Source: an uncultured Actinomycetes bacterium (GTDB lineage: Bacteria > Chloroflexota > Dormibacteria > Dormibacterales > Dormibacteraceae). Taken from it: DNA of 64,000 bases. This document shows positions 1 to 64,000 of this stretch, piece after piece. The notes beneath the pieces are model-generated. The model made no database searches. It saw only the letters and a list, made by a program, of their open reading frames with translations, and was not told where the DNA came from. The translations under genes were made by a program, and so were the position numbers. Location of the stretch: assembly GCA_964559855.1 (NCBI GenBank), contig CAZLJC010000002.1, positions 3,900-67,899 of the forward strand, read 5' to 3'. The number at the start of each line of letters is the position of its first letter. Positions within the stretch are counted from its first letter, which is position 1.

Positions 1-2254
1 CCGGCGACGGACCGGCCGGCGGACCGGCCGGCGGACCGGACGGCGGACCCGGCGACGGCGCAACCGGCGAAGGACTCGGCCGGAACGGCGGCTCCCCCGG
101 ATACGGGTTCGCCCCGCACGGATAGCGCGGCTCCCCCACCCCCTTCAAAAACACCTCGGCATACCCCCCGCCCCCGCTTGCCACGTACCCGCCGTCGTAG
201 GCGCAAACCTGCCGCGTGACCACCCCCGCCGGCGGCGTCCACATCGCCGGCCACGGGCGCGACGCGTAGTACTCCTCCAGGAACGGCTTCCACACCGACA
301 CCCCCACGTTCTCCCCGAACAGCATCGCCGTCGGGCACTGCCACCCCGAAGCCGGGAAGTTCGTCGCCAGGTACGCATAGCCCGAGGTGCACGACGGCCC
401 GGCCTCGATCCGCATCAGCGACGCCGCCACCGCGACGTCCGGCGTGTATCCGATGAAGATCGACCCCGTGTACGCCTCCGTCGTCCCCGACTTCCCCGCC
501 ACCGGCCGGCTCCCCAGCCCGCCCAGGTACAGCTTCACGGGCCCGCGCAGCAGGTCCGTCACCACGTAGCCCAGCGCGGGCGACACCACCTGCGTCCGCC
601 CCGCGCTCGCGTCGAACGCCTCCAGCACGTTCCCCGCCGGATCCGTGACCCGAAGCACCGCGCGCGGCGTCACCCGGTACCCGCCGTTGTCGAAAGCCGA
701 ATAGGCCGCGAGGTGCTCCGCCATCGACATCGGGTCATGCCCCAGCGTGGTCGCCACCCCGTCCGGGTTCTCGATCGGCGCCGTCACGCCGAGGTTGTGG
801 AGCAGCGTGACGACCCGATCCCCGCCCTCCTGGGAGTACGTCCACAGCGCCGGCAGGTTGCGCGACTGCGCCAGCGCCGTGCGCAGCGTGATGTACCCCT
901 CGCGCTTTCCGTCCCAGTCGCTGAACGTGCGGCCGCCGATCACACCGTCCTGGTCGTCCACCAGCGTGGCCGGCGTGACGATGCCCGCCTCCAGCGCCGC
1001 CGCGTACGTGTACACCTTGAACGACGAGCCCACGCCGCGCCAACCCAGAGGATCCATGCCCGTGAGGTTGATCTGCCCGCGGATCGCCGCGTTGCCGTAG
1101 TCGGCGCTGCCCACCATCGCCAGGATCTCGCCGTCGCTCGGGTTCATCACGAGCATCGCCCCGTTGTTCACGCCGCGCCTGGCGTACGCCTTCACGCCGG
1201 CCTTGACCCATCTGTCCGCCATCGCCTGCGTGCCCAGGTCCAGCGTGGTCGTGACCGTCAGCCCGCCCTCGTACAGCGCCCGCTCGCCGTACCGCTGCGC
1301 GATGTACCGCTCGATGTAATCGACGAAGTGCGCGGTCAGCGCGCCATGCGCGGAGGGCAGCGCTCGATGAACCGCGATCATCCTGGCCACGAAATCGCTC
1401 TCGTACATCGCGTCCGCGCCACGCGAGCTCAGGTCCCCCACCGCCACCATCCCGTCCAGCACCTGCCGCCACCGCGCCCGCGTCAGCTCCACCTGGTCCG
1501 GGGTGCCGAACGGGTCGTAGTCGCTCGGCGCCTGCGGCAGCCCCGCGAGAAAGCTCGCCTGCTCCCACGTGAGCTGGCTCGCGTGGACCTGGAAGTACGT
1601 CTCAGCCGCCGCCTCCGCGCCGTACGCGCCGTTGCCGTAGTTGATCGTGTTCAGGTACAGCTCGAGGATCTGCTGCTTGGTGTAGCGCCGCTCCATCTCC
1701 TCGGCCAGCAACAGCTCGCGAAACTTGCGGCTCAACGTGCGGCTCCGCCCCTCCTCCGTCGTGAGCACGTCGTTCTTCACCACCTGCTCGGTGATGGTCG
1801 ACCCGCCCAGCGTGCTCGAGCGGTGGGTGAGGTCGTATGCGACCGCGATCGCCAGGCGGCGGTAGTCCACGCCGCTGTTGCTGTAGAACGTGCGGTCCTC
1901 GGTGTCGATGGTCGCCCGCTGCAGCTTCACGCTGATCCGCCCCAGCGGGACCACCGTGCGGTTCTCGTGATACAGCGGCTCGATCAGGATGCCGTTGCGG
2001 TCCACGATGCGCGTCGTCTGGCTGAGGTTCGCCGCCTGCAGCGCCTCGATCGGAGGCAGGTCGCCCGCGAAGTAATCGACGGCGCCGACCGTGGCGCCCG
2101 TGCCGGCCAGGCTCAGTCCGCAGATCACGATCAGCGCGATCAGCGACAGGTGCGTCAGCCAGCGGCGGTAGCCGTTGCCGCGCTTCTGCTTGCGGTGCTG
2201 GGTGCGGCGGCCTCGGGCCTTCGCGGCCCGCGGCCTTTGCTTGCGTGTGGCCAG
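1..2254 (-). CDS. class A penicillin-binding protein (GT51 glycosyltransferase + transpeptidase); C-terminus lies beyond the window edge; absent from supplied ORF track
   Basis: Own translation of the minus frame gives a basic tail plus TM (RRWLTHLSLIALIVICGLSLAG), GT51 motif TIDTEDRTFYSNSGVDY, transpeptidase SxxK (GSSFKVYTYAAALEAG) and a Pro-rich tail open to position 1. There is no ATG/GTG/TTG before the TM. CTG at 2254 sits 9 nt after GGAGG (2264-2268). Confidence 0.85.
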   Translation of the reverse strand, partial: MATRKQRPRAAKARGRRTQHRKQKRGNGYRRWLTHLSLIALIVICGLSLAGTGATVGAVDYFAGDLPPIEALQAANLSQTTRIVDRNGILIEPLYHENRTVVPLGRISVKLQRATIDTEDRTFYSNSGVDYRRLAIAVAYDLTHRSSTLGGSTITEQVVKNDVLTTEEGRSRTLSRKFRELLLAEEMERRYTKQQILELYLNTINYGNGAYGAEAAAETYFQVHASQLTWEQASFLAGLPQAPSDYDPFGTPDQVELTRARWRQVLDGMVAVGDLSSRGADAMYESDFVARMIAVHRALPSAHGALTAHFVDYIERYIAQRYGERALYEGGLTVTTTLDLGTQAMADRWVKAGVKAYARRGVNNGAMLVMNPSDGEILAMVGSADYGNAAIRGQINLTGMDPLGWRGVGSSFKVYTYAAALEAGIVTPATLVDDQDGVIGGRTFSDWDGKREGYITLRTALAQSRNLPALWTYSQEGGDRVVTLLHNLGVTAPIENPDGVATTLGHDPMSMAEHLAAYSAFDNGGYRVTPRAVLRVTDPAGNVLEAFDASAGRTQVVSPALGYVVTDLLRGPVKLYLGGLGSRPVAGKSGTTEAYTGSIFIGYTPDVAVAASLMRIEAGPSCTSGYAYLATNFPASGWQCPTAMLFGENVGVSVWKPFLEEYYASRPWPAMWTPPAGVVTRQVCAYDGGYVASGGGGYAEVFLKGVGEPRYPCGANPYPGEPPFRPSPSPVAPSPGPPSGPPAGPPAGPSP
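9..56. repeat. 4 x 12-bp tandem repeat inside the PBP C-terminal low-complexity tail
   Basis: Read directly: ggaccggccggc ggaccggccggc ggaccggacggc ggacccggcgac. It encodes a (P-A/S-G-P)n tail on the minus strand. Confidence 0.8.
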
Positions 2255-2311
2255 GCGGGACGACCTCCAGGACGTTTGCTGCGACGCGTGGTATTTCGGT
2301 GCCCCGGGAGT

Positions 2312-3727
2312 TTACCGAACGCCGAGCGCTTCAGCCCCCTGGTCGGCCAGGCCCATGATCGGGTTGGCGAGGAACCCGTAACCGGCGATCACCAGGCAGA
2401 AAGCCAGCGCGCCGAGCGACGAGAAGCGCGTGATGCCGGGCAGCGCGCCCGCCGCGCCCCGGCGCGCCTCGTCCAGCGGCGCCTGGACGTAAAGGACGCG
2501 CAGCGTTCCGGCCGCCGCGACCAGGCTGAGCAGCGAGCCGGCCACGCCCAGGGCCAGCAGCACCCACTGCCCGCCCTGGGCCAGGGAGGCCGCGACCGCC
2601 ATCTCGCCGAAGAACCCCGCCAGCGGCGGCGCCCCGGCCAGCGACAGCATGGCGAGCGCCAGGCCCGCCGCACGGTACGGCCGCAGCACGCCCAGGCCCG
2701 CGAGCCCGGCGTCGCCCCCCTCCCACCGACCGAGCAGCGCCGGCGCGGACGTCGCGGCGATCGCGAACGCGCCCAGCAGGAACAGCGACGCGGCCAGCCC
2801 CGCCCGGTAGTGCGACGCAAGGCCCGCCGCGACCCACCCGACCTGTCCGGTGGCGAGGTACGCGATCCGCGCCCGCGGCGAGCGCGCCGCCAGCGCCGCG
2901 GCGCCGCCTCCGACGATCGTCCCCGCGCCCAGCACAGAAAGGAATGGCCCGTACGAATCCGGCACCGGGATCAGCGCGGCCGCCAGCTTGATCGCCACCA
3001 CGCCCACGCCGAGCGCCGCCACCCCCAGCACGAGGCCCGAGCCGAGGGGCGAGCCGCCGCCCCCGACGGCCGTGAACCTGGCCATGTGGAAGGGCGCGAG
3101 CCCCGCCCGCACGGCCAGGCCGCCGAGCAGGATCACGACCGGCAGCACGAACGGCACCGTGGGCGGGGTGTACAGCAGGAAGGGCCGCATCGAGCTCAGG
3201 TCCGCGCTGCCGACCGTGGCGTACACGTACGCCAGTCCGATCAGGAACAGCCCGCTCGCCACCCCGCCCGCCACGATCAGGCCCAGCCCAAGGTCCGGCC
3301 GGCGCAGCGAGATGGCCACGATGCCCGCCGCCCCCGCCAGCTCGAGCCCGGCCCACAGACCGACCAGGTCGCTCGCGGACGCGGCCACCATGACCCCGAA
3401 AGCGCCCAGCAGCGGCATCGCCACCGCGACCGCCGGCGAGTCCTCGGCCGTCCAGTCCGTGGTGGCGACCGCGACCGCCGCGGCCAGCAGCACCGCCGCC
3501 TTGGCGAACAGCGCGAACCGGTCCTGCACGAACCCGCCGCCGAAGTACAGGCCGAGCGTCGCGCCCGCCCACAGCTCGACCCCGAAAGCCACCACCAGCA
3601 CGCCCGCGACCGCCGGCGCCGGCGAGAGCCGCAGCGCGCGCGGCATCCATCCCAGGCGCGGGAGCAGCAGCACCAGCGCCGCCGCGGCCACCACCAGCGC
3701 CTCGGGCAAGAAAACCAGGTAGCGCAT
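2312..3727 (-). CDS. nuoN: NADH-quinone oxidoreductase subunit N
   Basis: ORF 2312..3862 is a polytopic membrane protein of the NuoN/Mrp antiporter-like type. The start is set at MRYLVFLPEALVV (ATG 3727), which overlaps the nuoM stop by 1 nt. Confidence 0.85.
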   Translation of the reverse strand: MRYLVFLPEALVVAAAALVLLLPRLGWMPRALRLSPAPAVAGVLVVAFGVELWAGATLGLYFGGGFVQDRFALFAKAAVLLAAAVAVATTDWTAEDSPAVAVAMPLLGAFGVMVAASASDLVGLWAGLELAGAAGIVAISLRRPDLGLGLIVAGGVASGLFLIGLAYVYATVGSADLSSMRPFLLYTPPTVPFVLPVVILLGGLAVRAGLAPFHMARFTAVGGGGSPLGSGLVLGVAALGVGVVAIKLAAALIPVPDSYGPFLSVLGAGTIVGGGAAALAARSPRARIAYLATGQVGWVAAGLASHYRAGLAASLFLLGAFAIAATSAPALLGRWEGGDAGLAGLGVLRPYRAAGLALAMLSLAGAPPLAGFFGEMAVAASLAQGGQWVLLALGVAGSLLSLVAAAGTLRVLYVQAPLDEARRGAAGALPGITRFSSLGALAFCLVIAGYGFLANPIMGLADQGAEALGVR

Positions 3728-5328
3728 CACGCCGGTCCCGGCGCCACGTACGGCGACGCCATATCGGAGATGCCGGCCGCCATCTGGTTGATGAGGCCGG
3801 GGTCGAACAGCGGGATATCGCTTCCCGGAATCTTGGGGCCGCCCGGGAACAGGCCAACCCACAGCAAAGCCCCGGCGAGCAGGCCCATGTACCAGACCTC
3901 ACCCAGGGACACGTCCGACACTGCCGGCGCCTCCGGGTTGGGAGCGCCGAGCAGCGTGCGGCGCAGCAGCACCGCCAGCGCGATCGCGGTCACGGCCAGC
4001 CCGGACGCCACCGCGAACGCGCCGATCGGCTGGTTCTTGAACGCGCCGAAGAAAACCATCACGTCGGCGGCGTAGGAGGCAAGGATGGGCACGCCCAGCA
4101 GGGCCAGCGCCGCCAGCAGCATGAGCCACGCGAAGTTCGGCATCCGCGGCGCCAGCCCCGCCAGCACCAGCAGGCTCCGCGACTGCGCGCGCTCGGCCAG
4201 CGTCGCGCACGCCCCCGCGATCAGGGCCGCCGCCATCCCACCGGTGAACAGGCTCAGCACCGTGCCCGCGATGCCCAGCGGCGAGACGGCCGCCAGGCCC
4301 AGCACCGTGATGCCGCCCGGCACCAGAGCGAGGTACGCGCCCGTCACCCGCACGTCCGCGGCGCGCAGCGCGGCCAGCGCCGCGTAGCCCACGGTCAGCG
4401 CCGCCAGCAGGGCCAGCAGTGGCGAGAGCACGTGCGCGGCCGACGGGGACGCGCCGATGATCGTCCGCAGCAGCAGGAACGCGCCCATGCGCGAGGCCGC
4501 CGACGCGACGACCACGGTCACGCCGACCGGCGCCTCGGAGAGCACCTCGCGCGCCCATCCGTGCAGCGGGAACAGCGGCAGGCGGGTCGCGCCCGCGACC
4601 AGCATGATCAGGCTCACGCCGATCTGGATCCGCGGCGTCACCGCCGACGCCTTGAGCAGCGTGTCCATGTCGAAGCTGGTGCCGCCGGTCGCCGAGTACA
4701 GCACCATGGTGCCGAGCACCAGCGCGGCCGTGCCCGCGCCCCAGTAGCCGACCAGGCGCCAGGCCGCCCCGGCCCGGCGCGGACCGCCCCAGCCCAGGAT
4801 GAGCAGCGCCAGCGGCAGGATCACGCCGCCCCAGAACAGGACGAGCACGAACATGTCCCGCGCGACGATCGCGCCGTTGACGAAGCCCTGCGCCACCAGC
4901 AGCAGCGCGAAATACGGGCGCACGCGCTCGCGGATGCCGAGCGACGCGAGCACGGAGATGATCCCGACGAGGCCGGACATCATCAGCATCACGATCCCGG
5001 GCCCGTCGACCCCGAGGTGATACGTGACGCCGATCGCCGGGAGCCACGGCAGCTTCTCCTCGTACTGCATCGTCGGCAGGAAGTTCTGGAACTGGCTGTA
5101 GGCGATGAACAGCACGAACAGGAGCGCGAGGTTGGTGAAGAACGCGATCTGCTTGACCAGCACGTCGTAGCGGCCGCGCGGGCTCGGCATCAGCGCGATC
5201 ACGCCGCCGATCACGACCGGCACCCAGACCATGAGGCTCAGGAGGAACGGCTGGGAGAAGATGTTGGCGCCCGGCACGCCCGCGGCCGTCGGGCTCGGCG
5301 TCGCGAGGAACATCAGAAGATGGCTCAC
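3727..5328 (-). CDS. nuoM: NADH-quinone oxidoreductase subunit M
   Basis: 533-aa antiporter-like membrane protein (…LPLFPLHGW…). GTGA overlap with the nuoL stop. Confidence 0.88.
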   Translation of the reverse strand: MSHLLMFLATPSPTAAGVPGANIFSQPFLLSLMVWVPVVIGGVIALMPSPRGRYDVLVKQIAFFTNLALLFVLFIAYSQFQNFLPTMQYEEKLPWLPAIGVTYHLGVDGPGIVMLMMSGLVGIISVLASLGIRERVRPYFALLLVAQGFVNGAIVARDMFVLVLFWGGVILPLALLILGWGGPRRAGAAWRLVGYWGAGTAALVLGTMVLYSATGGTSFDMDTLLKASAVTPRIQIGVSLIMLVAGATRLPLFPLHGWAREVLSEAPVGVTVVVASAASRMGAFLLLRTIIGASPSAAHVLSPLLALLAALTVGYAALAALRAADVRVTGAYLALVPGGITVLGLAAVSPLGIAGTVLSLFTGGMAAALIAGACATLAERAQSRSLLVLAGLAPRMPNFAWLMLLAALALLGVPILASYAADVMVFFGAFKNQPIGAFAVASGLAVTAIALAVLLRRTLLGAPNPEAPAVSDVSLGEVWYMGLLAGALLWVGLFPGGPKIPGSDIPLFDPGLINQMAAGISDMASPYVAPGPA

Positions 5329-7292
5329 CGCGCCACCCCCGGCGCGAGCAGCGCCACCAGCACGGCCAGCACCGCGACCAGCGCGATCATCAGCGGCAGC
5401 GCGGGCATGCGCGCCGTCGCCATGGCGAGCTGGCCCGACGCGACCGCGAAGCGCGCTATCGCCCCGTCACCGGCGGGGATCCACAGGTCGAGCCGGCGCG
5501 CGATGTCCAGCACCGGCGCGATCAGGAAGCGGTCCAGGATCCCGGCCGACCTGCCCGTGCCGCGTCCCAGCCACGCGTTCGCGCGCGAGGTCACGCGCAG
5601 CACGCTGTCCTTGCCCCGCGTGTAGGCGATGACCGCGGCCGCGAATCCGATCGCGGCGGCGACGATCCACAGCACATACGAGCCGATCTCCGGCACCGGG
5701 TGCTTGCGCCCGTCCACGAACCCGAGCCACGCCGGGACCAGGGAGGCGACCAGCATCGCGGCCCCCAGGAGCGCGAGCAGGTAGGGCCACGTCAGGGAGG
5801 GCTGCGGCGCTTCACGCACGCGGTCGGGGTCGAACGCGCGCCGGCGGCGCAGCGGCCCCAGGGACGGCGCCAGGAACAGGCGAAGCATCGCCGCGCTCAC
5901 GAGCACCAGCGCCTCGCCGAGCGCGACGCCGGTCTTGGAGCGCGAGGACACGCCGAAGGCCAGCGCCCCCACCACGCTCAGCGCGACCACGGCCGAGCAC
6001 GCCGCCAGGGCGGCCGCGCTCGCGCGCATCCTGTTCCAGCCGTCGCCCATGTCCGCCAGGTCGTCGGTCCGCATCGCGCCCGCGATCGACGTCGCCGCCA
6101 GCAGCGCACCGGCCCGCGCGGGCCCGCACGCGAGCACCGCCACGACGCCCGCGGCGGCGAAGGTCGTGCCCGGGTACTGGAAACCGTGGATCACGACCGC
6201 GGTCGCGATGGCGATCGCCGCGCTGCCCGCAAGCGCCACGGCGCGGCGCGGCTCCACGCTCAGCAGCGACAGCACCGCCGCGACGGTCGCCGAGATGCCG
6301 CAGGCCGCGATCAGCGCCTGCATCGTCTGCTGGTTCGAGGCCGCGATCACCGGCATGAGGCGGTAGAGCACCGCGACGCCGACGACCGGCCACACGGACT
6401 GCGCGATGGCCGACGCGGCGGGCGGCGCGGTGGGCGCGGTCTGCGTGATCCACGACACGAAAGGCCACAGCGCCAGCCGGCCGGCCACGCCCGCGAACAG
6501 CAGCACCGACCCCACGACCAGCGAGCGCACCGTCCACCCGGGGTTGGTGTGGAGGATCGGGGTCAGCGTCGAGAGCTCCTGCGTGCCGTAGCGCGCGTAG
6601 AGCCACGCGATGCCGCACAGCAGGAAGAGGTCGGTGATGAACGGCAGCGCGAGCGCCACGCGCGCGCGGCTCGCGGCCTCGTCGAGCCCCCAGCGGTGGG
6701 CGAGCAGGAGGAACGTGATCGCGCCGCCGATGAGCCAGAAGGCGAAGAGCTCCGCGAGGTCCGTGCTCAGCAGCACGCCCGCGCACGCGAACAGCAGCGC
6801 CGTCACCTCCGCGAAGAAGCGCGCCGCGCCCGGCTCGGCCCGCCCCATGATGCGGTGCCAGCCCAGGATGCACAGCACCGAGATCTCGATCACCGCGAGC
6901 GCGGCGACCGTGATCCGGTCGGCGTGCATCGTGAGGTTGATCGCGAACGATTGGAAGTTCGTCGGCCCGTTGAACGCGACCGACATGCTCACGTACTGGT
7001 ACGTCACCTGGAACGGCGAGCCCCGCTTCAGCAGGCCCCAGCCGACGAGCACAGTCAGGGCGAGCATGACGAACGTGCCGAGCATCGCCATCGTGGCGGC
7101 CGAGCGCCGTGTGCGGATGCTCGAAACGGCGAGCAGGAAGGCCGCGAACGGCGCCAGCAGCGTGAAGGGGACGGCCCACGCCAGGGCGGCGGCGGGGTCG
7201 AACGAGAACCCGCCCGGCGCCGCGTGCCTGGCGCCTGAAGCTGCCCCGGACGCGGCGGCGAAGACCAGTCCGGCGAGGGCCGGCAGGCTCAG
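5325..7292 (-). CDS. nuoL: NADH-quinone oxidoreductase subunit L (start probably CTG)
   Basis: ORF 5325..7493 is antiporter-like with a long C-terminal extension typical of NuoL. The first ~67 aa of the tracked ORF are Arg-rich, out-of-frame-looking sequence overlapping nuoK. CTG at 7292 forms CTGA with the nuoK stop and follows GGGAG by 8 nt. Confidence 0.8.
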   Translation of the reverse strand: MSLPALAGLVFAAASGAASGARHAAPGGFSFDPAAALAWAVPFTLLAPFAAFLLAVSSIRTRRSAATMAMLGTFVMLALTVLVGWGLLKRGSPFQVTYQYVSMSVAFNGPTNFQSFAINLTMHADRITVAALAVIEISVLCILGWHRIMGRAEPGAARFFAEVTALLFACAGVLLSTDLAELFAFWLIGGAITFLLLAHRWGLDEAASRARVALALPFITDLFLLCGIAWLYARYGTQELSTLTPILHTNPGWTVRSLVVGSVLLFAGVAGRLALWPFVSWITQTAPTAPPAASAIAQSVWPVVGVAVLYRLMPVIAASNQQTMQALIAACGISATVAAVLSLLSVEPRRAVALAGSAAIAIATAVVIHGFQYPGTTFAAAGVVAVLACGPARAGALLAATSIAGAMRTDDLADMGDGWNRMRASAAALAACSAVVALSVVGALAFGVSSRSKTGVALGEALVLVSAAMLRLFLAPSLGPLRRRRAFDPDRVREAPQPSLTWPYLLALLGAAMLVASLVPAWLGFVDGRKHPVPEIGSYVLWIVAAAIGFAAAVIAYTRGKDSVLRVTSRANAWLGRGTGRSAGILDRFLIAPVLDIARRLDLWIPAGDGAIARFAVASGQLAMATARMPALPLMIALVAVLAVLVALLAPGVAR

Positions 7293-7564
7293 CGAGGAAG
7301 CTCCCGCGCGGCCATGCCCGCGCCGAGCCCCGCCAGCGCCACGGCCGCGCCGGCCAGCAGCACGGCGAGCTCCTGGCCCGTCACCTCGTGCTGCCCGGTG
7401 GCCGAGAAGCGGGCGACGCCCACGAACGCGAGGCCGGCGCCCGCGAACACGATCGGGAGGCCGGCCAGGGCCGCGGCGACGTCGCGCCGCCACATCGCCG
7501 CGAAAGAGCCGGCCGCGACCAGCGCCGCCGCCACGAAGAGCACCGCGGTCAGCCCGACCGTCAT
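7289..7564 (-). CDS. nuoK: NADH-quinone oxidoreductase subunit K
   Basis: ~91-aa three-TM protein. The start is set at MTVGLTAVLF (ATG 7564), an ATGA overlap with the nuoJ stop. Confidence 0.8.
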   Translation of the reverse strand: MTVGLTAVLFVAAALVAAGSFAAMWRRDVAAALAGLPIVFAGAGLAFVGVARFSATGQHEVTGQELAVLLAGAAVALAGLGAGMAARELPR

Positions 7565-8049
7565 CGCGCGCGCTCTCGCAGCCGCCACGCCGCCGCGCCG
7601 CCCGCGGCCGCCACGACGGTCAGAGCCGCCACCGCCTCGACCGCCATCGCGTCATGCGCGAACAGCAGCCGCCCGACGGCCGCCGTGTCGAACGCGCCTC
7701 CGTAGAAGGTCGCGTGCACGAAGGCGCCCTTGAACGCGGAGTAGGCCAGCAGCACGAGCAGCACCGCGGCCCCCGCCGCACCGAGCTGCCGCCACAGCGG
7801 ACCGATCGTGACCTGGACCACGCGGTGGCCGGGTCCCCCGAGGACGAGCGCGCAGGCCGCGTAGCAGATCAGCGCGACGATCGCGGCGAAGCCCGCGGAA
7901 AGGCTCAGGTACGCCCCCGCGAGCCCGACGGCGGCGGCCGCCATCGCGATCCCGCGCCACTCTCGAAGCGGCAGCAGGACGACGCCGAGCCCACCCGCGA
8001 GCAAAACCCCGGAGGACACGTAGAAACCTATCGCGTGGAGGGAGTCCAT
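7561..8049 (-). CDS. nuoJ: NADH-quinone oxidoreductase subunit J
   Basis: 162-aa membrane protein immediately upstream of nuoK. GGAG lies 5 nt before the ATG. Confidence 0.8.
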   Translation of the reverse strand: MDSLHAIGFYVSSGVLLAGGLGVVLLPLREWRGIAMAAAAVGLAGAYLSLSAGFAAIVALICYAACALVLGGPGHRVVQVTIGPLWRQLGAAGAAVLLVLLAYSAFKGAFVHATFYGGAFDTAAVGRLLFAHDAMAVEAVAALTVVAAAGGAAAWRLRERAR

Positions 8050-8086
8050 CGGCGCTCCGTGCTAACCAGAGAACGTTGTTTGCCGG

Positions 8087-8293
8087 CTATCTCTCGGCGG
8101 GCGCCGGCTCGCGCCAAGCATACAGAATGCCGGATGCCGCAATCGCCAGCGCCGCGAGCGCCGCAGCCGCGGGCCCAACCTCGGTCGAAACGCTCGACGC
8201 GGCGAACACGTACGCGCCGGCCACGAGCAGCCACACCGGCACCAGGGCCACGACGGCCACGCGAACCGCCCCCCACCGCCGCCACGCGTTCAC
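8087..8293 (-). CDS. small hypothetical membrane protein (2 predicted TM helices)
   Basis: C-terminal part of ORF 8087..8941. A GTG at 8293 gives VNAWRRWGAVRVAVVALVPVWLLVAG…AALAALAIAASGILYAW. No clear SD. Confidence 0.3.
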   Translation of the reverse strand: MNAWRRWGAVRVAVVALVPVWLLVAGAYVFAASSVSTEVGPAAAALAALAIAASGILYAWREPAPAER

Positions 8294-8319
8294 GCGGTCG
8301 AGTATCGCAGGGACGCGCG

Positions 8320-9060
8320 TCAGGGCGCGTCGACCGGGATGGCCGCGAGCAAAGCCGTCAGCGCCACCACCGCGACCGCGGTCGCGCCCTCCAGCCGCGC
8401 GACGGGAAAGCGCCGCCGCCACCCCAGCGACGAGAACGCGATCATGGCCAGCACCCCGGCCGACTTCAACGCCAGCACGATGCCGTAGCTCGTTGACCAG
8501 AGGTCGCTCACCCGCGCCAGCTCCTCTGTCGCGCGGAGCACGCCCGTGAGTGCCGTGACGCCGAAGGCGATGAACGCCACGCGCCCGAACCGCTCGAGCA
8601 GCACGTGGGCCTCCTCCCCGCTCCACCCGTCCGGCGGCCGCAGCATCCCCAGCGCCAGGATCCCGCCGGCCCACATCGCCGCGCTCAGCACGTGCAGCGC
8701 GTCGGCGAACTCCGCGCCGCCCGGTATGCCCAGCTGCGCAGCGTGGCCGGAGAGGGGCAGGATCGCCGCCGCGAACACACCGAACGGAGCCACCAGGCCG
8801 CGACTCGTGAAGCACAGGTAGAAGGCCGCCGCCTCCGCCGCCACGCGGATCGCGACCGGCCACGCCGGGTGCTGGAGCAGGAGCAGGAAGCCGCCCGCGA
8901 GCGCGGCGCCGAACGCGAGGTGCATGGGCGGCCGCGCCCACGCGATCCGCGGCCGCATGTTGCCGGCCCGGCGCACGACGAACGAACCGATGCCGGCGAG
9001 CAGGCCGAGGTACTCGACCCAGTGAAACGCCGCGCTGAAGAGGTCGGCCTGCGCGATCAA
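8320..9060 (-). CDS. CopD-family (copper resistance D-like) integral membrane protein
   Basis: C-terminal 246 aa of ORF 8320..10167, polytopic, with a CopD-like helix pattern (…HVLSAAMWAGGILAL…). TTG at 9060 forms TTGA with the mnmA stop. Confidence 0.6.
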   Translation of the reverse strand: MIAQADLFSAAFHWVEYLGLLAGIGSFVVRRAGNMRPRIAWARPPMHLAFGAALAGGFLLLLQHPAWPVAIRVAAEAAAFYLCFTSRGLVAPFGVFAAAILPLSGHAAQLGIPGGAEFADALHVLSAAMWAGGILALGMLRPPDGWSGEEAHVLLERFGRVAFIAFGVTALTGVLRATEELARVSDLWSTSYGIVLALKSAGVLAMIAFSSLGWRRRFPVARLEGATAVAVVALTALLAAIPVDAP

Positions 9061-10109
9061 GCCGCCGCCGCGATGATCCCTCCGCCCAGCACGCGGGTTC
9101 CCGCGTAGAGCACGGCGGCCTGGCCGGGCGCGGCTCCGAGGAACGGCTCGCGCAGGGTCAGCCGTCCGGCCTCGAACGTCCCCGCGATCGCGGGCGCGTG
9201 ATAGCGCAGCCGAACCTCGCACTCGAGCGGCTCGGCGGCGGTGCCGTCGACGAACGTCACGTCTCTCAGCTCGACCGACATCACGCCGAGCTCCTCCTTC
9301 CGGCCGACGGCGATCCGGTTGCGCGCCGGATCCACGCGCGTGACGTACCACGGCCCCGGTTCCGCGAGGTCGCCGAAGCCGCTGCGCTGCCCCACGGTGT
9401 AAAGCGCCGCTCCGCGGTGCACGCCCAGCACCCGCCCGGTCGCGTCGACCACCTCGCCCTCGCGCACCGGGAGCCGCGCCGCGAGATAGCGCGCCGTCTC
9501 CCCGCGCGGCACGAAGCAGATCTCCTGGCTCTCCGCCTTGCTCGCGACCGGAAGGCCGAACTCCCGCGCGTGCTCGCGCACCTCCGGCTTGGTCATGCCG
9601 CCGAGCGGGAAGACGATGCGCGCCAGGCGCTCCCGGTCGAGGTGGTACAGCATGTACGACTGGTCCTTCGCCGGGTCGACCGCCGTGTGCAGCTCCGGTC
9701 CCGCCGCGCCCTGCACCACGCGCGCGTAGTGGCCCGTCGCGAGCCGGTCGAAGCCCAGCGCCAGCACGCGGGAGAGCATCAGGTCGAAGCGCACGAACGC
9801 GTTGCAGCGCACGCACGGGTTGGGCGTGCGGCCCTCGAGGTAGTCGCGGTGGAAGGGCTCGATCACACGCTCTCCGAACTCCTTCTCGAGGTTCCAGCAG
9901 TAATAAGGAATGTCGAGCAGCGACGCGACGCGGCGCGCGTCCTCGACCGCGTCGAGCGAGCAGCAGCCTCCGTGCCGGGCGGCCTCGTCCGAGCCGTCGC
10001 GCGGCCACTGCTGAAGCGTCACGCCGACGACCTCGTGGCCCTGGGCCTGCAGCAGCGCGGCGGCCACCGAGGAGTCGACGCCGCCCGACATCGCGACGGC
10101 GATCCTCAT
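9057..10109 (-). CDS. mnmA: tRNA-specific 2-thiouridylase MnmA
   Basis: MRIAVAMSGGVDSSVAA PP-loop, …NPCVRCN…, …KDQSYMLY…. ATGA overlap with the upstream gene. Confidence 0.92.
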   Translation of the reverse strand: MRIAVAMSGGVDSSVAAALLQAQGHEVVGVTLQQWPRDGSDEAARHGGCCSLDAVEDARRVASLLDIPYYCWNLEKEFGERVIEPFHRDYLEGRTPNPCVRCNAFVRFDLMLSRVLALGFDRLATGHYARVVQGAAGPELHTAVDPAKDQSYMLYHLDRERLARIVFPLGGMTKPEVREHAREFGLPVASKAESQEICFVPRGETARYLAARLPVREGEVVDATGRVLGVHRGAALYTVGQRSGFGDLAEPGPWYVTRVDPARNRIAVGRKEELGVMSVELRDVTFVDGTAAEPLECEVRLRYHAPAIAGTFEAGRLTLREPFLGAAPGQAAVLYAGTRVLGGGIIAAAA

Positions 10110-11320
10110 CGCCGGCGGCGCTCCACGATGTCGGCGACGACCGCCTCGGCGTCCTCGCCGGCCCCATACAGGGTCGCGGACTGCGCCTTGCGGCCGAAGT
10201 TGAGGCCCGTGAAGTACAGCCCCGGCACGGACGTGCGGCCGTCGACCTGCACCGGAAATCCCATGCCGTCGAAGATAGGGAATCGGACCCACCCGTAATC
10301 CGGCCGGTAGCCGGCTGTCCAGATCACCGTGGTCACCCGCTCCCGGGCCAGGCCGAGCTCCGTCCGCGAGCTCGCCCGGAACGGCGGCGGCATGTCCCAC
10401 GTGCTGGCCAGGCCGCGCTCCACGCATGCCGCGTCGATGCGCTGCTTGTAGCGCAGGGTCAGCGCGTCCCCCGCGTCCACGCTCGCCGCCAGGTCGTCGG
10501 CGAAGTGCGCGGCGCCGCCCTCCACTCCGAGGTACCGGCCGAGCAGCTGCACGCCCTTCTCGTGCAGCGTGCGGTAGTTCAGGTCGTGGCCGCCGTCGTG
10601 GCCGGAGAGCTGCGGGTTGGACAGCAGGCGGGCGGCCGGCGACGGCAGCTCGGCCGGCGTGCGCGCCCACCAGCCGGTGTGGATGAACCACCACACGAGG
10701 TCCCTGCCGGCGATCCGGCGCGGCGCCCAGGGGGCGCGGCCGCAGGACAGGAAGACCGTGCGGCCGGTCGCGTGGAGCTCCTCGGCCAGCTGGCAGCCGG
10801 TCTGGCCGCTGCCGACGACCAGCACGGCGCCGGGCTCCAGCGCCTCGGGGCAGCTGTACTCGTCGGCGAGCAGCTGATCGACGCTCGCGGGGATCTGCTC
10901 CGCGCCGGCTGGTCGGTGGGCGCGCTGGTAGCCGCCGGACGCGACGACCACGCACCTCGCGCCGACCGTGCCTGTCGTGGTGTCGAGGGTGAACCGGTCG
11001 CCGTCCGCCTCGAGGGCCGTGACCGGCGTCCGCTCGCGGACCGGCGCGGCGAAGCCGTCCGACCACCGCTGGATGTGGTCGACCAGCTCGCCCTTCGGCA
11101 TGAAGCCGTCGGGGTCAGGACCCGTGTAGGCGCCGCCGGGCAGCTGCATCGTCCAGTTCGGAGTGACCAGGCAGAACGAGTCCCAGCGCCGGGAGCGCCA
11201 CGTCTCCGCGACGCGGCCGGCCTCCAGCACGAGGTGCTCGATGCCCGCGCGCTTCAGGTGCCAGCTGGTGGCCAGGCCGGCCTGGCCCGCGCCCACGATC
11301 GCGACCTCGACGGATTCCAT
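10106..11320 (-). CDS. FAD-dependent oxidoreductase, flavin-containing monooxygenase-like (two dinucleotide-binding motifs)
   Basis: VAIVGAGQAGLA and VVGSGQTGCQLA GxGxxG motifs; 404 aa. Confidence 0.75.
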   Translation of the reverse strand: MESVEVAIVGAGQAGLATSWHLKRAGIEHLVLEAGRVAETWRSRRWDSFCLVTPNWTMQLPGGAYTGPDPDGFMPKGELVDHIQRWSDGFAAPVRERTPVTALEADGDRFTLDTTTGTVGARCVVVASGGYQRAHRPAGAEQIPASVDQLLADEYSCPEALEPGAVLVVGSGQTGCQLAEELHATGRTVFLSCGRAPWAPRRIAGRDLVWWFIHTGWWARTPAELPSPAARLLSNPQLSGHDGGHDLNYRTLHEKGVQLLGRYLGVEGGAAHFADDLAASVDAGDALTLRYKQRIDAACVERGLASTWDMPPPFRASSRTELGLARERVTTVIWTAGYRPDYGWVRFPIFDGMGFPVQVDGRTSVPGLYFTGLNFGRKAQSATLYGAGEDAEAVVADIVERRRR

Positions 11321-11397
11321 GATTTGCCGCGAAGTCTAGTGGCGCACCCGCGCGGCGGCGGCGCGATGCCGGGTGCGGCGAGTAAGCTCCGCGCCCA

Positions 11398-11928
11398 GTG
11401 GCCATCAGCGACGTCCAGGCCGGCCGCATCGGCGAGTACCTCCTGGCCGTGTACGCGATGCTCACCTCCGGCGGCGAGCTCGTCCCGTTCCAGGTCGACG
11501 CCGATGACGACCACCGCGACCTGGTCGTCGCGGTCAAGGGCAATAGCGCCTTCGCGTCCCTCCAGGCCAAGGCCTGTTTCTCGCTGGGGGCCTCGGGCTT
11601 CGTCCAGTCCAACGCCACCTACACCGAGAGCACGATCCCCAAGGACCCCTCGTGGATCTACGTCGTGGTGCTCGTGCTCGAGCTGGCGCCCGTGGTGTGG
11701 TGGCTCGTCCCGGCCCCCGACTACAACCGCCTCACCTCGCACGCACCCGCGCGTAACGGCCGCGAGGTCGAGCTCCACTTCCGCGCCCACCCCGCCGGCG
11801 GCGATGGCTTCGCGCCCTTCCGCGCCGAGACCGCCGCGGTGGGGCCGCGCCTGCTCGAGATGATCGCCGCGCTGCCCCCCGCCACCGCGCCGCTACCCGG
11901 CGCGCGCCTGGTGATCACGCGCCGCTGA
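11398..11928 (+). CDS. hypothetical protein, possibly PD-(D/E)xK nuclease-like fold
   Basis: 176-aa ORF with coding-like composition. Motif pattern GEYLL … VDADDDHRDLVVAVKG … SLQAKA. No SD seen; GTG start. Confidence 0.5.
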   Translation: MAISDVQAGRIGEYLLAVYAMLTSGGELVPFQVDADDDHRDLVVAVKGNSAFASLQAKACFSLGASGFVQSNATYTESTIPKDPSWIYVVVLVLELAPVVWWLVPAPDYNRLTSHAPARNGREVELHFRAHPAGGDGFAPFRAETAAVGPRLLEMIAALPPATAPLPGARLVITRR

Positions 11929-11949
11929 GGCAGCGGATAAACTCGCGCC

Positions 11950-12189
11950 GTGGCCCGCCGCCGCCTCAAGCTGATCTTCGGCCCGTCGCTGGTCAAAGAG
12001 CCCGTGATCTACCAGCTCGGCCGCAGGTTCGAGCTCGTGACCAACATCCGCCGCGCCGACGTGGCGCACGACCAGGGGTGGGTGCTGCTGGAGGTGTCAG
12101 GCGACCCGGAGGAGCTCGACCGCGGAGTGGCCTACCTCGAGGAGCGCGGCGTCAGGGTCGAGCCCGCCGAGGGCGACCTGGTGGAGTAG
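11950..12189 (+). CDS. NIL domain-containing protein (stand-alone MetN C-terminal-like ferredoxin-fold domain)
   Basis: 79 aa: …LIFGPSLVKEPVIYQLGRRFELVTNIRRADV…GWVLLEVSGDPEELDRGVAYLEERGVRVE. Confidence 0.7.
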   Translation: MARRRLKLIFGPSLVKEPVIYQLGRRFELVTNIRRADVAHDQGWVLLEVSGDPEELDRGVAYLEERGVRVEPAEGDLVE

Positions 12190-12578
12190 CGAGCAGCCCG
12201 GCGCCCAGCAATTCCACGCGTTCTGCGCCAAACGAGCCAAATTGAGCGCGGATTGCGCGCCGATTGCGCCAAACGCGCCTAAATCGCCTGCAGATCGGGC
12301 GAGCAGCGCGGCGCCCAGCAATTCCACGCGTTCTGCGCCAAACGCGCCAAATTGCGCGCGGATTACACACGTTCTGCGCCAAACGCGCCTAAATCGCCTG
12401 CAGATCGGGCGAGCAGCGCGGCGCCCAGCAATTCCACGCGTTCTGCGCCAAACGCGCCAAATTGCGCGCGGATTACACGCGTTCTGCGCCAAACGAGCCA
12501 AATTGCGCGCGGATTGCGCGCGGATTGCGCCTAACGCGCCGAAATCGCCCTGCAGATCTGGAGCGAGCAGCCCCGCGG
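12190..12578 (+). repeat. Repeat locus A: ~3.3 tandem copies of a ~110-bp unit, each holding two core motifs TTCTGCGCCAAACG(A/C)GCC(A/T)AAAT
   Basis: Units start at about 12191, 12301 and 12411 (gagcagcgcggcgcccagcaattccacgcgttctgcgccaaacg…cctgcagatcgggc). Seven core copies, all on the + strand. The last unit abuts the sulfur-carrier stop codon. Confidence 0.9.
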
Positions 12579-12863
12579 CTAGCGGAGCGCGCCGCCGCCC
12601 GCGACCGCCGGCACGATCGAGATCTCGTCCCGGTCGTGGATCTCGGCGGCGAGCCCAGGCCCGAGCCGGACGTCCTCGTCGTTGAGATAGAGGTTCACGA
12701 ACTGGCGCAGGTCGCCGTTCTCGTCCAGCAGCCGGTCCTTGAAGCCCGGGTACTGCGCGTCCAGCGCAACGATCGCCCCCACGAGGTTCGACGCGTCCAC
12801 GTCGACGGTCGTCTTGCCCTCCGAGAGGCGGCGTAGCGGCCCTGGAATTCGAAAGTGTGCCAT
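12579..12863 (-). CDS. MoaD/ThiS-family ubiquitin-like sulfur-carrier protein with a 3-4 residue extension after the GG motif
   Basis: 94 aa: MAHFRIPGPLRRLSEGKTTVDVDASNLVGAIVALDAQYPGFK…EISIVPAVAGGGALR. It starts 5 nt after the ThrC-like stop. Confidence 0.75.
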   Translation of the reverse strand: MAHFRIPGPLRRLSEGKTTVDVDASNLVGAIVALDAQYPGFKDRLLDENGDLRQFVNLYLNDEDVRLGPGLAAEIHDRDEISIVPAVAGGGALR

Positions 12864-12868
12864 CTGGG

Positions 12869-14110
12869 TCAGATCTCCACCTGTTCTCGAAACGACTTTA
12901 GCGTGGGATCTATTTCGACGCGCCGCGAGGCGTGGCCGTTGGCCGAGGCGAGCACGTCCGCGGTCTTGAGCCCGTGCCCCGTGACGTAGGCGACGATCAC
13001 CTCGTCGCCCTTCCACCTTCCGGCGCGCGCGAGCTTGGCCAGCACGCCGATCGTGACCCCGCCCGCGGTCTCGGTGAAGATGCCCTCGGTCCGCGCCAGC
13101 AGGCGGATGGCGTCGACGATCTCCCCTTCGGTCACGGCCTCCACCACGCCGCCCGTCTCGCGCGCGATCCGGTTGACGTAGATCCCGTCGGACGGGTTCC
13201 CGATCGCGATCGACCGCGCGATCGTGTTCGGCTTCACCGGCATGATCCGCTCCGGCGCGTCGGAGTGGAAGGCGTTGTACACGGGCGCGCAGCCCAGCGC
13301 CTGCGCCCCGGTGAACGCGGGCACGCGGTCCTCGCGCACCAGGCCGTACTCCATCAGCTCGCGCACGGCCTGGCGGTGGCGCACGAACTGGCAGCCGCTG
13401 GCGATCGGGATCACGATCTCGTCCGGCAGCCTCCACCCGAGCTGCTCCGCGGTCTCGAACGTCAGCGTCTTCGAGCCCTCCGCGTAGAAGGGCCGGATGT
13501 TGATGTTGCAGAACGCCCAGGGCGTCGACTCGAGCAGCTGGCTGCACAGGCGGTTCACGTCGTCGTAGTTGCCGCGCACCGCGACGATGTTGGGGTCGAA
13601 CACGCCGATGCTCGCGACCTTCGCGGGCTCGAGGTCGACCGGGATGAACACGAAGCACTCCAGGCCCGCGCGCGCCGCATAGGCCGCCACCGCGTTCGCC
13701 AGGTTGCCCGTCGACGCGCACGCGATGGTCTCGAAGCCGTGCGCGCGCGCCCAGCTGATCGCGACCGACACGACGCGGTCCTTGAACGAGTTGGTCGGGT
13801 TCATGCTGTCGTTCTTCAGGTACAGGTTGCGCAGGCCGAGCTCGGCGCCCAGCCGGTCCGCCTTGACCAGCGGCGTGAATCCCTCGCCCAGCGTCACCAC
13901 GCTCACGCTGTCCTCGACCGGCAGCAGGTCGCGATAGCGCCACATCGACTTCGGCCCCTGCTCGATGCGCGAGCGGCTCACGATGTTCTTCAGCACGTTC
14001 GTGTCGTAGACCGCGTCAAGCGGCCCGAAGCACATCTCGCACACGTGCGTCGCCTGCAGCTCGTACTCCGTCCCGCATTCGCGGCAGCGCAGACCGACAA
14101 CCTTCGGCAC
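12869..14110 (-). CDS. threonine synthase-family PLP enzyme with an N-terminal CxxC…CxxC zinc-ribbon
   Basis: VPKVVGLRCRECGTEYELQATHVCEMCFGPLD, PLP lysine motif NPTNSFKDR, …ACASTGNLA…. The start is set at GTG 14110, because a longer ORF would overlap the divergent lipoprotein gene. Confidence 0.85.
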   Translation of the reverse strand: MPKVVGLRCRECGTEYELQATHVCEMCFGPLDAVYDTNVLKNIVSRSRIEQGPKSMWRYRDLLPVEDSVSVVTLGEGFTPLVKADRLGAELGLRNLYLKNDSMNPTNSFKDRVVSVAISWARAHGFETIACASTGNLANAVAAYAARAGLECFVFIPVDLEPAKVASIGVFDPNIVAVRGNYDDVNRLCSQLLESTPWAFCNINIRPFYAEGSKTLTFETAEQLGWRLPDEIVIPIASGCQFVRHRQAVRELMEYGLVREDRVPAFTGAQALGCAPVYNAFHSDAPERIMPVKPNTIARSIAIGNPSDGIYVNRIARETGGVVEAVTEGEIVDAIRLLARTEGIFTETAGGVTIGVLAKLARAGRWKGDEVIVAYVTGHGLKTADVLASANGHASRRVEIDPTLKSFREQVEI

Positions 14111-14156
14111 GCGGCTCAGTTTAGAGAGCGGTCGAACTTGCGTAGGCTCGTGTGAG

Positions 14157-15047
14157 ATGAGATGGTCGATCGCGCTCGCCTGCGCCCTGCTCGTCACGGC
14201 GTGCTCGTCGGGCGCGAAGCTGCACGCGGCCGCGCCCCTCAGCCCGTCGCCCGGGGGAGCGCAATCTCCCGTGGCGCAGAGCCCGAGCCCCTCGCCCGCA
14301 CCACCCGCGCACGTCTTCGTCATCGTGCTCGAGAACCGCAGCGCCGCCCAGGTCGCGGGCCAGGGTTACATCGCGCAGCTCGCGCAGCAGTACGGGGTCG
14401 CGTCGAACTACCACGGCGTCTCGCACCCCAGCCTCCCCAACTACCTGGCGCTGACCTCCGGCACCACGTGGGGCATCGCCGACGACGGATGGCACGCGCT
14501 GCCCGCGGGAGGACTCGGCGCGCAGCTCACGGCGGCCGGCATCGACTGGCGCGCCTACATGGAGGGCATGAGCCGCGGCTGCTTCAACAGCGGCTACCCC
14601 TACGCGCTGAAGCACAACCCGTTCGCGTACTACGGCGGAGCGTGCCCGCCGGAGGTGGTCCCGTTCAGCCGCTTTTCCGCCGATATGGCCGGCAGCGTGC
14701 CGCGGTTCGTGTGGATCACGCCCGACCTCTGCCACGACGGCCACGACTGCTCCAACGCCGCGGTCGACTCCTGGCTGGCGCAGACCGTCCCCACCATCAC
14801 CGGCTCCAGCGCGTGGCGCGATGGAGGCGTCCTGTTCATCACGTGGGACGAGGGAGAGGACAGCGCCAACTCCGTGCTCACGCTCGTGATCCAGTCCGGC
14901 ACGGCCGCGCATGCGAGCTCTGCGCCCTACAACCACTACTCCCTGCTCGCCACGATCGAGGACCGGCTCGGCGTCCCGCGGCTCGGCTACGCGGCGCAGG
15001 CGAGCCCTATGACCGACCTGCTTCCACCATCACCTTCGACCGGGTGA
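14157..15047 (+). CDS. phosphoesterase-family (acid phosphatase / phospholipase C-like) lipoprotein
   Basis: Signal peptide plus lipobox MRWSIALACALLVTAC. …VFVIVLENRS…HPSLPNYLALTSG…HNPF…ITPDLCHDGHD…. Confidence 0.75.
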   Translation: MRWSIALACALLVTACSSGAKLHAAAPLSPSPGGAQSPVAQSPSPSPAPPAHVFVIVLENRSAAQVAGQGYIAQLAQQYGVASNYHGVSHPSLPNYLALTSGTTWGIADDGWHALPAGGLGAQLTAAGIDWRAYMEGMSRGCFNSGYPYALKHNPFAYYGGACPPEVVPFSRFSADMAGSVPRFVWITPDLCHDGHDCSNAAVDSWLAQTVPTITGSSAWRDGGVLFITWDEGEDSANSVLTLVIQSGTAAHASSAPYNHYSLLATIEDRLGVPRLGYAAQASPMTDLLPPSPSTG

Positions 15048-16119
15048 TCGAGTCGAGGTACTCCAGGTCCACGGTCACGCCCAGCCCAGGGCCCTGCGGC
15101 ACGCGCAGCCGGCCGTCCTCCAGCACGAACGGCTCCGTGATATCGCGGTGGTAGTACCGGTCCGAGGCTGACGTGTCGCCCGGCAGCGTGAACCCGGCCA
15201 TCGCGGCCATCGCGACGTTCCCCGCGCGGCCGATGCCGGTCTCCAGCATCCCGCCCATCCACACCGGCACTCCGCGCTCGGCGCACAGGTCGTGGATCCT
15301 GCGCGCCTCCAGGTAGCCGCCCACGCGCCCGGGCTTGATGTTGATGATGCGGCACGCGCCCAGCTCGATCGCGTCGCGCGCGGTCTGCGCGGACGTGATC
15401 GACTCGTCGAGGCAGATCGGCGTGCGCACCACCTCGGCCAGCCGCGCGTGCGCGAGCACCTCCTCCTCCGGCAGCGGCTGCTCGATCAGCAGCAGGTCGA
15501 AGGGGTCGAGCAACGCAAGGTGCTCCGCGTCGGCCGGCGTGTACGCGGTGTTGGCGTCGACCTGAAGCGGCAGGTCGCCCACCATCTCGCGCACCGCGCG
15601 GACCGGCTCCAGGTCCCAGCCCGGCTTGATCTTCAGCTTGATCCGCCGGTAGCCCTGCTCCGCGTAGACCGCCACCGTGGCCAGCAGCTCGCCCACCGTG
15701 CGGTGGATGCCCACCGATACGCCGCAGTCGACCGCATCCCTGACGGCGCCGAGGTAGTGCGCGAAAGGCTCGCCCCGCGCGCGCAGCTGCGCGTCGAGCA
15801 GCGCCATCTCGAGCGCGGACTTCGCCATCTGGTGGCCGTGCACGGGCCGGAGCAGGCCGGCCACGTCCTCCGCGCTCAGCTCGCCCGCGGCGAACAGGCG
15901 CGGCAGAAGGTGCGAGGTGGTCACGTCCTGCGCGCCGTCCACATACTCCGCGGAATAGGTCGGCTCCTCGCCCGCCACGCACTCGCCCCAGCCCTCGCCC
16001 ACGTCGGTGACGGCGCGCACGAGCAGGATATCGCGCGCGTGCTGCACGCCGAACGACGTCTCGAACGGCGCGACGAGCGACAGCGCGATGCGGCGGAGCT
16101 CCACCGCGACTAGCCTCAT
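15007..16119 (-). CDS. enolase-superfamily MenC-type enzyme (o-succinylbenzoate synthase / N-acylamino acid racemase family)
   Basis: MRLVAVELRRIALSLVAPFETSFG…KLKIKPGWD…LQVDANTAY…LIEQPL…CLDES…NIKPGRVGG…. ATGA overlap with the Nudix gene. Confidence 0.8.
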   Translation of the reverse strand: MRLVAVELRRIALSLVAPFETSFGVQHARDILLVRAVTDVGEGWGECVAGEEPTYSAEYVDGAQDVTTSHLLPRLFAAGELSAEDVAGLLRPVHGHQMAKSALEMALLDAQLRARGEPFAHYLGAVRDAVDCGVSVGIHRTVGELLATVAVYAEQGYRRIKLKIKPGWDLEPVRAVREMVGDLPLQVDANTAYTPADAEHLALLDPFDLLLIEQPLPEEEVLAHARLAEVVRTPICLDESITSAQTARDAIELGACRIINIKPGRVGGYLEARRIHDLCAERGVPVWMGGMLETGIGRAGNVAMAAMAGFTLPGDTSASDRYYHRDITEPFVLEDGRLRVPQGPGLGVTVDLEYLDSITRSKVMVEAGRS

Positions 16120-16715
16120 GCCGGGCTCGTCGCCAGCGTGTCGTAGACGATCTGCGACCACGACTCCATCGCCAGGTAGAACATGCGCATCTCGTCGAGC
16201 GTGAGCAGCTCGCCCGCGAGCTTGTCCGTCTCGCGGATGCTGATGTTGGGCGAGTCGCCGTCGACCAGGAACACCACGCCGAGGTGCACCTTGGAAACGG
16301 GCGACGAGTCCTCGTTCAGCAGGCCCAGCAGCCGCGCCTCGAACGTCCCGTCGTACACGACCTCCTCCTCCCACTCGCGCTTCAGTCCGTCGAGGATCGG
16401 GTCGCCGCCCTCGAGGTCGCCGGGGTTGATGTGGCCGCCGACGCCCAGCGAGTACTGCTTGCGCAGCCGCTTCTCCGACGACGCGCGCAGGCGGTGGGTC
16501 AGGAAGTAGCGTCCGGCGTGGCGGAAGACCACGTACGGGATGATCTGCAGGAACGTCGGATCGTTCTCGACGTCGCCGCGCGGCTTGAAGCAGTGCCGGT
16601 CGCGGATCACGGCCTGGTGGCGTTCGAGGTTCCGGCTCACGAAGCCATGCCAGGCGCCGTCGGGGAACATGTCCTCGCGGCGCACGCACAGGACCTGCTC
16701 CGACGCGGCGCTCAT
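16116..16715 (-). CDS. Nudix-like hydrolase (MutT-family predicted phosphoesterase)
   Basis: 199 aa with a Nudix-box-like GVGGHINPGD…LKREWEEEV. ATGA overlaps at both ends. Confidence 0.6.
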   Translation of the reverse strand: MSAASEQVLCVRREDMFPDGAWHGFVSRNLERHQAVIRDRHCFKPRGDVENDPTFLQIIPYVVFRHAGRYFLTHRLRASSEKRLRKQYSLGVGGHINPGDLEGGDPILDGLKREWEEEVVYDGTFEARLLGLLNEDSSPVSKVHLGVVFLVDGDSPNISIRETDKLAGELLTLDEMRMFYLAMESWSQIVYDTLATSPA

Positions 16716-17317
16716 ACGTCGACCATCCGGATCAGCCCGCGCCCGAACACCGCGACCAGCTCGGCCGTGCGGTCGACGTCCTCCTCCAGCACCGGCAAAA
16801 AATAGATCCACGCGGCGTTCTCCGTGGCGGTCGTGATCATCGTGCGCGCCGAGTCCGACGTCGGGTTGCCGATCGGCCCTTGCCCGTCGGCCACGCAGAT
16901 CCTGCCCGCGACGTTCACCTCCTCCTTGCCGATGCCGCGGTACGACTCGCCCTCGCGCCCCAGGCGGATCACCAGCTCCTCGCCCTTGACCCGGCCCAGG
17001 TCGTACAGGCCCACCGGAACCTGCAGCTGGACCGACATCGCGTTGGCGACGTCGACGAGCGAGTTGATCCGCGGCAGCGGCTCGCCCTTCTTCATCCGCC
17101 GCAGCAGCGCCTCGGACGACGGCCGCACGCGCGTCGGGTCGACGCCGAACTTGCGGTAGAGCCGGCGCGCCGGCTCGAGCGACCCGACCTCGCCGGACCG
17201 CACCGCCTGCTCGGCCCGCTTGACCTCGAGCTCGAAGTCGTCGCGCGGCGGCGTCACCTCCAGCTCGTAGAGCTCGAACACCACCGGCTCCACGTCGGCC
17301 TCCAGCCTGACCTTCAC
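16712..17317 (-). CDS. stand-alone B3/B4 tRNA-binding domain protein (PheRS beta-subunit editing-domain-like)
   Basis: 201 aa: …RINSLVDVANAMSVQLQVPVGLYDL…GIGKEEVNVAGRICVADGQGPIGNPTSDSARTMI…. GTGA overlap with the aroA stop. Confidence 0.6.
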   Translation of the reverse strand: MKVRLEADVEPVVFELYELEVTPPRDDFELEVKRAEQAVRSGEVGSLEPARRLYRKFGVDPTRVRPSSEALLRRMKKGEPLPRINSLVDVANAMSVQLQVPVGLYDLGRVKGEELVIRLGREGESYRGIGKEEVNVAGRICVADGQGPIGNPTSDSARTMITTATENAAWIYFLPVLEEDVDRTAELVAVFGRGLIRMVDV

Positions 17318-18570
17318 GCCAGGTACTCGAGGTGGTCGAAGAACATCGGGTACGAGATCTCGACGCACTCCGCGCCCTCGATCTCGGTGCGGCCGTCCGC
17401 CACCAGCGCGGCGACCGCCAGCGCCATTGCCACACGATGGTCTCCGCGCGAGTCGACGCGCGCGCCCTCGAGCTCGCGCGGGCCGTTGATCACCCAACCA
17501 TCGTCCTCGACCGCGATGTCCGCGCCCATGGCGCTCAGGCCCTCCTCCATCGCGGCCAGCCGGTCCGACTCCTTGACCCGCAGCTCTTTCGCCCCCCGGA
17601 TCACGCTCGTCCCGGCGGCCTGCGTCGCGGCCACCGCCAGCACCGGCAGCTCGTCGATGAGCTCCGCCGCCGCGCCGCCCTCGACGTGAATCGGGCGCAG
17701 GTCCCGCGCGGGCCGCACCTCCAGGTCCGCCACCGCCTCGCCGCCCTCGAACCGCGGGTTGCGGCGCCGGACCTCGAAGCCGGCGGTGGCCAGGAGATCG
17801 GCGAGCGCGGTGCGGGTGGGATTGACGCCCACCCCGAGCAGGCGGACGTCGGAGGCGTCGACCAGCCCGGCCGCGACCAGCCAGAACGCGGCGGCGCTGA
17901 AGTCGCCCGGGACGGTGAGGTCGAGCGGCTCGAGCCGGGCGGTTCGGCCCACCTCGACGCGCGTGCCCTCCACCTTCACGTCCGCCCCCATCGCGGCCAG
18001 CATCACCTCGGTGTGGTCGCGCGTGCGCACCGCCTCGGTGACCGCGGTCCTCCCCTCGGCGTAGAGCCCGGCGAGCAGAAGCGCCGACTTCACCTGCGCG
18101 CTGGGGACCGGCGGCCGGAAGTCGATGCCGCTCAGGCCGGCGCCGCCGCCCACGCGCAGCGGCGGCCACGAGGCGCGCGCTCCCATCTCGCGCAGCGGGT
18201 CCACCACGCGGTCCATCGGCCGGCGGGAGAGCGACTCGTCCCCGACCAGCTCGGCCTCGAACGGCTGCCCCGCCAGCAGGCCCGCCAGCAGGCGCATGGT
18301 CGTGCCCGAGTTGCCGCAGTCCAGGGGAGCGGGCGCGGGCCGCAGGCCGTCCATCCCGACCCCGGCCACACGCGCCTCCTCCACCTCCACGCCGAGCGCT
18401 CGCAGGCACCCGGCCGTCGACGCCACGTCCGCGCCCGTGGACAGCCCGCCGACGCGACTCGTGCCGGATGCGACGGCGCCCAGGATCAGCGCCCGGTGCG
18501 AGATCGACTTGTCGCCGGGCACGCGCAGCTCGCCCTCGAGCCGGCGCGACGGCCTCACCGTCGCGATCAC
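17314..18570 (-). CDS. aroA: 3-phosphoshikimate 1-carboxyvinyltransferase (EPSP synthase)
   Basis: …LRVPGDKSISHRALILGA…LDCGNSGTTMRLLAG…KESDRLAAM…DHRVAMA…. GTG 18570 overlaps the tyrA stop. Confidence 0.92.
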   Translation of the reverse strand: MIATVRPSRRLEGELRVPGDKSISHRALILGAVASGTSRVGGLSTGADVASTAGCLRALGVEVEEARVAGVGMDGLRPAPAPLDCGNSGTTMRLLAGLLAGQPFEAELVGDESLSRRPMDRVVDPLREMGARASWPPLRVGGGAGLSGIDFRPPVPSAQVKSALLLAGLYAEGRTAVTEAVRTRDHTEVMLAAMGADVKVEGTRVEVGRTARLEPLDLTVPGDFSAAAFWLVAAGLVDASDVRLLGVGVNPTRTALADLLATAGFEVRRRNPRFEGGEAVADLEVRPARDLRPIHVEGGAAAELIDELPVLAVAATQAAGTSVIRGAKELRVKESDRLAAMEEGLSAMGADIAVEDDGWVINGPRELEGARVDSRGDHRVAMALAVAALVADGRTEIEGAECVEISYPMFFDHLEYLA

Positions 18571-19388
18571 CGGTGCTCCCGGCTCCAGCGCTCGCGCACC
18601 AGCCGCGCCTCCTCGAACAGCTCGACCATTCGCGGGTCGTCCGCCTCCAGGTGGCGGCGCAGCCGGGCGATCTCGTGCTCCACGGCGCCCAGCAGCTCGA
18701 GCAGGTTCTCGCGATTGGTCTTCGCCACCCAGGCATACATGTCCGGGTCGCCCGCGGCGAGCCGCGTCATGTCGCGGAAACCGCCCGCCGCCAGGCCCGA
18801 CGCCTGCGGCCAGTCCGCGCGGCGGGCCAGCGCCAGCGTGTACGCCACCGAGAGCAGGAAGGCGGTGTGGCTCACCCCCGCCACCAGCCGGTCGTGCGTG
18901 ATCGCGTCCATCTGCACGGGGCGCGCGCCCACCTCGCGCACGAGGGCCACGACCTGCGGGTCCTCCCGGGTCAGGATCCACGGCGCCCCCTCGAACATGG
19001 CCGGGTCCGCCGCGTCGATGCCGGACTGCTCTCTGCCGCACATCGGGTGGCCGCCCACCAGGTCGATGCCCTCGGCCGCAGCCCACTCCATGACGGACGA
19101 CTTGGTGCTGGCCATGTCGGTCACCGGGCGGCCCTGCGCCACGATGGCGAGCCGGGGGAACAGCGCACGCATCGCGCCGAGCGGGGCGGCGACCACGGTC
19201 ACGTCCGCCAGCGCGGCGGCGCTGACGTCGGTGTTCGCCGTCTCCACGATGCCCCGGTCGAGCGCCTTGCGCACCACGAGCGGGTCGATGTCACCGCCCA
19301 CCACCGTCACGTGGGGCCGCGCCTGCTTCAGGGCGAGTGCGAAGGACGCGCCCATGAGCCCGAGGCCCACCACCGCGACAGTCGGCAT
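18567..19388 (-). CDS. tyrA: prephenate dehydrogenase
   Basis: MPTVAVVGLGLMGASFALALK…DMASTKSSV…VGGHPMCGRE…HDRLVAGVSH…. Confidence 0.88.
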   Translation of the reverse strand: MPTVAVVGLGLMGASFALALKQARPHVTVVGGDIDPLVVRKALDRGIVETANTDVSAAALADVTVVAAPLGAMRALFPRLAIVAQGRPVTDMASTKSSVMEWAAAEGIDLVGGHPMCGREQSGIDAADPAMFEGAPWILTREDPQVVALVREVGARPVQMDAITHDRLVAGVSHTAFLLSVAYTLALARRADWPQASGLAAGGFRDMTRLAAGDPDMYAWVAKTNRENLLELLGAVEHEIARLRRHLEADDPRMVELFEEARLVRERWSREHR

Positions 19389-19396
19389 CGACGGCG

Positions 19397-20413
19397 CTAC
19401 GCGAGCTGCTTCTGCATCGAGCCGAGCAGCCGGCGCAAATCGCGCATGAGCGTGTCGAACGCCGCGAAGTCCAGCGACTGCGCGCCGTCCGACAGCGCCT
19501 GGTTCGGCGTCGGGTGCACCTCGACGATCAGGCCCTGGGCCCCCGCCGCGACCGCCGCCAGAGACATCGGACCCACCAGCGACCACTTGCCGGTCGCCTG
19601 CGACGGGTCGACGACGATGGGGAGGTGCGACAGCTCGCGCACCAGCGGCACCGCGTTGATGTCGAGGGTGAATCTCGTCGCCGTCTCGAAGGTGCGGATG
19701 CCGCGCTCGCACAGGATCACGTTGCGGTTGCCCTGCGACAGGATGTACTCCGCGGCGAGCAGCCACTCCTCGATCGTCGACGACATGCCCCGCTTGAGCA
19801 GGACCGGCTTGCCCGAGCGCCCCGCCTCCTGCAGCAGCGCGTAGTTCTGCATGTTGCGCGTGCCGAGCTGGAGGATATCGGCGTACTTCGCGACCAGCGC
19901 GACGTCGCCAGGGGTCACGACCTCGGTCACGACCTTCAAGCCGGTCTCGTCCCGCGCCTCGGCCATCATGCGCAGCGCGGATTCGCCCAGGCCCTGGAAG
20001 GAGTAGGGCGACGTGCGGGGCTTGAACGCTCCGCCGCGCAGCACCTTCGCGCCCTGCGCCGCGACGTGGCGCGCGGTCTCGAGCAGCATCTCCTCGCCCT
20101 CGACCGAGCACGGGCCGGCCATGACCACGACCTCGTCGGCCCCGATCCTGACGCCGCCCACGTCGACCACCGTGTCCCCGCGCCGGAACTCGCGGCTCGC
20201 GAGCTTGAACGGCTTGGTGATGGGGATGATCTCCTGGATCCCGCCCAGGTGGGAGAACGCGTCCTTGTACGCGTACGCGTTGCCGCCGATGACGCCGACC
20301 AGGGTGCGCTCCTCGCCGCGCGACAGCTCCGCCTTGAGCCCGATCTCCTCGACGCGCTCGACGACCGCGTCGATCTCGGCCTTGGTCGCCTGATGCGACA
20401 TGACGATGATCAC
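19397..20413 (-). CDS. 3-deoxy-7-phosphoheptulonate (DAHP) synthase, type I-beta with an N-terminal ferredoxin-like regulatory domain
   Basis: VIIVMSHQATKAEIDAVVERVEEIG… (regulatory domain), …GPCSVE…LRGGAFKPRTSPYSFQG…KRG…DPSQATG…. GGGAGG lies 6 nt before GTG 20413. Confidence 0.88.
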   Translation of the reverse strand: MIIVMSHQATKAEIDAVVERVEEIGLKAELSRGEERTLVGVIGGNAYAYKDAFSHLGGIQEIIPITKPFKLASREFRRGDTVVDVGGVRIGADEVVVMAGPCSVEGEEMLLETARHVAAQGAKVLRGGAFKPRTSPYSFQGLGESALRMMAEARDETGLKVVTEVVTPGDVALVAKYADILQLGTRNMQNYALLQEAGRSGKPVLLKRGMSSTIEEWLLAAEYILSQGNRNVILCERGIRTFETATRFTLDINAVPLVRELSHLPIVVDPSQATGKWSLVGPMSLAAVAAGAQGLIVEVHPTPNQALSDGAQSLDFAAFDTLMRDLRRLLGSMQKQLA

Positions 20414-20811
20414 GATTGGCCTCCCGCTGTGGTCCGCATCTGCTCCAGGTCCGCCTTGATCGCCTGCGCCCCGCGAAGATACGCGAACCTCATCGCCGCC
20501 TGCGGGCGAGGCGTGTTGTAGAGCAGCAGCACGCGGATGCACATCGACACGCCGCGCGGGTTCGGCTGCATCACCTGGAGGTCGTGGCCGCACATCATCG
20601 GCATGTCGAGCCAGCCCAGGCGGCGCACCGCGTGCGCCGGGAACTCGGCGTTCAGGTCGGGCGTGGTGGTGAAGAACAGCGCCCCCACCTCCTGCGGGTC
20701 CAGGTCGTTGAGCGCGCTCAGCTCCTGCAGGAGCTCGACGGTCGCCTCCGTGATGGCCTCGGGCGTGTTGGCCGCGGCGGTGGTGGCGCCGCGGATCCCT
20801 CTCACCGGCAC
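20410..20811 (-). CDS. aroH: chorismate mutase, AroH type
   Basis: MPVRGIRGATT…, 133 aa, characteristic AroH N-terminus and size. Confidence 0.85.
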   Translation of the reverse strand: MPVRGIRGATTAAANTPEAITEATVELLQELSALNDLDPQEVGALFFTTTPDLNAEFPAHAVRRLGWLDMPMMCGHDLQVMQPNPRGVSMCIRVLLLYNTPRPQAAMRFAYLRGAQAIKADLEQMRTTAGGQS

Positions 20812-21596
20812 GGGCGCGCCCGCCTCACCGGCCCGCCCCCGCGGCCTTCATGAGCTCCCTGGCCAGGGTCGACGGGTCGCGGCCTCGGTCGATCTCGTGC
20901 ACGATCGCGCTGCCCACGACCGCCGCGTCCGCATGCCCCCGCAGCGCCTTCATGTGCTCCGGGCGGGAGATGCCGAAGCCCGCCGCGACCGGCAGCCTGG
21001 TCCGCTCCCTCACCTGGTCGAGCAGCCCGTCCATCCCTTCCGGAAGCTCCTTGCGCGCACCCGTGATACCGGTGACGGTCACGCAGTAGACGAAGCCGCT
21101 GGAGTGGCCGCACACCGTGGCGATCCGGTCGGGCGGCGTGGTGGGGGCGACCATGAAGACCGTGTCCAGCGACGCCGAGCGAAACCAGCCGGTCACGGGC
21201 TCGGCCTCCTCGACGGGCAGGTCGGGCACGATGACGCCGCTCACGCCGGCCTGCGCCGCCTCGGCCGCGAACCTGCGCGGGTCGTACGACAGCACCGGGT
21301 TGACGTAGGTCATCAGCACGACCGGGACGCCTTCCTTCGCCACCTCGGCCGCCACCTCCAGCGCGCCGGCCACGGTCATGCCGGCCTCCAGCGCCGCCTG
21401 CCCGGCCTTCTGGATCACGGGCCCGTCGGCCAGCGGGTCGCTGAAGGGGATGCCGATCTCGATCGCGGCGACGCCGGCCGCCGCCAGCCGCCTGCCCGCC
21501 TCGATCGAGCGCCTGGCATCCGGGTGGCCGGCCATCAGGTACGTCACCAGCTTCAGGCCGCCCTCCGCGCGCAGCGCCGGCTCCAGCCGGCCGGTG

Positions 21597-22768
<1,172 letters not shown>

Positions 22769-22772
<4 letters not shown>

Positions 22773-23377
22773 GCCCTCCCCTCCGCCGCGCGGACCGCGC
22801 GCACGAAGGCCCGCATCCGGCCCGCGTCCTTGTGCCGGACCGAGGCCTCGACTCCGCTCGAAACGTCCACCCCGTAGGGCTCGAACCGGCTCACGACCTC
22901 GCCCACGTTACCCGGTTCGAGACCGCCCGCGATGAACACGCGGCGAGCCGCCAGCAGCGGCCGCGCCAACTCCCAGTCCCACGTCCTCCCGGTGCCGCCG
23001 CGCTGGTCCGCCGACCAGGTGTCGAGCATGATCGGATCCGGCCAGCCGTCCCCGTCCGGCACGCGCCCGTCCCTCACCTTCAGCACCTTCATCACCGGGC
23101 GGCCGGCGGAGAAGCCCGCCGGCTCAGAGCCGTGGAGCTGCAGGAGGTCGAGACCGACGAACTCGGCGATCTGCCTCACCTCGTCGGGGTCCTGGTCGAT
23201 GAAGACGCCGGCGATCGTCGGGCGGGCGTCCAGCCCCTGGACGGCGGCCCTGGCCTCCTCCGGCGTCACGCGCCGCGGCGAGGGGCAGAAGTGGAACCCG
23301 AGCAGGTCGGCGCCGGCCGCGGCCGCGGCCCGGGCGTCCGCGGGCTCGCAGATGCCGCAGATCTTGACCAGCGTCAA
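22769..23377 (-). CDS. trpF: phosphoribosylanthranilate isomerase
   Basis: MTLVKICGI…LLQLHG…GGTGRTWDW…AGGL…. Confidence 0.88.
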
Positions 23378-24153
23378 GCCAAAAGCTCCCTGATCCGGGC
23401 GGCGGGGTCGCCGGCCCGCATCAGCTCCTCGCCCACGAGGATCGCGTCCGCGCCCGCATCACGCATGCGCCGCGAGTCCTCGGGCGAGTGGATGCCGCTC
23501 TCGGCCACCACCAGCACGTCGCCGGGCATGCGCTTGCGCAGCCGCTCGGTCAGCCCGAGGTCGACGGCGAAGTTCCGCAGGTCGCGGTGGTTCACGCCCG
23601 CGATGCGCGCGCCGGCCTCGAGCGCCGCCTCCGTCTCTGCCTCGTCGTGCACCTCGACCAGCGCCGCGACGCCGCGGCTCTTCGCCACGGCCAACAGGTC
23701 CCGCAGCCGCCGCCTCTCCAGCGCGGCGACGATCAGCAGCACGGCGTCCGCGCCGCACGCCCGCGCCTCGGCGATCTCGAACTCGTCGCTGATGAAGTCC
23801 TTGCGCAGGATGGGCAGCCTGGTCGCGGCCCGCGCCTCCCGCACGTGCTCCGGCCGGCCCCCGAATCCCGCCATGTGGGTCAGCACGGAGATCGCCGCGG
23901 CGCCCCCGTCCGCGTAGGCGTGGGCCAGGTCGGCGGGGCGGTAGTCGTCTGACAGGACGCCCATGCTGGGCGTGCGCTGCTTCATCTCGGCGATGACGGC
24001 CAGGCCGTTCGGCCGGCGCAGCGCAGCCGCGAAATCCAGCGGCGTGTACGCCGCGACGGCCGCCTCGAACCGGTCGCCGTCCATCAGGTGGCGCCGCCGC
24101 TGGAGGTCCTGGCGCGCCTCGAGGACCAGCCGATCCAGGAGGTTCTCGCTCAC
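23374..24153 (-). CDS. trpC: indole-3-glycerol phosphate synthase
   Basis: …VIAEMKQRTPS…ISVLT…ILRKDF…VEVH…GVNHRDL…ESGI…. GTG 24153 gives a GTGA overlap with trpD. Confidence 0.9.
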   Translation of the reverse strand: MSENLLDRLVLEARQDLQRRRHLMDGDRFEAAVAAYTPLDFAAALRRPNGLAVIAEMKQRTPSMGVLSDDYRPADLAHAYADGGAAAISVLTHMAGFGGRPEHVREARAATRLPILRKDFISDEFEIAEARACGADAVLLIVAALERRRLRDLLAVAKSRGVAALVEVHDEAETEAALEAGARIAGVNHRDLRNFAVDLGLTERLRKRMPGDVLVVAESGIHSPEDSRRMRDAGADAILVGEELMRAGDPAARIRELLA

Positions 24154-25151
24154 TCCTGTGAGATTCTGGCCCACCGCTCCAGGACGCCCGCGGCCCGCCC
24201 CGTGTCGATCGCCTCCGCGGCGAGCCCGATGCCCTCGCGCCAGTCGCCCGCGATCCCCGCCGCGCGCAGCGCGGCCGCCGAGTTCAGCAGCACGACGTCA
24301 CGCCTCGGCCCGGGCGCGCCGTCGAGGACCTCGCCCGCGATCCGGGCGTTCTCGGCGGGATCTCCGCCGCGCATCGCATCCAGGGGGGCGCGCGGCAGGC
24401 CGAGCTCGGCCGGGTCCAGCTCGTACTCCTTGCGCCCGCCGTCGACCTCGATCACGAAGGAGGGCGAGGCGACCGACAGCTCGTCCATGCCGTCGCCGCC
24501 GTGGAACACTATCGCCCGCTCCACACCGAGGAGGCGCAGCACGCCGGCCATCTTGCGCGCCAGGTGCTCGTCCGCGGTGCCCAGAGCCTGGTAGCGGGCG
24601 CCGGCGGGGTTGCACAGCGGGCCCAGGATGTTGAACACGGTGCGCAGCCCGAGCTCCTTGCGCGGCGCGGAGGCGAAGCGGAACGAGGGATGGAACAGCG
24701 GCGCGAACAGGAAGCCGATGCCGGCCTCCTCGATGCACCGGGCCACGCCTTCCGGCGGCAGGTCGATCCTCACCCCGAGCGCCTCCAGCACGTCGGCCGA
24801 GCCGCACAGCGAAGAGGCGGCACGGTTGCCGTGCTTGGCTACGCGCGCCCCGCACGCGGCGGCCACGATGGCCGAGAGCGTGGAGATGTTGAACGTCCCC
24901 AGGCCGTCGCCGCCGGTGCCGCAGGTGTCGAGCAGCGAATCGCCCGCCTGGATCGGCGTCGCCATGGCCCGCGCGGTGCGCGCGAACCCGCTGAGCTCCT
25001 CGGGCGTCTCGCCCTTGATGCGCAGCGCCACCATGAAGCCGGCGATCTGCGACGGCGTGGCGTCGCCGCGCATGATGATCTCGAACGTCGCCGCCGCCTC
25101 GTCCTCGGTGAGATCCTCGCCCCGGACCAGCCGGGCGATCGACCCGATCAC
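24150..25151 (-). CDS. trpD: anthranilate phosphoribosyltransferase
   Basis: …LDTCGTGGDGLGTFNIST…KHGNRAASS…NILGPLCNP…. Confidence 0.92.
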   Translation of the reverse strand: MIGSIARLVRGEDLTEDEAAATFEIIMRGDATPSQIAGFMVALRIKGETPEELSGFARTARAMATPIQAGDSLLDTCGTGGDGLGTFNISTLSAIVAAACGARVAKHGNRAASSLCGSADVLEALGVRIDLPPEGVARCIEEAGIGFLFAPLFHPSFRFASAPRKELGLRTVFNILGPLCNPAGARYQALGTADEHLARKMAGVLRLLGVERAIVFHGGDGMDELSVASPSFVIEVDGGRKEYELDPAELGLPRAPLDAMRGGDPAENARIAGEVLDGAPGPRRDVVLLNSAAALRAAGIAGDWREGIGLAAEAIDTGRAAGVLERWARISQE

Positions 25152-25735
25152 GCCGGCACCCGCGACGAGCGGCGCACGAAGTTGCCGAGGATCTTGCGCC
25201 CCTCCTTGGTCAGGATGGACTCGGGGTGGAACTGCACGCCGTACGTCGCGTGGCGCGCGTGGCGCAGCCCCATCACCGTGCCGTCGTGCGTCCAGGCGGT
25301 GACGGCGAGCTCGGGCGGGATCGTCGACGGCTTCACCACCAGCGAGTGGTAGCGCGTCGCCTCGAAGGGGTCGCTCAGCCCGGCCAGCACGCCCGAGTTG
25401 TCGTGGTGGATCCAGGACGTCTTTCCGTGCGCCGGCGCGTTGCGCACGACCTCGGCGCCGAACACCTGGCCGATGCACTGGTTGCCGAGGCACACGCCGA
25501 GGATGGCCACCTCGCCGCTGAGCTCGCGGATCGCGTCGTTGGAGATCCCCGCGTCCTCGGGCCGGCCGGGGCCGGGCGAGACCACGATGCCGTCGTATCC
25601 CCGCAGCCCCGCCACGGTCACGGCGTCGTTGCGGAACACGTCGGGCTCTGCGTTCAGCTCGGCGAGGAGCTGGACGAGGTTGTACGTGAACGAGTCGTAG
25701 TTGTCGATCAGGGCGAGGCGCGGCCTTCGTTCCAT
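25148..25735 (-). CDS. trpG: anthranilate synthase component II (glutamine amidotransferase)
   Basis: …IDNYDSFTYNLVQ…GVCLGNQ…YHSL…GVQFHPES…. Confidence 0.92.
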   Translation of the reverse strand: MERRPRLALIDNYDSFTYNLVQLLAELNAEPDVFRNDAVTVAGLRGYDGIVVSPGPGRPEDAGISNDAIRELSGEVAILGVCLGNQCIGQVFGAEVVRNAPAHGKTSWIHHDNSGVLAGLSDPFEATRYHSLVVKPSTIPPELAVTAWTHDGTVMGLRHARHATYGVQFHPESILTKEGRKILGNFVRRSSRVPA

Positions 25736-27144
25736 CACATCGCCTCCGCCATCTCGACGGCTTTGAACATCGCGCTCGCCTTCTCCAGCGTCTCCTCGAA
25801 CTCGCGCTCCGGGACGGAGTCCGCGACCACGCCGCAGCCGGCCTGCACGTGCGCCATCCCGTCGACCGCGACGACAGTGCGCAGCGTGATGGCCATGTCG
25901 AGGTTGCCCCCGAAGCTCAGGTAGCCGAGCGCCCCGGCGTACACGCCGCGCTGGTCCGGCTCGAGCTCCGCGATGATCTCCATCGCGCGGATCTTCGGCG
26001 CGCCCGACACCGTGCCGGCCGGGAAGGCCGCGCGCAGCGCGTCGAGCGAGGAGCGGCCCTCGCGCAGCTCGCCGCTCACCGTCGAGGAGATGTGCATCAC
26101 GTGGGAGTACCGCTCCACCTCCATCAGGCGGTCCACCGTGACCGACCCTGGACGCGCCACCCGGCCGATATCGTTGCGCCCCAGGTCGACGAGCATCACG
26201 TGCTCCGCCCGCTCCTTCAGGTCCGCCAGCAGCTCCTTTTCGAGCCGGAGGTCCTCCGCTGGGTCGGCGCCGCGCCTCCGGGTGCCGGCCAGAGGGCGGG
26301 TCTCCACGCGGCCGCCCTCGACCTGGACCAGCTTCTCGGGCGACGTCCCGACCACGTGCCGGTCGCCGCCCAGGGCCAGGAAGTACATGTAGGGCGAGGG
26401 GTTGATGGCGCGCAGGCAGCGGTACACGTCGAAGGGGTTGGCCGCCAGGGGCTTGGAGAAGCGCTGCGAGGGGACGACCTGGAAGGCGTCGCCGCCCAGG
26501 ATGTGCTCTCGGGCCGCGTCGACCATGGCGAGGAATTGCCCCCGGGTGACGTTCGACTCCCACGGCGCGCCGTCGGGACCGTGGGCGGGGGCGGGCGGCG
26601 GGTCGCCGGCCAGGCGGAGCTCCATCGCGTCCAGGCGCGCGACCGCGGTGTCGTAGTCCTCGCGGTCCGGCCGGTGGATGGTCAGCAGCTTCAGGCGCCG
26701 CGTCACGTGGTCAAACACGGCCAGGTCCTCGGCCCTGAGGAACGCGGCCTGGGGCATCGCCGGCGCCGCGCCCCTGGCCTGCGGAAGCCGCTCGAACTGC
26801 CCCGCCGTCTCGTAGCCCAGGTATCCGACCACGCCTCCGTGGAAGCGCGGGATGCCTTTGACCGGGGCCGTCCGCTCGGCGACCACCGGCTCGAGCGCGG
26901 CCAGCGGGTTGCGGGCGCCGAGGTCCAGCGGCTTGGGGTCGAACCCGATGAAGGAGTACCGCGCCAGGCGCTCGCCCCCCTCGACGCTCTCGAGCAGGAA
27001 GCCCGGCTCGCCGGCCGGGCAGAGCAGCGTGTACGCCCGGACCGGGGTCAGCATATCGGCCAGCACCTCGCGGTAGAGCGGGATCAGCGCGAAGTTCGCG
27101 GCCAGCGCCCGAGCGTCCTCTCGGGTGGGGATGCAGTCTCTCAT
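25735..27144 (-). CDS. trpE: anthranilate synthase component I
   Basis: …LLESVEGGE…SPEKLV…GTR…LKERAEHVMLVDLGRNDIGRV…FPAGTVSGAPK…GALGY…. The start is set at MRDCIPTRED (ATG 27144). Confidence 0.92.
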   Translation of the reverse strand: MRDCIPTREDARALAANFALIPLYREVLADMLTPVRAYTLLCPAGEPGFLLESVEGGERLARYSFIGFDPKPLDLGARNPLAALEPVVAERTAPVKGIPRFHGGVVGYLGYETAGQFERLPQARGAAPAMPQAAFLRAEDLAVFDHVTRRLKLLTIHRPDREDYDTAVARLDAMELRLAGDPPPAPAHGPDGAPWESNVTRGQFLAMVDAAREHILGGDAFQVVPSQRFSKPLAANPFDVYRCLRAINPSPYMYFLALGGDRHVVGTSPEKLVQVEGGRVETRPLAGTRRRGADPAEDLRLEKELLADLKERAEHVMLVDLGRNDIGRVARPGSVTVDRLMEVERYSHVMHISSTVSGELREGRSSLDALRAAFPAGTVSGAPKIRAMEIIAELEPDQRGVYAGALGYLSFGGNLDMAITLRTVVAVDGMAHVQAGCGVVADSVPEREFEETLEKASAMFKAVEMAEAM

Positions 27145-27228
27145 CTCGGTCTGGTTCCTCTCTTCTGGGTCTGCTCTGATCTCTCCGCCCCGCTCCCTCG
27201 GCGTGGCCGGAGCGCACACGTTATCAGA

Positions 27229-27780
27229 TCAAGCTTCTGATTTGGCCCTGGCCTTCATCTCGCGCTTGACCTCGCGCGCGTGCGCCATCGACTCCTCGGA
27301 ATCGACGTCCGCGACCGAGTGCCAGCTCGCCGCGTGCCTCTCCCAGCCCGGCGGCCGCACGTCGAACTTCTTGGCCAGCACGGCCACGAGGATCTTCGAC
27401 TTCATCTCGCCGAAGCCCGGCAGCTTCCGGATCCGCGCCGCGAGCTCGTCGCCCGTCTTCGCGTCCCGCCACACGGCGCCCGCGTCGCCGCCGTAGTCCT
27501 GGACGACCGCCTGCGTCATCGCCTGCACGCGCCGGGCCATGTTGCCGGGGAAGCGGTGGAGCGCCGGCCGCTCGCGGAACACGCGGTCCAGCTCGTCGGG
27601 ATCCAGGCTCGCGATCTGGCGCGCGTCGAGGTGGCCGAGCCTCCGCTTGAGCTCGTAAGGCCCGGCGAACGCCTTCTCCATCTTCACCTGCTGGTCGAGC
27701 ACCATGCCGATCAGCAGCGCGAGCGGGTCCTTCTCCAGGAGCTCGTTCGCAGCGGGATCCGAAGTCCAGACGATGGGCAC
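27229..27780 (-). CDS. HhH-GPD-type base-excision DNA repair family protein
   Basis: 183 aa from GTG 27780: …DPLALLIGMVLDQQVKMEKAF…HRFPGNMARRVQ…LPGFGEMKSKI…. Confidence 0.65.
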   Translation of the reverse strand: MPIVWTSDPAANELLEKDPLALLIGMVLDQQVKMEKAFAGPYELKRRLGHLDARQIASLDPDELDRVFRERPALHRFPGNMARRVQAMTQAVVQDYGGDAGAVWRDAKTGDELAARIRKLPGFGEMKSKILVAVLAKKFDVRPPGWERHAASWHSVADVDSEESMAHAREVKREMKARAKSEA

Positions 27781-27850
27781 GTGGGCTAGCCTAGACCCTC
27801 GCCGCACCGGTCGGCGACCAATCCCACGTTCGGAGGCGTTTCCACTTGCC

Positions 27851-28171
27851 ATGAAGAGACCGCTGCTGCTTGTCACCGGAGCCGCCGTCGCGGGCCTGCT
27901 GATCGCGGGGATCGGCGCATCGGCCCACACGCTAGTGCCCGCCGGGTTCCGGGGAACCCATGCCTCAGCCTCGAACGACGAGGCCAGCGGGGCCCGTACG
28001 GAGAGCCCGGAGGCCGCCGAGTCGCCCGAGCCCTCGCCGAGCCCGGAGCCGGCCGAATCGCCTGAGCCCTCTCCCTCGCCTGAGACGGAGCAGCCGGAAC
28101 CACCCGACATGGAGACCGCCGACACGAACGATGAGGACGGCGGCGGGGACACCGGAGGGTCTGGGGACTAG
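27851..28171 (+). CDS. small exported/membrane-anchored low-complexity protein (Pro/Glu/Ser-rich, acidic Gly-rich tail)
   Basis: MKRPLLLVTGAAVAGLLIAGIGASA, then ESPEPSPSPEPA/ESPEPSPSPETE, then …DEDGGGDTGGSGD. Confidence 0.5.
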   Translation: MKRPLLLVTGAAVAGLLIAGIGASAHTLVPAGFRGTHASASNDEASGARTESPEAAESPEPSPSPEPAESPEPSPSPETEQPEPPDMETADTNDEDGGGDTGGSGD

Positions 28172-28179
28172 CCTGAACA

Positions 28180-28501
28180 GCGCGAATTCCGCGCCTTTTG
28201 GGCCAAACGAGCCAAATCCCGCGCGAATTGCACGCCTTCTGCGCCAAACGAGCCAATCTGGCTCGGATAGCGCGCAACTCGAAAATTGCACGCCTTTTGC
28301 GCCAGGCGAGCGTGATGCCGTGCGAATCGCGCGCAACTCGAAATTGCACGCCTTTTGCGCCAAACGAGCCAATCTGGCTCGGATAGCGCGCAACTCGAAA
28401 ATTGCACGCCTTTTGCGCCAAACGAGCCAAATCCCGCGCGAATTGCACGCCTTCTGCGCCAAACGAGCCAATCCCCTGCGGACCTTGTGAGCCGTTCAGC
28501 C
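28180..28501 (+). repeat. Repeat locus B: six units of the 41-58 bp repeat family plus a terminal module (…CCTGCGGACCTTGTGAGCCGTTCAGCC)
   Basis: Core TT(C/T)TG(C/G)GCCAAACGAGCCAA at ~28196, 28236, 28294 (degenerate), 28352, 28410 and 28450. Units 2 and 4 carry the hairpin CGAGCCA-atc-TGGCTCG. Confidence 0.9.
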
Positions 28502-28539
28502 TCTTCCGGGGCCCGGGGCGAGGCAGGCGTTTACCTCGT

Positions 28540-28839
28540 ATGGGCAAATTCACCAACCTGGTGCTGGTCGCGGCCGCGGCGGCCCTGATCGTGATCGGGG
28601 TCGCGGCTCAGATCGGCACCCTCAAGCTCGGCAGCCCGGGCCACCCCGCCCGGCCGGCCGGCGGCGCCGTCGCGGGGCAGCACGCGGTCGCCACCCCGTC
28701 GATCCCGGCCTCCCCCACCCAGCCGGCCTACATCGTCACGCCCTCACCCACCCCTGACACGGCCACCTGGCAGCCGCCCCCCGGCGGCGGCGGAGGCGGC
28801 GGGAACGGCGGCGGCGGAGGCGGAGGCGACGGGGACTAG
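28540..28839 (+). CDS. small membrane-anchored Pro-rich protein with a poly-Gly/Asp tail (architectural paralogue of 27851..28171)
   Basis: MGKFTNLVLVAAAAALIVIGVAAQ…PSPTPDTATWQPPPGGGGGGGNGGGGGGGDGD. Confidence 0.5.
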   Translation: MGKFTNLVLVAAAAALIVIGVAAQIGTLKLGSPGHPARPAGGAVAGQHAVATPSIPASPTQPAYIVTPSPTPDTATWQPPPGGGGGGGNGGGGGGGDGD

Positions 28840-28865
28840 CCAGGCCCAGACCCGCGAACCGGCCC

Positions 28866-29706
28866 TTATCTGCCGCGCCGCTGCACGAACTGGAACCCGA
28901 ATCGCCCCTTGATGCACAGGTGGCCGGACGTCACGCTGTGGTCGAGGGGCGACGTCACCTTCACGATCGTGTTGTCCTGCACGTGCAGCTCGAGCATGCA
29001 GCCCACGCCGCAGTAGGGGCACACCGTCTCGGTCACCGTCTGCGCCGGCCCGTCCCACGTGCCGGCGGCTCGCATATCGTGCTCGCTCTTGAACATCAGG
29101 GCGCCGGTCGGGCAGACGCCGATGCAGTTGCCACAGTAGACGCACGCGGAATCCGGCAGCCCCACGTCGAACTCGGTGGAGATGTGGGCGTCGAAGCCCC
29201 GTCCCGCGACCCCGATCGCGAACGTGTTCTGCGCCTCCGCGCCACACGCCTCGACGCACTTGTAGCAGAGGATGCAGCGCGAGTAGTCGCGCACGTACAG
29301 GTCGTTGTCGACCTTCGCCGGCTGCGCGACGGTGGCCACGGACCCGAAGCGCGCCGGCTGCGCTCCATACTCCCGCATCCACCCATGCACCTGGGGCGAC
29401 GCCAGCGACACGTCGACGGACGACCCCACAAGCTCGAGCACCAGGCGCCGGCTGTGCTTCACGCGCTCGGAGCCGGTGCGGACCTTCATGCCCGCCTCGA
29501 CCTGGCGCGAGCACGCGGGCACCAGCGCGCGCGATCCCTCGAGCTCCACGACGCACGCGCGGCATACGTTGACCGGCGCGAGGTTGTCGAGCTGGCACAG
29601 CGTCGGCGTGTCGATCGCCAGGCGCCGGCACGCGTCCAGGATGGTGGAACCCTCCACCACCTCGACCTCGCGGCCGTCGACGGTGATGGCCACCATCCGC
29701 TTCGCC

Positions 29707-29714
<8 letters not shown>
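28866..29714 (-). CDS. formate dehydrogenase Fe-S subunit, equivalent to the N-terminal part of an FdsA/FdhF-type alpha subunit (2Fe-2S, 2x[4Fe-4S] ferredoxin, Mo-enzyme Fe4S4 domain); ends just before the molybdopterin domain
   Basis: …LCQLDNLAPVNVCRACVVE…PAC…; CILCYKCVEAC…CVYCGNCIGVCP; CPYCGVGC…GHLCIKGRFGFQFVQRRGR-stop. Confidence 0.85.
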
Positions 29715-31346
<1,632 letters not shown>

Positions 31347-31347
<1 letters not shown>

Positions 31348-33254
31348 CAGCCGCCCGACGCGACCGGGATCTTCTCGATCCGGATCGCGGTCGCCTTGAA
31401 CTCCGCGGTGCCGGACTTCGGGTCCCACGCGTCGACGGTGAGGATGTTGGTCGAGGCCTGGTCGGGGAAGTGCAGCGTCATGAACGCGAGCCCGGGGCGC
31501 AGCGAGGGCTCGACGCCGATTGCGACCTCGATCGCTCCGCGCCGGGAGCTGGCGCGCACGGATTCGCCTTCGGCGACGCCCAGCGCGGCCGCGTCCTCCG
31601 GCGAGATGAGCAGCGCCTCGCCGCGGCGCAGCGGCGAGGTGTACTCGCCCGTCTGCACGCCGGTGTTGAACGAGTCGAGCCTCCGGCCGGTGGTGAGCCG
31701 GATGGGAAACTCGTCGCTCAGCGCATCGACCGGAGGGTCGTGGTCGACGGCGTGGAACGGCGCGCGAGGCCCCTCGACGGGCTCCTGCCACAGCCGCGCA
31801 TGGAGAAACTGCGTACCCGGGTGGGAGGTGTCTGGGCACGGCCACTGGATGCCGCCGAGCTCGTCCAGCCGCGCGTACGACATCCCGGCGTGCATCGGCG
31901 ACAGCGCGCGCAGCTCGTCCCACACCTGCTCGGCGGTGGGCTCGCCCCATTCGCAGCCGAGACGCCTGGCCAGCTCGCAGATGATCGCGATATCGTCGCG
32001 CGCACCATCCGGTGGATCGAGCGCCCGGCGCACGCGCTGCACGCGGCGCTCGCTGTTCGTCACCGTGCCCTCCGACTCCGCCCAGCCCGCGGCCGCCGGC
32101 AGCACCACGTGCGCAAGCTCGGCGGTCTGCGTCAGCAGGATCTCCTGGACCACGAGGTGCTCGAGCCCTCCGAGCAGGCGCACCGCGCGCGCCTGGTCGG
32201 CCTCGCTTCGCGCGGGGTTCTCCCCGATCACGTAGGCGGCGGTGAGACGCCCGTGCTCCATCGCCTCGAACATCTCGCTCAGGTGAAGGCCCTTCTCGGC
32301 CGGAAAGTGCGCGCCGCCCCACGCGCGCTCGAACTTCGCGTGCACCTCGGGGTCCTCGAGGTCCTGGAACCCGGGCAGCCGCGCCGGGATCGCCCCCATG
32401 TCACCGCCGCCCTGCACGTTGTTCTGGCCGCGCAGCGGGTTCAGCCCGCAGCCGTAGCGCCCGACCTTGCCCGTGAGCAATCCCAAGTTGATCAGCGCGA
32501 CCACGTTGTCGGTGGCGTTGTGGTGCTCGGTGATGCCGAGCGTCCAGCAGATCATCCCGGTGCGGGCCCGAGCGTAGTCGAGCGCCACCTCCTCGATCGC
32601 CGCGGCGGGAACTCCCGTCGCCTGCTCGGCGAACTCCAGCGTGTAGGACTCGACCTTGCGCGCGAAGGCGTCGTAGCCGGAGGTCGAGTTGGCGACGAAG
32701 CGCTGGTCGGCCAGGCCGGCGTGGATGATCACACGCGCCATCGCGTTGGCCAGGGCGATATCGCTGCCGACGTCGATGCCCAGCCACATATCGGCCCACT
32801 GCGCCGAGGTCGTCCGGCGGGGGTCGACGGCGTAGAGCCGCGCTCCGTTGCGCACCCCGCGGAGCAGGTGATGGAAGAAGATCGGATGGGTCTCGCGCGC
32901 GTTGGAGCCCCACAGGATGATCACCTCGGTGTCCTCGACCTCGCGATAGGACGACGTCCCGCCCCCCGCCCCGAACACCGTCGCCAGACCGGCGACGCTG
33001 GGGGCGTGTCAAGTCCGGTTGCAGCTGTCGACGTTGTTGCTCTGCATCACGGCGCGCGCGAACTTCTGCGCCATGTAGTTCATCTCGTTGGTCTGCTTGG
33101 AGCAGCTGAACAGGCCGAAGGCCTCAGGCCCGCGCGCTCGCGCGGCCTCGAAGCCGGCCGCCGCGCGTCGCAGCGCCTCCTCCCAGGTCGCGGGGCGAAG
33201 GCGGCCGCCCTCTCTGACCAGCGGCTCGGTCAGACGGCGCAGGCCGTCACCCAT
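31347..33254 (-). CDS. fdhA: formate dehydrogenase catalytic (molybdopterin) subunit with in-frame UGA read as selenocysteine; lacks its own N-terminal Fe-S domains
   Basis: ORFs 33009..33254 and 31347..32978 are in the same frame (1908 nt = 636 codons), separated only by TGA 33009-33011. The context is …NNVDSCNRT-U-HAPSVAGLATVFGAGGG…, matching the Sec/Cys-His active site. …LRGQNNVQGG… lies downstream. Confidence 0.85.
32979..32997 (-). promoter_or_regulatory. putative bacterial SECIS hairpin (CGUCGCC-GGUCU-GGCGACG) downstream of the in-frame UGA
   Basis: A perfect 7-bp stem starts 12 nt after the UGA. The loop GGU starts at nt 22 counted from the U of UGA, the same spacing and GGUC loop as I recall for the E. 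coli fdhF SECIS. Confidence 0.7.
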
Positions 33255-33280
33255 GGCTCAAGGATATCCCTCGCTCCGCG

Positions 33281-34468
33281 CTACGGGCGGTGGGCGGTGA
33301 CGAACTCCTTGATCCGGTCGAGGCCCAGCTTCAGCTCGCTCTCGGACTGCGTGTAGGCGAGCCGGATGAAGCCCTTCCCGGCCTCGCCGAACGAGGTCCC
33401 CGGAAGCACGGCCACGCCCGCCTCGGTGAGCAGGCGGGCGGCCAGGTCACGCTCGTCGAACCCGGTGCCCTCGACGTTCGGAAAGGCGTAGAACGCGCCC
33501 TGCGGCCGCGCGCAGCGGACGCCGGGGATCTCGTTCAGGCCGTCGACCACGAGGTTGCGCCGGTGCTCGAACACCTTGACCATGCGCTGGACGGCGTGCT
33601 CCGACTCGGGCGAGGTCAGCGCCTCGATGGCCGCGATCTGCGTGAAGCCCGCGGCGCAAGACGAGGAGTTGATCATCAGCTGGTCGAGCTTGGCCGCCAG
33701 CGCCCGCGGCGCGACCGCGTATCCCAGGCGCCAGCCGGTCATCGCATAGGACTTCGACAGCCCGTCCATCAGCACGGTCCGCTCGCGCATCCCGGGCCGC
33801 GACAGCGGCGAGACGTGGTGGAAGCCGTACACGAGCTGACTGTAGATCTCGTCCGAGACCACGATCAGGTCGTGCTTCTGCGCGAGCTCGCACACGAAGT
33901 CCACGTCCTCCTCGGTCAGCACGCCTCCCGTCGGGTTCTGCGGCGTGTTGATGATCAGCATCCGCGTCTTCGGCGTGACGAGCGAGGCGAGCTCGTCGAG
34001 GTCCATGCGGAAGTCCTTGTCCTCGCGCAGCGTGACCAGCTTCGGGATCGCGCCTATGAAGTTGACCTGCGAGTGGTACGCGGGATAGCCCGGGTCGGGA
34101 AGGATCACCTCGTCGCCCGGCTCGATGCACGCCAGCAGCGTGAAGAGCAGGACGTTCTTCGACCCGGGGACCAGGACCACGTCGTCGGCCTCGACGTCCG
34201 TGTTCAGCATGCGGCTGACGAACCCCGCCACCGCCTCGCGCGACTCGCGGATCCCGCTCGCGGGCGTGTAGTGCGTGTAGCCGTTCTGCAGAGCGCCGAT
34301 GCCCGCCTCGACGATGTTGTCCGGCGTCGCGAAATCGGGTTCGCCGATCTCGAGGTGAACGATCTTCTTGCCCTCGGCCTCGAGGCGCCGCGCGCGGGCC
34401 AGCACCTCGAAGGCGCCCTCGGTCCCCAGCCGCGACATGCGCTCGGCGAAACGGATCGCTGTGCTCAT
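33281..34468 (-). CDS. class I/II pyridoxal-phosphate-dependent aminotransferase (aspartate aminotransferase-like)
   Basis: …EIGEPDF…NTPQNPTG…DEIY…LSKSYAMTGWRLGY…; 395 aa. Confidence 0.88.
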   Translation of the reverse strand: MSTAIRFAERMSRLGTEGAFEVLARARRLEAEGKKIVHLEIGEPDFATPDNIVEAGIGALQNGYTHYTPASGIRESREAVAGFVSRMLNTDVEADDVVLVPGSKNVLLFTLLACIEPGDEVILPDPGYPAYHSQVNFIGAIPKLVTLREDKDFRMDLDELASLVTPKTRMLIINTPQNPTGGVLTEEDVDFVCELAQKHDLIVVSDEIYSQLVYGFHHVSPLSRPGMRERTVLMDGLSKSYAMTGWRLGYAVAPRALAAKLDQLMINSSSCAAGFTQIAAIEALTSPESEHAVQRMVKVFEHRRNLVVDGLNEIPGVRCARPQGAFYAFPNVEGTGFDERDLAARLLTEAGVAVLPGTSFGEAGKGFIRLAYTQSESELKLGLDRIKEFVTAHRP

Positions 34469-34481
34469 CTCAGTCGAAATC

Positions 34482-35246
34482 CTAGTGGACGCCGGCCAGT
34501 GAGCCGCCGTCGACTCCCAGCGTCTGTCCCGTGATGTAGCCCGCCTGCCGAGAACATAGAAAAACGCACGCCGCCGCGAACTCGGCCGGCTCGCCGAACC
34601 TCTTCATCGGCGCCTGCGCCGCGCGCCGCTTCAGGTTCTCCTCCAGGTCGCCGCCGGCGCCGCCCACGAGGTGGCGAATGCGGTCGGTGAGGATGGCGTC
34701 CGGAGCGACGCAGTTGAACGTGATGCGATCCGCGGCCAGCTCGAGCGCGAGCGTCTTCGCCAGCCCCGTGACGGCGCCGCGCAGGGCGTTCGACAGAGCC
34801 AGGTTGGGCAGCGGCTGCCGGACCGACACCGAGGTGATGAACACGACGCGGCCCTGCTCGGAGCGCTTGAGCAGCGGGAGCGCCTCGTGAACGATCCGCA
34901 CGGCGCTCATCACGGTCAGCTCGAACGCCGGCTCCCAGCTCTCGAGCGGAACCTGCTGAAACGTGCCCGCCGGAGGGCCGCCCGCGTTCACGATCAGCAC
35001 GTCGAGCCCGCCGAGCTGGTCGCCCGTGCGACTGACGAGCGCTTCTACGTCGGCGGCCTTGGCCATATCGGCGACGAACCCTCGCGCCGCGCCGATGTCT
35101 CGCGCCGTCGCCTCGATCGCCGCCTGGTCGCGCGACGAGATGACGACGTGCGCCCCCTCCGCCACCAGCGCCTCGGCGCATGCGCGGCCCAGCCCCCGGC
35201 TCGCCGCGGTCACGAGCGCGCGGCGATCCTTCAGGCCGAGGTCCAC
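34482..35246 (-). CDS. SDR-family oxidoreductase
   Basis: …ALVTAASRGLGRA…NAGG…ITS…; 254 aa; GTG start. Confidence 0.85.
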   Translation of the reverse strand: MDLGLKDRRALVTAASRGLGRACAEALVAEGAHVVISSRDQAAIEATARDIGAARGFVADMAKAADVEALVSRTGDQLGGLDVLIVNAGGPPAGTFQQVPLESWEPAFELTVMSAVRIVHEALPLLKRSEQGRVVFITSVSVRQPLPNLALSNALRGAVTGLAKTLALELAADRITFNCVAPDAILTDRIRHLVGGAGGDLEENLKRRAAQAPMKRFGEPAEFAAACVFLCSRQAGYITGQTLGVDGGSLAGVH

Positions 35247-35276
35247 GCCCTCATTGTCCCCTCAACCCGAACCGAC

Positions 35277-35390
35277 CGAATTCGGCGCCTTTGGCGCCAA
35301 GGGCGCGCTTGGCCGCGCGAATTCGGCGCCTTTGGCGCCAAGGGCGCGCTTGGCCGGCGCGAAACCCGCGCGCGCAGCACGCCCGCGCGC
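35277..35390 (+). repeat. Repeat locus C: two perfect 41-bp tandem units of a divergent, strongly palindromic variant of the repeat family
   Basis: cgaattcggcgcctttggcgccaagggcgcgcttggccgcg occurs twice (35277-35317, 35318-35358). It contains GGCGCC-ttt-GGCGCC and GCCAAG-ggcgcg-CTTGGC. Confidence 0.85.
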
Positions 35391-35401
35391 CGCCCCCAAC
35401 C

Positions 35402-36994
35402 TCACCCCGTGGTGTTCACGTACCAGTCCGCCACGTACTGGAACCGGTCCGGGGGCTCGATCGTCTTGTTCATGTGCACGCCGTGCACGCGCTGCGATAC
35501 CGCGTAGTCGTACCGCCCCGCGTAGAGGAAGATCGCCGGCGCCGCGTTGACCATGAGCATCTGAAAATCCAGGTACGCCGCCAGGCGTGCCGGCGGATCC
35601 ACCGCCGCCCTCCCGTCCTCCAGGTCCTTGTCGATCAACCCCCACCCGCGGGTGTAGGCGAAGTTCAGCGAAGTCGTGTCGACGCCCGAATGCCACAGCT
35701 CGAACTGGTCGGGGTCCGACCCCACGTCGAAGGTCACGAGCGCCATCTCGTAGTTGCGCCCGATCAGGAAGTTGTTCACCAGTTGCGAGGCCGGTACCGC
35801 CTTCACGTCGACCTCGATCCCGATCTCCGCCAGCTGGTGCGCCACCGCGTCCGCGATCTGGTGATTCGGATACGAATCCGCCGCGACCATCGTCACCTTG
35901 AACTGGTTGCCGTTCTTCAACCTGAGCCGCGAGCTCGGGTCCAGCTTCCACCCCGCCGCGTCCAGCGCGGTCCCCGCGGCCAGCGGGTCGTAGGGATGCG
36001 CGGCGGCGGCGGCGGCGGAGAACGCCCAGTCCGAGGTCGGGATCGGCGTCGGGTCCGGGTCGCCGCGACCGGAGAGCACGTCGTTCACCAGGCGCTGGCG
36101 GTCGATCGCCTGGGCCAGCGCGATGCGCACGTTCGGATCGCCGAAGAACACCTTGCCGTCGCCCTGCGGATTGAAGCTGACGAAGGAGTTGGTGAAGAGC
36201 CGCGACTCGAGGATCGCCACGTCGGTCCGGCCCTGCAGCGCGCCCACCTCCTGCGGCTCGAGCCCGCCGACCGAGTCGGCCGCGCCAGTCAGAACCGCCT
36301 GGATCGCCATCTGCGGGTCGCCGGCCGGATACGTGCGCAGCACCAGGTGGTCGAGGTACGGCCGCGGGCTCGCATACGGGTTGCGGTCGAGCGTGATCGC
36401 GAGCGGCGTGATCGCCGAGACCCGGAACGGCCCGGTCCCGATCGCGCGCACCCCGCTGTAGTCGCTGGCCGAGATCTGCGCCGGCGCCAGGCCTCCGAAG
36501 AGGTGCTTGGGGATGATGCCGATGCGGAGCGCCAGCGGGAACGAGGCGCTCGGCGCCTTGAGCGAGAACACGACCTGGTTCGGGCCGCCGGGCGCGACGC
36601 CGACGTCGCGCCAGAACGCGCCGCCCGGCTCCTGGTACTCCATGTCCTGCAGGACGTGGAAGGTGAACAGCACGTCCGCCGCGCTGAACGGCTCGCCGTC
36701 GCCCCACTTCACGTCCGTGCGCACGTTGAACGTGTACGTCATGTGGTCGGGCGACACCGCCCAGTCCGTCGCCAGGAGGCCGGCGACGTTCTGCCGCGCG
36801 TCGACGGTGGTCAGGCCCTGGTAGATCAGGCTGTCGACGTCACGCGCCGTATCGTTGGACGCGAACAGCGGGTTGAGCACGCCGGCCTGGCCCACGAGCG
36901 CCTCGACCGCCGTCCCTCCCCGGGCCGGCTTGGGCACCGTCGCGACCGGCTGGCACGCCGCCAGGGCCATGACCGCCGCCAGCGCGGCGGCCAC
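35402..36994 (-). CDS. ABC transporter substrate-binding lipoprotein, family 5 (peptide/nickel type)
   Basis: …AVMALAAC lipobox; …LTTVDARQNVAGLLATDW…TFNVRTDVKWGDGEPF…. The GTG 36994 start leaves no charged n-region. An in-frame ATC at 37015 would give (M)SSRRNIVAAALAAVMALAAC. Confidence 0.82.
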   Translation of the reverse strand: MAAALAAVMALAACQPVATVPKPARGGTAVEALVGQAGVLNPLFASNDTARDVDSLIYQGLTTVDARQNVAGLLATDWAVSPDHMTYTFNVRTDVKWGDGEPFSAADVLFTFHVLQDMEYQEPGGAFWRDVGVAPGGPNQVVFSLKAPSASFPLALRIGIIPKHLFGGLAPAQISASDYSGVRAIGTGPFRVSAITPLAITLDRNPYASPRPYLDHLVLRTYPAGDPQMAIQAVLTGAADSVGGLEPQEVGALQGRTDVAILESRLFTNSFVSFNPQGDGKVFFGDPNVRIALAQAIDRQRLVNDVLSGRGDPDPTPIPTSDWAFSAAAAAAHPYDPLAAGTALDAAGWKLDPSSRLRLKNGNQFKVTMVAADSYPNHQIADAVAHQLAEIGIEVDVKAVPASQLVNNFLIGRNYEMALVTFDVGSDPDQFELWHSGVDTTSLNFAYTRGWGLIDKDLEDGRAAVDPPARLAAYLDFQMLMVNAAPAIFLYAGRYDYAVSQRVHGVHMNKTIEPPDRFQYVADWYVNTTG

Positions 36995-37004
36995 GATATT
37001 CCGC

Positions 37005-37259
37005 CTACTTGAGATGCGTCGTCACCCAGACGTTGGCGATCGAGCACACCAGGAAGGCGGCGACCAGGACCCACGTCGTCCAGTACACCTGGCGCTCGAG
37101 GCCCCGGCGCGTGCGATAGCCGCCGCCCAGGCCCGAATCGCCGCCGCCGATCGTCCCGCCGAGGCCCGAGGCCTTCGGCGTCTGGATCAAAACGCCGGCC
37201 ACCAGCAGCAGCGCCAGCACCGCCTCCGCGACGACCAGCGCGTTCTGAAGCTTTGCCAT
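37005..37259 (-). CDS. secG: preprotein translocase subunit SecG
   Basis: 84 aa, two TM helices with a Gly-rich loop (…LIQTPKASGLGGTIGGG…), in the conserved position after tpiA/gpmA. Confidence 0.85.
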   Translation of the reverse strand: MAKLQNALVVAEAVLALLLVAGVLIQTPKASGLGGTIGGGDSGLGGGYRTRRGLERQVYWTTWVLVAAFLVCSIANVWVTTHLK

Positions 37260-37298
37260 GGAACCCGGAGATTCTACTTGGGGAGGCTCAGAGCCGCC

Positions 37299-37913
37299 TC
37301 AGGACCAGACCGAACCGAACCGGGTGTTGATCGTCTCCCAGTTCAGCGTGTTGAACCACGCGTTGATGTAGTCCGCGCGGCGGTTCTGGTACTTCAGGTA
37401 GTACGCGTGCTCCCACACGTCGACGCCCAGGATGGGGGTCAGGCCCTCCATGAACGGGCTGTCCTGGTTGGGGTACGACTTGATCGAGAGCTTGCCCTGC
37501 TTGTCCACGACGAGCCACGCCCAGCCGCTTCCGAACTGCCCGAGCCCGGCCTTGGAGAGCTGCTCCTTGAAGGAGTCGAAGCTGCCGAACGTGCTCTTCA
37601 GCGCGTCCGCGATGCGGCCGGAAGGATTGCCGCCGCCGCCCGGTCCCATGATCGTCCAGAAGATCGAGTGGTTGGAATGTCCGCCGGCGTTGTTGCGGAT
37701 CACGGTGCGGATGTCCTCCGGCACCTCGTTGATCGCCCACAGCACGTCCTCCACCGAGCGCTTCGCCCATTCCGGGTGCTTCTCGAGGGCGGCGTTCGCG
37801 TTGGTCACGTACGTCGCGTGGTGCTTGTCGTGGTGCAGCTGCATGGTCTGCGCGTCGATGTGCGGTTCGAGCGCGTCGTACGGATAGGGCAGTGGAGGCA
37901 GCTCGAAAGCCAT
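37299..37913 (-). CDS. sodA: Fe/Mn superoxide dismutase
   Basis: [32 protein letters not shown]…DVWEHAYYL…. Confidence 0.95.
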
Positions 37914-37964
37914 GGTCTGGATCCCCCTTTCTGGAATGTGTCGCTTCTTTGAATTGAGATCAGT

Positions 37965-38750
37965 CTAAGTGCTGGAGGATTTCGACCCGGACCGCCCTCC
38001 GCTCGCCTGCGCCCTCACCTCCGCCTCGCGCCGCGCGACGTCCTGCGGGTCTCCGAGGTAGCGCGACGCCTTCGGGCGCAGGTCGGAGTCGAGCTCGTAC
38101 ACGCGAGGCACGCCGGTCGGGATGTTGAGCTCGACCACCTCCCGCTCGCTCAGTCCGTCCAGGTGCTTGACCAGCGCGCGCAGGCTGTTGCCGTGCGCCG
38201 ACACCAGCACGCAGGGCAGAGCGAGCAGGTCGGGCACTATCGCGTCGTACCAGTAGGGCAGCATGCGGTCGACGACGTCGGCCAGGCACTCCGCGCTGGG
38301 GAGCAGCTCCGGCGGGAGGTCGGCGTAACGCGGGTCGTGCGACGGGTGACGCTCGTCGTCAGGCTCGAGGTCCGGCGGCCGCACGTCGTAGCTCCGCCGC
38401 CACAGCTTCACCTGGTCCTCGCCGTAGCGCTCCGCGGTCTGCTGCTTGTTCAAGCCCTGCAGCGCGCCGTAGTGGCGCTCGTTCAGGCGCCAGCTTCGTC
38501 TGACCGGGACCCACGCCATCTCCATCTCGCCCAGCGCGAGCTGCGTGGTGCGGATGGCGCGCAGCAGCACCGACTCGTGCACAACGGCGGGCCGGAGGCC
38601 CGCCTCGCGCATCAGGCGCCCGGCCGCCACGGCCTCGCCGGCGCCACGCTCGCTCAGCGGGACGTCGGTCCACCCAGTGAAGAGGTTCTCCAGGTTCCAC
38701 GTGCTCTCGCCGTGGCGCAGCAAGACCAGCGTGCCGGGATTCCTAGCGAT
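37965..38750 (-). CDS. gpmA: 2,3-bisphosphoglycerate-dependent phosphoglycerate mutase (start probably ATC 38750; minimal ORF from TTG 38723)
   Basis: …[20 protein letters not shown]…[11 protein letters not shown]…[10 protein letters not shown]…. Confidence 0.9.
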
Positions 38751-39534
38751 GCCCGTACACCTCCGCCGTGACCTTCACGATGGCCGCGAACTCGTCCGGG
38801 TCGAGGCTGGCGCCGCCGACCAGCACGCCGTCGCACAACGGCAGCTCGACGTACTGCTGCACGTTGCTCGACTTGACGCTCCCGCCGTACAGGATGCGCA
38901 CCTTGCGCGCGGCGCCGGCGCCGATCATCTCCCCGACGACGCGCCGGATCAGCCGCATCGTCTTGTAAGCGTGCTCCGGGTCGGCGTTCTTGCCACTGCC
39001 GATCGCCCACACCGGCTCGTACGCGATCACCAGGCGCGCCGAGTCGTCCGCGGAGCAGTTCGCCAGGCCGGCCTCGACCTGCGCCGACACGACCTGGTCC
39101 GAGGTGCCGGCGTCGTAGTGGTCGGCCAGCTCGCCCACGCACATGACCACGCCCAGCTCGGCGGCCAGCGCCGCGGCCGTCTTCTTCGCCACCATCTCGT
39201 CCGTCTCGCCCATGTACAGGCGGCGCTCGGAGTGGCCGACGATGACCCACTGGCACACCGCCTTCAGCATCTCGGGCGAGACCTCGCCGGTGAACGCGCC
39301 GGCCTTCTCCCAGAAGCAGTCCTGCGCGCCGAGCTTCACGCCCGACTCGACCAGCAGGTCGGAGACCGGCAGCAGCCACACGAACGGCGGAAAGATCGCG
39401 ACCTCGATCCGGTCGGCGTGGCCGCGGGCCACGGCCATGACGCCCCGCACCAGGTCGAGCGCGTCGTCGACGTTGGTCGGGTTCATCTTCCAGTTCGCCG
39501 CCAGCAGCGGCATGCCGGGTGGTCGCGACGCCAT
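38743..39534 (-). CDS. tpiA: triosephosphate isomerase (start ATG 39534 or ATG 39513)
   Basis: …LLAANWKMN…VIVGHSERR…[11 protein letters not shown]…YGGSV…. Confidence 0.92.
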
Positions 39535-40700
39535 CAGGTCTCGTGCAGGATCGCGACGCCCGGCAGCTCCTTGCCCTCCAGGTACTCGAGCGTCGCGCCG
39601 CCGCCGGTCGAGACCCACGAGAACCGGCCCGCCAGGCCGAGCGCGTCGATCGCCGCCACCGTATCGCCCCCGCCGACGAGGCTGTACGCGCCCGAGGCCG
39701 CGATCGCCTCGCCCACGCCCTTGGTGCCCTCCGCGAACTCCTTTATCTCGGCCACCCCGACCGGGCCGTTCCAGATCACCGTCCCGGCGCCGCGCAGCCT
39801 GTCCCTGAACAGGGCGACCGACCGCGGACCGATATCCAGCGCCATCCACTCCGCCTCGACCTTCTCGGCCGGGAACAGGCGCAGCGGCTGGGCCGCCTCC
39901 ATCTTCCGGGCGCAGACCAGGTCGACCGGCAGCACGAGCTTGTCGCCCGCCTCCTTCGCCACGGCTCGCGCCTCGTCGAGCGCGGCGTCCTCGACCAGCC
40001 CGGCGCCCGTCGCCCACCCGCGCGCCTTGAAGAACGTGTTCGCCATCGCGCCGCCGACCAGGAGCGAGTCGACCTTCGTCAGCAGGTTGCGCAGCACGCC
40101 CACCTTCGTCGACACCTTGGCCCCGCCGACCACCGCGACCATGGGCCGCTTGGGCCCGTCGAGCGCGCGATGGAGCGCGTCGAGCTCGGCCTGCATCAGC
40201 TCGCCCGCGTACGCCGGCAGGTAGGCCGCGACGCCGACCACCGACGCGTGGGCGCGATGCGAGGAGCCGAACGCGTCGTTGACGAAGAGGTCGCCCAGCG
40301 ACGCGAGGCGGCGCGCGAAGGCCGGGTCGTTGGCCTCGTCCTCCTTGTGATAGCGCACGTTCTCCAGCAGAAGGACCTGGCCCGACTGCAGCGCGTCCAC
40401 GGCGCTCAGCGCGCTGTCCCCGACGCAGTCCGGGGCAAACTCCACCGCGCGGCCGAGCCGCTTGCCGAGGTCGTCGGCCACGGGCCGCAGCGACAGGTCC
40501 GGCTCCCTGTCCTTCGGCCGCCCGAGATGCGAGATCACGATCACGCGCGCACCCCGCTGCGCCAGGTGCTGCAGCGTGGGGACCGCGGCGCGGACGCGCG
40601 TGTCGTCCGCGATCCCCCCGCCGGCCAGCGGGACGTTGAGGTCTTCGCGAACGAGGACGCGCTTTCCGGCGACGTCCACGGCGGTGATGGAGGCTTTCAG
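39534..40700 (-). CDS. pgk: phosphoglycerate kinase (start probably CTG 40700; alternative GTG 40679)
   Basis: …GKRVLVREDLNVP…ISHLGRP…FVNDAFGSSHR…GGAKVSTK…STGGGATLE…. Confidence 0.92.
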   Translation of the reverse strand: MKASITAVDVAGKRVLVREDLNVPLAGGGIADDTRVRAAVPTLQHLAQRGARVIVISHLGRPKDREPDLSLRPVADDLGKRLGRAVEFAPDCVGDSALSAVDALQSGQVLLLENVRYHKEDEANDPAFARRLASLGDLFVNDAFGSSHRAHASVVGVAAYLPAYAGELMQAELDALHRALDGPKRPMVAVVGGAKVSTKVGVLRNLLTKVDSLLVGGAMANTFFKARGWATGAGLVEDAALDEARAVAKEAGDKLVLPVDLVCARKMEAAQPLRLFPAEKVEAEWMALDIGPRSVALFRDRLRGAGTVIWNGPVGVAEIKEFAEGTKGVGEAIAASGAYSLVGGGDTVAAIDALGLAGRFSWVSTGGGATLEYLEGKELPGVAILHET

Positions 40701-41707
40701 AGCCGCTCCGCCATGTACCCGACCAGGTCGACCATCCGGCAGCTGAAGCCCCACTCGTTGTCGTACCAGCTCACGACCTTCGCCCAATCGCCCGTGAGGA
40801 CCAGTGTGGAGGGCGCATCGACGATCGACGAATGCGAGTCGCCCTTGAAGTCCGAGGAGACGAGCTCTTCGTGGCTGACGGCGAGGATGCCCTCGAGCTC
40901 TCCGCTCGCCGCCTCGTCGAACGCGGCGTTGATGTCCTCCACCGTCGTCTTGCGGCCGAGCTGCACTGTGAGGTCGACCACGGAGACGTCGAGGATCGGA
41001 ACGCGGAAGGACATCCCGGAGAACCTGCCCGACAGCTCGGGCAGCACCTCGGCGACGGCCCGGTTGGCGCCGGTCGACGTCGGGATGATGTTGTCCGCCG
41101 CCGCGCGCGCGCGGCGCAGGTCCTTGTGCGGCAGGTCCTGCAGCCGCTGGTCGGCGGTGTACGCGTGGATCGTCGTCATCATCCCGCGCTCGATGCCGAA
41201 GGAGTCGTGCAGGACCTTGGCCAGGGGGACGAAGCAGTTGGTGGTGCAGCTCGCGTTGGAGACGACCTGGTGCTTGGCCGGGTCATAGCCCTTGTGGTTG
41301 ACGCCCATGACGACCGTGTAGTCCTGGTTCGTCGCCGGCGCGGAGATGATCACCTTCCTGGCCCCGCCGCGGTCGATGTGCACGCGCGCCTTGGTCGCGT
41401 CGGTGAACAGGCCGGTCGACTCGATGACGATGTCGACGCCCAGATCCTTCCACGGCAGCTCGCCGGGGTCCTTGTGGCTCAGGAACTTCACGTCGTGCCC
41501 GTCGACGTGGATCACGTCGTCGCCCGCCTTCACGGCCGGGGCGAAGGTGCCGAGCGCGGTGTCGTGCTTGAGCAGATGCGCGAAGGTCTTCGCGTCGCCG
41601 ATGTCGTTGACGGCGACGATGTCGAAGTTTGGCTTCAGGTCCCAGGCGGCGCGGAAGATGTTGCGCCCGATCCGCCCGAAGCCGTTGATACCGACCTTGA
41701 GTGCCAT
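40697..41707 (-). CDS. gap: type I glyceraldehyde-3-phosphate dehydrogenase
   Basis: MALKVGINGFGRIGR…SNASCTTNC…WYDNEWG…. Confidence 0.95.
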   Translation of the reverse strand: MALKVGINGFGRIGRNIFRAAWDLKPNFDIVAVNDIGDAKTFAHLLKHDTALGTFAPAVKAGDDVIHVDGHDVKFLSHKDPGELPWKDLGVDIVIESTGLFTDATKARVHIDRGGARKVIISAPATNQDYTVVMGVNHKGYDPAKHQVVSNASCTTNCFVPLAKVLHDSFGIERGMMTTIHAYTADQRLQDLPHKDLRRARAAADNIIPTSTGANRAVAEVLPELSGRFSGMSFRVPILDVSVVDLTVQLGRKTTVEDINAAFDEAASGELEGILAVSHEELVSSDFKGDSHSSIVDAPSTLVLTGDWAKVVSWYDNEWGFSCRMVDLVGYMAERL

Positions 41708-41752
41708 GATGGCGCGCTCCTGATGTTGAGCCGGCGGGGAACGCCGTAAATG

Positions 41753-42691
41753 TTAGGCGGAGCGGCGCTGGTGCTCGGAGGGCCGGGAGACCTCCCTGTC
41801 CGCGGCCGGCCGGCCGTGGGCCTCCGCGAGCTGCTGCAGCCGGCGCAGCCGGTGGTTGACCGCGGACTTGGACAGGTTCATCCGGCCGGCCAGTTCGACC
41901 AGGTTCAGCTCGGGGTTCGCCGCCCTCCAGCGCGCCATCTCCCGCAGCGCCTCCGGCAGCCGGTCCAGCATCCCGCCGGCCTGCAGCCGCTCGATCGCGG
42001 CCGCCTGGCGCAGCCCGGAGCCGATGGTCTTGCCGATGTTCGCCGTCTCGAAGTTCAGGCGGCGGTTGACCTCTCCGCTCACCTCGCGCACGACGCGCAC
42101 GTTCTCGAACTCCATCACGGCGCGGCTCGCGCCCATCGTCGACAGCAGCCGGACGATGCTGTCGCCGTCCTTCGCGTAAACGACGGGCTGGCCGGCGCGG
42201 TCGGTGATGCCGACCTTCACGCCCGCGCTCTCGGCCAGGCGCTTGATCGCCGCCGCCCACGAGGGCGTGGGAGCCACGAACTCGAGGTGGTAGCGCGCGT
42301 TCGGCGCGTTGACCGAGCCGCAGCCCAGGAACAGGCCGCGGAGCATGGCCTTGCGGTCGCAGGCCGCGTCGGGCACCGCTTTGCTGGGCGGCAGGCTGAA
42401 CATCGGCAGCAGTGCCTCTGGCACGGCGAGCTCGATGAAGAAGGTCATCCGCTTGCGCGTCTTGACCGCCTGGTACTTCGGCTCCATCCGCCCCACCGCA
42501 TGGCCGAGGCGCACCACCTTGCGGGCCACCGCGTTGCGCAGCAGCGAGAAATAGGCCGACCGCCCCCGCGGGCCGCCCAGCAGGCGCCCGCGCGAGCCGT
42601 GGTAGATGCCGAGCAGCTCGCTGAGCTGGCAGCACGGTCGCGCGGGCAACAGCCCGGCCAGCTCGTTCTTGACGTCAGCAGAGAACGAAAT
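41753..42691 (-). CDS. whiA: DNA-binding protein WhiA (start probably ATT 42691; tracked ORF starts at TTG 42649)
   Basis: (I/M)SFSADVKNELAGLLPARPCCQLSELLG… matches the conserved WhiA N-terminus (MSF..E.K.EL….CC..AEL). C-terminal HTH …LSKSAVNHRLRRL…. Confidence 0.88.
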   Translation of the reverse strand: MSFSADVKNELAGLLPARPCCQLSELLGIYHGSRGRLLGGPRGRSAYFSLLRNAVARKVVRLGHAVGRMEPKYQAVKTRKRMTFFIELAVPEALLPMFSLPPSKAVPDAACDRKAMLRGLFLGCGSVNAPNARYHLEFVAPTPSWAAAIKRLAESAGVKVGITDRAGQPVVYAKDGDSIVRLLSTMGASRAVMEFENVRVVREVSGEVNRRLNFETANIGKTIGSGLRQAAAIERLQAGGMLDRLPEALREMARWRAANPELNLVELAGRMNLSKSAVNHRLRRLQQLAEAHGRPAADREVSRPSEHQRRSA

Positions 42692-42776
42692 CCGCCAACC
42701 TCCTCTTCGAGTCTAACGCCCGACCTCGGCCGTTCGGTCATCCGGTCCCCGGCCGCGCGACAATCAGCGCAGAGCG

Positions 42777-43760
42777 ATGGCCGAGCTGCGCATGATCGAG
42801 GCGGTCCGCGCCGCCATGACCGAGGAGATGGAGCGGGACGAGCGCGTGCTGGTCCTGGGCGAGGACGTCGGCCGCAAGGGCGGCGTCTTCGGCGCCACGG
42901 ACGGCCTGCACGCCCGGTTCGGCGAGGCCCGCGTCCTCGACACCCCGCTGGCGGAGGGCGCGATCGTCGGCGTCGCCGTCGGCGCCGCGCTCAACGGCCT
43001 GGTCCCGATCGCCGAGATCCAGTTCGCCGACTTCATCCACCCCGCCTTCGACCAGATCGTGAGCGAGGCGGCGCGTACGCGCTACCGCTCCAACGGGGGC
43101 TGGTCGGTGCCCATGGTGATCCGCGCCCCGTTCGGCGGCGGCGTCCACGGCGGGCTATACCACTCGCAGTCGATCGAGGCTTTCTACGCCCACGTGCCCG
43201 GTCTGAAGGTCGTGGTGCCGAGCATGCCCGCGGACGCGCACGGGCTGCTCAAGTCGGCGATCCGCGACCCCGACCCCGTCGTCTTCCTGGAGCACAAGCG
43301 CGTGTACCGCCTGGTGGCCGAGGAGGTGCCGGAGGGCGACCACCTCGTGCCCATCGGCCCCGCGGTGATCCGCAGGCCCGGCACCAGGCTGAGCTGCTTC
43401 GCGTGGGGCCTGATGACGCACCACTGCCTGGAGGCGGCGCGGCAGCTCGATTCCGAGGGGGTGAGCGTCGAGGTGGTCGATCTGCGCACGCTCGCGCCGC
43501 TCGACCGCGAAACCATCCTCGACTCGGTCCGGCGGACCGGCAAGGCGATGGTGGTCCACGAGGACAACCTGACCGGCGGCTTCGGCGCCGAGGTGGCGGC
43601 GCTCATCTCCGAGCACGCCTTCGAGAGCCTGGACGGTCCGGTGGTGCGCGTGGCCGGCCCCGACGTCCCCGCGATGCCCTTCAACACCCCGCAGGAAGAC
43701 TTCTTCATGCCCAACCCCGAGAAGATCGCGGAGGCGATGCGCAAGCTTGCCGCGTACTAG
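42777..43760 (+). CDS. alpha-ketoacid dehydrogenase E1 component beta subunit (no adjacent alpha subunit)
   Basis: …LGEDVG..GGVFG.T.GL…DTPLAE.AI.G.A.GAA..G..P…HSQS…; 327 aa. Confidence 0.85.
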   Translation: MAELRMIEAVRAAMTEEMERDERVLVLGEDVGRKGGVFGATDGLHARFGEARVLDTPLAEGAIVGVAVGAALNGLVPIAEIQFADFIHPAFDQIVSEAARTRYRSNGGWSVPMVIRAPFGGGVHGGLYHSQSIEAFYAHVPGLKVVVPSMPADAHGLLKSAIRDPDPVVFLEHKRVYRLVAEEVPEGDHLVPIGPAVIRRPGTRLSCFAWGLMTHHCLEAARQLDSEGVSVEVVDLRTLAPLDRETILDSVRRTGKAMVVHEDNLTGGFGAEVAALISEHAFESLDGPVVRVAGPDVPAMPFNTPQEDFFMPNPEKIAEAMRKLAAY

Positions 43761-44997
43761 GAGCGGACGTGCGAAGGCGGCAGCCGCGGGGCCGGCCCCG
43801 GCGGCCGTGACCGTGCGCGTGCCCGAGGTCACGCAGGACGAGTACCGCCGGCGCCGCGAGGCGGTGGCCGCGGGCATGGAGGCCGCCCGTCTCGACGCGT
43901 TGTGCGTCTTCTACCCGGCGCGGGTCGCCTACCTCACCGGCTTTCACCACATCCCCACCGAGCGGCCGGTCGTGCTGGTCGTCGGCTCGACCGGCGAGTC
44001 GGCCCTGGTCGCCCCGGCCGTGGAGAAGGAGCACGCCGAGGCGGCGACGCGGGTCGACCGGCTGAACGTGTACTTCGACTACCCGGGGGCGGAGCACCCG
44101 ATGGAGCAGGTGAGCGCCCTCCTCCGCGAGATGCAGGCCCGGCCGTACCGCACCGGGGCCGACCACGACGGCTGCTGGCCGCTGTGGGGCTACCGGGGGC
44201 CGCGCCTGAGCGACCTGACCGGCGAGCGCCCGATCGACGCGGAGCTCATCGTCGAGTCGCTCCGGCGGGTCAAGTCCGCCGCCGAGCTCGAATGCCTGCA
44301 GCTGGCGTGCGACTGGGCCGCCCGCGCGCACCGCCGGATGCAGGACGCGATCAGGCCCGGCCGGACCGAGATGGAGTCGTACGCCCCGGTCGCGACCGAG
44401 ACGCTGCTCGAGCTGGTGCGCGAGGTGCCGGGCTGGCGGCCGCGCGGCGCGGACGAGACGGGTCTCACCGCGGAGTTCGTGGCCGGCCGCTCCACCGCGA
44501 TGCCCCACGGCTTCGTCAAGGGCGTGGGCGTGCAGCCCGGCGATGTCCTAGTGAGCGGGGCGGCGCTGAACGTCGACGGGTACCACAGCGAGCTCGAGCG
44601 CACGCTCATCGTCGGAGAGCCGACGCACGAGCAGAGGCGCGCGTTCGACGCGATGCTCGCGCTTCAGTCCCGCGCCCTCGAGGTCATGGCGCCCGGCGTT
44701 CCCGCGGGCGAGGTGGAGCTGGCCACGGTGCGGCTGGCTGAGGAGCTCGGGGTGGCGGACCGCCTGCGCCACCACGTGGGCCACTCGATCGGCCTCGAGG
44801 CGCACGAGGCGCCGTTCCTGGACCGCGGCGAGGAGGCGGTGCTCGAGGCCGGCATGGTGTTCACGGTCGAGCCGGGCCTGTACTTCCCCGACCTCGGCGG
44901 CTTCCGGCACTCCGACACGGTGGTGGTCACCGACGGCGGATGCCGCGTGATGACCGACTACCCGCGCGCCCTGGAAGACCTGATCGTCAGCGCGTAG
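43747..44997 (+). CDS. M24-family metallopeptidase (Xaa-Pro aminopeptidase/creatinase-like); start uncertain
   Basis: …VKSAAELECL…PHG…GDVL…D…GYHSELERT…GHSIGLEAHE…FTVEPG…. Confidence 0.8.
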   Translation: MPRTRSGRAKAAAAGPAPAAVTVRVPEVTQDEYRRRREAVAAGMEAARLDALCVFYPARVAYLTGFHHIPTERPVVLVVGSTGESALVAPAVEKEHAEAATRVDRLNVYFDYPGAEHPMEQVSALLREMQARPYRTGADHDGCWPLWGYRGPRLSDLTGERPIDAELIVESLRRVKSAAELECLQLACDWAARAHRRMQDAIRPGRTEMESYAPVATETLLELVREVPGWRPRGADETGLTAEFVAGRSTAMPHGFVKGVGVQPGDVLVSGAALNVDGYHSELERTLIVGEPTHEQRRAFDAMLALQSRALEVMAPGVPAGEVELATVRLAEELGVADRLRHHVGHSIGLEAHEAPFLDRGEEAVLEAGMVFTVEPGLYFPDLGGFRHSDTVVVTDGGCRVMTDYPRALEDLIVSA

Positions 44998-46930
44998 TCG
45001 CGAGCGTCGCGGGCAGGGGGATGACCTTGCTCGTGTACATGTGCAGCACGGCGGTGCCGTCGGCCGCATGCCGGCGCACCCGGTCCACCGCGGCGGGCGG
45101 CAGCATGTCCTTGTCCTCCACGGTCACCACGGTCTCGCGCGGCGAGATCGTGCGCCAGACCTGGCCGACCATCTCCCGCGGAAGGCTGCCCGGGATGTAG
45201 ACGAACCGGCGATGTGGCACCGTCTTGCGCGCCATCATCTCCGCGCGGGCGAACGCGTCGTGGGCCGCGTAATCCTTCAGCCAGGGGTCCGTGACCTCCA
45301 GCAGCTCGTGGTGCTCGTGCGGGTGGCGGCTTCCCCGATAGAGGAAGACGGCGCCTCGCCCCGCCGCCGCCCTCGTACCCTCGGCGATCACCGCCTCCGC
45401 GGCCAACTGCTCGTGGGGCAGGATTACCAGCACCTCGCCGATGTCGCGGCGGTGGCCCAGGGCGCGGATCGACTCCGAGGCGCGCTGCGGGCGGAACGGC
45501 ACCGGGAACACGGCGGGGCGCCGGCTCCGGCTCCGGCGGTACGTGACCAGGCCGATGATCAGGCCGGCCACCGTCAGCCCGCCGCCGAACTCGGTCGCGA
45601 GCGGCTTCCCGATGACGTTGATCACCCACGCGGTGACCACCAGCGCCGTCGTCAGCGCGCCCATCGCGAAGAACAGCACGGCCGGCAGGCTCCAGCTCCG
45701 GTGCTCGCGCCACCGGACGACGTCCAGGCTCACGCACGTCAGCACGAACGTGCCCAGCAGCCCGAACGCATACAGGTCGCCAAGCAGGTCGACGTTGCCC
45801 CGCGACGCGATCACGACCGCGATGGGAACGGCGACCGCGGCGAGGATCGCCCAGTGCGGGGTCAGGCGCCGCCGGTTGCGGCGCTCCAGCGCGCGCGGCA
45901 GAAAGCCCATCCGCGCCAGCGCGATGAACACGTGGTACGAGCCGATGATCGCCGTGTTGCTGGCGAACACGAGCAGGATGGCGCCGCTGACCGCCACGTA
46001 GCCCCCGAGCAGCTGCCCCGCCACGTGAGCGCCGAGCAACGAGATGAGCTGGTTCGGGTCGTCCTTCGCCGAGAGCAGCGTCGTGGACCACAGGGTGAGC
46101 AGCGGGCTCGTCACGGCCATCGTCGCGACCACCGCGCTCATCGAGCGGAAGGCGACCTGGCGGCGCGGCTCGCGCATGGCCGGCGCCAGCTGGGCGATGC
46201 TCTCCAGGCCGGAGAACGCGAGAAACGCGGCGCCGTATCCGAGCAGCACGACGCGGAAGGTCAGCGGCGGCCCGGACAGCAGCACCTGGATGCTGTGCGC
46301 GATCCCTGACGGGCCGAGGTAGATCGCGGTCGCCACCAGCACCATGCCCTGTCCGGCCGCGGCGGCCGTCGCGAAGATCGCCGTCGTGCGCGCGCTCTCC
46401 TTGATCCCCAGCAGGTTGAGCACCGCGAGACCGGCGAGCGCGACCACCGTCAGCTCGAGGACCAGCGGCGTGACCGAGGGCACGACCGCGCCGAGGTAGA
46501 ACATCCCCGACAGCGCGCTCAGCGCCGCCGTCAGGTAGTAGTCGACGGTGATGAAGAGGCCGCCGAGCAGCCCGGCAAAAGGGTGCAGAGCCTGCGAGGA
46601 GACGTTGACGACGCCCCCGCCCTCGGGATACCGCCACGTCACCTCGGCGTACTTCACGCAGAGCAGGACGAAGACGAAGAGCGTCATCACCACGAAGATC
46701 GCGGAGCGCGTGCCGAAGTGGCCCGTGAGGATGCCCGGGACGTAGTAGATCGACGTCCCGATATCGGCGAACACGACCGCCCAGCACAGGAACGGCCCGA
46801 GGTTCCCTCCCCGGAACTTGATCCGGCGGCGCGCGCGCGCCTGGTCCTCCGTCACCTTCCGAGCGCGCTCCTCATCCGATTCGAGCGTAGGACCGCGCCT
46901 CGTGTGCTCCGTGTGGCGAGAGCGCCCCAA
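44987..46930 (-). CDS. APC-superfamily amino acid permease with a C-terminal universal-stress-protein-like domain
   Basis: About 12 TM helices (…FADIGTSIYYVPG…), then a cytoplasmic ~170-aa tail …VLVILPHEQ…. TTG start uncertain. Confidence 0.75.
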   Translation of the reverse strand: MGRSRHTEHTRRGPTLESDEERARKVTEDQARARRRIKFRGGNLGPFLCWAVVFADIGTSIYYVPGILTGHFGTRSAIFVVMTLFVFVLLCVKYAEVTWRYPEGGGVVNVSSQALHPFAGLLGGLFITVDYYLTAALSALSGMFYLGAVVPSVTPLVLELTVVALAGLAVLNLLGIKESARTTAIFATAAAAGQGMVLVATAIYLGPSGIAHSIQVLLSGPPLTFRVVLLGYGAAFLAFSGLESIAQLAPAMREPRRQVAFRSMSAVVATMAVTSPLLTLWSTTLLSAKDDPNQLISLLGAHVAGQLLGGYVAVSGAILLVFASNTAIIGSYHVFIALARMGFLPRALERRNRRRLTPHWAILAAVAVPIAVVIASRGNVDLLGDLYAFGLLGTFVLTCVSLDVVRWREHRSWSLPAVLFFAMGALTTALVVTAWVINVIGKPLATEFGGGLTVAGLIIGLVTYRRSRSRRPAVFPVPFRPQRASESIRALGHRRDIGEVLVILPHEQLAAEAVIAEGTRAAAGRGAVFLYRGSRHPHEHHELLEVTDPWLKDYAAHDAFARAEMMARKTVPHRRFVYIPGSLPREMVGQVWRTISPRETVVTVEDKDMLPPAAVDRVRRHAADGTAVLHMYTSKVIPLPATLATTR

Positions 46931-46933
46931 CCC

Positions 46934-46953
46934 GTATGGATCGTGTATGGATC
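46934..46953. promoter_or_regulatory. direct repeat GTATGGATC-GT-GTATGGATC (11-bp period) in the 51-bp divergent region between the two APC permease genes; candidate operator
   Basis: Read directly at 46934-46942 and 46945-46953. It is the only low-GC motif in the tiny shared control region. Confidence 0.25.
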
Positions 46954-46981
46954 CGAGGGCAATCCTTTACCCTCCGATGCG

Positions 46982-48841
46982 ATGAGCCCAGAGGCCGTCG
47001 CCAGGCGGGGCCGCCGGCCGGGAGACCTCCGCATGGTCGTGCGCCGGCCGGCCAAGCTGCCCCGCACGCTAGGCGCGCCGGCTCTCTTCTCCGCCGCCTA
47101 CGGCAACGTGGGCTCGAGCATCTACTACGCGCTCGGCGTCACCGCGGCCTTTGCGCTGGGCCTGACGCCCCTGGCGATGATCCTGGCCGGGTGCATCTTC
47201 GTCACCACCGCGCTCAACTACGCGGAGGGCACCGCGGCCCTGCCCCACGCGGGCGGCAGCTCGAGCTTCGCGCGCCGCGCGTTCAACGAGCCGATCGGCT
47301 TCATCGTCGGGTGGGTCCAGCTCTTGAACTACACCGCGACGGTGTCGATCTCCTCGTACTTCGCGATCAGCTACCTCGGGGTGTTCGGCAAGTACTGGCC
47401 GCTGTTCGCGCGGCTGCGCACAGACGACGTGTGGCACGTCGGGGCGACAGTCGTGCTGATCGTGATCCTGATCGGCGTCAACGTGATCGGCATCCAGGAG
47501 TCGAGCGCGCTCAACCTGGTGCTCGCGCTGGCCGACCTGCTGACGCAGTTCGTGCTGGTCATCCTCGGCGTGATCCTGCTCCTGAACATCCGCACCGTGC
47601 TCTCCAACATCCACCTCGGCGTCGCGCCGACGTGGGGCAGCTTCGTCGCCAGCATCTCCATCGCCATGGTCACGTACACCGGCATCGAGACCATCTCCAA
47701 CATGTCGGAGGAGGCCAAGAACCCCGGTCGCGCCGTGCCCCGCGCGACGTTCGCCGTCATCGTCGCCGTGCTGTTCGTGGCCGCGTTCCTGCCGACGATC
47801 GGCGTCAGCGTGTTCCCCGTGCACCCGGACGGGCACGCGGGCTGGACCACCGACCTGGCCACCACGTGGAAGGCCGACCCCGTCGCGGGCATCGTCACCG
47901 GATTCGGAGTCGTGTCACAGGCGCTCGCCTTCTGGGCGGGCATCTGGGTCGGCATCCTGGCCTTCACCATCCTGGTCATCGCGACCAACGCCGGCCTCAT
48001 CGGCATCTCCCGCCTCAGCTACTCGCTCGCCGGCGCGGAGCTCCTGCCCAAGCGGTTCGCGCAGCTGCACCCGAAGTTCCGGACGCCGTACATCTCGATC
48101 ATCGTCTTCGGCATAGCGGGCGCCCTGCTCGTGGCGCCGGGGGCTCTCGTCGGCGGCAAGGTCATCGATCTGATGAGCGCCGTGTACTCCCTGGCCGCGA
48201 CGTTCGCCTTCTGCTCCGCGCACCTGTCGGTGATGCGCCTGCGCTACATCGAGCCCGCGCTGCACCGGCCGTACCGCATGCCGTGGAACATCCGCTTCGG
48301 CCGCGACAGCATTCCCGTCCTCTCGCTGCTCGGCGCGCTCTTCATCGGGACCGTGTTCACGCAGCTGATGTTCCAGAACATCTCGAACTCGACGCTGGTC
48401 TACCTCGGCTGGCTCGGGCTCGGGGCGCTGACCTTCGTGCTCTACCGCCGGTACCGGCACGAGCCGCTGTGGGAGCCGCTCGAGGTGCCGCCGCCGCGGG
48501 AGCGCGAGACGGACCACCTGCCGTACGAGGCGCTGCCCCGGAGCGCCCGCTACCGCATGGGGCGGCGGGAGCGGGTCTCGGCCCACGTGGCGGCGGTGCC
48601 GCACGGCGCGGTGCACCACCGTGCCAGGTGGAGGCTCGAGCTCGAGCTGTTCGTCGCGCGCCACGGCAGGCTGCGCGGCGCGCTCATCGTGCTCGTGTTC
48701 GCCGCCGTCAGCGGGCTGGCGGTCTTCGTCGACCTCTCACCGTACGATCCGACCGGGCCCGGGCTGGGCTGGTCGCCCGGCCTGGTCGCGGTCGCGTTCA
48801 TCGCCGCGTACCTCCTGAATCGCAGCCACTCGGAACGCTAG
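46982..48841 (+). CDS. APC-superfamily amino acid permease
   Basis: From MSPEAVARRG (ATG 46982): …FSAAYGNVGSSIYYALG…; polytopic with an extended C-terminal region. Confidence 0.8.
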   Translation: MSPEAVARRGRRPGDLRMVVRRPAKLPRTLGAPALFSAAYGNVGSSIYYALGVTAAFALGLTPLAMILAGCIFVTTALNYAEGTAALPHAGGSSSFARRAFNEPIGFIVGWVQLLNYTATVSISSYFAISYLGVFGKYWPLFARLRTDDVWHVGATVVLIVILIGVNVIGIQESSALNLVLALADLLTQFVLVILGVILLLNIRTVLSNIHLGVAPTWGSFVASISIAMVTYTGIETISNMSEEAKNPGRAVPRATFAVIVAVLFVAAFLPTIGVSVFPVHPDGHAGWTTDLATTWKADPVAGIVTGFGVVSQALAFWAGIWVGILAFTILVIATNAGLIGISRLSYSLAGAELLPKRFAQLHPKFRTPYISIIVFGIAGALLVAPGALVGGKVIDLMSAVYSLAATFAFCSAHLSVMRLRYIEPALHRPYRMPWNIRFGRDSIPVLSLLGALFIGTVFTQLMFQNISNSTLVYLGWLGLGALTFVLYRRYRHEPLWEPLEVPPPRERETDHLPYEALPRSARYRMGRRERVSAHVAAVPHGAVHHRARWRLELELFVARHGRLRGALIVLVFAAVSGLAVFVDLSPYDPTGPGLGWSPGLVAVAFIAAYLLNRSHSER

Positions 48842-48869
48842 GGCGCGCCGCCGTGAGCCTCCAGGCCCG

Positions 48870-50606
48870 ATGAACGCACCGGCGGACCTCCTCTCCAGCA
48901 TCGGCATCTGCGTCGGGGCGGCCGCCCTCATCGCCGCCGTGACGTGGCGGTTCAAGCAGCCGCTGATCATCGCCTACCTGGCGACGGGCGTGATCATCGG
49001 CCCGGTCGGCCTGCGCTTCGTCACCGACCAGGCCAGCATCTCCACGGTCGCCGAGATCGGCCTGGTCCTCCTGCTATTCGTCATCGGCCTCGAGATCGAC
49101 GTGCGCAAGATGGCCTCGGGCGGCGCGGCCGTGCTCGTCACGGGCGCGCTCCAGGTCCCGATCTGCGTCGCGCTCGGGCTCGGGTTCTTCTGGGCGATCG
49201 GGTCCGAGATGCGGCCAGGCAACAGCGCGCTGCTCTATCTGGCGGCCTGCATGAGCCTTTCCAGCACTCTGGTCGTGGTCAAGATCCTCAACGACAAGTA
49301 CGAGCTGGACACGCTGCCCGGCCGGATCACGCTGGGCGTGCTGGTGATCCAGGACCTGTGGGCGGTCGTGATGCTGGCCCTGCAGCCCAACGTGCTGAAC
49401 CCCGACCTGGTCCCGCTGCTCGGCTCGCTGTGGCGCGGCGCGGTGCTCGTCGTGGGCGGGTTCGCGCTCTCCAAGTACGTCCTCCCCCACCTCTTCCGCT
49501 CAGTCGCCAAGGCGCCCGAGCTGGTGCTGGTCTCCGCGCTGGGCTGGTGCTTCTTCATGGCGGCGGCGGCCGGGCTGATCGGCCTCTCCCGAGAGATGGG
49601 CGCCCTGATCGCGGGCGTCAGCCTGTCGGCCTTCCCCTATACCGTCGACGTCGTCGCCAAGGCGGTGAGCATCCGCGACTTCTTCGTCACGCTGTTCTTC
49701 GTCTCGCTGGGGATGCAGATCACCATCCCGAGCCTGTCCGTCCTCGAGCTGGCGGCCGCGGCGTCGGCCTTCGTGATCGTCAGCCGCGTCGTCGTCGTGC
49801 CCATCCTCTACGCGTTCAGGATGGGGCTGCGCACCAGCATCGTGCCCGCCATCAACCTCGCCCAGGTGAGCGAGTTCTCCATCGTCATCGCCTCGCTCGG
49901 CGTGACCCTCAGACAGATCCACCAGGACGTGCTGACGGTGGTGATCATCACGTTCGCGGTCACGTCAGTGATCTCGACCTACATGATCAACTTCAATCAT
50001 CCGATCCAGAACGTGCTGACAGGCATCTTCAAGGCGGTCGGGCTGCGCGACCTCGACTCCGAGGCGAGGTCCTCCCTCGCGAGGGCCGAGGGCTCCCCGG
50101 TCATCCTCCTCGGCTTCTTCCGTGACACGAGCTCGATCCTCTACGAGTTCGAGCACGAGGGCGGCGTGGAGGAGTCGCGCGAGTTCATGTCCAAGATCCT
50201 GGTCATCGACTACAACCCGACGGTGATGCGCGAGCTGCGGCGCCGCGGCGTGAAGTGCGTGTACGGCGACATCGCGCACGCCGACACGCTGCGCCACGCC
50301 GGGATCGCCAACGCGCAGCTGGTCGTGTCGAGCATCACCGACGACGTGCTGCGCGGCACGAGCAACCTGCGCCTCATGAGGAGCATCCAGAACGCCGCGC
50401 CCAACGCGCGCGTCGTGCTCACGACCGATCACATCCCGCAGGCGCTCAAGTTCTACGAGGAGGGCGCGGACTTCGTCTTCATCCCCCGCCTCTACTCGGC
50501 CGCGGCCTGCGCGCGCATCCTGCGCAAGGGGCTCGCCGGAGGCTTCGAGGAGGTGCGCTCACAGGCCATCGACCACCTCTCGCGCCGGCAGGAAGTCCTG
50601 GCCTGA
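48870..50606 (+). CDS. CPA2-family cation:proton antiporter with a C-terminal RCK/TrkA-N domain (KefB/KefC-like)
   Basis: …YLATGVIIGP…EIGLVLLLFVIGLE…, then …ILVIDYNP…GDIAHADTLRHAGI…. Confidence 0.82.
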   Translation: MNAPADLLSSIGICVGAAALIAAVTWRFKQPLIIAYLATGVIIGPVGLRFVTDQASISTVAEIGLVLLLFVIGLEIDVRKMASGGAAVLVTGALQVPICVALGLGFFWAIGSEMRPGNSALLYLAACMSLSSTLVVVKILNDKYELDTLPGRITLGVLVIQDLWAVVMLALQPNVLNPDLVPLLGSLWRGAVLVVGGFALSKYVLPHLFRSVAKAPELVLVSALGWCFFMAAAAGLIGLSREMGALIAGVSLSAFPYTVDVVAKAVSIRDFFVTLFFVSLGMQITIPSLSVLELAAAASAFVIVSRVVVVPILYAFRMGLRTSIVPAINLAQVSEFSIVIASLGVTLRQIHQDVLTVVIITFAVTSVISTYMINFNHPIQNVLTGIFKAVGLRDLDSEARSSLARAEGSPVILLGFFRDTSSILYEFEHEGGVEESREFMSKILVIDYNPTVMRELRRRGVKCVYGDIAHADTLRHAGIANAQLVVSSITDDVLRGTSNLRLMRSIQNAAPNARVVLTTDHIPQALKFYEEGADFVFIPRLYSAAACARILRKGLAGGFEEVRSQAIDHLSRRQEVLA

Positions 50607-50631
50607 ACCGGACCACCCAGCACCCGCACCC

Positions 50632-50651
50632 CCGCCCGGTCTCCCGGGTGG
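50632..50651 (+). terminator. possible stem-loop terminator after the antiporter gene (CCGCCCGG-tctc-CCGGGTGG)
   Basis: 8-bp stem with one G-U pair, 26 nt after the stop, followed by ctggatttc. There is no strong U-tract. Confidence 0.3.
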
Positions 50652-50653
50652 CT

Positions 50654-50757
50654 GGATTTCGCGCGTTTTGCGCCAAACGAGCCAAATCCCGCGCGAATTG
50701 TGCGCGTTTTGCGCCAAGCGAGCAAAAAAAGCGGTCAGATTCTGTGAGCCTTTCGGC
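50654..50757 (+). repeat. Repeat locus D: two repeat units plus a terminal module (…CAGATTCTGTGAGCCTTTCGGCC) abutting the response-regulator stop codon
   Basis: gatttcgcgcgttttgcgccaaacgagccaaatcccgcgc / gaattgtgcgcgttttgcgccaagcgagcaaaaaaagcgg / tcagattctgtgagcctttcggcc. Confidence 0.88.
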
Positions 50758-51441
50758 CTAGCCGGACTCCAGGCGGTAGCCCACCCCCGGCTCGTTGACG
50801 ATGTAGCGCGGGTTGGCCGGGTCGTCGCCCAGCTTCTTGCGGATCTGCGCCACCACATAGCGGGTGTTGTACTTGTCGCCGACGGCGTAGTCGCCCCACA
50901 CGTGCCGGAGCAGCGTGGTGTGCGTCACCGGCTTCCCGGCGTTGAGCGCGAGGTAGCGCAGCAGCTCGTACTCGGTGGGCGTCAGCCGGACGGGCCGGCC
51001 CTGCACGGTGACCGCTCGGCGCGCCAGGTCGATCTCGATATCGCCGCACGTGACGACGGGCTCGCCTGACGGCACGTCGGCCTGCCGCCGCAGCACCGCC
51101 CGGATCCGCGCCACCAGCTCTTCCGTGCCGAACGGCTTGACCACGTAGTCGTCGGCGCCCGCGTCGAGCGCGCGCACCTTGTCCTTCTCTCCGGGCATGA
51201 CGCTGACCACGATCACCGCCGCGCGGGTCGACGGGCGGAGCGCCCGCAGCGTGTCGAAGCCGTCCCGTCCCGGCAGGCCCAGGTCGAGCAGGATCACGTC
51301 CGGCCGCCACTGCGCCGCCTCCCGCAGCGCCTCGTCGCCGTCTCCCGCGACATGCACGTCGAAGTCGTGATACCGCAGGCCCGCGCGCAGCGCGCGCTGC
51401 ATCTCCACCTCGTCCTCTACGACGAGCACGCGCCCGCTCAC
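50758..51441 (-). CDS. OmpR/KdpE-like response regulator
   Basis: …VLVVEDE…ILLDLGLPG…DDYVVKPF…LTPTEYELL…. Confidence 0.9.
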   Translation of the reverse strand: MSGRVLVVEDEVEMQRALRAGLRYHDFDVHVAGDGDEALREAAQWRPDVILLDLGLPGRDGFDTLRALRPSTRAAVIVVSVMPGEKDKVRALDAGADDYVVKPFGTEELVARIRAVLRRQADVPSGEPVVTCGDIEIDLARRAVTVQGRPVRLTPTEYELLRYLALNAGKPVTHTTLLRHVWGDYAVGDKYNTRYVVAQIRKKLGDDPANPRYIVNEPGVGYRLESG

Positions 51442-52913
51442 CGCTCGGCCGCCACCGCCGCCACCGGCAGCGTGAAGGTGAAGCGAGGCCCGCGCCGCCG
51501 GTTCTCGACCGCGATCGTCCCGCCGTGGGCTTCGACCACGCGCCGGCAGATCGCCAGGCCGAGCCCGGTGCCCCTGGTGCGCCGGGTCCAGAAGGTGTCG
51601 AAGACGCGGTCCAGGTCATCGGGCGGGATGGCGGGGCCCGCGTTCTCGACCCACGCCTCGAGCTGCCCCAGGCGCTCGCGCGCGCCCAGCTCGATCACCC
51701 CGTGGGGCGGCGTCCACTCGAGCGCGTTCTCCACCAGGTTGGTGATCACCCGGTCGACCTGCACCTCGTCGACCTCGACCGGCGGCAGGTCGTCCGGGAT
51801 CGCCAGCACCAGGTCGTGCTCCTTCAGCTGCGGCCGTAGGCGGCGAAGCGCTCCGCTCACCAGGTCCGCGAAGCCGTGCGGCTCGCGGTCGAGCGCAACC
51901 CCGGCCTCGAGCCGGGACAGCGTGAGCATATCGCCCACCATGCGGTCCAGGCGCGTCGCCTGCCGGTCGAGGTCACCCAGGAGCTCACGCTGGTCCTCGG
52001 CCAGTCCCGCCTGGGGCGACTTCAGCGCCGTCAGGCCGGCGCGGAGCGACGCGATGGGGCTCTTGAGCTCATGCGAGAGCGAGGACAGGATGGCGGCCTT
52101 CAGCCGGTCGGACGCCTCCAGGCCCCTCGCGCGCTCGGTTTCGAGCGAGGCCCTCCGCCGGTCCAGCAGGAGGCCGGCCAGCCCTATCAGCGCGGCCAGC
52201 CGGCGCAGCTCGTCAGGGTCGCGCCGGTCGCGCTCGAACCCGGCCACGACGACGCCGTTCGCGAGCGGCAGGTAGGTCGGCGGCGCCGGTTCGCCGCTCG
52301 ACCGGATGACCTTGACCCGGCCGTCGCGGATGAGCATCCCGATGGAGCGGCCGTTCTCGTGCGACCACGCCGCCTGGCGCAGCTCCTCGTCGCCCAGCTC
52401 GTCGCCCGCCAGCAGCGCGGGCCGGCCCGAATCGATCGCCACCAGCGCGAAACGGCGGATCGACCCCAGGCGGGCGGCCGCGCCCGCGACCAGCTGGAGG
52501 GCCGCGGCGACCTCGGACGTCCGCAGCACCGCGGTCGCCAGCTCGTACAGCGTGCGCGAGTCGGCCGCGACGGCTTCGGCGCTCGCCTGGGCGCGCCGCA
52601 GCGAGGCCGCGAGCTGGCTCGTGACCAGCGCCACGGCGAGCAGCACCACGAGCTCGACCAGCTGCCCCGGACCGCTGACCCGGAACGTGCCGACGGGCGG
52701 GACGAGGAAGTAGTCGTAGAGCAGGAAGGCCGCGACGCTGCCCGCCACGGCGGGCCCGCGGCCCCACCGCGCCGCCAGCCAGAGCACCAGGAGCAGGTAC
52801 ACCGCCGAAAGCCCGCTCACCGAGCCGATCGCGTTGACCGCGGCCAGCCCCGCGGTGATCAGGGCGGCGCCGCCGGCCGCGACCGCGTAGGGGGCCGCCC
52901 GGCGCGCGGTCAT
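51438..52913 (-). CDS. sensor histidine kinase of the KdpD C-terminal type (DUF4118 membrane domain + GAF-like + HisKA + HATPase), lacking the KdpD N-terminal/Usp domains
   Basis: From MTARRAAPYAV (ATG 52913): …YDYFLVPPVGTF…; H-box SSLSHELKSPI; …GTGLGLAI…. Confidence 0.82.
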   Translation of the reverse strand: MTARRAAPYAVAAGGAALITAGLAAVNAIGSVSGLSAVYLLLVLWLAARWGRGPAVAGSVAAFLLYDYFLVPPVGTFRVSGPGQLVELVVLLAVALVTSQLAASLRRAQASAEAVAADSRTLYELATAVLRTSEVAAALQLVAGAAARLGSIRRFALVAIDSGRPALLAGDELGDEELRQAAWSHENGRSIGMLIRDGRVKVIRSSGEPAPPTYLPLANGVVVAGFERDRRDPDELRRLAALIGLAGLLLDRRRASLETERARGLEASDRLKAAILSSLSHELKSPIASLRAGLTALKSPQAGLAEDQRELLGDLDRQATRLDRMVGDMLTLSRLEAGVALDREPHGFADLVSGALRRLRPQLKEHDLVLAIPDDLPPVEVDEVQVDRVITNLVENALEWTPPHGVIELGARERLGQLEAWVENAGPAIPPDDLDRVFDTFWTRRTRGTGLGLAICRRVVEAHGGTIAVENRRRGPRFTFTLPVAAVAAER

Positions 52914-53962
52914 CTCGACTCCGGCGGGGCCACCCATCGCACCGCCGTGCCATGCGCCCCGCTCGTCCCGAGCAGCTCGCCGTCGAGCCGGATCTCCCAT
53001 GTCTCCTCGCCCGGCTCCATCGCCAGGTGGTGAACGGGTGACGAGCCCGGGTCCGCCTCGCGGGCCGCCGCCAGCGCCGCCGCGATCCGCTCCCTCGACG
53101 CCTGGTCGACGTACTGCAGGAAGACCGAGTGATACACCACGGTGGTCACGCCCGGACACGGCCGCGCCAGCTCTCGCTCCAGGAATTCCGCGGCCCCGAT
53201 CCGCTCCACGTGCCCCGGCTCGGCGCGCGCGATCTCGATCGCGCCGTCCAGCTGCGCCAGCCGGCCCAGCTGGTCCGGCCACACGAACGAGCGCAGCGTC
53301 AGGGCGCCCTCCTCGGTGGTGGGATCGATGGGGTTGAGGTCGCATCCCCTGCGCTCCACGACCGTCGCCGGCCGGTTCAGGGGCGGCGGCACTTCGAACG
53401 CGTGCCTGAACCGCACGGGGGAGGCCGCGTCCCCCCATGCCCCGCGCGGCGACTCGTAGCGGAAGCGGTCCCACAGCAGGTTGAGCCCGGCGCTGGCCCC
53501 GAGCTCCAGGATGCGCAGCTCGCGCCGCGTCCGGTGCGCCGCCTCGAGGAAGCCGCCGAGCAGCGCCGCGCTCCGGCCGACCTCGTTGGTCTGGCATCCC
53601 CGGCGCACGATCGTCCGCAGCTCCGCCGCCCGCTCGACCAGGGCATTGCGGAACGCCGGCCACGCCGCCTCGGCGTCGCCGTCACCGCCGGTCGAGGGGT
53701 AGCGCGCCGCCAGCTCGGGGAGCGATTCGTCGAGCACCAGGCGGTGCACCGCGCCCATGAACCGCAGCGCGAGCGCCGTGCTGCCCGGCTCGTCCCGGAA
53801 CTCCCCGAGCACGCCCACCGCCGCGCCGCCGGACTCGAGGTCGTCCGCCGCCCGCTCCAGCAGCGCGCTGTAGAAGGGCGAGCCCAGCTGGTGGCACCAC
53901 GCCGCCTGGCGGCGCAGACGCCGGACGGTCGGGTCGGTCAGGGCCTCAGGCTGCTCCGGCAA
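52910..53962 (-). CDS. DUF2332-like protein (uncharacterised; methyltransferase-like fold suspected)
   Basis: 350 aa: …GSPFYSALLERAADD…LRFMGAVHRLVL…ILELGASAGLNL…. The family call is from memory of the pattern only. Confidence 0.5.
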   Translation of the reverse strand: MPEQPEALTDPTVRRLRRQAAWCHQLGSPFYSALLERAADDLESGGAAVGVLGEFRDEPGSTALALRFMGAVHRLVLDESLPELAARYPSTGGDGDAEAAWPAFRNALVERAAELRTIVRRGCQTNEVGRSAALLGGFLEAAHRTRRELRILELGASAGLNLLWDRFRYESPRGAWGDAASPVRFRHAFEVPPPLNRPATVVERRGCDLNPIDPTTEEGALTLRSFVWPDQLGRLAQLDGAIEIARAEPGHVERIGAAEFLERELARPCPGVTTVVYHSVFLQYVDQASRERIAAALAAAREADPGSSPVHHLAMEPGEETWEIRLDGELLGTSGAHGTAVRWVAPPESR

Positions 53963-54905
53963 GCTCGAGCTCCCTGGCGCGGTTGGCGTATCCGGGATGC
54001 GAGGGATGGGCGACGCGGTACCAGGCCAGCGTCTCGGCCAGCGCGTCCTCCATCGCCGACGGCTCGAAGCCGAGCTCCCGCCGCGCGCGGTCGATCACGA
54101 TCCCGGCCGGCCGCCGCGGATCGGGCCCGTACGGGCTCGCGTCCGCCGGCAGCTCGGCGAACGGGACCGGGTGCAGCCTGGCCGGCCTGCCCAGCGCCCG
54201 CGCGATCCCCTCGATCAGCGCGCGCAGCGTCAGGTCCTCGAAGCCGGCGTTGTAAGCGCGGTGGGCCGCCGGCTTGCGCGGGTCGCAGGCGAGGGCGCAC
54301 GCGTAGCCGGCGTCCTTCACCCACGCCAGGCCGGGCGATCGCTCGTACGTCTCGTGCGGAACCAGCAGCGGCCCGCCGTCCGCCACGCGCTCGATGTACG
54401 CCACGATGCGCATGCTGTGGTCGCCCGGCCCGAACACCGCCGGCGGTCGCACGACGGTCCAGGGGAGGTCCGCATGGCGCGCCAGCACCGTCTCGCACCA
54501 GCGCTTGCCCTCGACGTAGTCCAGCTCGCCGGCGGGCACGTCTCCCTCCAGCGGGATGAAGTCCTCCTCGCGCGCTGGCCTGCCCGCGAGGTCGGGCGCG
54601 ACGTCCGGATACACGCGCCGCGTCGACAGGAAGACGTAGCGCTCGCCCTTGAAGTGACGGGCGACGGCCTGCACCTCGGCCGGCTGGAACGCGGCGAGGT
54701 CGAGCACCACGTCGGGCTCGGTCCGCTCCAGCGCGCGCTTCAGCTCCGCCTCGTCCATCCGGTCGAAGGCGAGATAGCTGGTGAAGGTGCCGTAAGGCCT
54801 CTCCTTGCGGCCCGCCGCGATCGTCTCCACGCCGCGGCGCATCAGCTCCTTGCAGGCGGCCGCTCCGATGAATCCCGCGCCACCCAGGACCAGGGCCCTC
54901 GTCAT
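53946..54905 (-). CDS. NAD-dependent epimerase/dehydratase family protein
   Basis: MTRALVLGGAGFIGAAACKEL…; 319 aa. Confidence 0.82.
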   Translation of the reverse strand: MTRALVLGGAGFIGAAACKELMRRGVETIAAGRKERPYGTFTSYLAFDRMDEAELKRALERTEPDVVLDLAAFQPAEVQAVARHFKGERYVFLSTRRVYPDVAPDLAGRPAREEDFIPLEGDVPAGELDYVEGKRWCETVLARHADLPWTVVRPPAVFGPGDHSMRIVAYIERVADGGPLLVPHETYERSPGLAWVKDAGYACALACDPRKPAAHRAYNAGFEDLTLRALIEGIARALGRPARLHPVPFAELPADASPYGPDPRRPAGIVIDRARRELGFEPSAMEDALAETLAWYRVAHPSHPGYANRARELELAGAA

Positions 54906-54910
54906 CGCGT

Positions 54911-55588
54911 CTACTCGATATCGCGGGTCACGAAGTCCACGTCGAATCCGTCCCGCTCGTCGAGCCGCCGCGCCAGCTCGGACGCGAGCACCACCGATCG
55001 GTGACGGCCTCCGGTGCACCCGAACGCCACGACGATGTGCATCCGGCCCTTCTCCTGGTAGAGGGGTACGAGCTCCGTGACCATGCGCTCCATATCGTCG
55101 AGCAGGCGCCGCGCCGCGGGCTGCTTGAGCACGAAGTCCGCGACGTCCGGATCGCGCCCGGTGAGGTCGCGCAGCTCCGGCACCCAGTACGGGTTGTCGA
55201 GGAACCTGGCGTCGATCAGCAGCGCCGCCTCGGACGGCGCGCCGTTCTTGTACGCGAAGGCGAGGCAGGTCACGAGCGGGCGATCGCGACCCCGGAGGTG
55301 CCGCGCCAGCTCCTCGCGCTGCGGGGCGTCGATCCGGTGGTGCGCCCGCTCGTAGGTGCCGCCGGGCGCGCCGTCGTCGGCTCCGTCGTGGACGAGCACG
55401 TACTTGATGCCGCGCCGGTCGGCCTCGCGCAGCAGCTCGGCCGCCCCGCCGCCGGCCAGGGGCAGCACCAGGTCGCTGTCGCCCAGGCCGCCGAGCTCCG
55501 CGATGCGCTGGAAGCCCTCCGACTCGAACGCGGCCGCCGCCTCCGCCGCGCGCTCCGCCGACGCGGCGCCGACGATCACCAGGTTCAA
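54911..55588 (-). CDS. rapZ: RapZ-like protein with a shortened N-terminal domain and a degenerate Walker A
   Basis: The C-terminal domain is conserved (…DARFLDNPYW…VAFGCTGGRHRSV…). The N-terminus reads VIVGAASAERAAEA where RapZ has G.SGSGKS. Confidence 0.75.
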   Translation of the reverse strand: MNLVIVGAASAERAAEAAAAFESEGFQRIAELGGLGDSDLVLPLAGGGAAELLREADRRGIKYVLVHDGADDGAPGGTYERAHHRIDAPQREELARHLRGRDRPLVTCLAFAYKNGAPSEAALLIDARFLDNPYWVPELRDLTGRDPDVADFVLKQPAARRLLDDMERMVTELVPLYQEKGRMHIVVAFGCTGGRHRSVVLASELARRLDERDGFDVDFVTRDIE

Positions 55589-57435
55589 AGCGTCTCTTTC
55601 AACCGGACGGCGAGCCGCTCCGGGATACCCAGCTTCACGATCTCCTCCACCGGCGCCTCGCGAATCGCCTGCACCGAGCCGAAGTGTCGCAGCAGCGCGC
55701 GCTTGCGCGCCGGTCCGATGCCCTCGACCGAGTCGAGCGGCGACGTCAACGCCTTGCGCGACCGCACCTTGCGGTGGTGCGTGATGGCGAAGCGGTGCGC
55801 CTCGTCGCGAATGCGCTGCACGAGGAACAGGCCCGGCGAGTTGCGCTCCTGCACGATCGGCTCTGCCCGGCCCGGCGCGAAGATCTCCTCCCGCTCCTTG
55901 GCCAGGGCGAAGGTCGGGATGTCGGCGTAGCCGGCCGACTCCACCACCTCGAGCGCGGCGCTCAGCTGCCCCTTGCCGCCGTCGATCAGGATCAGGTCCG
56001 GCCGGCTGGTGAACGAGCGGTCGCCCACGGCCTCCGACTCCTCGCGGCGCTGGGCGGACTCGAGCCGCTCGAGGCGGCGGCTCAGCACCTCCTGCAGCAT
56101 CGCGAAGTCATTCGGCCCCGGCACGTACCGGATCCGGAAGTGGCGGTAGTGATCGGTGCGGGGGCGCCCGTCCTCGAACACCACCATCGCTCCGACGGCG
56201 GAGTCGCCCTGGATGTTCGAGATGTCGTAGCACTCGATCCGCCGGGGCGGAGTCTCCAGGTCGAGCGCCTCGGCCAGGGCGGCCAGCATCGGCTCCGTGC
56301 GGCTGCGGTCGTAGTCCGCCTGGATGCGGAGCTGCTCGAGCTCCTGGGCGGCCGTCTCGGCGAGCTGCGTCACCAGGCCGCGCTTGCGCCCTCGCCGCGG
56401 CACCTCGATGGTCACGGGGCCGCCGCGCCTCTCGCTCAGCCAGCCCGCCATCAGGTCGGGCTCGTCCACCGCGCCGGGCACGACCACCGACCGCGGGACG
56501 TGGGTCGCGCTCGAGTAGTACTGCGCCAGGAAGCCACGCAGCAGCTCGGCCTCGGTCGCGTCGCTCGCGCCGTCCAGCGCGTGGCCGTCGTGCCCCACCA
56601 TCTTGCCCTGGCGCACGTAGGCCACCTCGACGTACACGTCGCCGGCGCTGCGGGCGTACGCGATGATGTCCTGGTCGTCGCGGCCTCGGGTCAGCACCTT
56701 CTGGCGGTCGGCGATGCGCTCGATCGACTGCAGCTGATCGCGGTAGCGGGCGGCGTTCTCGAAGTCGAGCCGGTCCGCAGCGGAGTCCATGCGATTGCGC
56801 AGCTCGCGGCCGAGCAGGTCGGAGCGGCCCTCCATGAACAGCGCGACCTCGTTGATCCGAGCCCGGTAGTCCTCAGGGCTGATCCGCGCCTCGCACGGCC
56901 CGGGGCAGCGGCGGATGTGAAAGTCGAGGCACACCTTGTGCTGGCGGAAGATCTCGTCCGAGCAGGTCCGGAACGGCAGCAGCTGCCGGATCGATTTCAC
57001 GGTCGAGCGCAGCGACTGCGCCGAGGTGTACGGCCCGAAGTAGAGGGCGCCGTCCTTCAGCACCCGGCGCGAGTAGTGCACGCGCGGGAACTCCTCCGTC
57101 ACCGGCAGCTTCAGGTAGAGGTAGTTCTTGTCGTCCTTCAGCCGGATGTTGAAGCGCGGCCGGTAGTTCTTGATCAGGTTGTTCTCGAGGACCAGCGCCT
57201 CGACCTCGTTGGCCGTGGTCACGAACTCGAAGTCCACCGCCCGCTGCATGAGCTCGGCGATCCGGCCCGCCTCGGCGTACCCGGGCGTGAAGTAGGAGCG
57301 CAGGCGGTCGCGCAGGCGCAGGGCCTTGCCGACGTAGATCACCTGCATCTTCCGGTCCCGGAACAGGTAGACGCCCGGCGTGTCGGGCACGGCCTGCAGC
57401 CGCCGCCTGACCGTCTCTTCCAGAGTCGCCGCCAT
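55585..57435 (-). CDS. uvrC: excinuclease ABC subunit C
   Basis: From MAATLEETV (ATG 57435): GIY-YIG …PGVYLFRD…VIYVGKA…; C-terminal HhH …GIGPARKRALL…. Confidence 0.93.
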   Translation of the reverse strand: MAATLEETVRRRLQAVPDTPGVYLFRDRKMQVIYVGKALRLRDRLRSYFTPGYAEAGRIAELMQRAVDFEFVTTANEVEALVLENNLIKNYRPRFNIRLKDDKNYLYLKLPVTEEFPRVHYSRRVLKDGALYFGPYTSAQSLRSTVKSIRQLLPFRTCSDEIFRQHKVCLDFHIRRCPGPCEARISPEDYRARINEVALFMEGRSDLLGRELRNRMDSAADRLDFENAARYRDQLQSIERIADRQKVLTRGRDDQDIIAYARSAGDVYVEVAYVRQGKMVGHDGHALDGASDATEAELLRGFLAQYYSSATHVPRSVVVPGAVDEPDLMAGWLSERRGGPVTIEVPRRGRKRGLVTQLAETAAQELEQLRIQADYDRSRTEPMLAALAEALDLETPPRRIECYDISNIQGDSAVGAMVVFEDGRPRTDHYRHFRIRYVPGPNDFAMLQEVLSRRLERLESAQRREESEAVGDRSFTSRPDLILIDGGKGQLSAALEVVESAGYADIPTFALAKEREEIFAPGRAEPIVQERNSPGLFLVQRIRDEAHRFAITHHRKVRSRKALTSPLDSVEGIGPARKRALLRHFGSVQAIREAPVEEIVKLGIPERLAVRLKETL

Positions 57436-57472
57436 TCCATCGCGATTGTAGGAACCGCTTAAACTCTCGCCC

Positions 57473-57937
57473 GTGAGCTCAACCCCAGGCCAGGTTCCGC
57501 CGCCGCCTCCTCCGGTCCCGGAGCCGGCTTCGCCGACTCGGATCGCCGGCCAGGAATCGGCGCCCGCGACGGCGGTGCCGCACACGCCGGGCCTCATGTC
57601 TCCCTCCCCTTCGGGGACGCAGACCAACAGCCTCGCCATCGTGAGCATCGTGGCGGCGTTCGGCTCGTTCTTCGCCCACATCATCCCGGGGCTCGGAGGC
57701 GCGACGGTGGCCGTGATCGCCATCGTCACCGGCTTCATGGCCCGGAATCAGATCAGGCAGACCGGGGAGCAGGGCATGGCGCTGGCGACCATCGGCATCG
57801 TGGTCGGCATCATCCACCTCGTCCTGATACTCGTCCTGGTGCTGGTCGTGCTCTTCGTGATCTTCGTGCTCGGGGTCGCGCTCTTCGGCATCGCGGCCCA
57901 CGGAGGCTCCGCCCCGTCCCCCGTGCCGAGCGGCTAG
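57473..57937 (+). CDS. DUF4190-like membrane protein with a Pro-rich N-terminus
   Basis: …NSLAIVSIVAAFGSFF…AVIAIVTGFMARNQI…; GTG start. Confidence 0.6.
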   Translation: MSSTPGQVPPPPPPVPEPASPTRIAGQESAPATAVPHTPGLMSPSPSGTQTNSLAIVSIVAAFGSFFAHIIPGLGGATVAVIAIVTGFMARNQIRQTGEQGMALATIGIVVGIIHLVLILVLVLVVLFVIFVLGVALFGIAAHGGSAPSPVPSG

Positions 57938-57954
57938 GCGAGCGCCTCACCGCC

Positions 57955-58072
57955 AGATCCGCGCCAATTCCGCGCGTTCTGCGCCAAACGAGCCAAATCC
58001 CGCGCGAATTGCGCGCGTTGTGCGCCAAACGCGCCGAAACCGCCCACGGATCCTGAGAGCCGTTACGGGCCG
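57955..58072 (+). repeat. Repeat locus E: two repeat units plus a terminal module (…CACGGATCCTGAGAGCCGTTACGGGCC) overlapping the MFS stop codon
   Basis: caattccgcgcgttctgcgccaaacgagccaaatcccgcgc / gaattgcgcgcgttgtgcgccaaacgcgccgaaaccgccc / acggatcctgagagccgttacgggcc. Confidence 0.88.
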
Positions 58073-59271
58073 GCCGCTCCGGCCCCCGGCTCGCTTCGCG
58101 GGATCGTCAGCAGCGGCAGGAGCGCCGAACCCGCGGCGATGCCCGCCGCGACCCACAGCGCACCGCCCAGGGACCAGTTGATGATGGGGCCGGCGATCGC
58201 GGAGCCGACCGGCGTGCCGACGAAGTTGAGGGCCATCGACACCGCGAACGCGCGCCCGAACCACGCCGGGTCGGTGACGCGCTGGCGCAGCGTGAACAGG
58301 GCGATGTCGAACGGTCCGTTGGTGAGTCCGAACAGGACGACCGCCCCGGCCACCACGGCGATGCTGTGGGCGAAGGGCAGCACGATCATCGCGGCCAGGC
58401 CGCCCAGGATCGACCCGAGCATCATCCCGCGCTCCCGGCCCTGGCTCTTGATCCGGCCCGAGACCAGCGCCGACACCAGCCCGGCGGCCCCGAGCGCCCC
58501 CCAGACCAGCCCCACCGCCGAGGCGGGCTGGTGCAGGCGGTTGAGCACCAGCACCGGGATCGCGATCTCGAGCACCCCGAACGCCATGTTGTACGTGCTC
58601 AGGGTCAGGGCCAGTCCGCGCAGCGTTGGATTGGCGTGCACGACGTAGACGAGTCCCAGCCAGGCTTCGCGCAGGATCGAGCCGCTGCCCGCCGACCGCT
58701 GGCTCGGGTCGCTCATGCCCAGCACCGCGACGGCGGCGAGGACGAAGACGGCGGCGGTCGCGGCCAGCGCGAACTCGGGACCCGCGACGCTGACCAGCAC
58801 GCCGGCCAGCGGCGCCCCCACCAGCGAGGACAGGACGTAGCCGCTGCTGTCCAGGGCGTTGGCGCGCTCCCACAGGTGCCGCGGCGCCACGATCGGAAAC
58901 AGCGAGCGCATGCCCGCGTTGCTCAGCGGGTTCGTCAGCGAGCTGACGCCCGCGATGGCCAGCAGCGCCGCGGGGGCCAGCGCGTGCAGGACGGACAGGC
59001 CCGCGATCAACGCCATCGACAGCGCCGCGATCAGGTAGTCGACCAGGATCAGGCGCGTGCGCCCGTACCGGTCGAGCAGCGCGCCGGCCACGGGGGAGAC
59101 GACCAGGCCCGGGAAGATCGAGAGGAAGGCGGTGGCGCCGGCCAGCGGCGGCGAGTGGAACCGCGCGAGCACGAACAGGATCAGGCCGATCGTGAGCATC
59201 GACAGGCCGAGCCGGGCCAGGAGCAGCGAGAGGTACAGGCGCGCGAAACCGCGGACTCGGAACAGGGCCAC
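58063..59271 (-). CDS. MFS transporter
   Basis: 402 aa, 12 TM helices, …LLDRYGR… loop motif. Confidence 0.85.
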   Translation of the reverse strand: MALFRVRGFARLYLSLLLARLGLSMLTIGLILFVLARFHSPPLAGATAFLSIFPGLVVSPVAGALLDRYGRTRLILVDYLIAALSMALIAGLSVLHALAPAALLAIAGVSSLTNPLSNAGMRSLFPIVAPRHLWERANALDSSGYVLSSLVGAPLAGVLVSVAGPEFALAATAAVFVLAAVAVLGMSDPSQRSAGSGSILREAWLGLVYVVHANPTLRGLALTLSTYNMAFGVLEIAIPVLVLNRLHQPASAVGLVWGALGAAGLVSALVSGRIKSQGRERGMMLGSILGGLAAMIVLPFAHSIAVVAGAVVLFGLTNGPFDIALFTLRQRVTDPAWFGRAFAVSMALNFVGTPVGSAIAGPIINWSLGGALWVAAGIAAGSALLPLLTIPRSEPGAGAAGP

Positions 59272-59306
59272 GTAGCCCGTGGAGAGCTCGGCCGGCGTCT
59301 GCGTCT

Positions 59307-62192
59307 TCAGACCGCCACTTTGGTGCGGCGGGCGCGCACGGCGCCGTTGGTCGGGCGGGCCTTGCGCCGCGCCCGCTCGATCGGCTCGCCCAGGTACGTG
59401 CCGGTCGCCGAGGCCGGGTTCGCGGCCAGCTGCTCGGGTGTCCCCGTCGCCACGACGTAGCCGCCCTTCTCTCCCCCCTCCGGTCCGAGGTCGATCAGCC
59501 AGTCCGCGGTCTTGAGCACGTCGAGGTTGTGCTCGATCACGACCACCGTGTTGCCGTGGTCGACCAGGCGGTGGAGCACCGCCAGCAGGCGCTCGACGTC
59601 GGCGTAGTGCAGCCCGGTGGTCGGCTCGTCGAGCAGGTACAGGGTCCGGCCGGTGTCGCGGCGCGAGAGCTCGGACGAGAGCTTGACCCGCTGCGCCTCA
59701 CCGCCGGAGAGCTGGGTCGCCGGCTGCCCGAGCCGGATGTAGCCCAGGCCGACGTCGTGCAGCGTCAGCAGCTTGGTCTTGATCGCCGGCACGTTCTCGA
59801 ACACGTCGAGCGCCTCGTCCACGGTCATCTCGAGCACGTCCGAGATCGAGTGCCCGCGGAACTTCACCTCCTGCACCTCGCGCGAGTAGCGCGTCCCGTG
59901 GCACACCTCGCACGGCACGTACACGTCCGGCAGGAACTGCATCTCGATCTGGATGATCCCGTCGCCCTGGCACGCCTCGCACCGCCCGCCCTTCACGTTG
60001 AAGCTGAACCGGCCGGCCTTGTAGCCGCGCATCTTGGCTTCGGGCAGGCTCGCGAACAGGTCGCGGATGTGGGTGAACATGCCGGTGTAGGTGGCCGGGT
60101 TGCTGCGGGGCGTGCGGCCGATCGGCGACTGGTCGATGTCGATCGCCTTGTCCAGGTGCTCGAGCCCTTCGACCGCGCGGTGCGTCCCCGGCCGCTCCTT
60201 CGCGCGGTAGAAGTGCTGCGCCACCTTCCGGCTCAGGATGTCGGTCACCAGCGACGATTTGCCGGAGCCGCTGACGCCGGACACGGCGACGAAGCTGCCC
60301 AGCGGAATCTCGACGTCCACGTCCTTCAGGTTGTTGGCGCGCGCTCCGCGGATCACGAGCTTCTTGCCGTTGCCTTTGCGCCGCCGCTCGGGCATCGGGA
60401 TCATCCGGTCGCCGCGCAGGTAGGCCGCCGTGACCGACTTCGGATCGCGGAGCACCTGCTCGACCGGTCCGGCCGCGATGATCTCGCCTCCGTGCTCGCC
60501 CGCCGCCGGCCCGATGTCGACCATGTAGTCGGCGGAGCGGATCGTGTCCTCGTCGTGCTCGACGACGATCAGCGTGTTGCCCAGGTCGCGCAGGCCGACC
60601 AGGGTGTTGATCAGGCGCCGGTTGTCGCGCTGGTGCAGGCCGATCGACGGCTCGTCGAGGATGTACAGCACGCCCATCAGCTTCGAGCCGATCTGCGTGG
60701 CGAGCCGGATGCGCTGCGACTCGCCGCCGCTCAGCGTGTTGGCCGCGCGGTCCATGGTCAGGTAGTCGAGCCCGACGTCGATCATGAACTGCAGCCGCTC
60801 CCGAATCTCCTTGAGGATCCCTCGGGCGATGAGCTGCTCGCGCTCGGTGAGGTCCAGCCGGTCGACGAACTCGATCGCGCCGGTCACCGAGAGCTCGCCG
60901 ACCTCGGCGATGTTGCGGCTCGAGACCGTGACGGCGAGCGACTCGGGCTTCAGCCTTCTCCCCTTGCAGGCCGGGCACGGCTTGTTCGACATGTAGCGCT
61001 CGAGCTCGGCCTTCAGGTACTCGGACTGCGTCTCCTCGTACCGCCGCTGCAGGTTTGCGATCACGCCCTCGAACGGCGCTTCGTACCACCGCGAGTGGCC
61101 GTACTGGTTCTTGTAGCCGAACCGGATCTTCTTGTCCCCGGTGCCGTTCAGCAGCACCGTCTGCTGCTGCCTGGTCAGCTTCGACCACGGCCGGTCCATG
61201 TCGATGCCGAAGTACTTGCTGACCGACTCGAGCAGCTCGGGGTAGAAGAACTGCGACTTGCTCCACGCCGCGATCGCCCCCTCGCTCAGGGTCAGCGAGG
61301 GGTCGGGCACGACCAGGTCCCCGTCGACCACGAGCTGCGAGCCGAGCCCCGTGCACACGGGGCATGCGCCGTGCGGGTTGTTGAAGGAGAAGTTGCGCGG
61401 CTCCGGCTCCGGCACGCTCGTGCCGTCGTACGGGCACGCGTAGTCCTGCGACATCTGGATCTCTTCACCGGCGTCGAGCGGGGCCACGATCACCGACCCG
61501 CCGCCCAGCCGCGCCGCCGTCTCGATCGAGTCGACGAGCCGCGTCCGCTGCTCCGGCCCGACCACGATCCGGTCCACCACCACCTGCACGTCGTGCTTCT
61601 TGTTCTTGTCCATCGGAATCGGCTCGCCGATCTCGTACAGGCTTCCGTCGACCCGAACGCGGACGAATCCGGACTTGCGCACGTCGTCGATCAGCGAGCG
61701 GTACTCGCCCTTGCGTCCCTTCACCACCGGGCCCAGGACCATCACCCGCGTCCCCTTCGGCAGGCGCTCGACGTGGTCGGCCATCTGCTCGACCGTCTGC
61801 CGGCGCACCTCGCGGCCGCACACCGGGCAGTGCGGATGGCCGACGCGCGCGTAGAGCAGGCGGAGGTAGTCGTACACCTCCGTCACAGTCCCCACCGTCG
61901 ACCTCGGGTTCTTGGAGGTGCCCTTCTGGTCGATCGAGATCGCCGGCGAGAGCCCGTCGATGGTGTCGACGTCCGGCTTCTCCATCTGTCCGAGGAACTG
62001 GCGGGCATACGCCGACAGCGACTCGACGTACCGCCTCTGCCCCTCCGCGTAGATGGTGTCGAAGGCGAGCGAGGACTTTCCCGAGCCGGAGAGGCCCGTG
62101 AAGACGACGAGCTTGTCGCGCGGAATCGACAGCGTGACGTTCTTCAGGTTGTGCTCGCGCGCGCCGCGGATGGTGATCTGGCCGGTCGGCAT
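59307..62192 (-). CDS. uvrA: excinuclease ABC subunit A
   Basis: …[12 protein letters not shown]…[14 protein letters not shown]…; second ABC …[10 protein letters not shown]…; 961 aa. Confidence 0.97.
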
Positions 62193-62239
62193 CGACTCTC
62201 TAGCTTTCCTTTTCCTGTGTCAGCGCAAACGCCGCGAGG

Positions 62240-64000
62240 TCACACGCCGCGCCGGGTCTTGCGCCAGTTCTTGACCTGGGTCTTCGCTTTCGGGGCGGCG
62301 GCGATCGCGAGCGCGACCTCGCCGTCGTCCTCCTTCGACGTCTCCTCGCCGGAGAGCCGGCGGCGCAGCAGGATGATGCGGTCGCGGACGCGCGCGGCGT
62401 CCTCGAACTGCAGCTCCTTGGACAGCCGGCGCATCTCCTTCTCGAGGTCGCGCGTGATGGCCAGCAGGTCCTCTCGCGGCACGCCCGCGCCCGCCATCAG
62501 CTCGACCGCGTCCGCCTGGAGGTCGCTCTCGTTGATCTCCAGCGCGTAGATCGCCTTCTTGACCGACTCCGGCGTGATGCCGTGCTCGGCGTTGTAGGTG
62601 AGCTGCAGCGTGCGCCGCCGCTCGGTCTCGTCGAGCGCCTGCCGCATCGAGTCCGTGATCGAGTCCGCATACATCACGACGTGCCCGTCGACGTTGCGCG
62701 CTGCGCGCCCGATGATCTGGATGAAGGAGCGGTACGCGCGCAGGTAGCCCTCCTTGTCGGCGTCGAGGATGGCGATGAAGGCCACCTCGGGCAGGTCCAG
62801 CCCCTCGCGCAGGAGGTTGATGCCGACGACCACGTCGACCTCGCCCGTGCGTAGGGCCGTGAGCACCTCGATCCGCTGCAGCGCGTCGAGCTCCGAGTGC
62901 AGGTACCTGACCTTGACGCCGTACTCCCGCAGGTAGTCGGCGAGGTCCTCGGCGAACCGCTTGGTCAGGGTCGTGACCAGCGAGCGCTGCCCGGCCCCGG
63001 TCCGCTTCCTGACCTCGGCCAGCAGGTCGTCGATCTGGCCTTCGGTCGGGCGCACCTCGACGGTCGGGTCGACCAGGCCGGTGGGCCGGACGACCATCTC
63101 GACGGTGCGTTGCGAGCGCCGCATCTCGTACGGACCCGGCGTCGCCGAGACGTAGATGACGTTGCGCGCGCGCTCCTCCCACTCCTCGAAGCTGAGCGGG
63201 CGGTTGTCGAAGGCGCTCGGCAGCCGAAACCCGTACTCCACCAGCGCGGCCTTGCGCGAGCGGTCGCCGCCGAGCATGCCGCCGATCTGAGGCACCGCGA
63301 CGTGCGACTCGTCGACGAAGATCAGCGTGTCGTCGGGCAGGAAGTCCATCAGGGTGTACGGGGCCTCGCCCGGCTGCCTCCGCGTGAGGTGCCGCGAGTA
63401 GTTCTCGATCCCGGCGCACGTGCCGGTCTCGCGCAGCATCTCCAGGTCGAAGTTGGTGCGCTGGCGCAGGCGCTGCGCCTCGAGCAGGCGCCCGTGTTCC
63501 TCGAACCACCGGCACCGCTCGTCGAGCTCCCGCTCGATGTCCGCCATTGCGAGCCGGAGCTTGTCCGCCGGCGTCACGTAGTGCGACGCGGGGAACACCG
63601 TGAACTCGTCGCGCGTCCCGAGGATCTCGCCCGTGACGGCGTCGAGCTCCTGGATGCGCTCGATCTCGTCGCCGAAGAACTCGACCCGGTACACCTTCTC
63701 CTCGTTGGCCGGCACCAGGTCCACCACGTCGCCGCGCACCCGAAAGCGCAGGCGCGCCAGGTCGTAGTCGTTGCGCTCGTACAGCATCTCCGTGAGCTTG
63801 CGCAGGAACACCTCGCGCCGGATCGACTGGTGCCGCTCGACGTGCAGCGACTCGCCCATGTAGTCCTCGACCGAGCCGATGCCGTAGATGCAGCTGACGC
63901 TCGCCACCACCAGCACGTCGCGCCGCGTGAGCAGGTCCTGCGTCGTGGAGTGGCGCATCCGGTCGATATCGTCGTTCCGGCTCGAGTCCTTCTCGATGTA
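62240..64000 (-). CDS. uvrB: excinuclease ABC subunit B (N-terminus beyond the right window edge)
   Basis: …VSCIYGIG…FDNRPL…SATPG…REGLDLPEV…; C-terminal UVR domain …[11 protein letters not shown]…. Confidence 0.95.

Follow-up and report, generated by a model that had tools for sequence, protein, structure and literature searches.

The repeats dispersed through the 64-kb stretch of DNA analysed here, hereafter called the window, are a local, tandemly expanded and derived subfamily of a larger, previously undescribed family of small intergenic repeats found widely in Dormibacterota, an uncultured phylum of soil bacteria. The five loci that carry them in the window are probably copies of a small non-coding interspersed repeat of the REP/BOX/MITE kind, characteristic of Candidatus Dormibacterota. 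Most of the small interspersed repeats characterised so far come from Proteobacteria, Firmicutes, mycobacteria and cyanobacteria. Candidatus Dormibacterota is an abundant soil phylum with no cultured representative, and the present family appears to be the first small interspersed repeat family described for it. A preliminary description of the window had been unable to place the repeat in any known family, and our searches agree. Rfam gave no matches at the gathering threshold in the window and 10 related loci, except RNase P and tRNAs elsewhere, and nothing at E<=1 on locus A; the literature searched held no relevant description of the repeat or of Dormibacter extragenic palindromes. The repeat pattern was also unmatched in viral contigs.

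Repeat units and loci in the window

A profile of the unit, scanned against the window with nhmmer, identified 17 strong 41-bp units (E 1e-6 to 1e-14), all on the + strand and confined to four loci, at 12209-12551 (n=7), 28181-28477 (n=6), 50654-50733 (n=2) and 57962-58044 (n=2). Allowing <=1 mismatch, we count 16 occurrences of the core TGCGCCAAACG, all on the + strand, against an expectation of 1.7, and a 25-mer of the repeat occurs 8 times where 0 are expected. About 19 copies at five loci had been counted originally; the 17 strong units at four loci stand, and the fifth locus, C, is a divergent near-palindromic pair, so that the loci hold 2, 2, 2, 6 and 7 units (Table 1). The modular make-up of the units and the lack of unique spacers and of any credible open reading frame, all noted at the outset, were borne out. 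At loci A and B one unit directly adjoins the next, at periods of 41 and 58 bp, and there are no unique spacers of the CRISPR type. Tandem periods detected by TRF are 110 bp (x2.9, 94% matches) and 41 bp (x2.8) at locus A, 58/116 bp at locus B, and 41 bp at loci C and E. The end module reported as shared by loci B, D and E was likewise recovered: GATYCTGWGAGCCKTT closes D and E with 0 mismatches each and B with 2.

Table 1. Repeat loci of the window and their component units
Feature	Position	Strand	Composition	Basis
Locus A	12190..12578	+	7 units forming three tandem 110-bp composites	nhmmer, TRF, Pfam flanks
Locus A, units	12209-12250, 12247-12290, 12319-12360, 12357-12400, 12429-12470, 12467-12511, 12508-12551	+		
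Locus B	28172..28500	+	6 units, one degenerate (28281-28311)	nhmmer, TRF
Locus B, 41-bp units	28181-28226, 28397-28441, 28437-28477	+		
Locus B, 58-bp variant units	28222-, 28281- (degenerate), 28342-	+	additional hairpin GAGCCAATCTGGCTC	
Locus B, terminal module	28481-28496	+		
Locus C	35275..35363	- (ambiguous)	two 41-bp near-palindromic units GGCGCCTTTGGCGCCAAGGGCGC	profile and L030
Locus D	50651..50757	+	dimer 50654-50696 and 50692-50733; terminal module 50738-50753	nhmmer
Locus E	57955..58072	+	dimer 57962-58007 and 58003-58044; terminal module 58049-58064	nhmmer

Locus A occupies the whole spacer between a NIL-domain gene (+, stop 12189) and a ThiS gene (-, stop 12579). Its composites follow a single order, namely head CGAGCAGCSCGGCGCCCAGC, unit 1, unit 2 and tail CTGCAGATCKGG, with an additional 41-bp unit in the third. 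Locus B lies between two small co-directional + strand genes (27854-28171 and 28540-28839); in the relative L142 the orthologous spacer contains a canonical hairpin and T-run in place of the array. A short-read contig from ENA (L148) has 4 units at this locus versus 6 in the window, and since it begins at the array edge, collapse of array B in assembly is possible. Logan contigs, an independent assembly, break off within array A. Because contigs end within one array and the other may be collapsed elsewhere, such repeats matter for the contiguity and binning of MAGs.

Locus C is found in the spacer from an SBP_bac_5 gene (-, stop 35402) to an SDR gene (-, start 35246), a site that is empty in L142, L144 and L147. 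It was said at first that every copy is on the + strand. Locus C is near-palindromic and its best profile matches are on the - strand (E 0.004 vs 0.01-0.045 on +); moreover, L030 carries a window-type element in the same spacer, sense to those genes and hence on the strand that corresponds to - in the window. On these two grounds locus C is tentatively placed on the - strand. Locus D, which is preceded by a GC-rich hairpin (50633-50652), separates a Na+/H+ exchanger gene (+, stop 50606) from an OmpR-type response regulator gene (-, stop 50758). The stop codons of this same gene pair overlap by 4 nt (CTAA) in L139 and L140, so the window carries 148 extra nucleotides between them, in a gap that runs exactly from stop to stop and holds no element in relatives. 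At locus E the terminal module extends into the stop codon (58063-58065) of an MFS gene (-), and the upstream DUF4190 gene (+) ends at 57937.

A family of direct dimers in Dormibacterota

Metagenome contigs were scanned for two cores 40-42 bp apart. At least 120 loci were listed, some 85 of which match the unit profile, so that the family has at least 85 loci, essentially all of them dimers. Sixty-nine non-redundant dimers among the matches listed were analysed. Sixty of them have a period of 42 bp and 9 a period of 41 bp, a tightness that is partly ascertainment, since no other spacing was admitted by the scan. The basic element, ~80-95 bp long, is a direct dimer of ~34-bp units with a period of 41-42 bp. 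Its consensus unit is palindromic about TTGGCGCCAA over ~32 nt and reads ATTCCGCAC-TTTGGCGCCAAACG-TGCGGAAT, with the core CGCAC-TTTGGCGCCAAACG-TGCG; the initial statement that terminal inverted repeats are lacking has to be set against this palindromic consensus. The two units are direct repeats, as the same asymmetric flanks occur in the same order in both (GATTCCGCAC...CGCGCTT twice; AATTGC...AAATCCCGCGCG twice).

Compared position by position, the window unit and the family consensus agree at 27 of 34 sites. The window unit typifies a derived subfamily, present in the window lineage and in one related MAG, in which the unit is 41 bp long and the hairpin symmetry is mostly gone. These copies are strongly asymmetric: the 33-nt segment TGCGCCAAACGAGCCAAATCCCGCGCGAATTGC is invariant in 10 copies from two genomes, and the 5' arm is variable. 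All six non-array copies of the subfamily are dimers. Of the four related-MAG copies, L008 has a recognisable version of the GATYCTGWGAGCCKTT module, and the other three (L005, L013, L012) have a weak one or none. Such invariance, together with the fixed spacing of 41-42 bp, could reflect a selected host function, an observation that runs counter to a mobile-repeat reading.

An actinobacterial origin, considered on account of the 71% GC content, was rejected when protein searches indicated Dormibacterota instead. The UvrC of the window is 88-92% identical to many proteins from 'Candidatus Dormibacteraeota' MAGs, and Dormibacterota is likewise the source of the protein next to L116, a typical metagenome copy. 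Synteny with the window was seen at four metagenome loci, with amino-acid identities of 73-88%. The repeat was recovered in independent assemblies (Logan contigs, an ENA contig and a MAG), and the related-MAG loci have no genes in common with the Dormibacterota loci of the family. The family provides a lineage marker and possibly a VNTR-type strain marker; exact-protein look-ups for VNTR polymorphism, with the response regulator and ThiS, returned no matches.

Gene ends, orientation and RNA structure

That the repeats constitute a dispersed intergenic family holds well beyond the window, none of the 69 dimers among the matches listed lying within a gene. Association with gene ends, which had been named beforehand as a point that could be refuted, is also real. 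Convergent junctions account for 18 of 50 element-bearing gaps vs 31 of 304 in the background (~5-fold enrichment; Fisher P=1.3e-5), divergent gene pairs flank 8 of the 50, and the element usually starts at most ~15 nt from a stop codon. The median convergent gap measures -4 nt without an element and 102 nt with one. Within the window, loci A, B, D and E start 1-48 nt past the stop of a + strand gene and A, D and E are located between convergent genes, as originally reported. Presence is patchy, and element sites are not conserved at orthologous positions among relatives, from which ~110 kb were free of any copy, including 43 kb of GCA_037025585.1 syntenic with positions 27-64 kb of the window. 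Copies at unrelated loci can be 90-97% identical within unrelated flanks (L116/L125, L049/L099, L061/L135).

The preliminary description had inferred a strand-specific role from strict polarity against a background of more than 80% minus-strand genes, a proportion that we count as ~83%. Such a role could be that of a polar replication or segregation motif (KOPS- or Chi-like), or orientation could result from single-strand transposition into the lagging-strand template. Four window loci do share the + strand, which the uniformly negative GC skew of the window and its gene bias suggest to be the lagging strand, and copies that lie on one contig tend to point the same way (loci A, B, D and E in the window; L008 with L013 on a MAG contig; L088; L125; L034). 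Set against this, 57 related dimers on other Dormibacterota contigs are split 28:28 with respect to GC skew and 30:27 with respect to the local gene-strand majority. Dimers in co-directional contexts number 14 sense and 12 antisense, and L008, a copy of the window subfamily, is itself antisense between two co-directional genes. Four independent loci on one strand correspond to P=0.125, and the orientation of locus C probably differs from that of A, B, D and E. Replication polarity was rejected for lack of bias relative to GC skew or gene strand, and we regard the polar readings as a whole as highly improbable. The common strand of the four window loci may instead be a small-sample coincidence or the trace of local spread, not functional polarity. 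Among the outcomes named as speaking against the original proposal were randomly oriented copies and a match to a family of the REP/MITE type; orientation is indeed random at the family level, and the behaviour of the repeats is REP/MITE-like. The repeats do not point to a strand-specific genome signal of a new kind. The shared orientation of copies on one contig is, for its part, not predicted by purely random insertion.

A second proposal was a 3'-UTR or terminator element, whose stem-loops would either terminate transcription, in both directions at convergent junctions, or shield the upstream mRNA from 3' exonucleases. REPs of Escherichia coli protect upstream mRNA in the latter way. The proximity of most elements to a stop codon and the enrichment at convergent junctions are in keeping with such a function, as is the hairpin and T-run that a relative has at site B; assigning locus C to the - strand would put every one of the five loci in sense orientation after a stop codon. 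On either strand, the generic dimer also folds far better than its shuffles (z -4.2 and -3.7). However, the window variant on the + strand folds no better than shuffles (z -0.8 to -1.1). Selection on RNA structure had been suspected from variants like CACCC...GGGTG, and explicit counts revealed no covariation in the palindrome stem, where 65.6% of cells pair vs 68.2% in shuffles; pairing below the shuffled level implies that structure is not maintained in individual copies. No intrinsic terminator (GC-rich stem-loop followed by a U-tract) was detected at any locus by a terminator scan, and no canonical promoter consensus was found at the loci. Furthermore, element-free convergent pairs overlap their stop codons, so a terminator is seemingly not required there. 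Taken with random orientation to flanking genes, the divergent gaps and the lack of conserved sites among relatives, these results make a 3'-end function unlikely.

A palindromic consensus devoid of compensatory covariation is, on the other hand, the pattern expected of operator-like sites, and the unit may be a putative site for a dimeric protein, for example a nucleoid-associated or chromosome-organising one, that binds co-operatively at intervals of four helical turns (41-42 bp). The invariant 33-nt block beside a varying 5' arm, the tight centre-to-centre spacing and the dimer as basic state of the window subfamily all point in this direction. Yet the spacing figure owes something to the range of the scan, orthologous positions are not conserved, the preference for convergent junctions resembles tolerance and not targeting, and no candidate protein was identified. 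We therefore consider a protein-binding array doubtful as the primary explanation. It is compatible with the core being a transposase-binding site, and the two are not mutually exclusive.

Known repeat systems and a possible mode of spread

Several well-characterised repeat systems share features with the Dormibacterota family. Mycobacterial interspersed repetitive units (MIRU/VNTR) form tandem arrays of 40-100-bp units at dispersed intergenic sites of a high-GC genome, in one orientation relative to their neighbours, and in these respects the window repeats are similar. MIRUs are mostly found inside operons, contain small ORFs that overlap the flanking stop and start codons, and are not palindromic; the window repeat has no such ORF logic, and the basic state of the wider family is a fixed dimer and not a variable array.

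REP/BIME and REPIN-RAYT systems of Proteobacteria likewise consist of short, GC-rich palindromic units that are strictly extragenic and multi-copy, are arranged as doublets or, at times, longer clusters, favour gene 3' ends, and form lineage-specific subfamilies with a patchy distribution between relatives (PMC3116915, PMC3337134). A REPIN, however, comprises two inverted REPs, whereas the Dormibacterota dimer is a direct repeat (5' GATTC and the 3' flank recur in the same order). The conserved GTAG-type 5' tetranucleotide of REPs is not conserved here, the window subfamily is mostly non-palindromic, and the host phylum differs. Nor was a counterpart of the RAYT gene matched: tblastn with the TnpA of IS608 and the E. 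coli RAYT, a weak test, gave no hit with E below 0.7 in 0.93 Mb of DNA. A transposase was also sought between the two dimers of L088; the gene they flank encodes a DUF559 protein instead.

Parallels in architecture and placement come from the pneumococcal elements BOX, RUP and SPRITE, whose over-representation between convergent genes has been taken as a sign of parasitic mobile elements (PMC3049150). BOX elements (boxA-boxB(n)-boxC) are modular, with variable tandem arrays of ~45-bp boxB units between terminal modules, and SPRITEs are found near the 3' ends of coding sequences (PMC3049150); array length is expected to vary in both cases compared. There is no sequence relationship between BOX or SPRITE and the Dormibacterota family. 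BOX has IS-like terminal inverted repeats and SPRITE a long U-rich tract (PMC3049150), whereas conservation of the Dormibacterota head and tail modules is weak and no IS partner is known, and the wider family nearly always has exactly two units. As for MITEs, which are recognised by terminal inverted repeats and target-site duplication, the outer arms are complementary in only some subfamilies, and comparison of young copies revealed neither a consistent flanking target-site duplication nor sharply defined element ends.

Under the interspersed-repeat explanation that we favour, copies would spread, or would once have spread, to new sites and persist at convergent junctions because insertion there is least harmful. 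Arrays A and B, with their 110-, 58- and 41-bp periods, may have grown by slippage or unequal recombination, as boxB and MIRU arrays. The protein that copies or binds the element could recognise it through the invariant asymmetric core, and effects on transcript 3' ends would be a by-product and not the element's reason to exist. A more speculative version, to which we assign a low probability, takes the invariant asymmetric core TGCGCCAAACGAGCCAAAT..., the obligatory direct dimer with its spacing of four helical turns, and the tendency of neighbours towards a common orientation as marks of a Dormibacterota-specific mobile system with an enzyme of neither RAYT nor IS200 type, or of domesticated sites for a chromosome-organising protein. 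If true, either would represent a new repeat-protein partnership in an uncultured phylum. The asymmetric, strongly conserved core is in any case a concrete bait for finding the protein that recognises it.

Repeat arrays in the window and a wider family in Dormibacterota

The repeat proposed in the preliminary description, a unit of about 41 bp at five loci (A to E), is largely confirmed, since core matches, profile copies and tandem periods were all found in the window. The 25-mer core gave 8 matches with up to 3 mismatches (0 expected), the 11-mer TGCGCCAAACG gave 16 matches with up to 1 mismatch, all on the + strand (1.7 expected), and a unit-profile search recovered 17 + strand copies with E values of 1e-6 to 1e-14. 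Tandem Repeats Finder described locus A as a 110-bp composite (head, two units, tail) present 2.9 times plus a 41-bp run, locus B as a mixture of 41-bp and 58-bp units, and loci C and E as repeats with a period of 41 bp. The common 3' module described earlier is present as well, with GATYCTGWGAGCCKTT closing loci B, D and E. Tandem duplication of segments of 110, 58 and 41 bp best explains arrays A and B, whose growth may have proceeded by slippage. At the site of locus B a short-read contig carries 4 units, versus 6 in the window, reflecting either true length variation or assembly collapse. Logan short contigs encoding an identical NIL protein terminate within array A; the repeat is thus real in independent data, and it breaks assemblies.

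Repeat loci of the window, with units located by profile search and flanking genes
Locus	Span (nt)	Units (nt)	Unit strand	Copies	Flanking genes (strand)
A	12190-12578	12209-12551	+	7	NIL-domain gene (+) / ThiS (-)
B	28172-28500	28181-28477	+	6, one degenerate	two small genes (both +)
C	35275-35363				SBP_bac_5 and SDR genes
D	50651-50757	50654-50733	+	2	Na+/H+ exchanger (+) / OmpR-type regulator (-)
E	57955-58072	57962-58044	+	2	DUF4190 gene (+) / MFS transporter (-)

The window has a GC content of 71.4% and no tRNA gene; those of its genes that can be recognised are usual for a chromosome (uvrA, uvrC, glycolysis genes, a formate dehydrogenase). Many proteins named 'Candidatus Dormibacteraeota' by their sources match its UvrC at 88-92% identity, and a search with its SBP led to the same lineage, so the window is a Dormibacterota (AD3) chromosome and not that of an actinobacterium. 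A protein adjoining a typical family copy (L116) is also from Dormibacterota, and four metagenome loci (L030, L097, L108, L113) share synteny with the window, with amino-acid identities of 73-88%.

When one genome per GTDB species was scanned for an exact 19-mer, true copies were confined to a single metagenome-assembled genome (MAG; loci L005, L008 and L013) and contig L012; each is a dimer of two units, and their flanks are unrelated. Metagenome contigs were scanned for pairs of GCGCCAAACG cores spaced 40-42 bp apart, which returned at least 120 loci. Among those listed, about 85 matched the unit profile, had a GC content of 0.63-0.70 and were essentially all dimers, with the palindromic consensus unit nnATTnCGCnCnTTTGGCGCCAAACGTGCGGAAT and a spacing of 42 bp in 60 and 41 bp in 9, within the 40-42 bp that the scan admitted. 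Compared position by position, the window unit and the consensus agree at 27 of 34 sites, and the window unit therefore represents a derived subfamily. The scan also matched unrelated lower-GC tandem arrays bearing GCGCCAAACG (L037, L038, L044, L070, L052, L031, L047, L121), for example ~21-nt repeats GCGCCAAACGGGTCCCACAC and a 42/84-nt array in L052, which are not part of the family.

Orientation, placement and occupancy

The earlier statement that every copy lies on the + strand is not upheld: locus C is a near-perfect palindrome with its best profile matches on the - strand, and its conserved 3' half agrees with the window unit at ~74% on that strand versus 57% on the + strand (position-by-position comparison). 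In the syntenic locus L030, a window-type element (…GCGCCAAACGCACCAAATCCGGCG…) occupies the same spacer between SBP_bac_5 and SDR genes, sense to the genes, which corresponds to the window's - strand. Across the family, dimer orientation is random with respect to both locus GC skew (28:28) and the local gene-strand majority (30:27), and the strand-specific role suggested earlier is unsupported. These counts contradict a replication-oriented motif, which is highly improbable and is supported only by the tendency of copies within one contig to point the same way and by the negative GC skew of the window's + strand throughout.

Context statistics were drawn from 69 non-redundant dimers, none of which lies inside a called gene. 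Flanks are convergent in 18 cases, co-directional in 14 (sense) and 12 (antisense), and divergent in 8. Convergent junctions are about 5-fold enriched, accounting for 18/50 element gaps versus 31/304 element-free gaps on the same contigs (Fisher P=1.3e-5). Where no element intervenes, convergent genes typically overlap by 4 nt; an element, where present, is thus essentially the whole spacer.

Occupancy is patchy. No copy was found in ~110 kb from six relatives, 43 kb of which, from GCA_037025585.1, is colinear with window 27-64 kb, the region of loci B to E. At site D in a relative the stop codons of the two genes overlap (CTAA), and the window adds 148 nt between these stops; at site C, L142 has a gap of 11 nt, L144 and L147 have no element, and L030 has one. 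Three pairs of loci with unrelated flanks (L116/L125, L049/L099, L061/L135) carry elements that are 90-97% identical over their full length including the spacer, which indicates recent copying.

In L088, two dimers (357-435 and 1360-1438; 90% identical, same orientation) flank one ~320-aa DUF559 / REase_MTES_1575-like gene, which could be a composite unit moved together or a coincidence. In L142, the spacer (18400-18490) orthologous to window 28172-28540 lies between two genes for small, membrane-anchored Gly/Pro-rich proteins and contains a textbook example of an intrinsic terminator, GGAAAGGGCCGAG-CGAT-CTCGGCCCTTTCC followed by GCTTTCT; this hairpin is missing in the window, where the 6-unit array B stands in its place.

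Conserved core and nature of the element

Both palindrome pairing (65.6% of cells versus 68.2% in column shuffles) and the covariation score (0.108 versus 0.129; a separate count of our own was also made) fall below shuffled alignments of the family, so the palindrome is not kept by compensatory change. In an alignment of 10 independent subfamily copies, taken from the window and from the MAG, 33 positions in a row are invariant or nearly so (TGCGCCAAACGAGCCAAATCCCGCGCGAATTGC), next to a variable 5' arm. Palindromy is mostly lost in this subfamily, whose main surviving hairpin is the unit junction, CGCGCG-AATTG-CGCGCG. As + strand RNA the window variant is no more stably folded than its shuffles (z -1.1 and -0.8), and as - strand RNA only slightly more so, while generic family dimers reach z of about -4 on both strands.

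An RNA element acting at 3' ends would suit the positions after stop codons and the canonical terminator at site B in a relative, but it is unlikely given the random orientation, the missing U-tract, the poor folding of the window variant, the absent covariation and the unconserved occupancy. Equally doubtful is an array of protein-binding sites: a palindrome that lacks covariation, a block of invariant positions and the spacing of four turns speak for it, but there is no candidate protein and sites are not conserved. This idea overlaps with the possibility that the core is a transposase site.

The loci are probably a non-coding element, mobile now or in the past, that would have expanded later through local tandem duplication. 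This reading draws on the intergenic-only placement, convergent enrichment, lack of covariation and of an orientation rule, near-identical dispersed subfamily copies, patchy syntenic occupancy and a lineage-specific burst, a set of properties that is the signature of REP/BOX/MITE-type small interspersed repeats. The case for pneumococcal BOX, RUP and SPRITE (PMC3049150) and for REPINs (PMC3116915, PMC3337134) was made on the same grounds. Transposition would account for the dispersal, and the invariant core may be a protein recognition site; a tblastn search for a Y1 transposase, a weak test, gave no match.

The Dormibacterota element works like REP, BIME and BOX. It differs from REPINs in that its units are direct and not inverted, and from MITEs in that no target-site duplications were found; it is neither an intrinsic terminator nor a CRISPR. 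Rfam 15, a check proposed at the outset, has no match at these loci, searches by sequence string and keyword gave none in the literature covered, and the repeat pattern is absent from viral contigs. The element is a small interspersed intergenic repeat of a known kind, apparently the first described in Dormibacterota. Its conserved asymmetric core and obligatory dimer would be compatible with a repeat-protein partnership that has so far gone unrecognised.

Genome labels and gene neighbourhoods

Among species-representative genomes, the exact repeat subfamily of the window occurs only in the MAG with L005, L008 and L013 (CAZXGB01), titled 'uncultured Actinomycetes bacterium'. Contig L012 (3.7 kb), which bears this repeat too, was placed in a bin titled 'uncultured Steroidobacteraceae' (gammaproteobacterial) from the same study (SRP272529) and is probably mis-binned; more generally, the label or bin of CAZXGB01 and/or L012 is probably wrong. 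The window-type repeat could serve as a binning marker. Logan samples with the window's NIL gene (SRR12266074, SRR12266077) are suspected to belong to that study too.

Gene calling by GC3 and Pfam placed ~83% of window genes on the - strand, in line with the majority noted before. In the syntenic L108 and L113, the NIL-domain gene adjoins a thrC-like gene on the same strand (window 11398-12189 versus L108 9115-9354), with thiS assumed, by analogy with the window, to lie between them, and a family dimer is found upstream of thrC instead. The window has an inverted NIL gene, accompanied by an additional 176-aa gene (11398-11928) without Pfam match, array A lying exactly at the rearrangement junction. 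The small genes flanking locus B (27854-28171 and 28540-28839), also without Pfam match, encode proteins that begin with a hydrophobic helix and have low-complexity tails rich in Pro/Ser/Glu or in Gly, and their adjacency is kept in relatives (L142 18078-18888).

The formate dehydrogenase alpha subunit gene has an in-frame TGA at 33009-33011 (- strand; motif SCNRT*HAPSVAGL), the classic selenocysteine position. It separates ORFs 33012-33257 and 31347-33008, and gene callers split the gene into 81-83 aa and ~544 aa in the window, L142 and L145 alike.

What the first reader, a model, noticed from the sequence alone, without database searches (positions are those of the whole stretch)
32979..33011. 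In-frame TGA in the formate dehydrogenase catalytic gene looks like selenocysteine, with a SECIS-like hairpin
The ORF track breaks the molybdopterin subunit into 33009..33254 and 31347..32978. Both pieces are in one frame and only TGA (33009-33011) separates them. The read-through peptide is …NNVDSCNRT-[TGA]-HAPSVAGLATVFGAGGGTSSY…, so the TGA sits at the Sec/Cys-His active-site position of FdhF/FdsA-type enzymes. Twelve nt downstream lies a perfect hairpin, CGUCGCC-GGUCU-GGCGACG. Its GGU loop starts at nt 22 from the UGA, the same register and loop sequence as I recall for the E. coli fdhF SECIS. A naive annotation would call this a pseudogene or two genes.
Basis: partly seen in the sequence, partly recalled or inferred. 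Interest (0 to 1): 0.72.

Follow-up and report, generated by a model that had tools for sequence, protein, structure and literature searches.

The report
Selenocysteine codon in formate dehydrogenase gene
The in-frame TGA is almost certainly a selenocysteine codon with its mRNA hairpin, in the catalytic subunit of an NAD-linked formate dehydrogenase of a Dormibacterota-like soil bacterium; this is a correct but textbook kind of finding, and the only unusual feature is that the catalytic subunit is split into two genes in swapped order.

Summary
On the minus strand one frame runs from ATG 33254 to the stop at 31347 and is interrupted only by TGA 33011-33009.

- The TGA aligns with Sec140 of E. 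coli FdhF, followed by His, and Arg333 is conserved.
- All 81 relatives fetched (68-84% protein identity, MAGs labelled as many phyla) carry TGA at this codon. None has a stop in the 70 codons before it or the 99 after it.
- Of 53 four-fold degenerate sites around the codon, only the five inside the hairpin (nt 18, 21, 24, 27, 30) are frozen.
- The 6-bp helix nt 16-21/27-32 pairs in every sequence, with C-G/U-G/U-A covariation at pair 20-28. It meets all four criteria of the published bacterial SECIS model.

TGA is otherwise the normal stop here (22 of 29 genes).

The window holds no selA, selB, selD or tRNA-Sec. Many Dormibacterota MAGs do encode them, and in one they sit beside this operon. 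The window's own genome could not be checked.

The enzyme is an Fds/FoDH1-type NAD-linked formate dehydrogenase. Its alpha subunit is split, with gene order Mo subunit, NuoE-NuoF fusion, Fe-S subunit. That order holds in all 67 loci long enough to show it in tandem; one more has a 1.4-kb insert.

The parts
31347..33254 (-). Catalytic (Mo/W-bisPGD) subunit gene of formate dehydrogenase, 635 codons including the Sec codon. It corresponds to FdsA residues about 308-931 and lacks the N-terminal Fe-S domains.
   Evidence: Translation. Pfam Molybdopterin (residues 7-430) and Molydop_binding (519-622). NCBIfam TIGR01591 Fdh-alpha positions 52-672, 640.7 bits. PDB matches to FdhF, FdsA and FoDH1 alpha. 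GC3 of 0.89-0.93 on both sides of the TGA.
33009..33011 (-). In-frame UGA read as selenocysteine (codon 82), in the motif DSCNRT-U-HAPSV.
   Evidence: Aligns with X140 (Sec140) of E. coli FdhF 1aa6, followed by His141 (counted). TGA in 82 of 82 sequences.
32980..32996 (-). Conserved SECIS core, GUCGCC-GGUCU-GGCGAC. The helix is nt 16-21/27-32 and the apical loop is nt 22-26 (window 32990-32986). In this window one further pair, C15-G33 (32997/32979), can form.
   Evidence: All six pairs are standard in all 81 distinct sequences; pair 20-28 is CG 45, UG 29, UA 7. The four-fold sites nt 18, 21, 24, 27, 30 have entropy 0-0.17 bits against 0.89-1.93 elsewhere. MFE is -9.5 kcal/mol for the 17-mer and -11.9 for the 19-mer. 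Sub-threshold Rfam SECIS_3 match over 33014-32956.
32967..33006 (-). Possible extended lower stem (nt 6-13 with nt 35-45) predicted for the single sequence. Not supported by comparison.
   Evidence: Present in the MFE fold and in the Rfam SECIS_3 alignment. Only 63% of cells pair across relatives and there is no clear covariation.
29707..31347 (-). NuoE-NuoF fusion (diaphorase) subunit, 546 aa. It carries the 2Fe-2S thioredoxin-like domain, the FMN/NADH site and the N3 4Fe-4S site. Its ATG overlaps the stop of the Mo gene (TGATG).
   Evidence: Junction and translation. Pfam 2Fe-2S_thioredx, Complex1_51K, SLBB and NADH_4Fe-4S. The best PDB match is the M. extorquens FoDH1 beta subunit, 7e5z_B, E = 3.7e-98.
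28866..29714 (-). Fe-S subunit, 282 aa. It equals the N-terminal third of FdsA/FoDH1 alpha: a 2Fe-2S domain, 4Fe-4S domains, and the Molybdop_Fe4S4 (FS0) domain with CxxCxxxC...C and the CIKGR lysine. Its ATG overlaps the NuoEF stop by 8 nt.
   Evidence: Pfam Fer2_4, Fer4_Nqo3 and Molybdop_Fe4S4 (residues 226-278). Residues 230-282 match TIGR01591 positions 1-53. Aligns to FdsA residues 25-307 and FoDH1 alpha residues 64-341.

Best explanation
The UGA at 33011-33009 is decoded as selenocysteine. This is the mechanism established for E. coli fdhF, inferred here rather than shown: the hairpin GUCGCC-GGUCU-GGCGAC forms in the mRNA 12 nt after the UGA, its GGU-containing loop is bound by SelB carrying GTP and Sec-tRNA(Sec), and SelB delivers Sec to the ribosome in competition with release factor 2.

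The product is a 635-residue Mo- or W-bisPGD subunit. Sec82 would ligate the metal, next to His83 and the conserved Arg.

This subunit most likely assembles with two products of translationally coupled downstream genes. The first is a NuoE-NuoF fusion that carries FMN and reduces NAD+. The second is a 282-residue Fe-S protein that supplies the 2Fe-2S and 4Fe-4S chain, including the FS0 cluster that normally sits at the N-terminus of the catalytic subunit.

The complex would be a cytoplasmic, NAD(H)-linked formate dehydrogenase of the Fds/FoDH1 type, with Sec instead of Cys and with the alpha subunit split into two genes.

Shown here: the sequence features, their alignment to the solved enzymes, and their conservation. 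Inferred: Sec insertion, complex assembly, NAD+ as acceptor, and which metal is used.
For: 1. Active-site position. The TGA aligns with Sec140-His141 of E. coli FdhF and with Cys in Cys-type enzymes. The NPLRGQNNVQG arginine is present (E. coli codon 140 verified).

2. Conservation of the codon. 82 of 82 sequences have TGA, never TAA, TAG or a sense codon, at 68-84% protein identity and in MAGs labelled Dormibacterota, Acidobacteriota, Actinomycetota, Chloroflexota and others.

3. Both sides are translated. No sequence has a stop in the 70 codons upstream or the 99 downstream. In close relatives third-position and synonymous changes dominate on both sides; for L001 the synonymous:non-synonymous counts are 19:9 upstream and 31:5 downstream.

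4. RNA-level constraint. Five consecutive four-fold degenerate sites, nt 18, 21, 24, 27 and 30, are invariant or nearly so. The other 48 four-fold sites from -150 to +240 vary freely.

5. Structure. The six helix pairs are always standard pairs. A28 occurs only with U20, in 7 of 7 cases, and U17 pairs with A or G.

6. Fit to the published bSECIS model. The 5-nt loop starts with GG followed by U, the stem is 6-7 bp, 18 nt separate the UGA from the loop, and the MFE is -9.5 to -11.9 kcal/mol. The loop GGUCU is in the same register as in E. coli fdhF. Rfam SECIS_3 gives a weak match.

7. TGA is otherwise the usual stop: 22 of 29 gene ends, including the ends of this gene and the next.

8. Sec machinery in the lineage.
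- SelB proteins that NCBI names as from Candidatus Dormibacteria or Dormibacteraeota are numerous.
- L082, from a MAG that NCBI names Candidatus Dormibacteria (protein P0132), has selA-selB-selD directly beside the same three-gene operon, and its Mo gene is recorded as one 651-aa product containing the TGA.
- tRNA-Sec lies next to selA in L084 and L097.
- selA, selB and selD are also next to the operon in L060 and L080, and selA and selB in L055.
Against: - No selA, selB, selD or tRNA-Sec lies within the 64-kb window. The window's own genome could not be searched. No MAG was found that demonstrably carries both a window-clade (77% identity or more) operon and SelB.
- Rfam reports nothing at its gathering thresholds. 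SECIS_3 reaches 26 of the 63 bits required.
- The hairpin lacks the bulged U of the E. coli fdhF element.
- There is no protein-level or 75Se evidence.
Confidence: 0.93

Rival explanations
1. The gene is a pseudogene inactivated by a nonsense mutation, as a naive annotation would suggest.
For: Gene callers split it into an 81-aa and a 543-aa ORF.
Against: The same TGA is present in 82 of 82 relatives labelled as many phyla. Reading frames are open on both sides, substitutions are mainly synonymous, GC3 is 0.89-0.93 on both sides, and the downstream genes are intact and translationally coupled. A chance nonsense mutation would not be shared or kept as TGA.
Confidence: 0.01
2. UGA is a true stop. 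The 81-residue N-terminal piece and a re-initiated 543-residue piece (GTG 32978) are made as two polypeptides that assemble without a Sec or Cys ligand.
For: A GTG start lies 31 nt after the TGA (first base at nt 34, counting the U of UGA as 1) and is what gene callers use. The enzyme is in any case built from split parts.
Against: This would delete the metal-ligating residue that is Sec or Cys in the solved formate dehydrogenases aligned here. It does not explain why the stop is always TGA. It does not explain the frozen synonymous sites and always-paired helix placed exactly where a SECIS must be. The residues between the TGA and the GTG (HAPSVAGLAT) are conserved and include the catalytic His.
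Confidence: 0.02
3. The UGA is read through, but in this particular organism not as Sec. For example, near-cognate Trp or Cys insertion could occur because the Sec machinery has been lost or selenium is unavailable.
For: The Sec genes were not found in the window, and the rest of the genome is unseen.
Against: The SECIS is intact and identical to that of relatives whose sel genes lie next to the operon. From general knowledge of selenoprotein evolution, lineages that lose the machinery replace TGA with TGC/TGT or lose the gene, and no such variant was seen among 82 sequences. SelA, SelB, SelD and tRNA-Sec are widespread in Dormibacterota MAGs.
Confidence: 0.03
4. The conserved nucleotides at nt 16-32 reflect something other than a SECIS, such as codon bias or a DNA-level motif, and the hairpin is incidental.
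For: The amino acids SVAGLA(T) are themselves conserved, and the region is G+C-rich, so hairpins are common. The fold z-score in context is only -0.57.
Against: Codon bias cannot freeze five consecutive four-fold sites while 48 others in the same gene vary. One of the frozen codons is GGU, ending in U at a site where the genome's third positions are about 93% G+C. Amino-acid changes in the helix (A to V, A to T, T to A) occur only in pair-preserving combinations. Position, loop sequence and register equal the E. coli fdhF element.
Confidence: 0.01

Closest known systems
E. coli formate dehydrogenase H (FdhF), Sec140, and its fdhF SECIS
   Same: The Mo-bisPGD catalytic domain is homologous (E = 1.5e-135, query residues 7-629). 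U-H lies at the aligned position and the Arg is conserved. The SECIS loop GGUCU sits at the same nt 22-26 after the UGA, encoded by the same V-A-G-L codons.
   Different: FdhF carries its own N-terminal 4Fe-4S domain and works with hydrogenase 3. Here that domain is on another polypeptide and the partners are NuoE/NuoF-like. The E. coli helix, as I recall it and as the SECIS_3 consensus suggests, has a bulged U17 and a 6-nt loop. Here U17 pairs with A31 or G31 in a continuous 6-bp helix with a 5-nt loop.
NAD+-dependent metal formate dehydrogenases: R. capsulatus/C. necator FdsABG(D) and M. extorquens FoDH1 (Fdh1AB)
   Same: The cofactor modules are the same. The Fe-S subunit matches FdsA residues 25-307 and FoDH1 alpha residues 64-341. 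The Mo subunit matches FdsA 308-931. The NuoE-NuoF fusion is most similar to FoDH1 beta.
   Different: The characterised enzymes have Cys at the active site and an unsplit alpha subunit of about 960-990 aa. Here the residue is Sec, and alpha is split exactly at the Fe4S4/Mo-domain boundary with gene order C-part, beta, N-part. No FdsD or FdsC/FdhD gene was seen among the window ORFs scanned.
Published bacterial SECIS consensus (bSECISearch model) and Rfam SECIS_3 (RF01989)
   Same: All four model criteria quoted in PMC13188914 are met. The SECIS_3 consensus shares UGACACG...GU.GCC.GUCUGGC.
   Different: The score is 26 bits against the SECIS_3 gathering score of 63. The lower stem of that model is not supported here.
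Sec-containing FdhF-type subunits with separate electron-transfer partners (A. woodii HDCR FdhF2; HylABC-FdhF2 of Gottschalkia acidurici, from my own knowledge)
   Same: A Sec-containing cytoplasmic catalytic subunit works with separately encoded Fe-S and flavin subunits. The best PDB match of the Mo subunit is the HDCR FdhF of T. kivui (7qv7_S).
   Different: Those catalytic subunits keep their own Fe4S4 domain. Their partners are hydrogenase or bifurcating modules, not a NuoG-N-terminal fragment that carries FS0.

Membership tests
Selenocysteine-containing formate dehydrogenase catalytic subunit (FdhA; TIGR01591 Fdh-alpha type) | In-frame UGA at the position of the metal-ligating Sec/Cys (Sec140 of E. 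coli FdhF) | tested here: met
   The phmmer alignment to 1aa6_A puts the codon opposite X140. Cys occupies this position in 7qv7_S and 7bkb_D. The E. coli gene has its TGA at codon 140.
Selenocysteine-containing formate dehydrogenase catalytic subunit (FdhA; TIGR01591 Fdh-alpha type) | U-H-x-P motif and the conserved active-site Arg (Arg333 in FdhF) | tested here: met
   The sequence is U-H-A-P. The motif UHxP is listed for FdhA in PMC13188914. NPLRGQNNVQG aligns with NPVRGQNNVQG of FdhF.
Selenocysteine-containing formate dehydrogenase catalytic subunit (FdhA; TIGR01591 Fdh-alpha type) | Molybdopterin and Molydop_binding domains | tested here: met
   PF00384, E = 1.4e-66, and PF01568, E = 2.1e-25.
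Selenocysteine-containing formate dehydrogenase catalytic subunit (FdhA; TIGR01591 Fdh-alpha type) | N-terminal Fe4S4 (FS0) domain on the same polypeptide, and the whole-protein score above the TIGR01591 cut-off | tested here: not met
   The Mo subunit matches model positions 52-672 only, at 640.7 bits against a cut-off of 666.25. Positions 1-53 are on the separate Fe-S subunit, residues 230-282, at 54.6 bits. All parts of the family are present, but spread over two genes.
Bacterial SECIS element (consensus model quoted in PMC13188914) | Apical loop of 3-9 nt on an upper stem of 4-16 bp | tested here: met
   The loop is GGUCU (5 nt). The stem is 6 bp conserved, 7 bp in the window.
Bacterial SECIS element (consensus model quoted in PMC13188914) | G in the first two loop positions, usually followed by G or U | tested here: met
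   The loop begins G22 G23 U24. G22 and G23 are invariant, and U24 is present in 79 of 81.
Bacterial SECIS element (consensus model quoted in PMC13188914) | 16-37 nt between the UGA and the apical loop | tested here: met
   nt 4-21 make 18 nt.
Bacterial SECIS element (consensus model quoted in PMC13188914) | MFE of -7.5 kcal/mol or lower | tested here: met
   -9.5 kcal/mol for the 17-mer, -11.9 for the 19-mer and -29.5 for 48 nt.
Bacterial SECIS element (consensus model quoted in PMC13188914) | Conservation of the structure beyond what coding requires | tested here: met
   Synonymous sites are frozen only within nt 16-32. The helix is 100% paired, with CG/UG/UA at pair 20-28.
Bacterial SECIS element (consensus model quoted in PMC13188914) | Binding by SelB and dependence of read-through on the hairpin | not testable with these tools
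   Needs a binding assay or a reporter assay.
Rfam SECIS_3 (RF01989) | Score at or above the gathering threshold of 63 bits | tested here: not met
   26 bits, E = 8e-4 in a 301-nt search. Nothing was reported at gathering thresholds.
Sec-decoding trait of the host genome | selA, selB, selD and tRNA-Sec (selC) in the same genome | not testable with these tools
   None is in the 64-kb window. The window's genome is not in the look-up index. The genes are present in other Dormibacterota MAGs, adjacent to the operon in L082, and near it in L055, L060 and L080.
NAD+-dependent Fds/FoDH1-type formate dehydrogenase | NuoE/NuoF-like FMN- and NAD-binding subunit encoded with the catalytic subunit | tested here: met
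   A 546-aa fusion with 2Fe-2S_thioredx, Complex1_51K and NADH_4Fe-4S domains. The best PDB match is FoDH1 beta. It is translationally coupled.
NAD+-dependent Fds/FoDH1-type formate dehydrogenase | Single alpha subunit of about 960-990 aa with a Cys ligand | tested here: not met
   Alpha is split into a 282-aa and a 635-aa product in swapped order, and the ligand codon is UGA.
NAD+-dependent Fds/FoDH1-type formate dehydrogenase | Formate:NAD+ oxidoreductase activity | not testable with these tools
   Needs an enzyme assay.

The most novel reading that the evidence does not exclude
The operon may represent an undescribed, widely distributed subfamily of NAD-linked metal formate dehydrogenases found in MAGs largely from soil and labelled Dormibacterota, Acidobacteriota, Actinomycetota, Chloroflexota and others. 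It has three distinguishing features. The FdsA-type alpha subunit is permanently split at the FS0/Mo-domain boundary. The gene order is permuted to Mo part, NuoEF fusion, Fe-S part. The active site is always Sec, whereas all characterised members of the NAD-dependent class use Cys. A nearly invariant 17-nt SECIS is shared across the differently labelled MAGs, presumably because the operon spreads horizontally into hosts with divergent SelB proteins.
Probability: 0.4. Interest if true: 0.45.

Novelty: new member of a known kind. Interest (0 to 1): 0.3.

Why it matters
Annotation is the practical consequence. In the protein database searched here, well over a hundred clusters of this gene are stored as a truncated 543-aa protein plus an 81-aa fragment. 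Read correctly, it is one selenoprotein.

It also shows that an uncultured Dormibacterota-like soil bacterium depends on selenium for formate metabolism. I found no paper in the held library that mentions both Dormibacter* and selenocysteine.

For enzymology, the characterised NAD+-dependent metal formate dehydrogenases, which are of interest for CO2 reduction, are all Cys enzymes. A natural Sec version with a modular, split alpha subunit could be a useful comparison.

None of this changes what is known about how Sec is decoded.

Tried and rejected
1. Extended lower stem of the SECIS (nt 4-13 with nt 39-47). It is predicted by the MFE fold and implied by the Rfam SECIS_3 alignment. Only 63% of cells pair and covariation is not convincing, so it is not claimed.

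2. It forms in the window but is unpaired in 46 of 81 relatives.

3. Rfam at gathering thresholds found nothing. Only a sub-threshold SECIS_3 match appeared.

4. sel genes in the window. Pfam scans of about 50 ORFs, plus ARAGORN, found none. The ORF set came from a GC3 filter and is not exhaustive. I also scanned the wrong frame for the gene at about 34482-35246, which is an SDR in L001.

5. Proving that one genome holds both the window-clade operon and SelB.
- The window's own protein is not in the contig index.
- Nine SelB look-ups gave MAGs with WGS prefixes JBTRVT, JBOHUM, DAHZFJ, DAHZFI, JAKCBC, DATLRN, VBEW, VBHG, DASYVR, DASWBA and DASYKI.
- None of these equals a MAG in the FDH list.
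- L082 does hold both, but its operon is only 69% identical to the window's.

6. Code reassignment of UGA. Rejected, because TGA ends 22 of 29 genes, including this one.

7. Fold energy as evidence. It is not significant in context, so I did not rely on it.

8. Query provenance. Their hits were therefore re-verified with NCBIfam and by the precomputed Pfam labels.
Full report
**1. The observation**

Reading the minus strand and translating 33254-31347 gives one frame of 636 codons. Its only internal stop is TGA at 33011-33009, within ...NNVDSCNRT-*-HAPSVAGLATVFGAGGGTSSY.... The mechanical ORF list breaks this into 33009..33254 and 31347..32978. Third-position G+C is 0.89 and 0.93 on the two sides, so both pieces look coding.

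Counting the U of UGA as nt 1, the hairpin CGUCGCC-GGUCU-GGCGACG occupies nt 15-33 (window 32997-32979). The loop GGU is nt 22-24. Its TGA is codon 140, and the downstream sequence CACGGCCCATCGGTTGCAGGTCTG puts GGUCUG at the same nt 22-27.

On energy alone the hairpin is not remarkable in this 71% G+C DNA. In its 71-nt context, 49 of 200 shuffles fold as well. The isolated 19-mer is better than all 200 shuffles.

**2. What the gene is**

The read-through product has Pfam Molybdopterin and Molydop_binding domains. It matches NCBIfam TIGR01591 (formate dehydrogenase alpha) over model positions 52-672.

Against solved structures the best matches are:
- FdhF of the T. kivui HDCR complex
- the methanogen formate dehydrogenase 7bkb_D
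- E. coli FdhF
- the alpha subunits of M. extorquens FoDH1 and R. capsulatus FdsA, where query residues 7-626 align to FdsA 308-931

In the alignment to E. coli FdhF the TGA lies opposite X140, which is Sec140, followed by His141. The Arg333 motif NP(V/L)RGQNNVQG is conserved. Cys occupies the position in the Cys-type enzymes.

**3. Surroundings: a split alpha subunit**

The protein lacks the N-terminal Fe-S domains that FdhF and FdsA have. They are encoded two genes downstream.

- Immediately after the Mo gene comes a 546-aa NuoE-NuoF fusion at 31347-29707. Its ATG overlaps the Mo gene's stop as TGATG. Its best structural relative is FoDH1 beta.
- Overlapping that gene's stop by 8 nt is a 282-aa protein at 29714-28866, with Fer2_4, Fer4_Nqo3 and Molybdop_Fe4S4 domains. 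It aligns to FdsA residues 25-307 and FoDH1 alpha residues 64-341. Its last 53 residues match TIGR01591 positions 1-53.

So an FdsA-type alpha subunit is cut exactly at the FS0/Mo-domain boundary and its halves are encoded in swapped order. The order Mo, NuoEF, Fe-S holds in 67 of 67 related loci long enough to show it in tandem. One further locus, L080, has a 1.4-kb insertion. This is a stable gene arrangement, not a rearrangement accident in this genome.

**4. Relatives**

The 120 best protein-database hits (80-100% identity) are all 537-544 aa. Gene callers everywhere start just after the TGA.

A scan of one genome per species returned 80 loci. The closest (77-83% identity) are mostly labelled Candidatus Dormibacterota. 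Those at about 70% are labelled Acidobacteriota, Actinomycetota, Chloroflexota, Gemmatimonadota and others. Several labels, such as Micrarchaeaceae and Nitrosopolaris, are evidently mis-binned contigs.

Including L001 and the window, 82 of 82 sequences have TGA at this codon within DSCNRT-U-HAPSV[AV]GL. None has a stop in the 70 codons before it or the 99 after it. In close relatives, changes are mostly synonymous and third-position on both sides. That excludes a pseudogene, and it argues against simple termination, under which TAA or TAG would also be expected.

**5. The hairpin is under selection as RNA**

In the ungapped nucleotide alignment, the 53 four-fold degenerate sites between -150 and +240 have third-position entropies of 0.89-1.93 bits. 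The exceptions are five consecutive sites, nt 18, 21, 24, 27 and 30, at 0, 0, 0.17, 0 and 0 bits. These are exactly the wobble positions inside nt 16-32. One of them keeps GGU, which ends in U in a genome whose third positions are about 93% G+C.

Counting pairs gives, for the six pairs nt 16-21 with nt 27-32, standard pairs in every one of 81 distinct sequences:
- Pair 20-28 is C-G in 45, U-G in 29 and U-A in 7. A28 never occurs with C20.
- Pair 17-31 is U-A in 63 and U-G in 18.

These changes alter amino acids (Ala/Val, Ala/Thr, Thr/Ala) yet always preserve pairing.

The conserved unit is therefore a 17-nt stem-loop, GUCGYC-GGUCU-GRCGRC.

**6. Comparison with the SECIS definition**

The consensus model quoted in PMC13188914 sets four criteria, all met here:

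| Criterion | Required | Found here |
|---|---|---|
| Apical loop | 3-9 nt | 5 nt |
| Upper stem | 4-16 bp | 6-7 bp |
| UGA to loop | 16-37 nt | 18 nt |
| MFE | -7.5 kcal/mol or lower | -9.5 to -11.9 |

Rfam gives only a sub-threshold match to SECIS_3 (26 bits against 63; E = 8e-4 for a 301-nt search). Its consensus shares the UGACACG...GUCUGGC pattern.

One difference from E. coli fdhF and from that model: the U that is bulged there (U17) is paired here.

**7. Is UGA otherwise a stop, and is the machinery there?**

TGA ends 22 of 29 genes in the window, including the Mo and NuoEF genes themselves. The code is standard.

The window has no tRNA gene. No SelA, SelB or SelD domain appeared among the ORFs scanned. 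The window's own genome could not be reached.

The indirect evidence is good:
- tblastn of the fetched loci, with hits confirmed by NCBIfam, found selA, selB and selD, and in L080 also tRNA-Sec, within 10 kb of the same operon in L060 and L080. It found selA and selB, together with FdhD and MoeA, in L055.
- Searching with the L060 SelB, and then with a Dormibacterota SelB, returned many SelB proteins that NCBI names as Candidatus Dormibacteria or Dormibacteraeota.
- L082, from a MAG that NCBI names Candidatus Dormibacteria, has selA-selB-selD directly next to Fe-S, NuoEF and Mo genes. The Mo gene is on record as one 651-aa product and contains DSCNRT-TGA-HAPSVAGL. It is 69% identical to the window's protein.
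- tRNA-Sec precedes selA in L084 and L097.
- A conserved selA-selB locus occurs in MAGs of the same sequencing projects as several window-clade loci.

I could not show both features in one MAG of the window's own clade. This is the main gap.

**8. Mechanism and rivals**

The best explanation (about 0.93) is standard bacterial Sec insertion. SelB with Sec-tRNA(Sec) binds the nt 16-32 hairpin and decodes UGA-82. The resulting 635-residue Sec-His-Arg catalytic subunit joins the NuoEF and Fe-S subunits to form a cytoplasmic, NAD-linked formate dehydrogenase.

The rivals each fail to explain the invariant TGA together with the frozen, pair-preserving helix. They are a pseudogene, termination plus re-initiation, non-Sec read-through in an organism that lost the machinery, and a hairpin that is incidental.

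**9. Novelty**

Sec in formate dehydrogenase, with a SECIS just downstream, is the founding example of bacterial selenoproteins. [quoted passage not shown] At least one orthologue is already on record as a single read-through product. The finding is therefore a new member of a known kind.

Two things are modestly new:
- The host lineage. No paper in the held library mentions both Dormibacter* and selenocysteine.
- The architecture. The characterised NAD+-dependent metal enzymes are Cys enzymes with an unsplit alpha subunit, whereas this conserved family is Sec-containing, split and permuted.

I did not find a description of that arrangement in two literature searches. That is weak evidence of absence.

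Noticed in passing
window 28866-33254 (minus strand): The FdsA-type alpha subunit is split exactly at the Fe4S4/Mo-domain boundary and encoded in swapped order: Mo part, NuoE-NuoF fusion, Fe-S part, with overlapping stop and start codons. The order is conserved in 67 of 67 informative related loci in MAGs labelled as many phyla.
   Followed up: yes
window 28185-28475: An intergenic tandem array with a period of about 58 nt (116-nt double unit), about 4-5 copies and 79-90% matches. G+C is about 59% against 71% for the window. It lies between the HhH-GPD gene and the end of the FDH operon. Its function is unknown.
   Followed up: partly
L085-L098 (e.g. L097 7024-9920; L085 7818-9902): In several Dormibacterota MAGs the selA-selB-selD cluster sits beside a different molybdoenzyme operon: NrfD-like membrane protein, 4Fe-4S protein, and a Mo subunit of 825-1047 aa. 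This is probably a second, membrane-bound FDH-N-type selenoprotein. Its UGA and SECIS were not examined.
   Followed up: no
L082 8640-18649: In a MAG that NCBI names Candidatus Dormibacteria, selA-selB-selD lie directly next to the same three-gene FDH operon on the opposite strand. The Mo gene is recorded as a single 651-aa product spanning the TGA.
   Followed up: yes
L012, L013, L015, L021, L028 and L060 (table): Contigs carrying a Dormibacterota-type FDH operon (72-81% identical) are in bins labelled Acidoferrum, Eisenbacteria, Verrucomicrobiia, Micrarchaeaceae archaeon and Nitrosopolaris. This is most likely mis-binning or mislabelling in those MAG sets.
   Followed up: no
L080 11899-13292: In this Chloroflexia MAG about 1.4 kb is inserted between the Mo gene and the NuoEF gene. 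It is the only exception to the tight three-gene arrangement. The content was not examined.
   Followed up: no
L055 3040-5355: FdhD (sulfurtransferase) and MoeA genes lie between selB and the FDH operon in this relative. No FdhD was seen among the ORFs scanned in the window.
   Followed up: partly
window 34465-35261 (minus strand): Two overlapping ORFs in different frames. The one I scanned (34465-35181) had no Pfam hit. The GC3 profile and synteny with L001 (a 254-aa short-chain dehydrogenase) indicate that the real gene is 34482-35246.
   Followed up: no
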